The position numbers and the translations under genes were made by a program. From Yuukianura sp. NJ FZ-2021 (taxonomy: Eukaryota): a stretch of 64,000 bases of DNA. The stretch covers positions 2,480,001 to 2,544,000 of the forward strand of contig CM102290.1 in the NCBI GenBank assembly GCA_046563655.1, in the 5' to 3' direction. Below, in pieces: positions 1 through 64,000 of the stretch (position 1 is its first letter; each line of letters opens with the position of its first letter). The notes under the pieces are model-generated. The model was not told the origin of the DNA. It searched no databases and worked only from the letters and a program-made list of their open reading frames with translations.

Positions 1-2311
1 TAGAGTTTTTTTTTGAAAAAAATACTTGTATTGCCGATATGCACTAACTAATTACGCTTCATCGTTAACTAACCAGTCTTTTTTAGCTAAATATTTATTC
101 ACCCGTGGACTGTGAAATTTAAAAATTCAAAAATTCAACGCCGTTTGAAAACTTTCTTGTTGTATTTTTTTTTAATTATAGATTTTAATTTTTTCGTTCA
201 GTTTTATGAATTTTGAAAAAAAATTTAAACAAAGTTTACCACGAACGGAACATTTTTTTGTAAAATTGAAATAATTTGGAGGAAGAAATGCCGAAAGGAG
301 AGTTTTCTTATACAATTTATGCGTTTCTAATAATTTGTGCGTGGAGCCGTTAGCATGCTAAACGTTTTAAGTTAGTCTGCGTCTGTTTGAAGATTGTTGG
401 TTAGCTAATGTAAATGAAGGAAGAGTGCTACCGAGTTACCCCTTTGTTTCAGTTGATTATTTGGAATTTCTACTTGGAGGTTAGGAGGAGCAGGGGAAAA
501 GACAAACAGAACAATGGGATTAAGGTGAATGTTTTAAGTGATGCTGGAGGGATGATGAGATGAGGTAAGACGAGTAGCCGTGTTGGAATTGACTTATTCT
601 GGATAGACCCATGCACCTTCTATGTAAAATAATAGTAATTAAGTCCTTCCCTCCAAAACGTTTACTTTGTCCTTAATCCAACTAAATTGTGTCCAGAAGG
701 CATCTTCCCTTAAAACTTGTTCTCACAAGATCCGTTAAGAGAACAAAACAAGCAGATCACTTTCCATGCCAAATTCACTTATCAACCAAGAACAAGTCGA
801 CAAGACTTCAAAACCCAGAGGGTTTCGTGAGCAAAACGGCTTTCGTCATCGTCATATCTAAATTCTTACTTTCTTTTGAAAAAAAAAAATACAAGTCTGT
901 TTGTCAATGCACATTTTCTGACTTTCACCCGCTTTCACTCTATTTTATAGCGTAGTACTTGTTGTTTCAGTTATTCTCTTTTTTTTTTAATTTGAAAAGC
1001 TTCACGAGTGGAACCGGCGTACCCTGTTCAAAATGAAGTTAAGCGTTGATTCCAGGAGCTCGAAAATTTTGAGGTCTGGAAATTCTGTAGTAATTTTCAC
1101 CTCTAGGATGGAGTCATGGGTTGACCGAGCCGTTGCGTGTTAAGATTTGAAGACGATGCAAATTTGAGGGTGCAGACGATGTTTATCCATTTCATTTTCT
1201 CAAATTTAACCACTGTGTTGCTCTCTTTTTTTCTCGGTTTGTGGTGTTTTGGTGTTTATGCGCAGAATGGGCTTTACAAACCAGGGAACCGCATTATTCC
1301 TCAACCATAACCACCCTCCTCTACTCTTCTGTTTTGAAGGAAGTAAAGCACAAAATGGCCGAGCTCTTTTGTTTTAATTAATAAAATATCTCATCATCAC
1401 TTTTAAATAAAACGCCCCCTCTCAAGAACCCTGGGAAAAACTATTTGAATGAACTTGACACCCCTCGTGAGTACCCTTTGCAAACCAGGAGTGGGGGAGG
1501 ACGGGAACACGCCAAAGCGAAAAGTTGCATGAAACTATACTATGTCGTTTTCCCTTAACTTAAAAATTTTCCCGTGTTTACGCCTCAAACACTACTACAA
1601 TAGAAAATAATAATTTTTCTATTTGATATGAACGAGTAAGCAGTAGGAGTTGCCAAGTGAGTGGCTCAGATGGGAGTTCTATTTAAGTCCAAAAGTGTGT
1701 CCCTTAATGTGTCCTTAAGAGCCCTTTGGAAAAGAGGGGTGCCTCCCTTTGTTACATTCTGATTAACGAGCTAGGGCACGCCCGCACCTTCCTTCTCCTG
1801 CTTAAAACGATTCAACCTCTCCCAAATCCACTTTCCAATTAATCCTGTTGCCTTTTCATTTTCAGAAACTTAAAAAAATGCTTTTTCTAAAAAAACAAAC
1901 TTTTCTTCACTTTTTTTAAAAAACCATTTTTTTTAAAACTAAGCAGGTAACAGATGTGTCTTTGTTCAGTTTTAGGAGGAAAGTGAGAATGAGTCGTATT
2001 AATTAAAGGGCTCCTCTCAATAGGCTAGATGAAGGTGCAGTTACACAACAATGGACCCAATTACAGGTGCCTCTGAGAGGAGCCCTTGAATTATTACTTT
2101 GCATTTCCTAAACGGAGCAATTTGTCCAAAACGCTGGGCTCCCAAATACTTGGAACGTTCAAAAACCTATTAAGATTCCCACACACTTTGAAAATCACCT
2201 GCTTCAAGTACTAAAAGGCTCAAGGGTCCCTTGAGGAATATTGGTTTTGCGGAGCCTTGTTGACTTGACTTTTCTCCGTTAAGGGTCAAGTTTTTATTTA
2301 TTTGTCTTGAG

Positions 2312-2634
2312 CAAGGTTCGTAAACAAGAAAATACTTTTTCTTTAACAGGTTAGGCAATAAGTCACTTTTCTATTTTTTTTTCCCTAAAAAATTCCAAAA
2401 ATAAAAAGACAGTCGGCAACAGACGGCAACTGTCGCTTCCTTGGCAATTTTTGGAAACCGATTTTTTTATTCATTTTGAACGTTCAATTTGGTGCAAACT
2501 TTTTCTTGCACAAAAAGAGCAATAAACAACTTTGGGTGAAACATAGATGAAAGAAAAGTTTCGAGAGAGATTTTTTGAGAGTGGGACTTATTGTCTAACC
2601 TGTTAAAATCCACATTGTTGCTATAGGAACCTTG
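2312..2634. mobile_element. MITE, CAAGGTT-terminus family, copy 1 (P- or hAT-like non-autonomous element)
   Basis: CAAGGTT...AACCTTG ends. Perfect 8-bp TSD GTCTTGAG (2304-2311, 2635-2642). Inner inverted repeat 2343-2364 / 2585-2606 (21/22). Confidence 0.85.
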
Positions 2635-5600
2635 GTCTTGAGCCTTTTAGGAATCGAAGACGTGGAAGTACTATTGGGTGCAAACTAATTTTGGATAATG
2701 GTCAAACGAATTTGGAATGAAACAGCAGCAGCAGATGTTGTTCTTAAGCAGAAGCCAAAAGGCTTAGCTTGTGTTTAAGTTTTTTGAATAAAGTGCGACT
2801 TAAGTGACGTTAAGAAAAAACTTTATTTGAAACTGAGCTGGCAGCCAATGGCGAAAGGTTCATAAATTAAAAAGTGAGGTTTACGTGTGCTCGAAATTGT
2901 TTTAAAATTGGAAAAAAGTGTTTCCAAACGTATCTTTTTTTTTTCTTAATGCCTTCATACCTGTACCTTCTGAAAACAACAACAAACGGGTGGAGGTGAC
3001 AAAATTCACACTCAAAAAATGGCACTATTAAGCCAAAGATTCATTGCTTCTGTCAAAAATTTTAAATAGAATATGTAATAACTTTTTTATTCTGCATCCA
3101 CGCCTGAAATGCATTAAAATAGCGTAAACAGAAACAAAAATTTGACACTGATGAGGCTAAAGGTCAAGTTTTTTTTAACACTGAATGCTTGGACTCCGAC
3201 TTGGACATGTTCAGACTCCAAGAGCCTTCACTTGTAACTTGTAACTGAGGGGTCACTTTTTGGTTTTAAATTTATCTTTTGGCGGTTTTTTGAGTTGTCC
3301 AACCTTTGATGGCGTTGTTGTGGACTTGGAAAGTGTCCTCCACGCCCACTCGTAAGTTAAGTGGTTCTCTTTGGATGTTGCCGAGATTTGAGAAGTTGTT
3401 GCCTAAGTTGAAATGGAGATGAAGTAGATCTATTAATAGGAGGGATCTAATGACCTTTTAGGCAGATGATGACCCCATAGTCAGAAAGTTACAACTCCCG
3501 AAGTGTCTTTCTAAGTCGGATTGACATCAAGTGACATTGGAAAGACTTCTTCAATGTCCCACCATCACCGCCAGTGTAGGTTGGAAAGTGATCCTGATCC
3601 TGTCCTATTATATTTCAAGATAACGTAAGAACTTTTGTTCTTGCCACCCGAAGAAGATTCAAGTAGAGCCTAAAAATCCACTTGTCATTGGATCTACAGC
3701 AACGGAATCAGGCTGGTTTTGGACATGGAACTGATTCGGATCCTAAATGAGGCAAAGTAATCCTTAATTGAATAAATTAGAACTCCTGCTGGATATGTAT
3801 TCATTCATTCACGTAGGCCTAAGTTCAACGTCTCTGTTCCTTCTCGAATCAGATCTGGAAACAATGTAAAGTGCCAGAGATTAGAACAAACTTTCAATTA
3901 AACAACTCAACAATGAAAAGATAGCAGAAGAGGTCGGCCAGAAGTCAAATGTTAGGAGCTAAGATTTACCCAGGAAATTTTTTCAACTCTTGCGATAGTT
4001 TTCATTTCAAAATTTTCCGGTGATATGGTTTCCCAATTAATGTTTTTTTTTTGGAACTCAATCGCAGAGGAAATTAAAATGCCGCTCCGTTATGTCTAAA
4101 ACTTCGAAGAATTTGGTAACTATGCAACTTTTAATTTGCAATTTCTTAAAAACTTGGAGCTTTTTGTATACGGTTGAGTATAACTGCAACTTAAGCTTCA
4201 GTTTTAAAAAAAGAGTCGGAATCATTTTTTTACTCGCTTTGGATACGTATTGGAAGGTGTACATGCAAATGATTCAGTTTGGATGAAACTGGATTGCGTA
4301 GCTTGTACTACGGATTGTTCAAGCTTTTCATATTAATCCTTCGTTGTTTCGATTAAAATAAATATGGATTAGGAGATCTGAGATGCTGGATTATTGCGTG
4401 AGTCATCATCGTGTGATCAGTCCAGAAGTGACCAAAGGTAGAGACACATCTTCTTCTGAGTTTGTCGCAATTGGAGTCAATCCCTGGACAGAAGTTGTTA
4501 GCCAACTGCTACGCCACTTATTAAAAAGACACACTTTGGAAAGAGCACATTTAGCATAGTCATTAGTCATTAGAACTACGCTACACTTTGGAAATTAAGA
4601 ACGGATTAACATAGTCAAGCTTATGCAGTCGTCATAGGCCGTGACACACTCCGACCTTAGGAAAACATGACGACACATTTGGCACCAAAAAACTTGCAAC
4701 GCAGGTCTCAAAATTTTCTAAAAATGGTGGGTTCCTGGATATTCTGTTTCAGAAATTGCAGTCTTTTGTAAATTGTATGAAATTGGAAAAAATGTTTTCA
4801 CTTTCTACGCTACAGTGTATGATTAGTGGCGATGGATGTGGTTTAGTATAGAAGGAGAGTGAGAAAAGCATGTGTGGAGTTGAAGGATTGCTTGTCACAT
4901 GGACATGATGCGTACACGAAGAGGGCCCTTAAGGACACCCTACCCTCACTTTTTGGGTGCAGAAGATAACCACAATTGTTTCCAAGTAGAAATCATAGTC
5001 AAAACATTGCTAACCTCAGGGAAACAAGTGCCTCCGTCACACGCACGGTCGACCACAAGAGTCAAATGAATTAATGGGAATTTGGAGCAACAGAAACAGA
5101 CGGTTGACGGAATGACGGAACATCCAAACGGCACCAAAAAAAAGTTTAGTCAAAACGTCAATTTCCAAAAGTGAGGCTTTTGAAGAAGTGTCCTTTTCCT
5201 GTCACAATTACATACTAGAAGTGAAAAATTTGGTGCTTGCATGGGCACTTTCTTTCCTGTGAAATTTTGAACAAAAATGCTATCTTTATGCCTAATGATA
5301 GAGTTCACTTTTTCTGAACCTTGTTGAGAAAAGTAAACAATGAGGACAAATAGGATAATTGGCCAATTTCAGCGATTTTGAAAAGATACGCGTCCAAAAC
5401 AAATGGAAAACAAAATTCTGAGCGAGAGCGGGGAAAGTGAAAGCATTCTCACTTCCAATCTAGCGATAGACGCTTGCCATTACTTTCACTTCAAAGTTGC
5501 TGTATAAGTGAAATTTTCTGTAAGTTTTCTAAACGTTAATTAATTTTTTTTTTGAAAAAGCAGTTTTTGACGTTCAAAAAACTTGCGATACAAAATTTGA

Positions 5601-6219
5601 TACCCGTTGGGTATTCCCGGGTAATGATAAACGAGAAACACGCTGCCAAGCACCTGCTAAGTCTTCGTACTTGTTCTAAAAAGTGTAAATTTTTGGACAG
5701 TGAAACTTCAATTGTTCCTGGAGTGCCTTAAATCGTCAAGAGGTCAAAGGGCAACTGTAGTTCGGATGTTGCTGACTGCCTGTAATATTATGCTAATGCA
5801 TGAGTCGGTTAGATGCGAGGAAGGTGGTGTTAGATAGGAGGCCTTTCCGGTCCTTTGTGCCTAACGAGATGAATTATTCGGTTGAGAACAATGGGATTCA
5901 TTTCAGGTGGAGTTGATGGACATGTCGCTAAAAAAAGTATTTTCTTGGGACGGCAGGGCGGAATAGTAATTAGTTGTTGAATTGTTGGTTTGGACTGTGT
6001 ATGGTTTCATAACATCAACTAAAGTGTCATCAAAGAGTCATTGCTTGCAAGGAGGTAGGTAGACCATGGAGAGCACTTAGGATCCGATCCACTGGAACTC
6101 AGGAAACCACTCCTCCTTTTATTAGGAAATCATATTTAGCATTTATTAGTACTTTTTAAAGCAGTAAGCAGTCGTGGATTGACTGCCATGACACAGGAAG
6201 GACAATGCCTCACCTAAAC

Positions 6220-6513
6220 CAAGGTTGTTTAAATTTAAATTTTGTGTTTTTTCTTAACAGGTTATACCATGACTCCTCTTTTCAAATTTTCAAATTTTTT
6301 GCAGCGCACATCTGACGCGGTTCCGTTGCGTTAGCAATTCGAAATCAAAACTATAACTCAGCAGCGTAAAAATTAAAAAATTTCAAAAGATTATTATGAA
6401 AATCAACAAAATTTGTACAAAAGTTGATTTTTTGTGTTTTTTTTTAAATCGAAATTATGATATAACCTGTTAGTGTTAAGGCATTTGTATAAATGGGCGC
6501 TATAGCAACCTTG
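6220..6513. mobile_element. MITE, CAAGGTT-terminus family, copy 2 (degenerate)
   Basis: CAAGGTTG...CAACCTTG ends. Inner IR 6255-6270 / 6457-6472 (15/16). Flanks ACCTAAAC/GCCATAAC match only 5/8. Right end gctatagcaaccttgg resembles copy 1 gctataggaaccttgg. Confidence 0.7.
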
Positions 6514-9500
6514 GCCATAACCTATTGTCTTCTTACATAGCTCCATGGGAGCCTAATTAAAGATCACCTCAAGTGACCTGGGGAGGTCAAGGGGTCACGC
6601 TTTACCTTAAATTTTGAAAGAGATCATACAGTCATGGAGCCTCATTACCACCCATTCTCACTCAATTCATTCACACCATCTGAAATGCTGCGTAACCGCC
6701 AGGAACCCTTCATTTCAGTTAACTGACAACCTCCTTTGTTCAATTGTTGGCTTCCAAGAGACTCCAAATACAGGGAGTTTATTACTGTTGACATTTGACC
6801 AGAGCTGGGTTTAATAAGCAACTCATTCCAAGCGCCCAACGATTATTTTCCATTCGAAATAATTTTATTTAGTGGTTTTTAGTTAATTTTTGCTTAATGC
6901 TTAAAGATATTACAAGGTTCAGTTTATTTTAAACTTAAGAGAAAGTTTTAACGTTCCCAGTTTTTTTTTTGCATTTCATAAAAAAAATTAAATCAGGTTG
7001 ACTTATATAGCTTAGCAATAAGTTGTGAATTGTTTGCTGCTGCTAGTCTTAAAAAAAAGGAAATTTGAGAAATTGAAAATCCGTTCATCACGAACCAACA
7101 TTCCTTTGCTTCTGTGCAGACAATGCGTTGCAAATATTGAACTTATAGGTCAACGACACTCCATTTCTTGCACTATTTTCAAATTGGCCACAGTAATAAC
7201 CCTACACGCTAGACTTACGTAACGCTCAACTAACAATTTTTCGTTCAGTTTTATTGTCGAACAGTACTTTTAACTTATAATAATGAAACTGCAGGTTTGT
7301 CGCTTCATTTTTTGTAGACTTCCAACGACCTGACGGGAAGTTTGTCGGTTGAGGTCATTATGCATTCGTAGGCGGGTGAGTTTGACGATGGCAGTTTAAG
7401 CGGAAGCTTTATGAAAATATTGGTCCTCATCGGAACTTAGGCTGAGTCTCACATACAGATGAGGACGTCGTAATCGGCTGGAACAAATGCAGGAGGATAA
7501 AAGCTGTCAGTTGTCATTTGGTTTGATGACAGTCATCCGTTTCTTGGGATCGAATCTTCTACACTGAACATATCTCATAGCTCAATGTACCTCGGACGGG
7601 CTCCATCTTGTAATTTGGATAATAGCTTCATTGTTCCTCTCCACCAGAGATCACCCAATCTCAACCACATCTTCAACCTCCCTCATCTCACTAGCATAAT
7701 AAATCCACTTTTCAATACTTTCACAACCGAAAACACGTATGCTGAACACGGTTTCTAGTCAAAGGGAGTAAAGCTAGGGGGGAGCTACTCCAGAAGCAAA
7801 CATGGTGACAGGTTCCTCACTGGGTTACCAAGACCTCTACGTGTCAACTTTCAAAAATCCAGCATCTTCATCAAAACTTAATCCGAAATCTCAAACGATA
7901 TCTGCCAAAACGAACCCCTAAGCTTGCACTTTCACCAGAACCAATTGAACCATAAAAAAAGTTTGGGAAATTTTTGCTTTAAAAAAATTACTTTCACCGA
8001 CTTTCCCCAAACCCAGCTACTGATGCAATTGCGCAAATTTTATAAAGTGTTGAGATGTTTTCAAGTTATTTTGGGTTAAAAATTAAGACTGATTTGAATT
8101 ACGTGTCGAAGTAGTGATTTATGACGAACATGATATTAAAATCGAATGTAATAAAACAGGAAAAGATGACTGGAAGGCAGAGCACGATTGGCACATTAGT
8201 CAATTGTGTTAGTCGTTGGTTTGATTTTGATTCTGCAGAGGAGCCCATCAATTCTTAAGCCCATCTCACACCATCTTCCCTTGACAGGCTCATCATCCAT
8301 AGACAACTGAGCACAATTAATTTAATGGTTCCCATAGACATGTTCCTACGCTTTCCTCAAAGGCACCCTGCTCCTTGGATCAGTCAAACAATGACTTCCA
8401 TTCTAATTGAATCTCACCACAAAGAAACTCAGATTAATTCACACTTAGAATTTATAAGGAGAAGAGTCACAACTTTACATTTGAGCCGCTCATCACTCAA
8501 CCCGCCACAATTCAAAATTCAACTTCGCTCTTCAACTCTTCAACCACTACGACCAGATGCTTCTTCAATTTATTCGTTCTTTTTGATGCCTAACATAACA
8601 ATAGGCCAAAGTACTTGTGTACAAAGTGACCATTCCGTTAGAAAGAATTGACCAGAAGCGAATGTTGTGATGGACATGCGCAGAGCGTTATGATGCTAAC
8701 GCTCCAGGAGGTGACATGACAAATGACCTCCTGGAATGAACGCAGCTCTTCAGCCGCTCAGCATTCTTAGGAGGGGTACACTTGATCTTTGCCACATTGA
8801 TGAGCGACTAATGGCCAGGCGATGTAAAAATATTAACAGTTCGAAATTATTTTTGTAAAAAAAAAAGTGGCTTTTTATTTTATTTTTAATTTTTTGAAAA
8901 ATATTGAATTTGTTTTTAGCTGAAGAGCACAGCAAAGGTGAAAGTACGGAGGGTGGAATGGAGGAGCAGGACAATGCTTTCACCTTCTGCAACACTGCTA
9001 AAGCCGACGCTACACGACAAGCATTGTTCTACTTTATACGAAATCTGTAAAAGGTGTTGCATGTGCTTAAGTTAATTACACTTTAATTCAAAATTTAAGT
9101 TGAGTTTAATAATAGTGAGTTTAAAGAAAACTACCCCGTGGGGGAGGGGGGTTGATATTTAGAGTAAAAGTGCAAATGTTTTAGCTTTTCCTATTTCTGG
9201 TTCTCGGTGTTTTTTGTGTGTCTGATTTGGGAATATCTTTGGAGCTGCTCTTAAGTGTTTGTCACCTCTAATTGGAATTGAGGTAAGGTGAGCTGGTGTT
9301 AATGCGTGGGGGTGCCTGTGGTCTTTGATTCCAGACGGAGAAGGTGTGTCCTCGAGCGGGGGATGAACTTTGAGCTGGGCTGTTGGCCGTTAAGCTCCTC
9401 TTCCTCCCACAGCCAGAACCAATGGGAGGGAAATTCAAAGTGGATTTGGACGACATGGGCGCATTTTCACCTGGTCTTGATTGGGAGGCCCACGTTAGAG

Positions 9501-9821
9501 CAGCCAGGCCCATCCAAAACTTACCTCCAAATGACCCAGTCGCTCAAATCATTTCTTACACACACAACGCTTCTAGCTGCCACGCAAGTAGCAACAAACA
9601 TTCTCAGCTCTGGACAAAAATTTAAGGTGTCAAAGGTCAACTTAAACCAAAAAAAAGCTAGGGAAAGGGCCATAGTAGAAGCCACACGAGCATAACATAA
9701 CTTAACTAAAGTGAAAACAGTCTCGTGAGTCCAGAGTTCTTGCTTCCATGTTGACTTCGGAGTGACCGGAAGTGAAAGCAAGTGAAAGTGCTGCCTTAGT
9801 ATAGTGCATTGTGACTCATTC

Positions 9822-9972
9822 ATGCTCATGGTGGTGGAACACTCTGGCAGCCAGCCGAGTCGGCTTCTTTCGACATCAACACCAGATTCAGCAGCAGACT
9901 TTACTACAAAGAAACAACGCGTTTGGCCAATGGACTTTCCTTCGCAACTTCCCGCCATTCCCACTTCGGCAG
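9822..9972 (+). CDS. eyg: eyegone-like Pax gene, probable first coding exon (MLMVVEHSG...IPTSA)
   Basis: ATG at 9822, open to GCA G|GTAAAC donor at 9973. The phase-1 end joins in frame to the 12172 exon. No homology support for this N-terminal part, so it is inferred from splice phase only. Confidence 0.6.
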
Positions 9973-12171
9973 GTAAACATCTTTCACCACTTGAAAAAAA
10001 AATTTCGGAAATGCTGCTAGACTATAGTTTTGGTTTCAAGAATTTGTGTGAAATTCAACATAGATGAAGAAATTATACAAAAAAATAATTAGGATTATAA
10101 CATTTCCTTGTCCAAATTCTACCCTCTTGCAAAACCTGAACAGTTTTATGCAAAATCCATCAAAATATTTTTTATCTTAACTAAACAAGAAAAATTCTAA
10201 AACCAACAAACATCAGTTCATCTTTTTTAAAAACTTTCTAAAGGAAGAGACTCGTAAGCCCGGAAGCCAACTGGAACTGTCGCAACCGGGAGGAGGTGTT
10301 TCTCTCTTAATTAAATTTTAATGCCACCCACTTCCTCTTACACAATTGAGCAATTAATGCATTAAATATAAAGGCATCCAAGGCTAGAACTTAAAGTAGA
10401 AAAAAATTTAGATTATGGAAATATACGGAATTGATCGCTTTCAATTAAGATTTCCAAGGTCTATGAGTCTCATTTTACTCCGCTGAAACAGTTGAGCAAC
10501 ACTTGTCAGTTTAAAACGTTTTCCAAAACTAATTTTTATGAAAACAATCAAAAAATCCAAATGTACAAATATAACTACTCAATCAATTTCAGAACTATTT
10601 TCATTTAGAAAAACAACTGAACTGTACTACCTGCTTTATGTTTACTCTAGCAGAATATTTATTGACTTTTTTCAAACAATTCAGCGATACGTTTTGTTAA
10701 TTTCGCAAATGAAATATTTACTCCCTTTGACCAAATATTCGGAAACACTGTGTACAATATTTGTGCATTAACTTTCTAATTAAGTCTGTTCAATTTTCAT
10801 TAAAAGTACAAACATAGACAGACTAACTTTTAAAACTGAAAATCGATTCCATTGGTACAGTTTAACAAAAAATTGAATTTTGAGTATTAACAACAGTCAT
10901 TCCCCTTTATTACCCAGGTCCAATACATTCGCGATTTTTTGCTCGCATTAATTTACCTTTGGCTCTCAGTTGTATTTTTTAATTTAATTTGAAAACAGTT
11001 ATGAATTATTTATAATTTCAAGTACACAGCCAATATCCTCTGAGTGAGTCCATTGTTCTCAGCTACCTTGTATATTTTTTACATAGACCTAAAATCTGTC
11101 ACCCACTCTGTTAACAATAACATGCGGAGAAAAAAAATATGAAAACAGATTCAGAAACTTTGTACAATTCAGTTTTTTTTTATTTCAAATCTGCTTAAGC
11201 ACCTTGCGCAATTTCGACTGATGCTGAACAATAAAATGAACATGTCTGTGCCAAATTTCGAAATAGAAGGTAAACAGACTAAATTTTTCGAAGCTTCGTA
11301 AGTTCCCATTTTGCAAAGCCTTGATTAAAGTTTTAAATTAATTTGTAGGAGCGGAAGTATGTTAGGACATGACAGTTTAAAAGTTACAAGCTGCAGAAAG
11401 AATACTAATTTGTATTACGACCTTTGTTTTATCAAATTCAAGTCTAACTAAATTGTAGTTATGTTGATGGCCTTTGATTAGTAATTAAATGTAATTACAT
11501 TCTTCAGTTTAAATTTCAAATTCATCCGTACTATTTTTTATATAAGATTGAGTTCAAACTTTGAATAATTATTGATGACTAGCGGAATGAAATGTACAAC
11601 ACTTTTTGAGTGGAATTGAAAGGTTGAGTAATCACAATTTAACAGTTTGGAAATTTATGTCAGGAACATATGCAAGGAGGACATGAATAGTTTGAACACA
11701 CTTTAAATGTAAAAGGTATTTGCAGTTTGGAACTTAAACAGTGAACAGGAATTTAAAATGCTTCATGGTAGAGGAAGTACTATAATAACTTTTAGTACTT
11801 GTAGCTATTTAGTTTCGAACAATTAAATTTAAAAATCTACAACTTAATTTAGTAACTTAGACTTAACAAAGATATGGACGCCAGAGCTTGCTATTACATA
11901 GCAATAATATCAATTTTTTGTTCAAATTTAAGAAAAAAAATGCCAAGGGGTGCGAAAAATCAAAGAATGGCGAAAACCAAGTTCGGTTTTTATCTTAAAC
12001 CAGTTTTGTAATCTCAGTAGATGTCAACAATTGTAAAATTTAGAGTTTCCACTTGATCTCTTCGCGGGGGAAGACAAGTTACAGAATCGCTGCAACAGTC
12101 AATGCACAACTGTAACTTTTCTGTTTTTTTTTTCAAAGCTGCTTTTTATAAATTTGTGTTTTCTTGTTTAG

Positions 12172-12381
12172 GGCCGATGACTCCGCATCAATTACGTGAG
12201 TTGTATTCTAGCAGTGGTGGTGGATCGAGTGGACTCCCGTTTGGGTCATCCGGAGGTCACATTGGGCCGAATCCAAGACTACTTGACCTGTCACCAGTAG
12301 CACCTCTACGCTACGGCCTTCGCCCGTTCGATTTTGCACAGCAAATGCTACAGCAACAGGGAGCAGTTTCGAAACTGCTAG
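12172..12381 (+). CDS. eyg: eyegone-like exon 2 (GPMTPHQLREL...QQQGAVSKLL)
   Basis: Acceptor ttcttgtttag (AG 12170-12171), donor G|GTAAGA at 12382. Ends in GAVSKLLG, the remnant of paired-domain PAI helix 3 typical of Eyg/Toe. Confidence 0.88.
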
Positions 12382-12700
12382 GTAAGATGTACTCTCCGGC
12401 TTTTTCTTTGAGATACTTGTTGACCGCTGAGGTCATTTGAAGTGTTGTCCAGCAGCAGTTGAGAGGTTAGGTTATGTTAGTCTAACGTTTGGAAGACACT
12501 TTTTAAAGGCATCGGTGTGTCTCCTCCCTTGACAGTTGGACAACCCCTGGACTTGAGTGCATTTGACAATTTTACATATTTACACAATTTGACTTTCATG
12601 TCGATCCGAGGCCAGATACACTTTTATTACCTAGCTCTTCCTTTTCAATTGAGACTAGGGTAGGCGGGGAGGACTTGGAAGAAGGGAAGACCCTTGGTGG

Positions 12701-12969
12701 CAAGGTTTGTTCACTTTGATTTTCTTTAACAGGTTGAGTAATACCTCTTGTTTTTATAATTTTTAAAAAAAAAGTGTCCTTTCATTTCCGGGTATCCTAG
12801 TCCTAACAATACAGCCGAATTTTTTAAATTTTACATACAAACTGGTACCCATTTTTTGGATTGGTATCAAAATTGGTTCCAATTTTTCTTTTTCTCATTT
12901 ATTTGTCAACAAGCGAGGTAGTACTCAACCTGTCAAAGAAAAGTAACTTTTCGTTGTCAAGGAACCTTG
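12701..12969. mobile_element. MITE, CAAGGTT-terminus family, copy 3 (in eyg intron 2)
   Basis: Perfect 8-bp TSD CTTGGTGG (12693-12700, 12970-12977). Inner IR 12720-12747 / 12915-12942 (26/28). Confidence 0.85.
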
Positions 12970-15900
12970 CTTGGTGGACCTGATCCACCAAGGGCCCCGA
13001 CGATTCCCAAATGCCTCTTGACCTTGTTGTTCCACTTTTAAATTTATCGTCACATCTCTCCGAAGTACGAGAAACATGAATGGGTTGCCCGAGTAGGATT
13101 GATGAGTTAACTTTTCCCGTTGATAATGAGCTCAGATACTGAGGGCCCACACTCTAAGGGCCCCCGACTCCTCTAAGGCCCACTCGTTGTCGGAAGCGCT
13201 AGGCCCGTCGTAATTAAGAAATAATTCTGTCACTCCTAATTCCCTAAAAACATTCGAGGGGTTCACAAAGTTCAAGAGGGACTTTTTTAAACTTCTTTTT
13301 TTTTTACTAAAGACGCCTTCTTACGATCAAGATGTCTCGCTTGATCTTTCCATGATTTCCTAGTTACAACATAACGCTAAATTAAACTTTTAACAACTTG
13401 AAATTTTATTTATTCTCTTATTTGAAGTTCTTAAGTTTAGGTTTGAAATTTTGTAACTAGTTGAACAGCTTTTTTTGGACAAAATCTGTATCATTGACTT
13501 TCACACTAACTGCAAATTGTCTCTTTATTAACAAAATCAGTTGCCATTTTTAGTTTAATTCTGCTCAAGGTTTGGCGCAATTACATAACCGTGCTAATAT
13601 TCAAAATTAATCAAATATTAATTCTTAAATTTAGAATAGTTTAATTCATGTTTGAATTGGCATCGACTCACAAAGTTTTTTTTACATTGAGACTAGCCAT
13701 AATTGCAGAAAAATAACAAAGTAAATTAAATCTCCAGAACCCAGAACTGATTTGAGTAGTTTGACAAGAAATTAAAGTTGTTCGACTAAAAAAAGTATGA
13801 AATTTGGACATGCCATGCGCCGAGTGCCAAAGTGGACACTGGGAATGTTGCCAAGTCATAAAGTGGAAATGACAAAATAAACCGGTTCCACACTGTCCAA
13901 GTCCATTCAAAGGACAATGAGTTCTTGTTGGCAGATTTAAAAAAAAAACTGTTCCAGTCGAAGCAGTGACAAAGAATGAATCTGATGATGTGGTGTTTTG
14001 TTACATAGAAACATAGGAATCAGTTGATAATTGCAGAATAATAAGAAGTTCCACTTGAGTCAAAAGTACTTTTGAAGTCAATTACTCCCTTTTACTCCAT
14101 TGGCATGACCAAGTACTCTCCCGTGGTTCCTACTATAACCTAGTATGTAATTGGATTATTAACTTCTTCTTGTTTGCGTGTTTCAGTTTCACAATTTGTG
14201 GAATTTGGTTTTTCGAAAAAATCTTTCCAAAAAACAAGGGCCAAACGCTCAATTGTTTCTTTGAAACAATTTTTGTTTGAAAAGTGATATAATTTACGTC
14301 TTTTTTGTTCTTTAAAAAAGTTGAAGTTAATGTCGAAACCGTTTTAATGTTTCAAATTGTGTAAACTGCTGGATACTCTGAGCATCTTCTGATTTTAAAA
14401 CTTCCTTTCGTCTTCTCCTGTCTAATTATCCCAAGAATTATGACCAGTTTACGACGACTCTCAGTTTACAAAAGACTAAAGGATTCACGTCCCATTGTTT
14501 TCACTACGAAAAATTTATCACCTTTAGTTTGCAAAAGGAGAAACAAGGTTAGAAACATTTTTGCAACTTTGTTCCAACTTGTACTCACGAACGGCGTTGG
14601 ACAAGGTTCGCCAGTGTCTGGGGATTCCAAAAAAAATGTTTTTTTTTTCCCAAATTTTTTTAAATTTTGTAAGAAGAAAATCAGTATCGGATGCCGGATG
14701 CATGAGCAATTAAAACATCAAAAAATTAGATTTGATTTATTTTCACGTTGATTTTTTTCTTCTTGCAAAAATGTGAGAGTATCCATTTCACATCCAACGG
14801 TTTGAAGCGAAACTGACTTTCAGTTTTCGAGAAAATTGGAAAACGGCGGCATTTTTAAAATTACAAAATACAATAAATGGACGCTGACGTTCTTGTGTAA
14901 TAGAAAATGGAAGGAAAACATTGTTTAAGGTTTTGAACTTTGTAAACTCATGAAGCGAAGAAGTTTGAGTTTTTAACGAGCAAAAAAAGAGCATTGAAGC
15001 TCAGATCCTATAATTTGCAAAACAGTGTATTTGACCTCTCCGAACTTACGCAAAGTTAAAGGTCACGAACACTTATTTGGACAAGCTTGTTTTGTTTTTC
15101 ATTTTCGTGTAAACATTTTTCTGCCAATTTGTTCTTTACACAAAACTTTGCACCAACTGCTCATGCCAAAACTTTTTTTTGTTTTGAAGATGCTTAACAA
15201 ACCAAAACCTTTGGTTTATTCCCTCTCACACAAAAGTTTTTAGAGTCTGACAGCCTAGGCGTCTCTGAGCCATCTTCCAAAGTGTCTCAAGATTTATGGG
15301 CTTGAGATTTAAAAAAGCCGGGAGGAGAGGTTGGCTTTCATTGATTAAGGGTTGCTTTTCAAAGGGACCAGGAGGGCCCTTGGCCTTTGCCGCATCCAAA
15401 AGACACTTGGAAAACAAGAACTTTTTTTAGAAGGAAATCCACTGGGGAGTTTAAAGTGCGTTGAAAAAGCGCTTAACCTAGCAATGCATAGTCCTTGATG
15501 AATAATTTATTTGTTCAAGTCAATTAGAAACGTCTTCGAAGTTGGGCGATCTTACCCCTCCCAAAATCCGACTTAAATAAAACTAAAGCCATCTTCTGTA
15601 CAGGGTTGTTCTCACTTGAAGACGTGACAATTGTTTCCTTAAAAGTAGAACTTGTTGCTATAATTATTATTCCACAATCCTCCCCTCCTTAATGCTTTAC
15701 TGATCAAAGGGGTTTCCGCTAATGCATTAACTAACACCTAAACTTAACGCCTCCATTTCACTAAACAAAAGAATTACCAACCAACAATGGCTTTCAGACG
15801 CCCATTTAAAGGAAAACAGGAAAAGCCGGTAGAATTTGAACATTCAAAAAATTTACGTTATTCAAATTCTTCTGAAATTTTTCTTCGGGAAAAAAATCTC

Positions 15901-16459
15901 CGTTTCTAATTTTTCCAAATCCGTCGTTTTAAGTTTTGCCAGATCCTGCAGAAGTTAATTTTTTTTTTCAAATCCTGCCAAATTTCAATTTTTTTTCTAG
16001 CCAATTTAAAAACGCGGGTTTTAAATAACAATTCCTGAAAGCATCTCTTGGTTTTTCTGCATGTACTTTCGGCTTTGGGCTAAAAGAAGAAAAGTAGTTC
16101 ATAATTAACGCCTCTGTTCGACCATTCCATGGTTTGTGGGGTGTCATAATTAATTAATCAGCTCACAAAAGTGAAGACATGGAAGAAGTTGGACTCTGTA
16201 GGGATATGTGTCGCTTTGGAATAATTGAAAGGAGGGGAGAAGCATTAGAAGGCATTTGTGTTTTTGTAAAAGGCCGCCTCAATTTCTCTTCTTCCTTAAA
16301 CTAAACCGCTCGCTGAGTCGTGCTTTCTTTTTTGAAATCGTTTTTGTTCTAGATTCTCATTGAAATCCAATTTGTAACACAGTTCCCTTATAGGGAAATG
16401 AGCCAAATGTATTTCAATTCACAGCCTAAGTTTTAAAAATGTTTTTGTTTTTGTTGTAG

Positions 16460-16600
16460 GATCACTTCGACCACCCGGAATAATTGGAGGAAGCAAACCA
16501 AAAGTAGCTACACCAACCGTCGTTGCGAAAATTGAGCAGTACAAAAGGGAGAATCCAACAATTTTTGCATGGGAAATTCGCGAGAGACTCATTCATGATG
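16460..16600 (+). CDS. eyg: eyegone-like exon 3: paired-domain linker and RED subdomain ([47 protein letters not shown])
   Basis: Not in the ORF track; hand-translated. Acceptor ttgttgtag, donor G|GTAATT at 16601. GGSKPKVAT and FAWEIRERL are diagnostic paired-domain motifs. Confidence 0.95.
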
Positions 16601-19600
16601 GTAATTTTTTTTTTTGGAAAGCCTATTTTTAATTCCCCGAGTTAAGCCGTATTCTATTCTTTAGTTTTTTTTTAAAATTTATCGGTCCAAAATCAAAATT
16701 AGTTTGACTGCATTTTAAAGCTTTGAGTTGGAAAAAACAGAGTTTTTTCTGGTTGGAAATCTTAATTTTTTGATTCTTTGCGTTGACAAGTCTGCCTTTT
16801 CTTTCTCGTTTTTTCTTGTACAATTTGGGGTACTTTGAGAGGTGTGAAAAGTGTAATTAAAAGAAAGGTAAAGTCCATGTCCATAAATCTGATGATCCCG
16901 AGATGTTAAGCAGGAGATGCTGAAGTGTCTGTCGTTGGGTGTGGTTTTTTTAATTCCCCTCTTTCCGTAGTGTAGTGTAATTCTTGGTTGAAGACAAGGG
17001 AGCGGCCGTAAGAAACACCGTAAAAGACATACTACTTAAGAGGACTTGGGTGACATGAAAGGTGTTTTAGCACCAAGTTCAAACTGTTTTAATCCACCAT
17101 CTCATGAGCAATGACTCACTTCCATTATTATCCAAAGAAACTCATCACTCCTGATACATTTCAGAGATAAACTTGTATTTAAAAAGTCACTCCAATTCAT
17201 AATTGAAATTTTCCAATAATTGAAAAATTGCTATTGAATAGTTTCATGAAAATCCCGGAATGGAATTAGGTTAGGGAAAATTGAACGAAGCTAAGAAATT
17301 ATTCTTTGAATTTTTGACTTTCGAATTTATATATTTTTATTTGGATGCAATTAAAAATTGGATGAAATGGATCATCTAAAACACACTTTTATTTTATAAA
17401 TTCAAAGTACAGTCGAAACTTTTAGCAAAATATGCTAAATCAGAAAATTTTGCCAAAATTTTGACCACCAAAACATCTTCATTGTATTTTGACGCCTCTT
17501 TTTTTCCTTTAAAAAATTTTCCAGTGAGCAAATACATGCCGTGGAACCTCGATTTCCATCATCTTCCTTGTTAGGCTGTTCAAACCGGTTCATTTTGAAA
17601 TTCACATAAAGATTAGAATCTGTTGCAAAGAAAAAAAATGCTGGTTTGATTCGAATGTCAAACGACGACAACCTTCCACGTTTTCTCGTCATCCCGTCAA
17701 AGTCAATGCAAATACTTGTTTAGGCTACTGGGAACTTATGGAACACAGTAAAAAGAACTCTTGGTTAGTTACGACGAAACAAATTAAATCAGTTTACCAA
17801 AACGTAAGCCCTAAAATCCACCCCCTTATGTGCTAACCTTAATGACTATTTGTCATTTACAAATTTGTCACCTTGTCTTAAATGTCACCATTTAACGACC
17901 ACTTTGACACTTCTGCTGCATTCTGGCACCTCTGCTCTGGAATGTGTCCATAACTTTTTTAACTTTGGGTTTGCATTAGGCGTAGAGAGGTGAATGACCT
18001 TAGATTGACCCCTAGAACTCAGAATTAGAAAAAAAAGACTGTAGGTAGAACGTAGAAGCTGAAGTTAGCCTAATTTTAAAAAGACTAATCGATTCTCTCT
18101 CCAGTATTATTCATGTGATTTTTGGGAGGAACAAAAGTTCCAAAGCGAAACCCAATTCATAACTATTAATCAGTTTTGAAAATGACAAAAAAGTCTTTTT
18201 TGACTCGTAAGACAACTTAATTTTTAAGCGCACCAAAGAGCACTACTGCCATTCCGTTGGCTTATTTTGACTTTTTCGTGGAGCCATTCATTAATTACGA
18301 GAACAACATCAACGAAAAATGGGGGAAAGTGTGGTGCTTGAGCATTGAGAAAAAAAAGAAAGCCAAAAAAAGTTGTCACTATGTTAAGTATATAGGAAGT
18401 CCTAAAATAATAATTTAGAGACTTGGCCCATAAAATTTTTGCTTTAAGCAAAGAAGTCAAGAAATCTATCAATTCAGATATTAATTTTTAAGGTTATGGG
18501 CAACCAACAGCCATGCCTTTTTCAAACTTTGCAAATTTTTAAAGCGTGAATACTTAAGACAGGTACTAATTAAGCACGAAAATTTTCCAATTCGCAACAT
18601 GTTTTATGATCAGTTTATTACTTAAACTGAAAGTAATTAAACACAATTGAATTGATTTTTTTTCTGACAAATTCAGTTCGGAGTTATGGAAGAAAACGAA
18701 TTTGTTAACTGTTTTTTCAAACTTAATTTCTAAAGTCATTGACTAAAATTTCAGGCGGCATCTATTGCCTACATCAAATTTCACAGAAATTGGGAATTAG
18801 AGTTTTTGTGTGATGATTAGCTTTGGAAGAAAATTGAAATTGGTTTGAATTTAGTCAATGAGCAATTTGATACCGCCTCAGCGATTACTGTAATTTTGAA
18901 AATGTTGCCCATTAATTTTTGGCCAATTTTCAAATCGGTTTCCCAATTTCTTGTCAAAGAAGTACAACTTAGGTATATAACCGAGTTAAAAATTTCAAAA
19001 GGAGCCAAGTTGAAATTCTTCTCGGTTAAGACTATAAATTTTTAGTTTTAACGTATGTCTGAAATTAGTTTTTAAAAGTGGCACATTATATATTGCATTA
19101 TGAGACTCAGGCGTAGGTGTTGCTCTATTTGTTTGCTCCTAAGTTATTAAACTTTGATTTGGGTAAGTTAGAGCGTAAAGTGATTGTTGTGATGGAAGAT
19201 TTCCATTGTTGCGGGAGGTGATTTTAAGTGAGAGGAGACGACAGGTGCCTAAAGTCATTAATCACACCTAATGAGCTCCTACTCGTTCCTCACTTATTCC
19301 CTACTACATAACATAACCTAACTTTCATAGTTATTGGCTACAATAGAATATGCTGTCGACTTACCTCCAGCATCGAAACTCAAACTTACAAGTTCACCGC
19401 ATAGACTTAACTTCGGCAGCATTTGGTGCTTGTCCCTAACTTACACAAAAGAAACCAAGCACAAAACAACCAATCTATTCTGTTCCCACTAAATCAATCA
19501 TTTTCATACTTCCGGCATCCGTCCTCACTCAAATTCGTTTTTTAAATTATGAATTCCCCCTTCAAATTCTATGCAATAAATACTTTCAAAAAATGCAATT

Positions 19601-20483
19601 GGGCATAGACTGTAATCATAAAAATTCGAAACATAAAATTCGTATTTTTTGGTAATACGAACACAGTTACCAAACTTGATTTTGTACAGCGTGACATATT
19701 GTTGCCCTACCTATTGTTAGCACAAATGTTACTGAATACGTATTGCGGTTTGCGGTTAGTCTTTTAGATTTAAAACGCTAACATGACAAAAGAGTACAAA
19801 TTCCTGTGAGAATTTTCTGAATAATTGGATGGTCGTACCAAGTCCACTTGTTTCAAGACGTGAAAGGTCAAGGAACCACCTAGACTTTAATATTTTGCAA
19901 ATAATTTTTGTAACTAATGGTAAGGCATAAGGTGTTTTGAATGTTCCGTTGAACGGAGTAGGGAATTGGAAGTGTTGTCCAAAAGTGCCTCTTGCTTGCC
20001 TGTTAATTGTCTTTACGGAGGGGGTCCTTTCTTTATGGCCCTTTAGCTATTTATCTTCCCCAAGGAGCAGTTATTCTCCTTCCAAAGATGAGTTATTTGT
20101 CATCTAAAATTAGAATTAGAAGAGGCCAGGGTGATCTTCTCCCAGGAATTCAGAAGCCTCCAAAATCATAAAAATCCACTTCACTTTTGGCACCCTTCGT
20201 ACTTTAGCAAAAAGGAAACGAAATTGAGGCTTAAGTGGAACTTCGTTCAGAGTACGCTCGAAGGTGTGAAATTCGTCACAGTCTTCAAATTCAATTGATT
20301 CTTTTTATAATTAAAGACTTTTTTTTCTAGGTCCTGCTCTTCTCACACCTTCCTCAGTAAAAATTAGCATTAATTTGGAAGATCATAATTTCACACCTCC
20401 GACTGTGCTTTGGGCTAAATTTTAACTGGAAATGAGTTTCTGATTTTAACTTTGTCTCAAATTATTTTTGATTTTTTTTGCAG

Positions 20484-20867
20484 GAGTTTGTACAAACAGT
20501 ACAGCACCTAGCGTCAGTAGTATTAACAGGATTTTACGAAATCGAGCTGCCGAGAGAGCTGCAGCGGAATTTGCAAGGGCTGCAGGTTATGCCGGACTTT
20601 ATCATCCTTATGCAGCAGCACTGTCATGGCCAGCCGCTGCTGCAGCGGCGCATCATCTCTGGTCACCTCTGAATCCTTCAAATCCATCTACTGCTGGAGC
20701 AGCAACGTTACCGCAATCAGCACTTCCTACTCTTGGTTCGGCTGGACTTGGATCGACTCCGGGTCATCAAGGTCAACTACCTTCAGATCTCTCCCATCCA
20801 GGAAGTCACAGTACTTCGTCAACCAGACCACCTTCTTCGGAGAGTCCGACGATTCGAACGAGTCACT
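20484..20867 (+). CDS. eyg: eyegone-like exon 4 (GVCTNSTAPSVSSINRILRNRAAERAAAEFARAAGY...)
   Basis: Acceptor ttttgcag (20483), donor T|GTAAGT at 20868. Encodes the end of RED (PSVSSINRILRN) followed by the Eyg-type RAAERAAAEFARAAGY segment. Confidence 0.95.
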
Positions 20868-20882
20868 GTAAGTACAGTACAC

Positions 20883-21024
20883 TCTCTAATTAAGCAACTA
20901 AAAACCTCAAACATTTCTCCATTTCTTTTCAATGAGGCCTCCGTGTGGCCTTAGAGGAAGCCTCTCTGAGGCCCACGACAAGAAATGGAGAAAGGGTTGA
21001 GGTTTTTAGTTGCTTATTTAGAGA
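20883..21024. repeat. long inverted repeat (hairpin) inside eyg intron 4
   Basis: 20883-20927 matches the reverse complement of 20980-21024 at 42/45 positions. Confidence 0.9.
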
Positions 21025-21101
21025 ATGAGGTGTATTTGTTGCTTCAGCTCTCAAAACTTTCTACAATTCATGATGGAATATTTTTGTGTAATTTTGAGCA
21101 G

Positions 21102-21322
21102 TGGAACTGGAAAGTCGAAATTCTGAGGACGCTTCCCTAAGTGGAGCCATAAGTGGAACAGACAGTGATGGGGAAGTTCCTAAATTTCGACGCAATCGGA
21201 CAACTTTTACGCCAGATCAACTGCAGGAACTTGAGAAAGAGTTTCAGAAATCTCACTATCCTTGTGTAGCCACCAGAGAACGACTAGCATCCAAAACGAA
21301 TTTGTCAGAAGCACGAGTTCAG
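21102..21322 (+). CDS. eyg: eyegone-like exon 5: homeodomain N-terminal part ([46 protein letters not shown])
   Basis: Acceptor gagcag (21101), donor CAG|GTAAAT at 21323. Paired-class homeodomain interrupted at the classic RVQ/VWF position. Confidence 0.95.
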
Positions 21323-22076
21323 GTAAATTTTAATTCAATTTGAAAATTTTAAACTTTACTTATGAAAAATTAAGGCCTCTGGAGGCTTTGAAGTGTAAAC
21401 TAGTCAAAGCTTAACTGAAGTAAGATGTTAGAGATGTTATCCGCGTGTGAAATTGAGGAGTTAGGCCTAGGGTTGGGTCAGATGACCTGAGTGCATTTGT
21501 TACTTTGGATCCGTTTGTCAGAGATGATCCCTTGATCAAGGATGAAGACGTCTAGGAAGTGACCAAGGGTCCCCTTTATAAGGCTGCTTCCAATTGATGT
21601 TGTGCATTTGTAAGGATTAAGATGAAGGCAGAGTCCCATTTGTCTCACGGTTTGACTCCCATTTATCTTTTACCTTCAGAGGGAGGGTCAGTGTCAGGTC
21701 AACAGTTGAGGAGGTGTCAAATCCGCTATTTATTTTCAACCACAGTCAAAACGTGTTCAAATCAAGTCTCGCACCTCAATATCTTATAGGAGGTCAACTA
21801 GTTTCCAAAAGTTTACTTTGGCCTTAGAGATGTTAATTTTAAACAAATTTAAAAAACAAAACTCACCGCTTTTAAATTCATTGAAACATTTTTTTTTTGA
21901 AATTTAAAGTTTGAAGATTCAACCCCCTGAAAGAAGAGGGATGGTTTGCTTAATTTTAGTTTAGCTATAATCAGGTTATTTAGGGTAGGCGAGGTTCGCT
22001 TTTTAAGTTAGGTTAGATTTTAATAGTATTAGAATATACTGAATAACTTCGTACATGTATTCTTTGTTGAATTCAG

Positions 22077-22769
22077 GTTTGGTTTTCAAACAGACGAGCC
22101 AAGTGGAGGCGCCATCAACGTATGAATCTGCTGAAACCATTTGCAATTCATGGGTCAACTTCACCAAACAGCATTGGGCACCATGGCAACTCTTCACCCC
22201 CACCGTCACCCTCCCCACCTCCACCCCCATCTCGATCCACCCCACCTTCCCGCAGGGACTTGTCCCCTCACCCCCTATCCCAACTGGATCTCCACGGAGA
22301 CAAGCGTCACTTGGACCATGGCGACCGGCGTCACTTGCGAACCGAACCCCTGCCCCTCCCCCTCCTCCAGCACCACTCTTCCCTTGGCCCTATGCTCATG
22401 GGTGGGGAGAACAGTGCCTTCAACCCCATGCCCCACTTCCAGTCCCACTACCACTCCCACCCAGGACTCAGACATCTCAGTCCCATGGCCAAGATTCAAC
22501 AGACTCTTCAACGAACGACGACAAGCAACGGAGATATGGAGGTCAAAGGTCAACGGCCAAGCCCTCAGAGCTCCCCCTCTCCATCACCCCACTCTGACAC
22601 TTCTGAATTGGTTGACATGAGTGACAGTGAACCGGAACAAATGGATGATGACAAGCACCAACGGTCTCCCGAACATCTTCCCCACCGAATTCGACAACAT
22701 TCTACTCTGCACTACAGCGGCAAAGGGCCTCTCAGTTTCAGCAGTCGACAGAGTGCAGAACGAGACTAA
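22077..22769 (+). CDS. eyg: eyegone-like terminal exon (VWFSNRRAKWRRHQR...SAERD*)
   Basis: Acceptor attcag (22076). WFSNRRAKWRR gives the Pax-type Ser50; the frame continues through ORF 22122-22769 to TAA. The six exons total 1800 nt, 599 aa plus stop. Confidence 0.93.
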   Translation, partial: VWFSNRRAKWRRHQRMNLLKPFAIHGSTSPNSIGHHGNSSPPPSPSPPPPPSRSTPPSRRDLSPHPLSQLDLHGDKRHLDHGDRRHLRTEPLPLPLLQHHSSLGPMLMGGENSAFNPMPHFQSHYHSHPGLRHLSPMAKIQQTLQRTTTSNGDMEVKGQRPSPQSSPSPSPHSDTSELVDMSDSEPEQMDDDKHQRSPEHLPHRIRQHSTLHYSGKGPLSFSSRQSAERD

Positions 22770-24076
22770 AAATTGTAATTCGCAGCAAAAACAAAAACGA
22801 ATCAACCCGGTTTTTATTTTCAAAATTCCAAATCTAATTAGTTTCTTTTTAACAAATAATTACGGAATCACGACTTCCTTTTTGGATTTTAGAATTCGAA
22901 TCTTTTACCAGTGCATTGAATTCCTAATGATCAGTAGAGAGTTGCTTAAATTAGATTTACGTAATTTAGGTTCCTGATCGGTGGTCTCTGCTTAATTTGT
23001 CTTGTTTGAGCCGCTTAGTCCCATCAATCACCAACAAAAGCCACACACAGACACAAGTCCAATTTCATAAGGGCTCCAAGGGCCCCCTTAATTGTGAATG
23101 AGCTTTTGATTTGGGCAAAAGCAGAGCTGACATGACGGGGTGGGAAGTATCGAAGGTGTTGATGGGTCCTTAGCATTTCGTTTCCTAAAAAATTTTCATC
23201 AAGCAACTCTGCTTGGTTCCTATAGAATTCTTTTTCACTTGATCCCCCTCATCACCCGAAGTCTTCCCACCCTTAGAACAAAAGCTTAGGGCATTTCTAA
23301 TCATGCATAAAAGTTGATATCGCGAACGGTGTCACCTTGAGCACCATAGGAACTTTAATTGGAATTACGGCGTGCAGAGTATAAACGTATTTAACGTTAT
23401 AACGCCTCATCACCTTCCACTTAATTACACAAAAACAAAGACTAAAAAAGACAAAAGAGTTAACAAAAAGTAGCTTTCCATTCAAAAAGGAATGACAGCC
23501 TAGGCTGCTTAGCCTCATCAACTATCACAAACTTTTAAAAAAATGCTTTTGTGAATCTTTACATCAAAAAGGCTTAACAAAAGTGACAATTTTGGACTTG
23601 ACAATTGAATTAAACACACTTCTAAAACAATGTAGAAATTTTATGATTTTGCTTCTGAGTTTTGTCAAGTGACAAAATTGTTTCGACAATATCAGTTCAA
23701 ATGTTTACAAAAAGTTACTAACTATTGCTATAACCATCCGCAGTCCGTCTTTGTTTTCTTTCTAAGAAATTTTCTGAACTGTTAGAAAATGTTTTGTACA
23801 CAACGAATTTCAGAAAAAAAAGTACACAACTCCTGCGGACGCGGACACGAAAAAAAGACAAGTGAAAAGTAGAATTTAGCATTGTTGGTTCCTTAATAAC
23901 ACTAAAGTGTGAAGCACATTAATTTATTGCAATTTAATAGTTTGTCGTGTACTTTAACATGTTAGTGTACATACTGTATAAATAACAATTAAAAACGTTA
24001 ATTAAAGTTAAGTTAAAGCACAGTTAAGTTTGCACATTCATTTACAAAATGTTCACTATTAAATGTAAACTTCAGC

Positions 24077-24082
24077 AATAAA
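24077..24082 (+). promoter_or_regulatory. candidate poly(A) signal of the eyegone-like gene
   Basis: AATAAA about 1.3 kb after the stop, following UTR-like AT-rich sequence. Confidence 0.35.
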
Positions 24083-24825
24083 ATTTCACTGTAACAAAAA
24101 CGGTTCTTGTAAAATTTACTGCTAAAATCAAAACCAAAATTTTATTGCATTGCATTTCTTCACATAAAAAAAATTTGATGATTTTTTTTGTTGAGATTTT
24201 TCTTTAAAGTTTAAAATAACCCAACGCTTTAACTTAATTTTTGGTTTGTTATTTTATTTTAACCTTTTTGGAGGTTGAAATGAAACTTTTCAAAATTTCA
24301 ATTTCAGAAATGCTTCCCCTTGTTTACCATGGAGTTGCAATAAAAAAAGGCCAAGTCGGTTGGGCCATAAATCACATCATTTTTCTGTTTTGTATTTGAG
24401 TTTGGCGGGAGTAGGAATTTTTGAGTGAACGTTTTGGACTTGGGCTGCAGGTTCTTTGCCTTATTGCCTATAAATTGCTTATCATCATCCATTACACCTT
24501 GCCTCTTTGGAGGGTAGCCCTTTGCAGGGACTTGGCCAAAGAACAACAAGTGATCTTCGTAATGAGATGGAGGTCCCTTAGACCAGCAGCAGGTGGGGAT
24601 TAAGGCACCAGGCCACTTCAAGGCGTCGTCTCCATTTCAAAGTCCCCGCGTTAGCATTTCCAGCCATTTTTTCTTCAGGGAAAGTAAATATTCCGGAGTG
24701 GGACAAAGGAGATCACAATCAACTTGACCTCAGAATGATTGAAAGCCGAAACGGCACGAGCCCACAAAGGCTTCAATTGTGTTTTATGAAATTGAAGAAG
24801 TTGAGGAGAGTGGAGGACTTAAGCA

Positions 24826-24866
24826 TTATTATATATTATATAGAATACATTATATATTATTATATT
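24826..24866. repeat. AT-only low-complexity/microsatellite-like tract
   Basis: attattatatattatatagaatacattatatattattatatt. Confidence 0.6.
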
Positions 24867-27800
24867 CACCTGTCTACATACCTGTATATTATTAAAACTT
24901 TATGATGCATTTGATGGAACAGAAGTTCAAGAGGCAGGTGGAAGTGATCTGAACCAACACCTTAAAACATAAGGCCAATTATGGAAATCCATGTAATTTC
25001 AAAGTCAAAATTTCAAGGTGCTCATATGCCTTAAACATTGTTTTATGAGCACACTTATAACCACCAACTTTTCATTTCATTTCCAATTTCATGCTCATTG
25101 CAAATTTCAAAATTGAAATTTAATTTACTTTTGCAATTTACTTCTCTGAGTAGCTAAAATAAAACTGTGCACTTGCAGAAGCATCATGCTTAATTCGATG
25201 GCAGCAAAAAAAGTAATGACGAAAATTGTTAATGGTTAAATTAAATCCTAGCATTAAAATTGTCAAATTCTGGTTCATACTTCAAAAAGCCTTGAAATGT
25301 AACTTTTACCTTGTTAAGCACTTGATTGTTCAAACCAAACCTTTCGAGTAAACAAGTAAAGAGAAGAATGAACTTTTACTTTTTTTTTTCAGTTGTTACA
25401 TTTTCCACTTAATTGTTGCAATGCGTCCAAAACAAAACTTTGTGTTCAAAGGTTCCTAGGTTCTTGAAAATCATTCGTTTTCTAAAAAAAAAGTTCCAGT
25501 TGTGGTCCCTGTGGCGTCCCTTCCCCTAATCTTCATTGTTACTTTGTACAATTCCTTTATACTCTTTACAATTCTTTTGTTTGTTCTTTGCAAAAGGGTT
25601 CCTCTGTCCTTTGTTTTTCTTTTCATCAGAAGATGACTTTCAGACTCTCGAGCCCTTTGCGGAACGACGCAGCTCATCTCTTTGCTCCATTGTTGGAAAC
25701 TCATCTGGAAGAATAATGGGGGTTGAGGAGCAGCGTCTTAAGTTTTGTCGCCTTGGCTGCATGGAGCTACACTCTAATTAATCACCTCCAACAATTGGGA
25801 ATTAATCAAAGTGTAACGAGACAGGGAGAAGAGGGCCCTTCGGTAGGCTTAAGGCTCCCTGATCAAGGGACGACGGGGGTAGGCACTCCAGGGATTACAT
25901 GGAATTACATGTGTAGAATTTGATTGTTTGATCAGAGTCCTGCTGAGATTCTAATGGAAGACCATCACCTCCTTGGCTTCCCTTCGTCAAGATCTGCTTC
26001 AGCGGGGAAGGATGGCATTCCAGTGGCAAACAATGGGAGACAATGTCGCTTCTGGCTCTTCCAAAGTCATCGCCCAACACTTACACAACGTAACGTAACT
26101 GCTGAAGGTAACTATGTCGTGGACAAAGTAACCACCCCATGGTTACCCATTTGGAGCATTTTGGAAGATCAAGAACTTTTTGTCATCTTGAGACGAAGGA
26201 TCGAAGGCCTCCTGCTGACGAACCTCGTCTCCCAATTTCTGCTACTGTTCAGCTCCCTATTAGCCCTCGGTCACGACATGACACCTCTCCAAAAGCCAAC
26301 GCATTCCTTCGTCCATCATCCAAAGAAGCAGTACTGGGCAGACGAAGGGAAGAACTGGATGGCTCCAAGGAGTCATTGTGCCCAAGATGACAAGGAAAGA
26401 TGAACTCCCATTCATTTCCTCTCGTCCATTCTGCCTCTGCTGATCCACATCTTAAGATCTAGTAAGCTTCCAAAGCTCAAGTCTCAATTGATTCATGTGT
26501 TGAGAATTGAGAAAAAGCAACAGAACTGGTTTTCACTTTGACATCGTCCATCAGGCGTCCAAAGATTTGTAAGATTCAGATCAGTGACCATAATTTCAAG
26601 TCAGCGTGGGCCCAAGTCTGGGCGGTGAATGTCATGTTTCGCAGGAAAACTTTTGCAAATTGGATGTAATTTTTCACCTTCAATTTTTTGTCACCTCTGA
26701 AAAGTGAGATTGAAAATTTTTCCACAGATTAAAAACGTTGGTATTTGTAGCTACTTACTCCTGGTTAACAACTTCTGTTGACTTAGGTGTGAGCTTGTTT
26801 CTTCAAGGGCTCTTGAGGAACCCTTGAAGCTATTGTGCAGTCGGTTTTCAATTGTTAATTGGAAGGTGACAATGATGAGGTTGTGGTAGATGAATTATGA
26901 GACACTTTGTGAACCTCTGTGGAGGGCATGGGAAAGTTTCCACACCCAAGTCCTCATTACGCTTTTATTTCTAAATGACACAAATCATGCAAGGGAATAG
27001 AACCTGCCCGAAGTTAAACAGAGCCCTTCAACTTCAACCGCAGAATCCCCAGACTATTGTCATTTTCCTCACTTCATTCTCCACGCTTAATAGGAAAGAT
27101 CTCATGTCCAGAAGGGCTTCTTGGAACAACACTTCAAGGGATCCACTTTACCTTCACCAATTCCGTCCAAGTCGCATTAGGGAGTCAAATTCAATAGTTC
27201 ATCGCCCTCTAAATTATGTCAACGACACGCTCTTAGGTGTAAAGTGGTGAAAATTTTTAAATCAGTACATTTTGGCGGTGAAAATTTAGTTTCGTTAAAA
27301 TTTGCATCGCTGTAGCTAAAAGCGTCGTAATGTGACGTGAAGGTTTTTGGCTACAAAATCCACTCTAAAAATCTTTTTTAGTCTTTTTTTTTTAAAGAAT
27401 TCGAAAAAGCTGAATTCTGTCATTGAAAGCTTTTTATTTTATTTTTTATTTACTAAAACAGTAACGGTTTTCGTTTCAACTTTATTTAACCGGTTAACTT
27501 TAAATTCAGAATGAAAAGATCTTTTCATGTTAATTGAAATCACCACGTTGAAAACCAAACTACGATTGTATAACTTTCTGCTTAATAATTACGAAAAATT
27601 ATTTGAATTATTAGTTTAAAAAAATGGTTTTTGAAGTAGTGAAAAGTCCAAGGTCTCACGCAAGAGGTCATGATGACCTCAACTGAAGGGCTCTCTGGTT
27701 TTTGTTTGGATCCTCCTCTAGAAAATGGAGGGAGGGAGTTGATGACTTGAACTGCCCACCCACAGCATGAATAATTTCAAATCTAGCGGAATTAAGATGA

Positions 27801-28090
27801 TTGAGCCGTTGATCCTGATGGAGTTTGTACAATCACTTGGACTGTGGTGGATTCAGTTCCTTCTTCTTCAGCCTCCCATGATTTATTCTATGGACTTTTG
27901 TTCCATTTTACAAAGTGGTCACGTCAGACAGATCAAAATTAAGCGTAGCAGATTGAGCCTCTTCTTCAACGAAGCTCCTCCAACAAATCCACAGTGGAAC
28001 ATCAATTACGAAATCAAAGAAATCATTTCTCAAAACTTCGCTTTACAAAATTTACAAAAGTCCACTACTTCATCATCGCGGGCATTATAG

Positions 28091-28103
28091 GGGTCAATGA
28101 CCT
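28091..28103. promoter_or_regulatory. consensus IR1 nuclear-receptor (ecdysone-response-like) element
   Basis: GGGTCA-A-TGACCT matches RGGTCAnTGACCY; function is not shown by the sequence. Confidence 0.4.
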
Positions 28104-31100
28104 GCGCTGGCTGTTGACCGTGTCATCGGCGAACTTGTCATTATGTAGCCCGTATCTTCTCCTTTGACATGGGCGGACAACGCACATGACAGAGTAGAAA
28201 TCGTGCTACTTTTTCCAAATTTTAGTGTTCTCTTTTATTAATTTTTTTCTGTTGTAATTTGAAATCTAGTTTGAATGTTTTTTTTCTAGAGTGGACGCCC
28301 TGAAGGTTCGAATTGTCTAAAAATAGAAAAATCAATTTTGTAAAATTTTAATTTCCCAAATCAGGATGCTGTTTATTTTTGGGAATTGCTCTTTGCCAAT
28401 GTATTCTTTTGATGAAAAGCAAAAGGTGCTGCGGGGCCTTTTCATTTTTTTGGCAAGTCCCTTCCCTGTTCCTTGTTGAATGCGTTTCTTATGACAGGAG
28501 TCTTATTATTACTCGAAGGTATTACAAAGGAACAGGGGCATTGATCTCACCTGGCAGCAGCCATTTAATTTAATGAAAAATCTCACATCATCTTCACAAA
28601 CTCAAATTTTCCCTGGGAGGGCTTCATGCACCAAAAAAATTTTAATTTTTTGGCAAAAGTTTTTTTTTGTACGCAATTTCCCAAGCACAAAAGAAGAGTG
28701 ATCTTATTTCGTTTTTTTGAAAGTTGAAAAATAGCCGCAAAAAAAACTTTGTTATTGGTCATCTCAAAGTCCTTTAGGCTTTTGTGCAGATTATTCTTTA
28801 GGGGTGTGATTTTGGGACTAAAAAGAACTAATCCCGAGACTAACAGGAAAAAAGACTAAAGAAAACCGACGCTCTGCACATTGCATTCAAAAGCTCATTC
28901 ATGAGTGAGCACGGAAACTTAAACGCCGCCCCCTTCAACTTGTAAACTTCATGGAACTTCCAAACTTTTTGCATGAACACGATTTGGAAATAAAAATTTG
29001 AAATATTTCAAGTGGAGTTTGAATTTTATATTCTTTGTGGATCAAATTGATTTGAACACAAAGGAAAAGTGATCAGAAGAAGAATTTCAAAATGTTTGAC
29101 TAAAATCCTGACTCATGCTTACGTTTCGCCTTCAACATAAATAAAACGTTCAATTTCAAAGTCTTAAGAAAAGACTGCAATTTTCGTGTCCATTTACTCT
29201 CAATTTTGCACTTTTACCTTCTCAATGTTAGTAGACATAAAATTAGATCAAAATATTTACCATACTTAAAATTTCAGTTTGAAAAAAACTAAAAATTTTC
29301 GTTTCGCTAAAAAAAGACTAAACTTTTTCTGTTGCTGAATGTTTTGATAAGGCAACGTCGAATCAAGGAGCGATCTGAAAATTTGAAGTGCAAATGTCGT
29401 AATGAAAATTTTAAATTAAAAATTTGTGTGGTGTTTTGAGTATTTTGAAATTATGTTTTCAACAGACCAGGTTGATGATAGGTGGTAATTATTCATTGAA
29501 TTAATTGTGTTTAATCAACCATTGGGAATTAGGATAGACAAGAAAAGTGAAAGTTTAGATCAAACTTAATTTCTTTTTTGATTTCTTGCAATTGAAACTT
29601 TTAAAAGTGGATGGTTTCTTTCCAAAAAGATCAGATCTGACAGGCGCCGTGGACTTGTTGTCAGGTTGATGTTTGGTATGGCAGGATCAGAGAGTTGGTT
29701 AGGTTATGATTCGTGGTTCTTTAATCAATCGGATGAGGATCCGATGTTAGGTTAATTGTGGTCTTGGAGGACATGGACTGGATTTTGGGAGACATAATAG
29801 GCCTAGCTGAGGTTCCGCAGAGTCTGCACGCAAACTCTAAACACTCAAATCCATTTCCATCTAACCAAAACCTCTGCTGCTCCAATTGTTTTTTTTTTCA
29901 TAAATTAAATACGGTGGTTCCGAGGTGCCGATGAAGTTCAAGAGGCCTTGGAACGGCGGAACTGAAGGGCGAAGACACTGCTGCCACTTCTGTCGGCACT
30001 GGCTCAATGCTGGACAGGTAGTGACAGCACATCTGACCTCGTGTCTAGTCATTAGCACCCAAACATTAAGTAATGAAGGGCTATTAAGGGCTTCTCCCTT
30101 CACCAACCGACGAGGTAGGTCACGTTCGACCATCAATTTGGCCTACCAAGGGTCAAACAGAAACATCACGTTCAAATTACCTCATTGTTTCCTACATTAT
30201 CTGATTCAACCAAAAAATTTAGAAGAATGAAAATTTGTACGCAGTAAGTGCATCCCGTGAAATTTTCTATTTATTAAATTCTGATTTTTTTATTCTTATA
30301 ACGTCATTCGATTCATGAAAAAATAAAATTTGAAACATAATTCTGCTGAGAAGTGATTAAAGGTTAGTCCAAGGAAAACATCTTTTACAGCACAATTTCC
30401 ATTTTGATTCCAGGAAATATCAATACAGTGCACTGCACTGCAGTGGTGAATTTTCAAAACAAAATTATTGTGTTATTTATTACTTGTTTTTTTAGAAATT
30501 CGAATTTCAACGCGATCCGAGCGCGAACTTTCAGGCAAAAAAGTAAACAAAGGGGATGAAACCAAGTGCTAACAGTTTGTATCACAAGAGGACGCTCAGC
30601 TTCGCTCGTCCTTACTCCAACCAAAGGTAAAGTTATGTTTGAACAAGAACAACCAACCTTGTTTTAAAAAACTTTTCCCGACCCGATTCCTCATTGTCCA
30701 CTATTTAAAAAAAAAAAGAATTAATTTTCAATGTTCTTGTCTGCTCTGCTCAATCATATTTCGTTTTTTTTTATTAGCTTTTTTGGGAAAAAGATTTAGA
30801 AGTTATCAGGAATGTCATCCGAGCGTCATCAGGTCAAGAAAATTTGTATGCTTCACGTCAACTAAACTGCGTTAACTATTCAATGTCAAGGTCCCCGTAA
30901 CCAATAGTGATCTAACCAAATAGAAACGTGAGGTGTGGAAGGTAAGGATAATCACATTTGAACAAAGTTGCCTACATGCCTTTGTGTCCTAAAAGTGTTT
31001 TTGGATATTTGGAAGTCTCCACTTTGTTTTATGCATGAGGATACTTTTGGAAAGTGAAAGTGAAGGAAACTTTCAGTGCGATTAGAAATGGAACTGCTCC

Positions 31101-34100
31101 TTCCGTCGAACGGAACACAAAAGTCAGAAATAAAATATTCACTAGGGCTCTTCTACCTTCCAAAACCAAGGAACGGGTCCTACCTTAATCATATCCAAAT
31201 TCCCATGAAAGACAAAACAAGTTCATGAACTTTACCTTCAAATTCACACCTCAGCACGTAGCAACTCCAATTCTAACCAGGACTAAAAAAAAACAAACTT
31301 ATTTTACACTTCTTTTTTTTTCTCCAATACTCCAAGGAAATTTACTTATCCCGTACAAAACTGAATTTTTGTAAAAACTTTTTTTTTTCAAATGCTCAGA
31401 AATAATTTGAAGCTAATTCCTCATAAAAGTACAAATGGTTTTAATCTACCAAAACTCGAATGAAGCAGAATCACAATCAGTATATAAGCTTCATTAGTTC
31501 AAATTATAACCCGAGGATGTTTGAGAACGGAGAGGAGAAGAAAGTGAAAGTCGGATTCCTTAAATCAAATGTCTCCTTTTGTGAAATACAACTTTTCTTG
31601 CCCTCTGACCTCTGCCAGTGACATGGGCCACTTCTGATTAATTTTATGGCCTCAGCTACTCCACCCAACCACTTTGGAGGCCATTGTCATACAGGAGCAT
31701 TAATAAGGGCCGTTCGCAAGAGTAATGGAAAACAAAGGAGAGTAGGCACTTTTAAGGATCCCAGTAACTTAACAATAGACTAAAAGATGAGCATGACTTT
31801 CTTCCCAAAACGTACGGAGATCTTTGGATCGAAAAGTGAAGGGAACCATAATTTACAACACTTTTTGTTGTTCAACTAAACCGTAATTAATCTACTCACC
31901 ATTCACTAAAAGAGAAAAAAAATGCATAAAGTGTGAGATGTTTTTTTTAAAAAGATCAGTCATTGATTGGGACGTGCCGAAATCAATTCATTAAATTCGA
32001 AGCACTGTAATAAAATTGCATAGTTAAACATTTCTTAAAGCTTTGTTTAAAAAAGGAAGTTTTCTAGTACTTTTGAACACAATAGTATAAAATATTAATA
32101 CGCGGAATATAAAAACTGAGGAACGGTTGAACCTTGTGTGCGGTCGTTTCCGATTATTAAGTTTTGTGTTTCTTTGGTGAAAGTATAGAAAAAGGTAGTA
32201 AAGGGAAGGGAAAGTTAGTTTCTTTTCCCCATTCACATTATTAGAACAAGTTTCCATTTTCACTAAAGAAGAAGACGTTGTTCCCAGTTGGTGTCTGAAA
32301 AAAGGGAGCTTGAACAACCGAAGACGTGGAATTTTTCTAACTTCCCAATGGAATGCAGTTGGAGATGAAGAAAGTATCAAGTGAGAGGAAGAAGAGAGAA
32401 AACTTTGTTTTCCCCCTGTGCCTCAACCTAACTTAACCATTCGAGGATTCTCATTTACTCAACTTCTTCAAGTCCTAATTTAGCTGTCCACACTCTCACC
32501 AAGTCCAAAATGGAGGGCCCTCAATTACAACTTCACGCCCTCTCCACTACTCCGATAAACTTTCCACTCAAGGACCCCAAATTTCGCTATTTTTTTTAAA
32601 TCCCAAATAATAATTTCCATTCCAGATGAAAACAAGCCGTGACTCAACAAATGCTGAGCTATTTTTTAAACATTTTAGAAAATATTTTTTAATTAAATCA
32701 GAGTGCCGTAAAAACTGGAATTGAAAATGAATTGGATGAACGTGGCCCAGAACTAGAACAGGGGTGAAGTTTAGGATCTATACTGTCATGTTCTAGATTT
32801 ATGTGTTATGCTTCTAGTTTAGAGCGCATAAAAGAGGGTGCGTCGGATTTTGAGAATTTTGGAGGGAGTTGGAGCGGAAGAGAAGAAAACCGGAAACTTA
32901 ATTATACGATGAAAAGAATCAGAATTTGTGAAACAAATGGAGAGAGGAAGAAAGAACAAAAGGATGAACAAAATCCAAGGATTTTGTTCCAGGGCCTGAG
33001 TTTCTTTGGAGATTATCCAGGAAGGAAGGAAGAGGGCAGGGAAGCCTTTTCTAAACCAACGTCTTGGACATGGAAGATAAACAGGCCAAAAGCGCCAACT
33101 TTCAAAGAAATGAAAAACATCAGCAGCTGAACCAAGAATCCGTTAGGACTTTGGAGAAAACGGGGTCAAACTGGGTCAAACTCCATCAAAAAACGCAAAT
33201 TAGTTTCTCTTTCGTAAATTTTTTGTGGAGAATTTTAGGAATACAGGTTTGATACAGCGTCTTTTTAATAATTTCTAGAAAAAAGCGCTGAAATTCTAGA
33301 GTTTTGTGAGTTTCGAATGCACCCATAAAACCCATGGGTGTCCGAATGACCCTGTCCAGAACTTATTTTTTTCTGGAGACTATGGTGGTAGAAGTTTTGT
33401 GATTTTTATGACTTTGGTTTCGTTTGTTCCCAACCCATGAAATCAAAGCTCGAACTGATGGGCTCGTCAGCACCACTTGAGTCAAGATGACCTCTTGCAC
33501 AACTATCTTGTGTGACCAGAAGAATCAACAGACGAATCCACACGGTCCTTATGACTCTCCAAAAGCTTAGCGTCATGTCATGGACTCCAGACTTTTTTCT
33601 TTTGTTCCAAAACATGACCTCATCCTTGATCTCTCAATGCTCTTGGGCTTCAACTTTCATCATGTCGGATACTTCCTCGGAAGTCCTAAACCTAACTGCC
33701 CTCCGAAATATGTGTAGCACTGGACTTCCTGGACGTGAGGGAACGTCCTGTTGGGAAAGTTGAGTAGATGAAATAAAGTTGATCAGGACGAAGGAAGGCT
33801 GGATTCAGAACAAGGAAAGAACTGGGCCCAGAGGACTCCAACTTCTTCAACATCTCTCTTCATTTCTTTTCTTTCTGCAACGCCATTTCAAGCGGCAAGG
33901 AAATGCTTCTCTGGAGAATTTCAAACAAAATACTTGTACAAAAACTACAGTATTTTAGAGCATAAAAAGAAGGAAGTTTAAAAATGATCATCACTCTCAT
34001 CATGATCTGTTGGCCCAGGAAGCCAAAAGGAACGGAATGAATACTTTCTCTACGTAAAATTTCTCAAAAACCAAAAAGTTGTAATTTTGGGAAGAAATTG

Positions 34101-37100
34101 TTTTCAATTTTAGTTGGTGCGTTTTGGTCTTATTGGATTTCTGTTTAGCCCTCTCGTGTTGTCGCTTCAGTTTGTGTCAACTCGGAGAGTTTTGTTTTCA
34201 ATTGTATAGTTTTTCTCTTCCGAGTTGTTTATAGCTCATTTTGATTTTTATGTGAACATAAAAGTAGAGTTAATTTTTATAGGGCAAAAAGGAAGTAATT
34301 CCGTGCCATGTGCGTTCGACAGTTAAAGCTCTCCCCTTGCCCTGACTATTCTCTCTGGCTTTGTGGCATTTGTCAACCTACGGTTCTTTAGACAGGCTTC
34401 CATTAAATTCTTAACTTGGAGTTATGTCAATACTCAGAAAACCATTTCCTCCCTGCCACAGAAAGAAAGTTCGAAGCGATTCTAATTATTACGAGAACGT
34501 CGTCATATAAAACGTTCCAACTGACACTTGAGCGTGACCTCTTGGATTCGAATGACCAATACCAAAAGCACATAAGAACGCTATACCAAAATAACACATG
34601 TTACAATGAGAATTAGTTTTTAAAAAAATATCAGGAGAAACAAAATTTTATTGTATTTCGGCTGGACAAGAAACGGAAATTACTTAGGGTGACTAATCAT
34701 CGAAATACAAATTCACAAAAAAAAACTCTTCAAACCAGAAATCAACTATTCCAAAAATATATTCATCAGAAATAAAAATTAGTCATTTCCTTTAAGTTTG
34801 ATCGGTTTTCAAAGTTTTTTGTGCGTAAAAAATGTTTGAAATGAAAGTACTAGAAACCTTCAACTAAAACAAACAAATCAATGAAGAAGTTCTCCAATTC
34901 CGTTTTCCAACTGGAAAATTAGACAACGTAAAGGATCCATTCCAGTCGGCGGGAGAAATTTTCTAGTTCTTAGTTTTTAGAAGTGAACTTGGAAAAGTAA
35001 ACTTAAAAACTTTTCGTAAGTGTTCTAAATCCTAAAGGTGGAGGAATTAAGGAGAAAAATTAGGGAAAGTCAGAAACCCTGTAAATTACAAGGGACTTCT
35101 GCAACATAAGGAACAGCAAAGAAAGTTGGAGAAAGCAAAAAGCAGCCGTTTTTGGACAGAGTTTGGTTTTAAGTTGGTTCTACTCATAATGTCCCTGCGG
35201 TGGAGCCTAGTCGATTTCTTCTTTTCTAGTCAAATTTTAACTTCAAAAAACTGAAGTGGATTTTCCCCTTTCCAACTTGAAAAAAAAACTCTTGACGAAA
35301 TTGCCTAACCAAGTCATCCGATTTATTAGATTTCATTAATTACTTTCACCAAAAACCGTGTCAACATTTCCTTTTCTTTTTCAAACTTTTTTTTTAGTTT
35401 TCTTTCAGTTTTTTTTTAGATTTTCTGACGCAAACTTCTGGCTCTTTTCCAAACAGTTTCAACTTCTCCAGAAACCTTCAAGTGGATTTTCTACCACTTC
35501 AAATGGTTAGTGAATTGCAAGAAATTAAAAGTAGCATTTTTTCCTCTCCAAAACTACTCCGAATAAACAGTTTCCACTTTAACTTCTTCTGCAACTGAAA
35601 GTTTTTGTTGAAGTCGTCCACTTTCACCAATTATCGCTTTCACTTCCTCTAAAATTTGTACTAAAATTTTGATGCTGTCTATTTTGGAAGTCTAACATAC
35701 TGGGGAGTTTATTTGTTTATGTTGGAGTTTGTTTACCCAACTGTTTGCGTGGAGGTAGGAGATGATGAGATGACTGTCTTTAATTATTCTAATGGACTTA
35801 ATTTAGTTCAAGTGAGCATGAATTCCTCAATGACTTGCAATCTGGCCTTTCAGAAGTCTTCAATTTCAGTAATTGCAAATCGTAGCAGATTCATATGAGG
35901 AAGATGACTAAAGTGAGGGGCAGTTGTAGTGCTAAGAGACATCTCCTCCCTTGTCCATTAGTTGGAAACCCACTCCTGACTTTCTCTATCTCCCTATTTA
36001 CCTGGAGTGGCTTCTTCTGGAGCAGCCTTGAAAGAACTTGCATGTCCAGGAAGCATTAAGGATCCGATGGAAAGGAAAGACAATTAGGAAGAAGTGGGTT
36101 TAAGAACAGACGGAGGGAAAAGCATAACAGTTTGGCTCAAGCAGGGAAGAACAAGAATGAAGAGGTCATTCGATATTCAAAGAAGCTCTTACAAGCCAAA
36201 CGAAGGTCACTGCGTTTCAAGTCGGGCGTGGTATTTTGAAAAAAAAATCAACCCAAACTAAACATTACCAATGATCTAACAAAAAATTGAGTAAAGAAAC
36301 TGTACCAAAAAAAAACAAAATTAAATTTTAAAATTTGCTCAGTTAGATCTGGTTAGAATCCTGACCTAACCAGAATTGTAACTGAAAAGAATAAAAAAAA
36401 GCTGAAAATTTAAACGGGAGTTGAACCTAAAACTTTCACAATGATCCAAAGCTTTTTAGCCCAAGAAATGTGCGTTTTGTTTTCTTTTGAAAAGACTCCA
36501 GAGTTATTTGTTGTTTCATTAACAACTAAAAAATGTTAGGGTAGTTGAACTTTGCCGGGTCATTTGAAATTGGGCGGGTAGGGTTGTGGTTGTGGAAGAG
36601 TGATGGTTAGGGGGTAGGATTTATCCCCGAATGTGCATTTGGGGGGCATTGAGACATGACCCGGTTGGGTTGGAATAGGGCACATAAGTCTCCCTGTCCA
36701 AGTCCTCCTTGTCTTAAGTTCCGGAAGGACAGTGTACGTTCTGGATGAAATGAAATCCAAGTGGGGCTGAAGGGAAGGACCAGGTGAGTTAGAGCTGTAA
36801 GTTTCACATGGGCCAAAAAACAGCCCACTTACTTTCCCTCAAAAACCAACCACGCCTCACCTCCTCAGTGGAATTCAACTTCCCACTTTCACTTCCCATC
36901 CATCTCCAACCCCACTTTCTTCTCCTAAACATCCATTTCCCTAAACTTTTTTAAAAGTTGCAAGAATAATGTCTTTGGAACTCCAAAAAACAACTTCCAG
37001 CCTAGTTACTGTTAAACCGAGAGCCATTGCTTGCTTGAAGGAATAGCGTTGTCTACGGTTCAGAAAAATTGAAAGAAAAAAAAACTTTTCATTTGTGTTA

Positions 37101-40100
37101 ACGTTTACTTAAAATTAGGTTCGGCCTCTCCGTATTTTCTGACATTATGTTGGGGTAAGTTCTATCATAAGAGATCTGACTGTTAATAAATTTGTTAGTT
37201 AAGTCTATGTTAGCTTGTGCTGTGCGGGGTGTGTTTGTTCAGACTAACGATAAGTTAGTTAGGTTATGTCGTTTGGGATTTAAGGGCAGTTGGTGAAGTA
37301 GTTATTGAGAAAACAATAACAGTTGAAGATGAAGCTGATGAAAGGGTTTTTGCAGAGTGGAGGAGTGTATAGGAAGATGAAGATTAATAAATTCATGTTC
37401 CGTGCATACTATTTGCCAAGTGCTTTCCCTTTGTTCTTTCCTTTTGTCCTTGACTCCTAATGCAACTGAATAACCTATTCCCACCGTCATCCTGCATTTC
37501 TCCCCTGTTCAAAACCTCGTTGAAGATGCTTTTCCTGCCAAGTGGATTAGGTAAGCATCTTCCCCTCCTTGGACGTTGAGTCCTACCTACTATGACAAAG
37601 GCTTTCTTCCTTCCGTAGGAATCGAATATGCAGAAGAGCCCTTGGAACAATACTCGAGTCCACTTCCTTTGATACCAGAATTCTATCCACTTCCCTCCGT
37701 TTTTGGAAACGCACACAACCGGAGACTTGCTGCTTAAAATAACACAAGTGCTTTAGTGCACAAAGTTCCGAAACTGGTAAAAACAGTCGCCCGACAACAT
37801 CAAACCCTATTTTTAAAACTAAATGAAAAACTTAAACACTTGAGAGTTGCTGCGACTGCTGTCTCAAAGTCAAGAATTATTACTTCAATTTCAAATCCAA
37901 AGAGAGAAAAAATGAAAGTTTGAGAATTTTGTATGTTCTGTTTGTTAGACAGTGTAGTGTTAACTTTTTGGTTAGTTTGGTGAAGTGAATCGACAGAAGA
38001 AAAACGAGTTTAAAGTTTTGAAGTGTTTTTTTTCTTTCCGTTTTTGTTCAAATGGAAATTGAGTAGGTCTTTTTAGTAAAAGGACTTTGAAGATAAAGTG
38101 TGACAGTTGGGAAAGTTAGGCTGCCCATGGGGCAGACGTCACATAGAATAAACATTCGGTATTAAGTCTTAGACTTCTGCTGCTGCTCTGCCGAGGTGCC
38201 TACGCCCAGACAAGAAAAAAGTAACATGAACTTTGACCTCGGGTTGCTTCTTCTTTCCAGGGAAATCGGTTTGGCGGATTGAGCGCATGCGTCTGTTGCG
38301 TCTGTTGCTAAGGTCCATCAAGAAATCAAAATATTTACAAGATCAAACCAAAACTTCCGCTGTGTTAAAAAAATCTTTCAAAAACATTATTTTTGCGGGA
38401 GGAAGAAAAAATAGCCTTGGAGTTAAAGTAAACCTGTTTGGAAAACTCCGAACTATAAATTCCATTGCTAGTTAAACAAAATAAAAGTTTTTGAAATGAG
38501 TTTGAAATCAAACAAAATTCCAAATGGGTTGAAACCGAAATGGGTGAAATTGGTAACAATTTGATCCGTTTCTTTCTCTTTGATTTGCAAATCTGTTTTT
38601 TTTTTTTTGGAAAAATTTATATCAATTTTGTTTCTATGTGTTATTTTTGCCACTTCACACGCAATAAATTTTGAACAGAAATGACAAGTACAGTTCCTGT
38701 TCCAAGAAGTACTGTACTGAAATTCAGCATCACTGCTCCACTTTTTTATGCACGACTTAAGGTTTAATGGAGTAAGTCATTTGTTGTTGCCGGAAAAGTG
38801 TGAAAAAGAAAAGAAAACACTTTGTTCTGTAGGATTATTTTGAAGAAAATGCATGCACGAGGAGTGAGTGGATGTGATTGAGTCACTTTGTCACTGCAAG
38901 TTTCACAGTTGTTTCGTTCAGTGACAATTTCCATTTGGTGACAATGGGAACACGGAGCAGGAAGAAAAATGATTTCCTGTATTGGTTCTGAATGAGAGCT
39001 TTCCAGAACCAACGGAGTTTAGTAATAGTCCATATAACCAACAGTAAGTAAGTAAAACTACCATGTTGTTCCATTTCTCTAACATTTGGCCCATGGACCA
39101 ACGCTTTTCAGCGATACTTCCGTCTGGCCCTCGCCAGACAGCAAACGGGAAACAGCGATGACAAATCTTCCTTGTTTCTTTTGCCGCCCAAATAAACTTT
39201 CTTTGGTTTTTTCTCTCTTTGAAAGGCTGCTCCCTCCCCCTCTTTTCATCTTCTTACCTTAAAACCGTAAGATTTATTTGTTACGAAATCTCATTTGAGA
39301 TCTCCCTCCTTTTATTGTATTCCCTCCCATGCTTTCACCGGCCCAAAACGCCTGACCCTCTTCCCAACTTTGCGTTAGGTTTTCCTAACTTTCTTCAGAA
39401 GAAGACAGTGTAACGGCTCCCACTGGCTCCTCTGGAGCTTCAAATCCATTGAGCAAAGGAGGTTCCTACCCCACCCAAACCCACCACCAACCAAGATAAC
39501 ATCATCTCTGAAAGAAGAAAAATAAAGGCTGGAAATTACTTTTTGAAAATTGAATAAGGATTTATGCCTTTTCTTACCCGGGAGTTAGTGTAAAGAGGTC
39601 TACTGCCTCTGTAGTCCTACAGTAATGGTTCCTCCGATTTGTAACTATCCCAAAAGACACAAAAACCTATCCAGAGAAAAACGGTTTTGGTGACATTAGT
39701 ACTTTTTTTTCGGGTTCCAGTTTTGTGTGTGATGGGCAAGGGTAAAAGGCCCTGGAAGAAGAGACATGCTCATTGGAAGAGTCATAATGTTTAGATTTAC
39801 ATTATAGACAGAAGGAAAGAACCATTTCCCTGTCTTCTTCACTGCTGGATCCACATAAAATTGAAGAAATACTGCTCAACTAAGAGGGCTATCCACAACC
39901 CCCCAACTTTCTCTTTTCTTAGGCATTTCCCAGACAGTTTAGGTACATTTTGTTCTCCTTAAGCGCAACATTCTCATTCACAACCCACCTGAGCCCCCTC
40001 GAACCACTTTCTTATTGTTTTTCTGTTTTGTGGACCAGGGTTGGGCAAAACCTCGTATGGACACACGCCTCCTCCCGGGAATACCCGGGTAAATGTTTAG

Positions 40101-40104
40101 CGAA

Positions 40105-40132
40105 AAATTCTGGATTTGCAAATCCAGAATTT
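40105..40132. repeat. perfect 28-bp spacerless palindrome
   Basis: AAATTCTGGATTTG|CAAATCCAGAATTT. Confidence 0.9.
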
Positions 40133-42254
40133 AACAAAAAATTTTTACTTTAATGAAAGGAAAGTTAAGAATTTTAGTATATGGAACTGGGATGAGGGAA
40201 TTATATGTGAAAAAGGGTTGAAATTTAAAAAGAGAAGTTTTTTACGCAAGTTGGTGAAGTTTGTGTTTAGAACTAAGACATTTGAAATTCGACGCCACAC
40301 TCCGTTCAACCATTGTTTTTGTGTTAGCGCCAATTTCAATTTCTACCCCTTGAGTCACCACAACCTTACAGGTTCAGCTGGTTTCCCAACGGTTTACGCA
40401 GTTTTGTTTCTAATTGAACTTTAAACTCACTCTAAACTGTTAAATCCAGAAGAAGTCAGTAAAGAGCGTAAACTACAAACACATGTTACGTAAACGTAAC
40501 ACGCCAGCGTTATGAAAATGTCAAAAAAGTCAAGGTCACCGGAGTAATTTGCATTTTTTTAAAATGCCTTTTTTATATATATAAAATCGAATTTTGTAAA
40601 ATTGTTTTGTTCAATTTGGAAAATTCAAACGGAATTTTGTTCATAGTTGGTTTGGGATTAATTGTGGATTTGTTAGAGCAAATTCGAATGTGCTTGCTAG
40701 TTCCGTTCAGAAGAAGACTTGGTAGGAGTTGAATTGTGTGTAAATGCATTTGAGCCACCTGATCTCTGGGATTAAGGTTGTTAGCACTAATTAGTTTGAG
40801 TCTGATAGGATTACAGGGCACTCCTGTCTTCACACCTCATTTCCATCAAGGGTGTAAAGGACTTCACACTTTCACTTTCTCCGCGAATTACCATCTAGAG
40901 AGCTTACTTAACAGACATACACAAATTAAGCAAAAAGCTGTAATTTTTTTTGTATTGTGAGAATGCTAAATTTTGCGAAATATTTTTCAAAGGTTTCTTT
41001 GGTACTGGAAGGAGAAAGTTACAAAGTATAAGAGGCCTTTCCACAGGCTATTTTTGGCAAAATGACATTCCAGCATTCGTATCACGTTCCAAAAGCTGAA
41101 GGATCAATTGATTTGAATCTTGGTTTATGCTCTCTTTCCAGCACCCTCCAACTCCAGCTAAACAGCATTTCCTCAAAATTCCACAAGTTCCTGGAGGCTA
41201 AATCTCTATTTGTACCTCTTCCCCCTTTGACCCTCTTCCAAAATCCACACTGAACACAATAGGTTAAACTAACTGTACACGATGTAGATGGAGTTTTGTT
41301 TTTTGGTTCAAAACGGATTGTAACTCCATCCATAAATTAGTCATCATGCACTTTCCGTTTATTTACTCAAGTTCATAATTAGTTAGTAGCTGGAGATGCC
41401 GAATTGTGTTTTGTGTTAATGAACTTACCTGTTTGAGGAAAGTGGAATATGATGATGGTGCGGCTGGAAGTTTTCGTTTTCGAGTCGCTGATCTGGTTGG
41501 AATGAATTGTAAATATTGCAAGGGGAATGGAGACGGAACCTGCCTAACCATGACAAACAATGTTTACCTTCTAATAAGCCAAGGCCCTTCACTTATTTAC
41601 ACACCGACCGAACCTGCTGAAGTTTCGGCCATTTTCAGAAAAAAAGTGGTGCCTTTCTCTCCTGCATCTCAGAAAATAAATATTATTTTTGCCTGTTTCA
41701 GTAGTGCACTGACCAAAGTCACTTTTTAATTTTTAATTTAATTTCTCAGGTTCAGTTTTCAAAAAATTGAGTTTCGGAAGTAGAGTGGGCTCCAAGCCCT
41801 GCGGCCAAAGGGAAAAAGTGGTAAAAGGTGAGAACGGCGGCGGTTTTGTGGGGCTGGAGTGCGCAACGAAGGTGTTCTGGAGCCTTGTGGATTTGGTTTG
41901 ACGGGGGTAGGAGGCTTTCTTGTGCTTTCTCCATCCCTACAAATTGGACTACCGAACTAGAGCCTCTCTTCATTCTATCACAGAAACTGAGTCAATCCAA
42001 CTGTCTCCAAGTCTCTCCGTTTTGCTAAAATGTTAGGCTAGGTTAGTTGTGTAAACCTGTGAAGGTGTGGTTGGAAGACTTGAAAACGTACAATTTTTAG
42101 CCCAAGAGAGTTACTATAATGGGTGGAGAGAAGTGAGAGGTCAACTGGCTCGATGACCTTAACTTCGACGTTGGACTTAGACAATATCCAGAACGTCGTG
42201 ACCTAACTGTTTGATCCCTTCGGGGTCAACTTAACTTAACCTTTAGACAACATA

Positions 42255-42342
42255 ATGAATCGGCAAAGGAGAAAGCAGTGGAGTACGCTGGAAGGAGATC
42301 AAGTCAAAATCCTTCTGCTTCTTCTGCTCTTCACGCATCCAG
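42255..42342 (+). CDS. CA10: CARP first coding exon, signal peptide (MNRQRRKQWSTLEGDQVKILLLLLLFTHP)
   Basis: ATG at 42255 just after an acceptor-like ctttag (42246). Hydrophobic ILLLLLLF core; donor CCAG|GTAAGG at 42343, phase 1. Joins the 50052 exon to give ...FTHPGSHA/VSWEEWW, a plausible signal-peptidase site. Confidence 0.7.
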
Positions 42343-45300
42343 GTAAGGATCAACGTCTCTGACTTTTCATCCCTCTTCTCCCCTTTATCAACTTCACACT
42401 GTAATCATGCTCAATTTTAACCATAACATAAAACAGTGAAAAAAAAGTTGCAATTTTTTTTTGTCTCAAATCCAAAATTTTTGCAATACTTTGTAAATTT
42501 TGTCTTCCTAGTTCAACTGCATAATTGACCCTTCGATTTGTATTGAAATGGAAAAGTTTTCACTTTGAAGTTATTATAAAAACAAGGGTGGAATAATGAC
42601 ATTTTTAGTCAAATGGCAAATTGAAAGCACCGCAAAATTGTATCGCTGAGTTTAAAGCTAGGCTTGTTGGAGAAACCGAGAAATTTTTAATCAAAAGAAC
42701 AATATGTTTGTAGTTTCAATAAAATTCTTGAGTTCACAGTAACCGTTTGGAAGCTCAACTTTATTATGTAATTCTCTTTTCAATTGAGTTTAGACAATTC
42801 GGTGGCGATAGTATTAAAACAACAATAGTTCTGACCTCTGACACCACTTTGGGAGTAATTGTGGGCATACAATAGCAAAATTTAGCCCTGTTGAAACAAA
42901 TTTACACTCCTCGCTGTCGAAATATAATGAACCTAGATCTCCTTTCGCACAATTTGTTTTCCCAATGGCTTGCGAAAATTTGAGAAACGTGAATTCCTTT
43001 GAATACGATGATCCCGTACTTAGAGTTTTGTAGCTATTTTGGAAAAGGACGGAAAGTGATTGGTGGGATGAGGAGAGATTGGATCCAATTGGTTTCTGGA
43101 GGCCAAAATAACTAAACTATCTACCGTAGATCTCATCTGCCGAACAATGCAGAAGGTGTTTTGTGTCCTATTTGGACCATTTTCAGTGGTTGGGTTATGT
43201 AGGTTTTAGAAGTGTGCGTTCTTTAGGATTCTATTAGAGTCGTTAGGAGATAAGTGTATGCCATTCTTTCTCAATAAACCTTTACGTTTTGTCAGTGTCT
43301 TCGTCTGCCGCTGGAGAAAGTCTTTGAAGTTTTCGTGTTCCTTGTCCCACTGTGTAACGCAAATGGGCTTCCTTTTCCACTTTGGAGACGCAAATTCCAA
43401 AGACGATCTAAGCCAACGGAAGGGGGGAAACAATTTCATCTTGATCAAGTGGAGGGAGGGGGACTTAGGGCTTAATTTTAGTGCCAAAGAACTTTTCGAG
43501 AAGCTTTCCAGAGAACCTTTGGCTTTGTTGTTTGGCTAACCGCAGAAAACTGACTTTTGGACTTTTGATGAAAACCGAGGAATTTGGAGGATTTAGGGAA
43601 GAATCAGTGCGAAAACACTCGGATTTGGCAAATTTTACAGAGATTTTTTAAACTTTTAGTATCTTATTTCAAAAATTCAAAGGTTGTGACAAATTCAAAG
43701 TTCTGAAGCTCTTCGTATGTTTAGCTTGTAAAGAGAATTTTTGTCGAAGGTTAAGATTTGAGTGGGATTTTATTTTGGGAAGGAGAGTTTGAAGTGAAAG
43801 TTGTAGTTGTTAAATTTGTAGTTGGATCTGTTTGACCTGAGTCTTTGAACTGTTGATGTTAGTTGAAGTGATTGAAGTTGTGGTTTTTGACATCGTGCCG
43901 AAGTGACCTCAGCCTACTAGGTTAGTGTAGGGGTTGGTTAGGGGCGCGGAAGTTCTTTTCTTGGAGGACTTTTGACACTTTGGGGCAAAGAGAAAGTTTT
44001 GGTCGTTGGTGTTGGTCATTTGTATTCTGTTCACAGGAGGCACGAACCTCTAGATTAAAGATCCAACAAATTGCCTCCCTTAGTAAGAGCCCGAGTTATC
44101 AATCAAAATCTACTGACACAAAAATTCATTATCCTCCACTGACTGGAGTGACAAGTTCATTGAAGCCTCTACGCAAGAAGGATCCCCTCCGAAACTTCCG
44201 TCCCACCCAGTGGGTTCAACTTACTTTCCGTCCAAGGTGAAACTTTGCCACGGAAAGTCCTCAGTTTGAGGCAGATGACAGTTGAGTAATACACTTTGGG
44301 GAATGGAAATCCAACAGTAGTGTTGAACTGGCAGTAGTTTTGAACTGGCAGTGGTGTCTCTATTAGTAGGAGACCCATTACTACTCACTATTATCTTCAT
44401 ATTTCACACAGAAACTAAAGTAAAATGGAGACGCCTTTATGGACTCTCGCGGGAACTTTTGAGGTTCGCTTCACCGAAATGTGATGTCAAATTTATCATG
44501 TTTCTCCGCACGCTTTTTCTTTTTTCTTTACTTTCTTATCCTAAGCAGTGAGTACTATAGATGGCCTTTTTTCGTTTTCTTCACTAACCAAACCAAAATC
44601 CAACTCCAAAACTCAGTTTTTGTAGCGACCTGTCAAGTTTAAATCCCTAAAAACCATGATTCCTTGTTTCCAAATGTTCAAAAATCCCTATTTAATGGTA
44701 GCATCAACCTCCTCTGGAATCACAAACAAAATCCGTACACTGCTTTGTTTGTGTCCACAATGTCAACTGAAATCCTATGAAATTAGTGAATCCATTTTTT
44801 CTGAACCACAAATCCTTTGGAATTGGCTTGCCTTGCACACGTTCTACCTCAGGTCTCCGGGTTTGTTGACCTCCCGAACTTTCTCAATTTTTTTTTGAAA
44901 ATTTACCTAGCATAACCTCCTCATTCCTTGATTCCTAAAAACCCGTTACGTCTTACATGCAATAGACGGAAGTTCCAAAGTGAGCCTTAGATTTAGTTTG
45001 ATCTTGGTTGAAGGATGAAGGGAGACAGTGTCAAGGGGCCAACTACTTTCATCCCCCTTCAAATGCAAAATTTGAGTCTGTAGGCATGTGTCATACAAAA
45101 TTAAATGATGAATCACATACTACTACCAGCAATGCAAGTGAAAGTAGAGAGAAAGTTCAAGAGAAAGGCCTGGAAAAGAGAGATTTCCCCTCCTCCGAAA
45201 GGCGTAAAATCCTTGGTTTAAAAATAATAAACAGAACATTTCCGAGAGTTCAAATCCATGCAAAACTTAATCCACTTTGCATGGAAATGAGGACAAAACC

Positions 45301-46211
45301 TAAAATTTATTTAATTAAACTACGATAGAAGGAATAAGAAAATAACGAAGTCTTTTCAACAAAAAGGTTTCATTCATTTCCAAACCATTTACGGAACTGA
45401 AGATCTTTGGAGAAAGTCAAAGCACATCAAAACTTTTCATGCTGTGAAAACAATTTTTTTAAAAAATGAAAACAATCATGCATCAATTTGAAATTCTCAA
45501 ACTACAATATTATTCAAACCTTTACATTTAAAATCAAAATATTATTAATTTCGTGTTTACAATCCCAAGCACTCACAACCCTTAAAAAATTAGACAAAAT
45601 TTCAAAAACAGTAATTTCTGTTTCATTAGTGAAATGTGAAAAAAAAATAGAGCAAGAGAAGCGAAAAAATGTTGGTGCACTGTACATTTTGTTCTTTACT
45701 TTTCATCCCAATTTTTTCCCCTTCAAATCCCAAACAAAGGTGAAAGTTATTCAAGTCCTAATGCAATATGCAGAGACGGAGAAAGGAAAGTGATGTAATT
45801 CCTGTCAGAAAGAAGACTTTTTCATCTTGTCGCGTGTTGACGACAAAGTGGGAAACGGAAAATGAAACCATGAGACTCTGCACTTTCTCTCGCTTGTGAA
45901 AGGAGGGGGTGAGTTTTTTTTATGAATTTCTCACTACTCGTCTGCTACAGCCTAGAAGCTGAAATTCAGCTAAAGATTAAGGTGAAATTGAAACGAAAAA
46001 GAGGGGCCTAAGGGTTTCGTATACTGTTTCTATTGTTGATACGTGTTAGACGAGGCGTGAATCATTTTTTTCTCTTCTGGTGGTGTGGTTCCTAAATAAT
46101 AAATTTTGGTACAATTACTTGATGATTACACACCGTGAGAATCGTGAAGAAAAGGGAGGAAGGCTTGTAGGACCTAATGATTATTAAATTAGCTCAAGGA
46201 GACTTTCTCCG

Positions 46212-46284
46212 TAGGGTGACTCCTTGGAGGAACTAACCTAAACAGTAACCTAAACTAGGGTGACTCGTTGCCAGACTAACCTAA
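46212..46284 (+). repeat. short imperfect direct repeat (44-nt period) containing AACCTAA motifs
   Basis: tagggtgactc.ttg....actaacctaaa starts at 46212 and 46256; the inverse word gtcacccta is at 46318-46326. Confidence 0.6.
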
Positions 46285-49200
46285 ATAACATAGTAGAAGT
46301 ACCGCCTGGAAGGCCTTGTCACCCTAACTCAGTGGGATATTACCAAGAAAAGCATTTAATAAAAGGAGCAATGGACACTGTTGAGAGAGTCGTAAAGATC
46401 CTCCTTTACAAAAACTAGCTTTGCTTTCGCCAACTTTCACTGCAGCTTTTTTTATTTTCAAAACACTTCGCGCCGAAGTAATTAGAAGAGTACGATGTGA
46501 ATTAACCTACTACTAGTAAGTTAACATCTTAAAAAACTTATGGATTAACTAAAGTTTCATTGAGCTCAGAAATTAAAAACAAGCTCATGGGATTAGCTCC
46601 AAAAGTTCTATTTAAAAAAATTGTATTTCTACAAATTCGTTAGTACTATGGAACTTTTTCAGTTTATTTGCTTTTCAAAGTTAATTATCATGACTTGAAA
46701 CTAAAAAATGTTTAGTAAAAGTCAGATCCTTTGAAGTTCAAAAGAAACTTCCAAATTAACTTTTTCTTTCAGCAGTGTACTCAATCAGTTTTTGGTGCGC
46801 AAGCACGTGACAAAATATACTAGATTTGTTGTTCAAGTTCAATCTGAGCGATGCTCTGAAAGATGTATTTTCTTGCTAAGGGACTTCTGGTGTAATGTCA
46901 GTGGGAAAAGAAAGTTTTATTTTGTTTTTTTTTGCCGCCTGTGGTAGATCCGTAGTTAGATTAACCTTCCAGGAAGTTGTTTTGTATGGAGCCTTGTTGT
47001 TATATGGCAAAAGCCTCCGTGACCGTGGCCTCTGTAATGTCAAGAAGATGTCCTGCTCTATTTTTCTATTTAACTTGTCATCCCGATGTGGGGGAGGTAA
47101 CGGAGACTTATTACTTCCAACATCCAGGAAGGGCCTTGTAAGCAGCATTCGGCAGTAAATTTAACTTAAGGCCTCCACCATCTCATCCCGCCAAAAACTT
47201 CCGTCCTCTTTCAACTTATACACATTATTGTAATGACTTTCTTTCATCCTTGTAGAGTACAAAACAAAGGTTTGAAGCCTTAAGGCTCTAAAACAATGAA
47301 ATTTTAGCAAGGAAAGCAAGGACCATTCGATTGTTTTTTGAAATCCTCTAGCCAAAAATGCATTTGAGCGGGAGAAATTTTGAAATTCAGAGACACAGTT
47401 TCCATAACTAGTAGTCAATAGAAATGGTTTCATTGCCCATTTATTTCTTAAGTTACGGATATGGTGTAGTCTGGGTCACTTTCCAATTGAATAGCTTTTC
47501 CTTCAAAAGGTTTCACAAAAGAAGCTCAATGGACAAAATTTTGAAGAAAAAGAGTGAAATATAGGGCAGAGTGTCTGTACTGTGAACTAGTGTAGCCTTT
47601 GTGTGTCCTAAGCTATGTTTTGTCTGAATTGTAGGGTTGAACGATTATGATTCCATTTAAAGAAGCGGGGGAAAGAAGTGTATCTTGTAGGGCGAAGTAC
47701 AATTGGACCCATAAAAAGTGAATGCTCAAAACTTTCCCTGGAGCATCTCCCCTCTGCCCTCCTTTTCCCTTTCATGACAATCCATTCAGATCTTTATTCC
47801 CTTCTCCTCCATTTACTTCCAAAGACTTCCGACAAGTTAGACTACACTCTAATCCTAGGATATAACAGATACAAAACTGAAAAAAAAACATGGTAACATG
47901 GGACTGCTACAAGTTTTTGCGGATACCAGCTGATACAAAATTACTACAGCATGGAATTTGTTACAAAAACTGCCCATTAGTTTATAAAAATTTAGCAACC
48001 AAATTAAATTTTGTGAAATTGTGATGAGGCATTTTCTGAAATGTAATTTGAAAAAAATTGAGCCAAAGCGCACTGCGGAAAGAAAACTTTTTTTTTGTCC
48101 GTATTGTTTGAGGTTGATGGAATTGGAAACAAGAGAGAGTTTTGGACTTGGTTGGCGGACAAACAGAAAAGTGTGGGATTTTTGATTTTCGAATCTCCCG
48201 CACTTGCTGTCCGTTGCCACATTCCCCTACCATGTCCGACAGGAACAATAATGAAACTTTCTCTTTCGTAGAAAGTCCCATACAGTTTACTTTCTGTTCG
48301 ATTAAGATGCTCAATAAATATCGCCGAAAGTCCACACGAGTCCAGTCGACAGCGTTTTCTTCCTGTTCTTTCAGACTTTTTCTGGAGTTTGTAGGAAAAG
48401 ATTCAGCAGCAGTACAAAAATGTCTTCGTTTTTGTTCATTAGTCCAATAGCCTTTGCAGAGGAATCCAAAATACCTTCGGAAATAGCTTCCCGTTCAAAG
48501 TCAAGCACAAACTATTTCCATTATACTTTCGGAGACAAAATAGCTGAACAAATTCATTCTCTTGAGTCCTTTCATAACATTTCTGATAAATCCAAATTAA
48601 ACTACACATAGAATCCTCTTTCGTTCGGAACAATTCTTGCAAAGGGTTTCTTGCCAAAAGCGATTGATTTTCGCAAAAAAAAATCGCGGCAAATCAGTAA
48701 TTTGAACTTGGCAATTTTCAATTTAGTTTTAGGAAACAATGTTTTTCAGTTCCGAACTTGTGTCGTGATGCTGTAGTACATAAATTATTTGGCTCAACTT
48801 TTTCGTTATTTTCCGAAATTTTCTCTGTCTATGATGAAATTGTTTAAAAAAAACGTACATTTCAAGTTTATTTCCCAGAATTGAAAATCTATATTATAAA
48901 AAATTCTCAAAACACACAACTGTTCTATTGTTTGAAAAAAAAAATTACGAACAAAGTTGCTATAAAAAGTTAGGTTGCGTGGCACGTTTTGAAAAAGACG
49001 CTTTTTTGTTGTGTGTTGGTTTTGGTTGTGTGAATCCAAGTAAATTGATTAATTTTTAAGGGCCCCAAAAACTTATTCATTTCTGGAAGGAAGGTAAAGG
49101 GACATAAAAACTTATCCCATTATTTAGCCCTTCTCAACTTCTAATTCTAATAATACAGCCTGCAGTAGGTTGGAACATGGGGACGAAGGCGGAATTTCTG

Positions 49201-50051
49201 CACCTACGACCAACTTTCTTCCAAGACGCACTTTCACCTTCACTTTCACTTTCCAGCCATTCAATAGAAAATAGGCAGAGGGAAACAAAGTTTGGTCTAG
49301 GACTAACCTAACAATGACCGACACGGACCCCACCCTCTTTCCACTTCTTTGTCTTCTCTAAACTTGTTATTAACCTTGAAATCAATACAAATTCAGTTAA
49401 AATTTTCCCGCCAAATTTGTTTAAAACCGGACCAAAACATGAATGGATTGACCAGTCCTGCCTTGTACCGTGTTGGTTCCCAATTTCTCAAAATAATTTT
49501 TAAAGCAAGGTGTGAAAAGTGTTAGTTTGTTACATGACGGTGGTTGTAATTTTGCTAGGTTAAAAAATCCCACGGCCGTAGAAATCCTGCGGATCGGTTT
49601 GGGAAGCTATAGGTTGAATTTTTTTGAAAAAGCTTCACTGCTGGTCCAACGGGGTAGGAAGGATGGATGATGATGGGCTGGAACGTAGCTTGAATACAAA
49701 ATCAAATCCAGGCGCGCCTAGGTTTCCGGGTGCACAGGAAGACACAGTGTCTGAAGATATCTAAGTTTGAAACCGTTGCTCCTTGTGCGCTTAGTTCAGT
49801 TGTAACTCTACAGCTTGTAACCTTGTAGGCTACACGATCAAGAGGGTTAACGTCACGATTTGAGCTTGACTTTCAGAGCTCTCCATTCTGAGTCAGAGAA
49901 CGTGATTCTTTGGTTTGTGATTCAATCACAAGTCAATGACAACATTCGAACAAGTTGAGGCAGGGTTGAGAAGATGACTGGTGCAATTGAAACAAAGAGC
50001 GAAGACAATGGGATGTCGACTGATGGCCAATGATTTGTGTTCTCATTTCAG

Positions 50052-50102
50052 GGTCTCATGCAGTCAGTTGGGAAGAATGGTGGACGTATGACGGAATTTC
50101 AG
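50052..50102 (+). CDS. CA10: CARP exon 2 (GSHAVSWEEWWTYDGIS)
   Basis: Acceptor catttcag, donor CAG|GTAAGA at 50103. SWEEWWTYDGISGP is the conserved N-terminus of invertebrate CA10-like CARPs. Confidence 0.92.
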
Positions 50103-50448
50103 GTAAGACGCTTTTTTAAATTTTTTGGTTTTTAGTGTTAAATTTTAAACAAACCTTCTGAAATTATTTAAAGTTTTGAAACATTTTGAAATTAGTTGTA
50201 GGGTTATGACAAAAAGAAGATTGAAAAAAGGCATTCGACTTAAAAAGAGTTTCATTTTTTTTAATTCAATGAGTAAGATTTTTGAAATGTTTATGTAGAA
50301 AATATTTGTTTTTATAACACGAAGAATCTTCATTCCTTTTTGATTTTGGGTTTAGCTTCTCATCAATTTGTTTCAATTGGTTTTGTAATTGATGAGCCGA
50401 TTCCTCTATTTTGTATTATGATTTGATTGGTGAGAGTGAGTAGTTAGA

Positions 50449-50580
50449 TTACTTTGGCGGTCCTCCGATGTTGGCACGCTTGAGCATCAAGACTCCAAAC
50501 AACACGAACAGAATGAAGCCAATTGCGAAGAAGAAAGCATGAATCGGTGCATCAAAGATCTGAATGTCCCCAATCATGAT
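50449..50580 (-). CDS. nested antisense gene, exon 2: transmembrane tail (IMIGDIQIFDAPIHAFFFAIGFILFVLFGVLMLKRANIGGPPK*)
   Basis: 72-nt intron 50581-50652 ends in ttttcttgtgcctttcctag. The phase-0 join gives 43 aa with a ~21-aa hydrophobic segment, then TAA. Confidence 0.75.
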   Translation of the reverse strand: MMIGDIQIFDAPIHAFFFAIGFILFVLFGVLMLKRANIGGPPK

Positions 50581-50652
50581 CTAGGAAAGGCACAAGAAAA
50601 AATTGACCTTTGACCTCAAAATTAAAATGTAAAATTGTTGTTTGTAACGTAC

Positions 50653-51780
50653 TCGAGTCATGATTTCCGATTGGCGGTTGATGTAGTTGTCGTAGTTGGG
50701 AAAGAAGTCACGAAAAAGCGGCTGGTAGGGTGGAATGGTCCAGCGACAACGTTTTTGTGCATCATCCAAGGCCTTCTTTGGAGGTCCAATTGGCAGAACT
50801 CGACAATGCAAAATCGGGTTGACAGTAGGACGTGGTCGTGGATGTGGTGTACTCTCCCAGATTTCACTCAGGTCGCATGTTTCGCACAGGAATTCGGGTT
50901 GCTCAATGATCTTTGACCCATGATTGGACGGAACATGGTCGCCACCGTCATTTTCCCCGTCAACTTCCGGTTCCGACTGTTGCTCTTGACATGGCTCTTT
51001 CCCTTCAAGTGGTTCTTCGCCTTGACCTGCACCTTGTCCTTGATCAGCATTTTGCTCTTGACTCGCATCTTGTCCTTGATCAGCATTTTGCTTTTGACCT
51101 GCATCTTGTCCTTGATCTACATCTTGCCCTTGACCTGGCTCTTGCTTTTGTCCAGCATCTTGCCCTTGACCTGCATTTTGCCATTGACGTGGCTCTGGCC
51201 CTTGACCTGCATTTTGCCATTGAAGTGGCTCTGGCCATTGACCTGCGTCTTGCCATTGGCGTGGCTCTTGCCCTTGAGCTTCATCTTGCCCTTGACCTTC
51301 ATCTTGCCCCTGACCTTCATCTTGGTCTTGACCTGCATCTTGTCCTTGGCATGGTTCTTGATCTTGACCTGCATCTTGTCCTTGGCATGGCTCTTGGTCT
51401 TGACCTGCATCTTGTCCTTGGCATGGCTCTTGGTCTTGATCTGCATCTTGTCCTTGACCAAGCTTTTGCTTTTGTTCTGGTTTTGTGTCCAATCTAACAA
51501 CGGAGTCCATGTCAATGTCAGGAAGAAGCATGAGCAGATCTTCCCTGATCTCTTCTTGCATAATACCAAGCTCATCGTTTCCACAAAAGTCAATACGAAC
51601 AGTGTCGTTGGCAGATGTGGTCACGTGCGATCCGCTCGTGCTAATCGTAATCCCCGATAATGTCAGGCGACTGATGTGAATTTCTGAGCTTCCACCGCTC
51701 TCAGGTAAGTCATTTGGCTCGCTGACTGTGGCCTCAGCTGGATCTCCGGAACCATAAGCTTCTTGGTTTGGCACGACCAT
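50653..51780 (-). CDS. nested antisense gene, exon 1: acidic Gln/Gly-repeat protein (MVVPNQEAYG...QSEIMTR)
   Basis: Part of the 420-codon ORF 50581-51843. First in-frame ATG is at 51780, with an in-frame TAG further upstream. Minus-strand donor CGA|GTACGT at 50652. Confidence 0.8.
51020..51460 (-). repeat. coding tandem repeat, 18-nt unit with 36-nt higher-order period (QGQDAG / QDQEPC / PEPRQWQNAG variants)
   Basis: cttgacctgcatcttgtccttggcatgg-type units repeated with variation on the + strand. Confidence 0.9.
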
Positions 51781-53950
51781 GATAAATGTACTTGACAACG
51801 GTAAAGCTCGACTTCGTGAAGCAGTTTTTAGAAAACGATGCAAAAATCGGCGCGATTGAAGAGTTGAAGTGGAGAGTGCTCGCCAGAAACGAAACTAGCG
51901 GGATCAAAAAACTGACGAGGAAGAACACGGAGCAAAAAAAGCAACTATAAACATCTATGTTTAACTTTTGAAAAAGTCAAGCTTCGCGTTGCTACGGGGA
52001 CGAATGTAACCGTTTCGCCCATTTTTTATACATATGTGTTTTTTTTTTCTGTTTATTATTTGGAGCATGCAGTCGATTTGGTTTCCATGTTAAAATTTAG
52101 AATGAAAACCGAAGCATTTTGGTTTTTGAAAATTGTTCGAATTTGAGTCTTGAAAAAACTTTTTCTCTTCTTGTTTCTTACTTCTTTTCTTGATGGTTTT
52201 CCGTTTGACTTTCTCCACTTAACTTTCCCGCCCCCACACTCCCCCTCCTCCGCCTCTACGCTTCCATCCGGTGGGAAATGGTGAAGTGCGAACAAGAAAA
52301 GTCCTCTGTTCCGGTTTCAGTCTGTAGAAAAATCCGCCATTTCCTTTTTCTTTTTTTCCCGCAAACTTTCTTCCTTCGTCCTCAGCAGTTTCTCTACTCT
52401 TAATTTTTTCCTTCTCCTCTTCTTCTTACGTTCTTTCTCGAGTGTTTATCCAATGAAACACAATTTCCGTTCGTTCCTCACGATCGTTTTCACCACCAGT
52501 TTTTCTTGGGTTAACAGGGGAAGGAAACACTGCTCTAAAAAGAACGCTTCAAAAAAAACCTCAAGTCCTTAAGCATTTCCCTTCTGAGAAGCGAGGTGTC
52601 TTGAGACTTGCTTTCTCTTATTATCATCATCTAGCCTCCTCATCTTACGCTTTAGAGTGAGATTACAAGGTCGAAGTTTCTACACCAGTCAAAGGTTATT
52701 TTGTTTTTACAAAAATTTAAAACAGCTTGTACCGCACAAAAAATACAAATTAAGCAAAAACAAAACAAATTTCATTCTACAAGAAACAGTCTAAGTTAAC
52801 GCGTGAAAAGAAAGCAACAATAAGAAAAGAACATTTCTAAAAAGTTATAATTATTGTTCCAACTTTCTCCCAGGATGTTTAAAAACAATTTTTTAAATTG
52901 GTACAAAACTAAATTACTCCAGCCAAATCCAGCTTAAGGTTAAGAATTGCAGTCCTGTTGAGTTAAGTGTGTAATTGGATTGTTCTTTTTTGTGTGTTTA
53001 GTATGATGTCCATGTCACGGTAGAATTGACACGAGAGGGGTTTTGCCCATTACAAAGAAAGGGAACAAAGAACAGAAAAAAAGAGAGAGTTCAAAACTCG
53101 GCACAAGGAACTTTGTTAGAAAATTCGAGACTTTGAAGAAGAAAATTTACAACACTTATGGGACACATTTCAGAAAATAGCTCTCTTTCCCCGTGTTGTC
53201 TTCTAACCCTCTCGTAACTGTTCCTTCCAATTCCTTTTTTTCTTCCTGGAACAAAAATAGAAGAAAAGACAAGAGGACCATCTTAGTAGTAGTACATGGG
53301 CATTTCGTATGGATTTGCCCTGGGAGAGGTGGAGAAAGTGCGTGCAGTAGAAAGTGAACTATAAAACTTTGGAATATGCATCCAAGCTAGTCCCACTTCT
53401 CCACTTCCGTCTTTTCAAAAAACACAACAACAAGGAGGGAGTGAGCGGGAAAATGAAAGTTTTGTTCTGGAGATGTTTAGAGGCTGAAGCAAAAGGTTCG
53501 GGTAATTCGGAGGTCTAAAAACTATGTTCAGTTGCAGTACGAAGGAGATAGGAGTCTTAACTTGGTTTTATGAGGCCTCAACCTTGGAATTGTTTCCAGT
53601 CGACCCACCACAGCCACCAACCTAACCTCGTCCCCTCGCTTTCCCCACCACAGTCACCACCACTACTTGATTCCAGAATTGAAATAATCATAATCGTTAG
53701 GAAGGAAATGGAGCTCCAGTGACATATTTCTTCAAGTCTTCCCGCTTTCCTGCTCTTTCCAAGTCCAATTACATCCTCAACCTTCCAGCATTAATTCAAC
53801 AACCACTTGTCTCCTCTTCTCCATTTATATTCATCGAAGGGATTAACTTAGAGGTCAAAGGTCAAAGTCTTATCTGTGTCCACTTGGAAAATGAACTTTT
53901 TAACTGCTCACTGCACTTTAGTTTGGAAATAAAACTGCATCGTTTCTCAG

Positions 53951-54161
53951 CAAGATTCTTTAACAACCGAATTGTATTTCCTACAACAGGTTGTCCAATA
54001 ACTCATGGATTTCAACACAACACAACTTTTAGCACCAATCCCATTTAGATTACATGCAAAAAATTACGAAAAAAGATTTGCTACTTTCAAATAAATTTTA
54101 AAACTTTGAGTTATAGGACAACCTGGTATAGATAAAGTTTTCTCGTTATTTACGAACCTTG
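53951..54161. mobile_element. MITE, CAAGGTT-terminus family, copy 4 (in CARP intron 2)
   Basis: CAAGATT...AACCTTG ends, flanked by GTTTCTCAG on both sides (53942-53950, 54162-54170). Inner IR 53987-54005 / 54107-54125 (18/19). Right end tttacgaaccttg is the exact reverse complement of the copy 1 left end. Confidence 0.8.
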
Positions 54162-54803
54162 GTTTCTCAGTGTCAAAGTCAAGCCTTGAGAAACAAAAGA
54201 ATATAAAAATTAGAGAAAATTATTGAAAAGGACGACTGTAATATTAGTACTGTTCTTCATGTTTCCAAAATGTTTTAAAAAATTTAGAAAATTGATTGTT
54301 TTTTGAAATTCATTTGTGTTATCTAAACTGTATTAAAAACACAAAATTTAGTTAAAATTTAATTGTGCCTGGGGATGATGGGGTAAGGGGTTAGGTTAGG
54401 ATAACCTATGGGGATAATCATGAGCCGCGTAAATAAAATACGAGACTATAAACTCACATCGTTATTTTTCTCTCGTGGAGAAAGTGAAGACGGTCGTAAA
54501 AGGCTGTGGTGTAGAGAAGGAGACAGGAGAAAGCATAGGTTTTGCACCACAAGTCAACAGGAAGGGAGAGGAGTGCACTTGGGGGATGAAAATATTATGA
54601 TTAACTGGAGCCAGTTAGAAAGTCATTTCGAATGCAGAATTAAGGTTTATGCGCGCCTAATGAGTGTAAATGGCACTCTGATGCTTCTAGAACGACTCAA
54701 CCACTGAAAAACTATGTTTTTAACCCTAACTCTAACGGAGTTTTAGAAATTCAGGAAATATAAAATTCTGAAGGCTAACTTTGTAACTTTTTGGTTTGTG
54801 CAG

Positions 54804-54940
54804 GCCCAGGGTTTTGGGGTCTCATCAATCCTGACTGGAGTTTATGCAACAAGGGCCGTCGTCAGTCTCCCGTTAACTTGGACCCTACAAAGTTACTCTT
54901 TGACCCTAACCTTAGACCTATTCACATTGACAGAGACCGA
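54804..54940 (+). CDS. CA10: CARP exon 3 (GPGFWGLINPDWSLCNKGRRQSPVNLDP...IDRDR)
   Basis: Acceptor ttgtgcag, donor CGA|GTAAGT at 54941. Contains the alpha-CA QSPVN motif. Confidence 0.95.
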
Positions 54941-55531
54941 GTAAGTGCTTATGGTACTACGTATATCGCTGTAAAAAGTGACTTCAGAGCAGGCAAAATA
55001 AAATAACGTTATGAAGCCAAATTTGAAATTTCTGAAAATAAAGCGCGTAAGGGATCATGTTTCAAATTTAGTTTAGAGGCGGGGAAAAGAGAAAGTACGG
55101 AGTAAGGAAGGAAAAATAAAGTTTAACAGCCACTGCAACACAACCCCCACAAGAATTGTTCCAAATTACATTTGCATCGTAAGTTTAGAACAGGGTGACA
55201 GAAAGAGCCTTAAGGGAACTAGACTTATTATCCTTAATTCCATATAAACAAATATAACCAAAAACTCAATTTAAAAAAAAATTGTTTTTCGCCAAACATT
55301 GTGATAATAAATAAAAACAAAATTTTGTTTGCTCACTCTTCAGTTAATCAGGATGGATTTCTGTTAAACATACGTTACTAGCATTGTTTTTTTCAAAAAT
55401 GCGTTTCAAAATTCTACCAAAATATTTAGAATATTCAACCAACTAGGTCTTCGCAGTAGGGCTTACAGAAGTAAAAAATTTTTTTGTTCAAAATTTGGAA
55501 AAATTAATTGTTTTCGTTTTGTTTTGTGTAG

Positions 55532-55834
55532 GTCAACGGTGTGATAACAAATACAGGTCACAGTGTGATTTTCTACGCTGGACCGTGGGATGAAGAGGGT
55601 ATTGATGGCAGTGAGAACGGAGGTGGTGGGTTCTTTGTGAGTGGGAACAATGGTGCTGCGGGTGGGTCCGGTGGGAACGGTGGTGGGTCCAATCCCAGTC
55701 CTAAGACGCTCGTGAACATTACAGGCGGTCCACTCTCCTACAGATATCAATTTCATGAAATCCATATCCACTACGGATTGCGTGATGACGGTGGATCGGA
55801 ACATACTGTTGACGGATATGCATTTCCGGCAGAG
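55532..55834 (+). CDS. CA10: CARP exon 4 (VNGVITNTGHSVIF...YQFHEIHIHYG...SEHTVDGYAFPAE)
   Basis: Acceptor ttgtgtag, donor GAG|GTTTCT at 55835 (weak). Contains the NTGHS, HxH and GSEH alpha-CA motifs and a Gly-rich insert. Confidence 0.92.
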
Positions 55835-56335
55835 GTTTCTACATTTTCACATTCCTTTTATGTTCCCACTTTTCCACAAGGTTACCAACAGAACAATTCA
55901 AGGCTTTCACATAACTTTCTCTTTCACAGACTAAAAAACTGTTTCCCAGGTCACGCAGAGGCATGTGTACCACGCATTAGTTTGGACTATGATTATAATT
56001 TGAGCCTAACTTCTTATGTTTGATGTTCCACTGTAACTTGCTACCCTTTACCCACCCCTGACACAAGTTATTGTTCCAAAAACCTCCTGATTCACCGATT
56101 TTATTTGGCACTGGCTCTTAGGGTGTTACACTTTCCCACTTTGATTTCATTTAATTACTTAACACCTTAGTATAGTAGAAACGAAGGTGAGAGACACCAT
56201 TCATGCCAATATTTGGAAGGAACACGCCCACTTTTTAAAGATCCTCCACATCATGCCAACAACACATTCATCATTCTCCCAAAATAAACAAATCGGGGAG
56301 GCTTTCACTGATTCTGGTTTCTTTTCACTTTGTAG

Positions 56336-56431
56336 CTTCAAATGTATGGATTCAATTCCCAACTTTACAGTAACTTCAGCGAGGCCGTCTACAGGTCTCA
56401 AGGAATCGTTGCCATTTCGGTCTTGCTTCAG
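56336..56431 (+). CDS. CA10: CARP exon 5 (LQMYGFNSQLYSNFSEAVYRSQGIVAISVLLQ)
   Basis: Acceptor ctttgtag, donor CAG|GTAAAC. AE-LQ shows Gln in place of the third zinc-ligand His. Confidence 0.93.
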
Positions 56432-56869
56432 GTAAACCAACTGCAATTCAACCTATAACTAGAAAAAAAATTATAAAATTACAAATTATAATAAATATTT
56501 TTCTTAATTTCAAGTTTAAAATTTGTGACTATTTTGCACAAACTTTTCTAAGATTTTTGAAAAATAAAACTAAAGCTGCACAGCAAGCTTAAAAAACTTT
56601 ACATTATTTTTCAATTGGTTCAAGATTGTAAAAATCTAAAGAGATTTGAGGCACGTTGACTTTGACGAGCTTAAATGTGTTTTGGACAGTCACAAATGGA
56701 TTACCGTGACGGAAAATTTTGAATTTTGTGTAAGCAGCAGTGTAATCATTTGTCTTGTTCCTTCCTAAAGTTTTTCTTTGTTTGATTCCAAGATGTCTGT
56801 TTGAAAAATGGAAGGAAGGAGTTTGTGGCGGCTAAATTTGAGTATATTTTTCCCTTCTCTTTTGTCTAG

Positions 56870-56936
56870 CTCGGTGATTTATCAAACCCGGAACTTCGGT
56901 TACTGACTGATCAACTAAGTAGAATAAAATTCAGCG
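56870..56936 (+). CDS. CA10: CARP exon 6 (LGDLSNPELRLLTDQLSRIKFS)
   Basis: Acceptor tttgtctag, donor G|GTAAGT at 56937; phase-consistent with both neighbours. Confidence 0.92.
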
Positions 56937-57738
56937 GTAAGTAAAAGCAGTGTATACATCCTCTTTCCCTCTGTAGATCATCCCAGCGATCACTTTCCCC
57001 TTGTTCACAACCACACAAGTATGAGCCCACACGGTTAGTTAAGTTACATATAAATCCCTAGCCTGGAGTAGTACTCTGGAGCTACTGCTACGGTGAAGGG
57101 GAAGAACCGTGGGAGCCCCTGAGAAGAATGGAAAAATTGCATTTAATATGTAAATGAGGCCAAGATCCTGGAGGCTGAGGTCATAAAAGATGCAGAAGGT
57201 TGCCAGCGGTTTCACGGTTTGCATTCCTCAGCCCAAGTCCACACATTCCGCCCCATAACTTACTACACTTTCACAACCAAACTCATATTTTCCACCACCA
57301 GGGAAAGTTAGTTCCATGCCGGGCCAAAAACAAAAGAGCAGGGCTTGGAAACCGACAAAAGACAGGGAGAATTACAATTCACCACTTTCACTTTCACCGC
57401 CAAATCTCTACGTTTCGGCGCTGATTTTAAAATCCTTTGCACTGGGGATGAAGAGCTAATCCGCACAATCCGCATACAAAAAATTTCCTGAGAATTCGCA
57501 CATTTTTTCTCGGTCATATCGCTAGAGATTTACTTCATTAAAAAGCGTAACTTGAACCTACGCGTGTCCAAACTCGTAAAAATTTTGATAGCCAGATAGT
57601 AAACAAAAAATGAAAGCATTTTTTGTCGCATTTTATTCAAGGACTATACGTTTGCTGTGAAAATTTGAACAGTTAGTTAAAATTTCAGGTTTAGCACAAC
57701 GCTTATATTAGTTTAACATTGGTTTTGATTGGTTGAAG

Positions 57739-58019
57739 GTCAAAGTGCCCCAGTTCAGCGACTGTCGCTCCAAGCCCTCCTTCCAACTACTGAGCAGTAC
57801 ATGACCTACGAGGGGTCAACGACCATGCCTGCCTGTCACGAAACCGTAAGCTGGATTGTGATGAACAAACCCATCTACATTACCAAACAGCAACTGTACG
57901 TCCTCCGGAAACTGATGCAGGGGGATGAAGAATATCCAAAAGCTCCACTCGGAAGCAACTTTCGTCCACCTCAAACACTTCATCATCGACCTGTCCGAAC
58001 TAACATTGATTTCACCAAG
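57739..58019 (+). CDS. CA10: CARP exon 7 (GQSAPVQRL...YMTYEGSTTMPACHETVSW...NFRPPQ...RTNIDFTK)
   Basis: YEGSTTxP-C-E-V-W and NFRPPQ alpha-CA motifs. AAG acceptor at 57736-57738, donor AAG|GTAAGG at 58020. Confidence 0.93.
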
Positions 58020-59397
58020 GTAAGGAGAAAGTTCTGGAAGGGAACTCAGTCATTCATTCATTTCACTTTTGGCACTTTTCTCATCATCTCCTCCCTTCGA
58101 CCCCACTTTCACATAACACCATTCCCACACGGACCATTTCAGCTAGAACCAAGATTAGGACTAGAAAGAAAGTTTCCATGCATTTCAGCACCAATAATCA
58201 ATCCAATCCACTGCCCACTACTTCCCTCTCTGCAACTGAACCATTCCCAAAAACTTAACCAATGGCCTCTGACTCACAGGATCCATTACCAGAATCCAAA
58301 AAAATAAAGTTTGTAGCAATTCTGCTAACTCAAACGAACAAAGTTTAGCCTAACCTAACCACTTGTCTACCAAAACTCAAAAACTTTCACCCCTTAATCT
58401 TCTTTTTCCTTTAAAAATGACACGAAGTATTCCTCTCAAAATATTACTCAAAAGTTTCAAAAACAAATTTTTCATTTTTCTTGCCTTTAAGCCATGCGTA
58501 GAGATCCTCCAAAGTTCCGCTAAACTGTAAAGACATTGTTTTGCTTACCAAAGTGGTTTAGTGTCACTTTGGTTCCTTTGCGTTCAGAAGAGAATGGAGA
58601 AAGTAGAGGAAAGGATATTGTCGTTAGTTGCCATTGGGATAAAAGTCTATTGTGTCCCCATCGCAGTATTTTGGTCCTGGAAGACTCTTCCAAGTACTTT
58701 GTCCCATGACATTGGCATTACTCCATCCCAGAATCACATTCCACTCCATTGCCCATCACAGCATCTTCACCTTTAGTTCCAGTAGTAGGAGTGTTTAACT
58801 TGTTTCTTCCAGAAACAAGGCTCCCTGTACCCTCATCAATAATTCCTAGACAAATTAGGGAAATTGAGATGGAATCAAATGCCTTGAAGGGCAGAAAGAG
58901 ACAAGATCAAGGACGTGAGGGGGACTCAAGGGCTTCGAACAAGATCATTACAAGTACTTAAGTGACAAGTAGGCAAATACTCCAATCGCTCGTCTTCCCT
59001 TCCTTTCCCTCTTCAATTTCATGCTTCAAGACTTCCCTAATCGCATATGCTTTCTCCTCCTAAAATCTCTCCAAAACATCCTGCTATAAATCCACAAAAA
59101 AAATAGTCTAATTTTTAGTTTTAGCAAAATTTAAACCGCCACGCAAAATTCTACTCTTATTTGCTTGTGCTTTTTTTTATTTTTAGCCGTCACAACTTTC
59201 TCTTTTGGCAAATCGTAAAAAAAAACAAGTTTTTCGTTTGCTCGTTTTTTTTTTGTTTTTTGCCATTTTTTATATTTGAATTTAAATTTCATTCCAAAGC
59301 TTGACATAGTTTTTTCGGCAACAGATTGAAAATCAGAAAATCATTGAAAATATGATATTGATTTTAAAATGTGATTTGAATATTATTTGTTTTTTAG

Positions 59398-59443
59398 GGA
59401 ATGGAGTGTAGTCATACGATGCAGAGGGAAATGTACTATAAAG
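59398..59443 (+). CDS. CA10: CARP exon 8 (GMECSHTMQREMYYK)
   Basis: Acceptor ttttttag, donor AAG|GTAATC at 59444. Resembles the C-terminal Cys...MYYK segment I recall from invertebrate CARPs. Confidence 0.85.
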
Positions 59444-59761
59444 GTAATCCTGACTTTTTTGAATCATGTTTTCTAAATTGTTTTATTGGATGCTGGTTGT
59501 TCCACCTTGCTGTGAACGCCAGTGTTCTGAACAACACAACCGTCATGGCCAAGAAAACAATTGGTTTCTTCTTGTTCAAGCACTTGTGTCTTGCGGCCAT
59601 CCATCCATGTTCCTATGAATATTTGAATCGAATCCTCCCCATTCTTGATCTTTCCAGTCTGGTTATACACCAAGATGATGTCGTTGCCCTTGCAGTTACA
59701 GTTTGAACTTTACGGCTATATTTTGCTTAAAAAAATAATATTTGTTTCTTGCCATGAATAG

Positions 59762-59784
59762 CAAACACATGGAAGACGCCATAG
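59762..59784 (+). CDS. CA10: CARP terminal exon (ANTWKTP*)
   Basis: Acceptor gaatag (59761); the phase-1 join gives YYK-ANTWKTP-TAG. The nine exons total 1092 nt, 363 aa plus stop. Confidence 0.8.
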
Positions 59785-60860
59785 CCACTTCAGCCGGAGT
59801 TTGTTCCATCACTTTTCCACACCGCCCAAATTCAAAATTCAACTCAACAACAAACGGAGCTTGAAAAACAGAAGCAAAGTTTCCGTCTCACGACTTTTGT
59901 GTAAAACAACAAAAGTTGATCATGTCACTTTCATCGCGCCGGTTTGTCTTACCTCAACTCCATACTACAGTCCCTTATACTACACAAAATTGACATTCAT
60001 GACAGGATGAATAATGAACTTTGACCCCTCTGGAGGTTCTCTTCATTCTTCCCATTCACCTTAACAACATAAATCAGTCCTCCTTTCTTCCAGGGAATAA
60101 GCGTCTTCTCGCCAGCCGCAAGCCAGTGCAAGCGATGGAACCAGAATACAGGAACAGGGGTCCTGCTTTCTCTTTTTTCTAAAAAAAATTTTTGGACACA
60201 GTTTTTTTTGTGTCGTCGTGTCGTGTGTGAGAAGATGCTAATTTTATGCATAGGACTAGAGGATGTTCGTCTACGGTTCGTTAGAAGTGATTTAGGTGAG
60301 GAAGACGAAAGGAAGGAAGAAGCGATGTCCCGGACTTAATCAGATTCCAAGCAGAAATCCAAGGAACACAAGCCTGACTTAACATGAAGAGGAGACAGGA
60401 CACAGAAAACCCTTGTTAGAAAGTGAGAAGTCGAACATTTCCCCAGTGAAAGTGCATCCCCTTTCCACTGAATTAAAAAATGGAAGAAGGAAGGCAGGGA
60501 AGAGGCAAATGGAACTGTATACATAACCTATCTAACATTCTCCTGACTACGGTTCTTTTGGTAATCAGATGTAGATTAACAAGGGGGGTCCCTTGTCTTC
60601 TACTTACCAAGGGACAAGGAGAAAACAAGTTCCACACTTTTTGTACACTTCAAATTGCTTCCTAAGGCCCTCTAACACGGTGTTCTTATTATCATTAATT
60701 GTGTACAAAAAAAATAATTAGAACTTAAAACTTAACACTTTTCTGATACTTTAGAACAACAAAAAACTTCATTAAACTTGTTGCTTAATTTAAATTGGAA
60801 ATATCAAAAGTTATGCAGACGGGATCACCTTTGTCTCCTTTTGATGATGATGATGAGATA

Positions 60861-60866
60861 AATAAA
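60861..60866 (+). promoter_or_regulatory. candidate poly(A) signal of the CARP gene
   Basis: AATAAA about 1.1 kb after the stop in UTR-like sequence. Confidence 0.3.
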
Positions 60867-63800
60867 TTGAAAATTACGAACGCGCAATTCGTTACAAAAA
60901 CTAACACAACCTAAAATGCAATATTTTCCAAACTTCATTTAATTTTTTTGAAAAATATTTTCTCAACAAAAAATGTGCTAAAGGTATTATTTTTAGATGA
61001 AAATTTGAGCTTTCACCGTAGTCCAAAGTATATACCTACAAAGATTAGAGAAATGTAATTGGTAGCAGAAAGTACGAAACTAAAAGTAAGTTGTGTTTGT
61101 AACTTTGTAATTTTTTCAAATCCACGTACATACAGAGAGTCCTGTTGATTGGGTTGAGATCTCTGGGACTGCGGGACTGAGTCCAATGAACCTAAATCCT
61201 TGGAAATGGTTTCCAATGGATAGGTTAGTGTGAAGGAGTTAATTAGAAATTCTGTGGACTCTGTCGAGAAAGTCTGAGGATTCGGAAGAGTGTGAGTCTA
61301 TCAATTAACTCCAGGGCTGCCTCGATCCAATTCCTTGGGTGTTGTAAGGAATTGAGCAAAGGAAGGTCAGTTCCTTCCAGTTTCCTTTGGCTCAAGGACT
61401 TTCTCCTGCTGGGTTGTGGGAGAAAGTGGTCATTGTAGCCGAAGGAAGACATCTGGGAGGTTCTGGACTAATGTTGATTTATCACTTTCTCAAACCTATT
61501 TCATCCTCCTTCTCACCTTCCACCCACTAGCACACGACTTAGTAACTAAGAAAGAACAGGAGAAAGTACGGCAGTAACTACGATTGGAATCGAATGAGTA
61601 AACATTAGGCTACAACTTTCCATTATGATCCATCTCCAGACTCAAATCAATCAATTTTGTTACGCAGCAACGCTTCAACGCAACACTTTATCATCCTTCA
61701 AGTCAAATTGAAACAGGATTCACTTGTGGAAGAGTACAAACCAATGCTTGACCTTAAGCCTAATCCTGACTGTGATACTGGCTCAAAATTTTTTAGTTTG
61801 AAACCGACCTGACACTTTCTTAGCCAAAAATTGCAAAACTTTTTTTACTCGACTGAATGAGATTGATTCCAACGGTATGGATCGTAGTAAAAAATGAATT
61901 TTTACGACAATCCTTCATTAGTTTAGAATATTTTGAAAATAAAATTTGGAAATACAGATGTAATGGATTTGAGATTGAAGTTAGTGTATTTGTAAGAATG
62001 AGTTTATTGTTAACTAATTGCGCTGGATGAGCATGGTGAAAGGATGTTTTCATGTGGTCATAAAAATGGATGTTCAGTGACGATGAATTCAGTTCTTTCG
62101 GTTCAATGAGAAGGAAGATGGTGATGGAGAAAGTGATATAGGAGCACCCACCCTCTTCCCCTCTCCTGTTCAAAATGTTCAAACGTTGGAAATGTTCAAA
62201 CTGTTCAAATTGAATGTTCGCCACTTCTGGAAGGAGTCGAGGGTGTTTGGAACAGTGGTGAATTTCCTATTTCACAGTGGGTGGACAGAGGGCAAGTGAA
62301 CTGAAAGGAAGAAACCTCCAATTTCCATTTACTCACACGCTCAACTGTGACTCAAAAAGAACTTTCACTTGGAAATTGAAATGGACGAGAGCATCTAGTC
62401 CTCTTCCGTCCATCATCCGTCCAAGGACCAAATAGTAATGGACACAAGATCCCCAATGTCACTGCAGTAGTGGAATGACTAAGGCGATAGACGGCTTTGG
62501 GCACCACAGCAGCTTTCGGTAAAAATTAAAACTAACTTCGAAATTATTTTTTAGAAAAAACTTTTTTTTATAAGATTTTTCTAAAAATTTGACACTAAGT
62601 CGTAGCAGTGTCGGAGTGAGTAAAATGCCCAGGACGGTAGTACAAAATGCCCGTGTAGTTGGCTAACCCTGGTAAAGACGGGCATTCCAAAGAATCAGTT
62701 TGCTGGAATTGATGACACTTTTACAAATGTAATTTGTCTTTGAGGGTCCACTGACTCCATTTGCCCAAACTCCTCAAGAGTAAGCTGTTTTAGAACATTG
62801 TTTAAAATTGACCAATTTGAACAACGGGAAACCACCTGACATTTACTCTTAAAACACTTCTGGAACGCATCTTTTGCACTCTGTGCGCTGTAACGTAAAT
62901 CAATGCTGCTCAATCAACATTTTCCAACACTGAACCTCGTAAAATTAAATCTAAACTACTACTAGTAAACTTGAAATTTCGATTTAAAAAAACCTGCAGT
63001 TCCTTATTGAATTTTGGTCTTTAGTGGCAAGAGAACAAATTTTGAAAAAAAAAAGAGAAAGTTTATGAAAGCTTTTCTCCAGATGTGACGTAAAACCGGA
63101 AGGTTTATTCGTTTTCTCGCTTTCTGTTTAACCGCATTGACTTTCTCTTTTCATTTAGAACTCGAAACTTTTGGAAATTTCAAAAAGTTTACCAAAAATT
63201 TGAGAAATTTAGTGCAATTAATTCCTTTCTCACGCCTCTCACACTCACAACCCTTTCATTCCCTTCGTACATAATTGAGCAAAAGTGTCAATTTCTGAGT
63301 AGCTAATTTGTAAAAACGAATCCTTTTGTAAATAGTCGCGGCTTTATTGAAAAGTTAACTGAAATTTCATGTCAACCAGCACACGCACATAGGATTTGAC
63401 ACTAATTGAAATGTCTTCTAAAATCTAATTCACTAATCGATTCCTTTCTTAGTGTGTGAGTGTAACGATTTTAAAAAAGAGTCTGACTACATAAATAAGG
63501 TACAAAAAGCTTCAGATTTAGAAAATGTTTTATTTTGGACGCTGCATTAAAAACGGAACTCTTGCGTTGAAATTTCCAACAAAAGTTTAAAATTGTCAAA
63601 AAAGAGAAAGAAGATGCAGTGTTAAATATTTAAGGCAGTGAAAGAAAAGTGCAGGAAAGTTCTTTGAAGGAGGAACTTCCTTTCCATTTATTTTGGAAAA
63701 GTAGGAGTAGTGGAACTTTGTGTTTTTGTTTTGTTGGATTCTGAATGACAATGACTGATCCATGACTGCTAATTTCTGTCTATTTCTTCGAGCTAAGGGA

Positions 63801-64000
63801 CTCCAGGAAAAGTGTCACTGTCAACATGTCGCCTGGGCATTCTGCACTACAAACCCCCATCACTCCACTTAGCATCTTCCTCCCTTCAAACACTTCTGCC
63901 ATTCAAGGACTCCGTTGCCACTAGGTTAGGTTGGGGAACAACCTTCAGTTGACACCGGAGAAAGCACAGTCGAAGTGACAAGCGAAGTGACAGACGAGTC

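Follow-up and report, generated by a model that had tools for sequence, protein, structure and literature searches.

Polar keto/amino strand asymmetry at short A/T-rich tracts in a 64-kb stretch of springtail-like DNA

Flips in strand composition are classic markers, readable from sequence only, of the sites where replication or transcription starts, and they are known at the scale of genes or at far larger scales. On one strand, an excess of G over C together with T over A is known from replication- and transcription-coupled asymmetry. At bacterial origins and in mammalian 'N-domains' both skews jump upwards, i.e., from C/A-rich to G/T-rich DNA, at a bidirectional start site that often lies in open, nucleosome-poor DNA, and the skew then extends over 10 kb to megabases, declining toward the next terminus. 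On a shorter scale, McLean and Tirosh reportedly found in 2011 that genes of unicellular fungi carry GC skew of opposite sign at their 5′ and 3′ ends. On the non-template strand, G exceeds C and T exceeds A over a few hundred bases from transcription start sites, with mirror symmetry at divergent promoters; such GC and TA skew is also found at bidirectional or CpG-island promoters (PMC3787257), and a preprint describes AT skew at start sites and at nucleosome-depleted regions (bioRxiv 10.1101/2024.01.04.574144). In vertebrates, nucleosome-inhibiting energy barriers (NIEBs) are A/T-tract barriers that lie ~1 kb apart in genic and intergenic DNA, and at human NIEB borders poly(A) and poly(T) are arranged asymmetrically, which derives from Alu tails, according to passages of PMC4966569; these passages mention no keto/amino skew in the flanks, and the terms 'skew' and 'asymmetr' are absent from PMC8228248.

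The DNA analyzed here (the window, 64,000 nt) comes from Yuukianura sp. NJ FZ-2021 (GCA_046563655.1, CM102290.1, positions 2,480,001-2,544,000, forward strand) and was characterized as springtail-like animal DNA; the polarity results for the host genome refer to this single 64-kb window. Contigs of four public runs differed from it at 332 sites. Short A/T-rich spots in the window carried C/A-rich DNA on their left and G/T-rich DNA on their right, whichever strand was read. AT peaks were collected by two rules, at least 78% AT in 60 bp (set A, n = 65) or narrow peaks by a 1.5-sd rule (set B, n = 72), and the flip was measured as the right-minus-left difference in G-C across the peak. In set B, 36 peaks were C-rich on the left and G-rich on the right (C|G) and 4 showed the reverse (G|C), with a mean flip of +17.4 ± 2.5. 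The peaks of set A were divided into 28 C|G, 3 G|C, 16 G|G and 14 C|C, with a value of zero on one side in the remaining 4. The consistent C-to-G flip at AT troughs that an earlier note had described by eye was thus confirmed with both sets. The flip rose monotonically with central AT content, from -8.8 below 45% AT to +13 above 82% (r = 0.28; r = 0.37 for the keto/amino version). Under 2000 circular shifts this correlation had an sd of 0.045 and a maximum of 0.14, so that the observed r lay more than six null sd out, and it was positive in 8/8 blocks of 8 kb.

Metaplots and cross-correlation agreed that GC and TA skew both jump from negative to positive at the troughs. Polarity was greatest at narrow (60-bp) AT peaks, and the strongest flips occurred at troughs with balanced A and T. 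Runs of at least 6 A residues (n = 145) had a C-rich left flank (-5.6) and a G-rich right flank (+4.2), and runs of at least 6 T residues (n = 154) gave -5.8 and +6.5, respectively. Both kinds of run were skewed on two sides, whereas a poly(A)-tail retroposon of the Alu-NIEB type would be expected to leave a skewed body only 5′ of A runs and only 3′ of T runs, so poly(A) tails do not explain the pattern.

By cross-correlation, C-rich patches came within ~375 bp after G-rich ones and not before them, and T-rich patches came after A-rich ones, on either strand. The asymmetry index derived from it, which is parameter-free, was 0.125 for G-to-C and 0.082 for A-to-T over the whole field of polar skew (1-64000, no strand assigned, as for the troughs and modules below). 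Random block reversal gave an sd of 0.028 and a maximum of 0.078 in 500 trials, and the index was positive in 6/6 chunks of 10 kb tested (1-60000). Reverse complementation left the index identical and plain reversal inverted its sign; the pattern does read the same on both strands, as had been claimed. That chance, some local peculiarity of the one 64-kb stretch or the way in which troughs were picked produced this polarity is extremely unlikely. Only one window was analyzed, and patches of local skew are frequent in animal DNA, but the polarity appears in a measure that needs no trough choice, exceeds all 500 block-reversal and all 2000 circular-shift nulls, has a positive sign in each of the 8-kb and 10-kb blocks examined, and survives removal of the ten modules quoted in the earlier note (first half G-richer in 35 of the remaining 55 inter-trough intervals; G|C 18 versus C|G 10).

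When flanks were oriented outward from the troughs (49,122 bases), G exceeded C (10423 versus 8768) and T exceeded A (15556 versus 14375), with a GC skew of 0.086 and a TA skew of 0.039. The asymmetry is of the keto versus amino type (G+T against A+C), with purines and pyrimidines nearly balanced, and it was driven by GT/TG-type words and not by AG/GA words. Outward skew was ~+0.10 over the first 120 bp and reached zero by ~350 bp. It was greatest beside the troughs and fell with distance, long intervals included, and its reach of ~330 bp was independent of trough spacing, being the same in the 15 intervals of at least 1200 bp.

The core observation, polarity, holds, but the periodicity does not. 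A repeat every 0.5-0.8 kb had been proposed; the skew autocorrelation was positive to 150 bp and -0.03 to -0.07 at 250-450 bp, without a rebound at 500-800 bp, and spectral power had no peak and was roughly flat for periods above ~400 bp. Narrow A/T-tract troughs (median length 27 bp at ≥80% AT) recur roughly every 0.4-1.2 kb with no set period; their spacing is broad, with a median of 863 bp (interquartile range 604-1197 bp) by a strict rule and of 395 bp by a lenient one. Modules running from trough to trough with a G half and then a C half, also part of the earlier description, were recovered in part: 25 of the 65 inter-trough intervals had the full form and 11 the opposite form. The first half was richer in G in 43 intervals, poorer in 21 and equal in 1, and richer in keto bases in 50 and poorer in 15. 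Local skew variance was 2.1-3.6 times that of dinucleotide shuffles, but the value at 200 bp (3.8) fell within the range of the 26 control loci described below (1.3-6.0). Strong local skew as such is ordinary, and the polarity is the only unusual feature.

The ten quoted modules were all G-rich on the left (GC skew +0.24 to +0.61) and C-rich on the right (-0.30 to -0.75). Their T/A component was weaker, with TA skew on the left positive in 8, zero in 1 and negative in 1, and on the right negative in 6, zero in 1 and positive in 3. The clearest module (36540-36950) has 92 G and 39 C in its G-rich half (36540-36800; skew +0.40) and 8 G and 57 C in its C-rich half (36810-36950; skew -0.75); upstream of it lies a poly-A trough at 36280-36340 (AAATTTTAAAATTT, AT peak at 36307). 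One of the strongest flips was found at the trough at 37060-37120 (peak 37089), where G-C changed from -48 to +47 between the 250 bp on the left and the 250 bp on the right, and it is followed by a module with a G-rich half at 37150-37380 (+0.61) and a C-rich half at 37390-37720 (-0.31). The module at 32160-32600, G-rich and then C-rich (+0.33, -0.52), lies next to a trough at 32640-32710 (peak 32673) with a strong flip (left -46, right +46). In the module at 43740-44230 the left half is strongly C-poor and T-rich (G90, C26, A59, T106) and the right half is G-poor (G30, C56, A59, T46).

The window covers the landscape of an eyegone-like Pax gene, one flank of which is free of genes for 27 kb. 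The gene (9822-22769, + strand) was located by tblastn with Allacma fusca protein P0001, residues 1-523 of which were matched in six pieces, the exon stretches 9822-9974, 12156-12404, 16453-16602, 20483-20881, 21101-21334 and 22071-22664 (+). At the exon ends the Pfam PAX and Homeodomain matches were both sub-threshold (17.2 bits with a cut-off of 22, and 17.6 with a cut-off of 22.9). Carbonic-anhydrase family exons lie at 55532-58307 (+ strand; PF00194, E = 1.8e-11 and 2.4e-26). Polarity was independent of the host gene. It was kept in the Pax-gene introns (index 0.063 in 12001-23000), was strongest in the carbonic-anhydrase block (0.211 in 55001-64000) and was also present in the 27-kb intergenic stretch (0.127), so that the claim of its presence in introns and intergenic DNA alike was upheld. 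With flips at narrow troughs that are symmetric between the strands and indifferent to the host gene, the geometry is, as the note had held, that of something running outward both ways.

Polarity was absent from control animal DNA, i.e., ~435 kb of Pax-gene DNA of other animals taken from metagenomes. The mean index of 26 control loci was 0.001 (sd 0.047) versus 0.125 in the window, and 402 control AT peaks gave 103 versus 78 (mean right-minus-left -0.04 ± 1.07, versus +17.4 ± 2.5). AT-rich control loci (30-36% GC, 55-104 tracts each) also lacked it. The two closest related loci matched the window in exons only, with no non-coding match, and none of 80 related loci matched its non-coding DNA. 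These data bear on selection as a cause, in which the modules would act as cis-regulatory blocks or as non-coding transcription units within the landscape of a developmental gene, with factor sites or RNA signals oriented relative to A/T spacers. The Pax landscape with its gene-free flank fits such a reading, as do outward-biased words like factor sites (GTGGGA 22 versus 4, TGGGAA 38 versus 11), which may resemble a Su(H)-type site. However, the asymmetry extends across all G/T- versus C/A-containing words and not a few motifs, the pattern is equally present inside the unrelated carbonic-anhydrase gene and is missing from the Pax loci of other animals, and the two closest related loci matched only in exons. 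We regard selection as improbable.

The organizing centers might instead be broad GC-rich modules, for example stable recombination hotspots at which GC-biased conversion would raise GC and deaminated 3′ single-stranded tails would leave each center with a G/T-rich left side and a C/A-rich right side. The sign predicted from 3′-tail deamination would agree with the pattern. GC maxima were polar only at the 300-bp scale (n = 23), where G|C outnumbered C|G by 11 to 0 with 150-bp halves and by 8 to 1 with 250-bp halves. Furthermore, G-to-C flips picked by skew sat on a local GC maximum (AT 0.55-0.57 versus a mean of 0.62), and skew-picked C-to-G flips were only mildly AT-rich (0.61-0.65). Narrow GC peaks, in contrast, were without polarity (14 versus 9 of 34; with exons masked, 9 versus 8 of 25), whereas narrow AT peaks gave the 36 versus 4 of 72 reported above, and the skew is greatest beside the troughs and fades away from them even in long intervals. 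We consider this reading, tail deamination included, quite unlikely.

Ancient mobile or foldback elements, or elements whose first half is G/T-rich and whose second half is C/A-rich, could have inserted in A/T-rich targets and since decayed; such internal composition would look alike in both orientations. Joints in public-run contigs leave out 27460-29882 (with TTAA in between) and 36323-36942, but these joints end in A/T runs without terminal inverted repeats (9 and 8 of 40 bases match). Self-BLAST gave 15 hits, all within one exon repeat, and no inverted pair. Cognate arms scored 19.3 versus 19.3 ± 3.0 for non-cognate arms, and the G halves were mutually dissimilar (mean 19.5). Skews of 0.3-0.75 would moreover hardly survive a decay that erased all similarity. 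An origin from such elements is very improbable. The specific option of decayed foldbacks, raised in the earlier note, was discarded: the window contained no inverted or dispersed repeats, the arms were not complementary, and hairpin stability showed no clear excess (mean z -1.3). A repeat family was likewise rejected, with no dispersed self-matches in the 64 kb and no non-coding match in the 80 related loci.

We tentatively favor, at somewhat less than even confidence, reading the pattern as the footprint of an outward, transition-type strand-asymmetric substitution bias that would start at open A/T tracts; a mutational cause is suggested by composition, and the troughs are the presumed start sites. 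Troughs would consist of open DNA that unwinds easily and is probably free of nucleosomes, and at them a DNA transaction would start repeatedly and bidirectionally in the germ line, leaving over roughly the first 300 bp an excess of C-to-T or A-to-G changes, or both, on the strand that runs 5′-to-3′ away from the trough. Short divergent transcription is an unlikely candidate for this transaction, and gap-filling synthesis after breaks at open DNA quite unlikely; origin-proximal replication has a slight chance, and asymmetric repair along the borders of nucleosome-free DNA the slightest of the four. Outward core-promoter words were not enriched (TCAGT 52 versus 49, TATAAA 14 versus 13, AATAAA 39 versus 39), and dense promoters are unsupported because outward-oriented Inr and TATA signals, which we take TCAGT and TATAAA to represent, were lacking. 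Dense germ-line transcription of a developmental Pax locus is also unlikely. In Drosophila, divergent transcription has been described as rare (bioRxiv 10.1101/224642). The reach of ~330 bp, which does not grow with spacing, argues against a classical fork-polarity replication skew. A lineage-specific factor must be assumed, because a general A/T-tract mechanism should have been visible in the AT-rich controls, and it was not.

It is possible, though doubtful, that A/T tracts about every kb serve in this springtail lineage as hard-wired start sites, stable over evolutionary time, for a DNA transaction of the germ line (candidates being meiotic break repair, replication initiation and pervasive short divergent transcription), with a footprint strong enough to map the start sites from sequence alone. 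A mirror-symmetric keto/amino flip about every kb, with a reach of ~330 bp, would point to much denser stable germ-line initiation sites than the scales at which such flips are known. If it is genome-wide, the pattern would make it possible to test, in a non-model arthropod, how mutation, open chromatin and the synthesis or repair of DNA interact, and it would warn against taking strand symmetry of non-coding DNA for granted in models of neutral evolution. In the open-access literature searched we found no named feature that accounts for the pattern, as the note had stated, and no description of a comparably dense footprint in animal non-coding DNA.

Among known systems, foldback elements and MITEs also have a G-rich arm followed by a C-rich arm that reads alike on both strands, but the window lacks arm complementarity, copies and terminal repeats. 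Fungal gene ends share with it a kilobase-scale GC-skew sawtooth tied to unit boundaries; those units are the protein-coding genes of compact genomes, whereas here the DNA is animal and non-coding. The A/T-tract sites may resemble NIEBs in lying ~1 kb apart within and between genes, but their asymmetry is independent of tract polarity and involves no repeat family; phased GC oscillation in 262 trough flanks was not clear, at low power. With divergent promoters the window shares only the geometry, i.e., G over C and T over A over a few hundred bases in mirror symmetry; its centers are A/T runs that lie within introns and in a gene desert, about one per kb, with no outward Inr/TATA bias and no annotated or detectable genes. 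Finally, the sites differ from origins and N-domains in being ~1 kb apart with a fixed reach of ~330 bp that does not scale with spacing, and they share with them the jump of both skews from negative to positive at the site.

The window is 38% G+C (A 19700, C 12192, G 12065 and T 20043, with no N) and has no large-scale skew trend across its 64 kb. A complete eyegone-like Pax gene lies on the plus strand at 9822-22769, in six matched exon stretches. With tblastn against the window, residues 1-523 of the Allacma fusca Pax protein (P0001) were covered in six pieces (9822-22664), and this protein (572 bits) and that of Folsomia candida (P0002, 430 bits) were the best two of 46 arthropod Pax proteins, which makes a springtail with closer ties to Allacma the most likely source of the DNA. 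The exons of a carbonic-anhydrase-family gene, which may resemble the inactive CA-related proteins, are found at 55532-56023 and 57729-58307, also on the plus strand. On the minus strand (50581-51894) there is a Gln/Gly/Asp-rich open frame of 437 codons, whose sole Pfam match, Glutenin_hmw, is of low complexity and under the cut-off; it carries an 18-bp tandem array (51020-51459, about 24 copies) whose unit codes for the Gln/Gly/Asp-rich repeat. No recognisable gene was found at 23-50 kb, and the scans of the window for tRNAs and with Rfam gave no match. The DNA is nearly repeat-free, i.e., self-BLAST yielded 15 matches, all within this exon array and none of them an inverted pair, and the tandem repeats amount to 10 short rows with the array as the only large one. 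Conserved non-coding DNA was not found when the window was compared by blastn with 80 related loci, the exons being the only matches.

The earlier note had placed much of the non-coding DNA in modules bounded by poly-A/poly-T spots (troughs), with a G(T)-rich left half and a C(A)-rich right half, repeating every 0.5-0.8 kb. The ten examples quoted there do carry the claimed G/C skews (left +0.24 to +0.61, right -0.30 to -0.75), and the T/A part is less regular, being positive in 8 of 10 left halves and negative in only 6 of 10 right halves. At scales of 50-800 bp, the variance of local G minus C exceeds that of 30 dinucleotide shuffles by a factor of 2.1-3.6. Strong local skew alone is nevertheless ordinary, since the variance ratio of the window at 200 bp (3.8) falls inside the range of 26 control loci (1.3-6.0). 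The repeat length was not borne out: with the skew binned at 50 bp, the autocorrelation drops from 0.25 (50 bp) to roughly zero (200 bp), stays slightly below zero (-0.03 to -0.07) between 250 and 450 bp and does not recover at 500-800 bp, and the spectral power is roughly level for periods above about 400 bp, with no peak. The 66 strict AT peaks are spaced at a median of 863 bp (interquartile range 604-1197 bp). As for the sawtooth of whole modules, what is left is a tendency: among 65 inter-trough intervals 25 had the G-then-C form and 11 the opposite one, the first half was the more G-rich one in 43 and the second in 21, with one tie, and the first half was more keto-rich (G+T versus A+C) in 50 and less so in 15. 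With the ten examples removed, the first half was more G-rich in 35 of 55 intervals, and the two forms numbered 18 and 10.

The polarity around the troughs was analyzed only with statistics that are invariant under reverse complementation, and all the within-window results refer to this one 64-kb window. The flip (G-C of the 200 bp to the right, less that of the 200 bp to the left) correlated with AT content in the central 100 bp (r = 0.28, and 0.37 in the keto/amino version), while 2000 circular shifts gave a null with an sd of 0.045 and a maximum of 0.14. The correlation was positive in all eight 8-kb blocks (0.20-0.48), and the flip rose monotonically with central AT, from -8.8 below 45% AT to +13 above 82%. 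The change from C to G proposed across each trough was indeed consistent, so that among 65 AT peaks 28 were C-rich on the left and G-rich on the right and only 3 were the reverse. Under a 1.5-sd rule (72 AT peaks) the counts were 36 versus 4, or 39 versus 5 for keto/amino, with a mean right-minus-left difference of +17.4 ± 2.5. In a parameter-free cross-correlation, G at one position and C downstream of it were positively correlated (+0.05 to +0.10 at lags of +50 to +300 bp), the values at negative lags to about 300 bp were -0.02 to -0.16, and both sides converged at about 400 bp; likewise, A-rich patches come before T-rich ones. When the asymmetry was summarized over lags of 50-300 bp, its index was 0.125 (G-to-C) and 0.082 (A-to-T). 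The reverse complement gives an unchanged index and plain reversal one of opposite sign, as expected for a pattern that, according to the note, reads the same on both strands. The index lay above all 500 nulls generated by random reversal of 1.5-kb blocks (sd 0.028, maximum 0.078), and was positive in the six 10-kb chunks tested (0.056-0.185). Introns and intergenic DNA were also alike in this respect, all regions having a positive index: the Pax gene 0.063, the intergenic DNA at 23-50 kb 0.127, the upstream part 0.118, the area of the minus-strand gene 0.122 and the carbonic-anhydrase gene 0.211. The polarity of the window is real.

As controls we used 80 metagenome loci of animal origin, obtained with an alignment of seven Pax proteins; all are Pax loci, and some of them are duplicates. 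In the 26 loci of at least 6 kb the correlation of flip with AT lay between -0.28 and +0.27, and between -0.38 and +0.16 in the keto/amino version; the window was the highest of all in both. The cross-correlation index of these loci had a mean of 0.001 (sd 0.047). Under an identical trough rule, loci of at least 3 kb (435 kb in total, some near-duplicates included) gave 65 C-to-G and 61 G-to-C troughs, versus 22 and 2 in the window. When four near-duplicates were dropped and the 1.5-sd rule was applied, the 402 control AT peaks gave 103 versus 78, with a mean right-minus-left difference of -0.04 ± 1.07. Such polarity thus does not come with A/T runs, or with animal non-coding DNA, in general. 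A universal mechanism, by which the tracts themselves would induce the skew, has the weakness that the AT-rich controls (30-36% G+C, with 55-104 A/T runs) had no polarity. The top indices among the 26 were those of two loci of one sample, L022 (1-14162, 0.108) and L042 (1-10008, 0.082), which together with the locus L020 are among those whose exons are closest to the window (about 80% identity). In the trough test, L022, L042 and a third locus of that sample, L026, gave when pooled a weak +5.1 ± 2.8 (33 peaks), and the A-to-T component was absent from L022 and L042; their index is only a hint of a lineage trait. Separately, AT peaks of two other control loci, L048 and L004, were C-to-G by 8:1 and 7:1, with cross-correlation indices of only 0.038 and 0.053; these ratios may be due to chance, as many loci were tested.

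Narrow (60-bp) AT peaks are the best anchor of the polarity. The troughs are heterogeneous mixes of A-runs and T-runs, and no order of A-runs before T-runs was found in them (AAAA then TTTT within 5 bases 161 times, the reverse order 198 times). The flanks were C-rich on the left and G-rich on the right both at the 145 A-runs of at least 6 bases (-5.6 ± 1.4 and +4.2 ± 1.4) and at the 154 such T-runs (-5.8 ± 1.4 and +6.5 ± 1.4), and the strongest flips were at troughs balanced in A and T. GC peaks anchored the polarity when defined over 300 bp (11 versus 0 of 23), and narrow GC peaks did not (14 versus 9 of 34; with exons masked, 9 versus 8 of 25). When flips were picked by skew alone, those from G to C sat on a local GC maximum (AT 0.55-0.57) and those from C to G were only mildly AT-rich (0.61-0.65); these results keep alive a reading centred on the modules. 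With increasing distance from 131 leniently defined troughs, the outward GC skew starts at +0.07 to +0.12 (first 120 bp), is near zero by 350 bp and turns weakly negative between 400 and 550 bp. In the 15 intervals of at least 1200 bp the reach was unchanged, at about 330 bp, and this is a weakness of classical fork polarity as the source process, since the reach does not scale with trough spacing.

When every non-trough base was assigned to its nearest trough (49,122 bases), the outward flanks contained G 10423, C 8768, T 15556 and A 14375, i.e., a GC skew of 0.086 and a TA skew of 0.039, with purines about equal to pyrimidines and no purine loading seen. The words behind the asymmetry were GT, TG, GTT, TTG, TGT and TTTTG versus their complements, and AG/GA versus CT/TC went slightly in the opposite direction. 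The asymmetry is therefore of the keto/amino type, the kind made by unequal complementary transitions; the mutational context of the C depletion is confounded in the window by the neighbouring skew. The flanks had a CpG observed/expected ratio of 0.68, and GTGGGA (22 versus 4) and TGGGAA (38 versus 11) had an outward bias beyond what composition suggests. Promoter, poly(A)-signal and splice-site words were not in excess over composition in the outward flanks. Dense promoters with divergent transcription might be the source process, and this proposal is weakened on three sides: no outward Inr or TATA bias was found in the window flanks, divergent transcription is reported to be rare in Drosophila (bioRxiv 10.1101/224642), and germ-line transcription of a developmental locus would be improbable.

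A carpet of decayed foldback elements, one of the origins put forward in the note, was rejected. Self-BLAST gave no inverted pairs, Smith-Waterman scores of left arms with reverse-complemented right arms were 19.3 for cognate and 19.3 ± 3.0 for non-cognate arms, and folding of the RNA compared with half-preserving shuffles gave a mean z of -1.3. The values of the ten modules were -0.71, +0.42, -1.62, -1.28, -2.24, -1.88, -1.90, -0.81, +0.97 and -3.57, so that the module at 61140-61700 was the only one with z < -3. The G halves of different modules did not resemble one another in the arm-versus-arm alignments. At human nucleosome barriers an asymmetry is known to come from poly(A)-tail retroposons, according to PMC4966569; in the window such retroposons are ruled out by the two-sided skew at A-runs and T-runs alike. 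A coding origin was discarded, as the scanned long open frames of the gene-free stretch had no Pfam match and purine loading was absent. Mobile modules were also rejected: in contigs of four public DNA runs, every joint lay at A/T runs, had sides of just 21-28 letters and lacked terminal inverted repeats. At the joint 27459/29883 the contigs, from public runs of the same sample, skip 27460-29882 (2.4 kb, with TTAA between), at 36322/36943 they skip 36323-36942 (620 bp), which takes in the clearest module, and further stretches are also skipped. These two joints may reflect shortcuts in the assembly graph or true indel alleles; contig joints were treated as unreliable and not counted as evidence of mobility. 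The contigs of the four runs differ from the window at 332 sites and by 102 indels. Those of run X1 are nearly identical to it, and one 13-kb contig of run X3, covering 26001-34042, has 121 other letters and 129 gaps, which suggests that the same sample contains another, diverged haplotype or else a sibling lineage.

The mirror symmetry, the narrow AT anchor and the fixed short reach suggest a strand-asymmetric substitution bias, which would act on the strand whose 5′-to-3′ direction leads away from open A/T tracts. The same reading is suggested by the transition-type signature and by the fact that the skew is indifferent to host genes and goes with no repeat family. The geometry and the signature of the skew were observed directly; a mutational cause, with the troughs as start sites, would be their explanation as judged from composition. 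In its generic form, this trough-anchored mutational reading is one that we hold tentatively, at a little short of an even chance. The sign of the skew is the one expected if the outward strand is more often single-stranded, as is the non-template strand of divergent transcription or the lagging-strand template at an origin, or if it is preferentially newly synthesised, as in gap filling after break resection. Short divergent transcription and break-repair synthesis are the leading candidates for the process.

Skew jumps are found at replication origins and in mammalian N-domains, and these are among the closest kinds to the skew of the window. The GC and TA skew of transcription starts, of origins and of nucleosome-depleted regions (PMC3787257; bioRxiv 10.1101/2024.01.04.574144) is another of these kinds, and the nucleosome-inhibiting barriers of vertebrates (PMC4966569) are a third. 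In a review of such barriers (PMC8228248) the words 'skew' and 'asymmetr' are both absent, and nothing alike was found among the listed passages of a 2023 review of strand asymmetry (PMC10030826) on nucleosome, enhancer, GC skew and bidirectional. Among open-access papers and preprints, none was found to describe a keto/amino polarity that is anchored on A/T tracts at the sub-kilobase scale in non-coding DNA of animals. The pattern of the window appears to be of a kind already known, the strand-composition flip at bidirectional start sites, which is found here at a new scale, density and setting.
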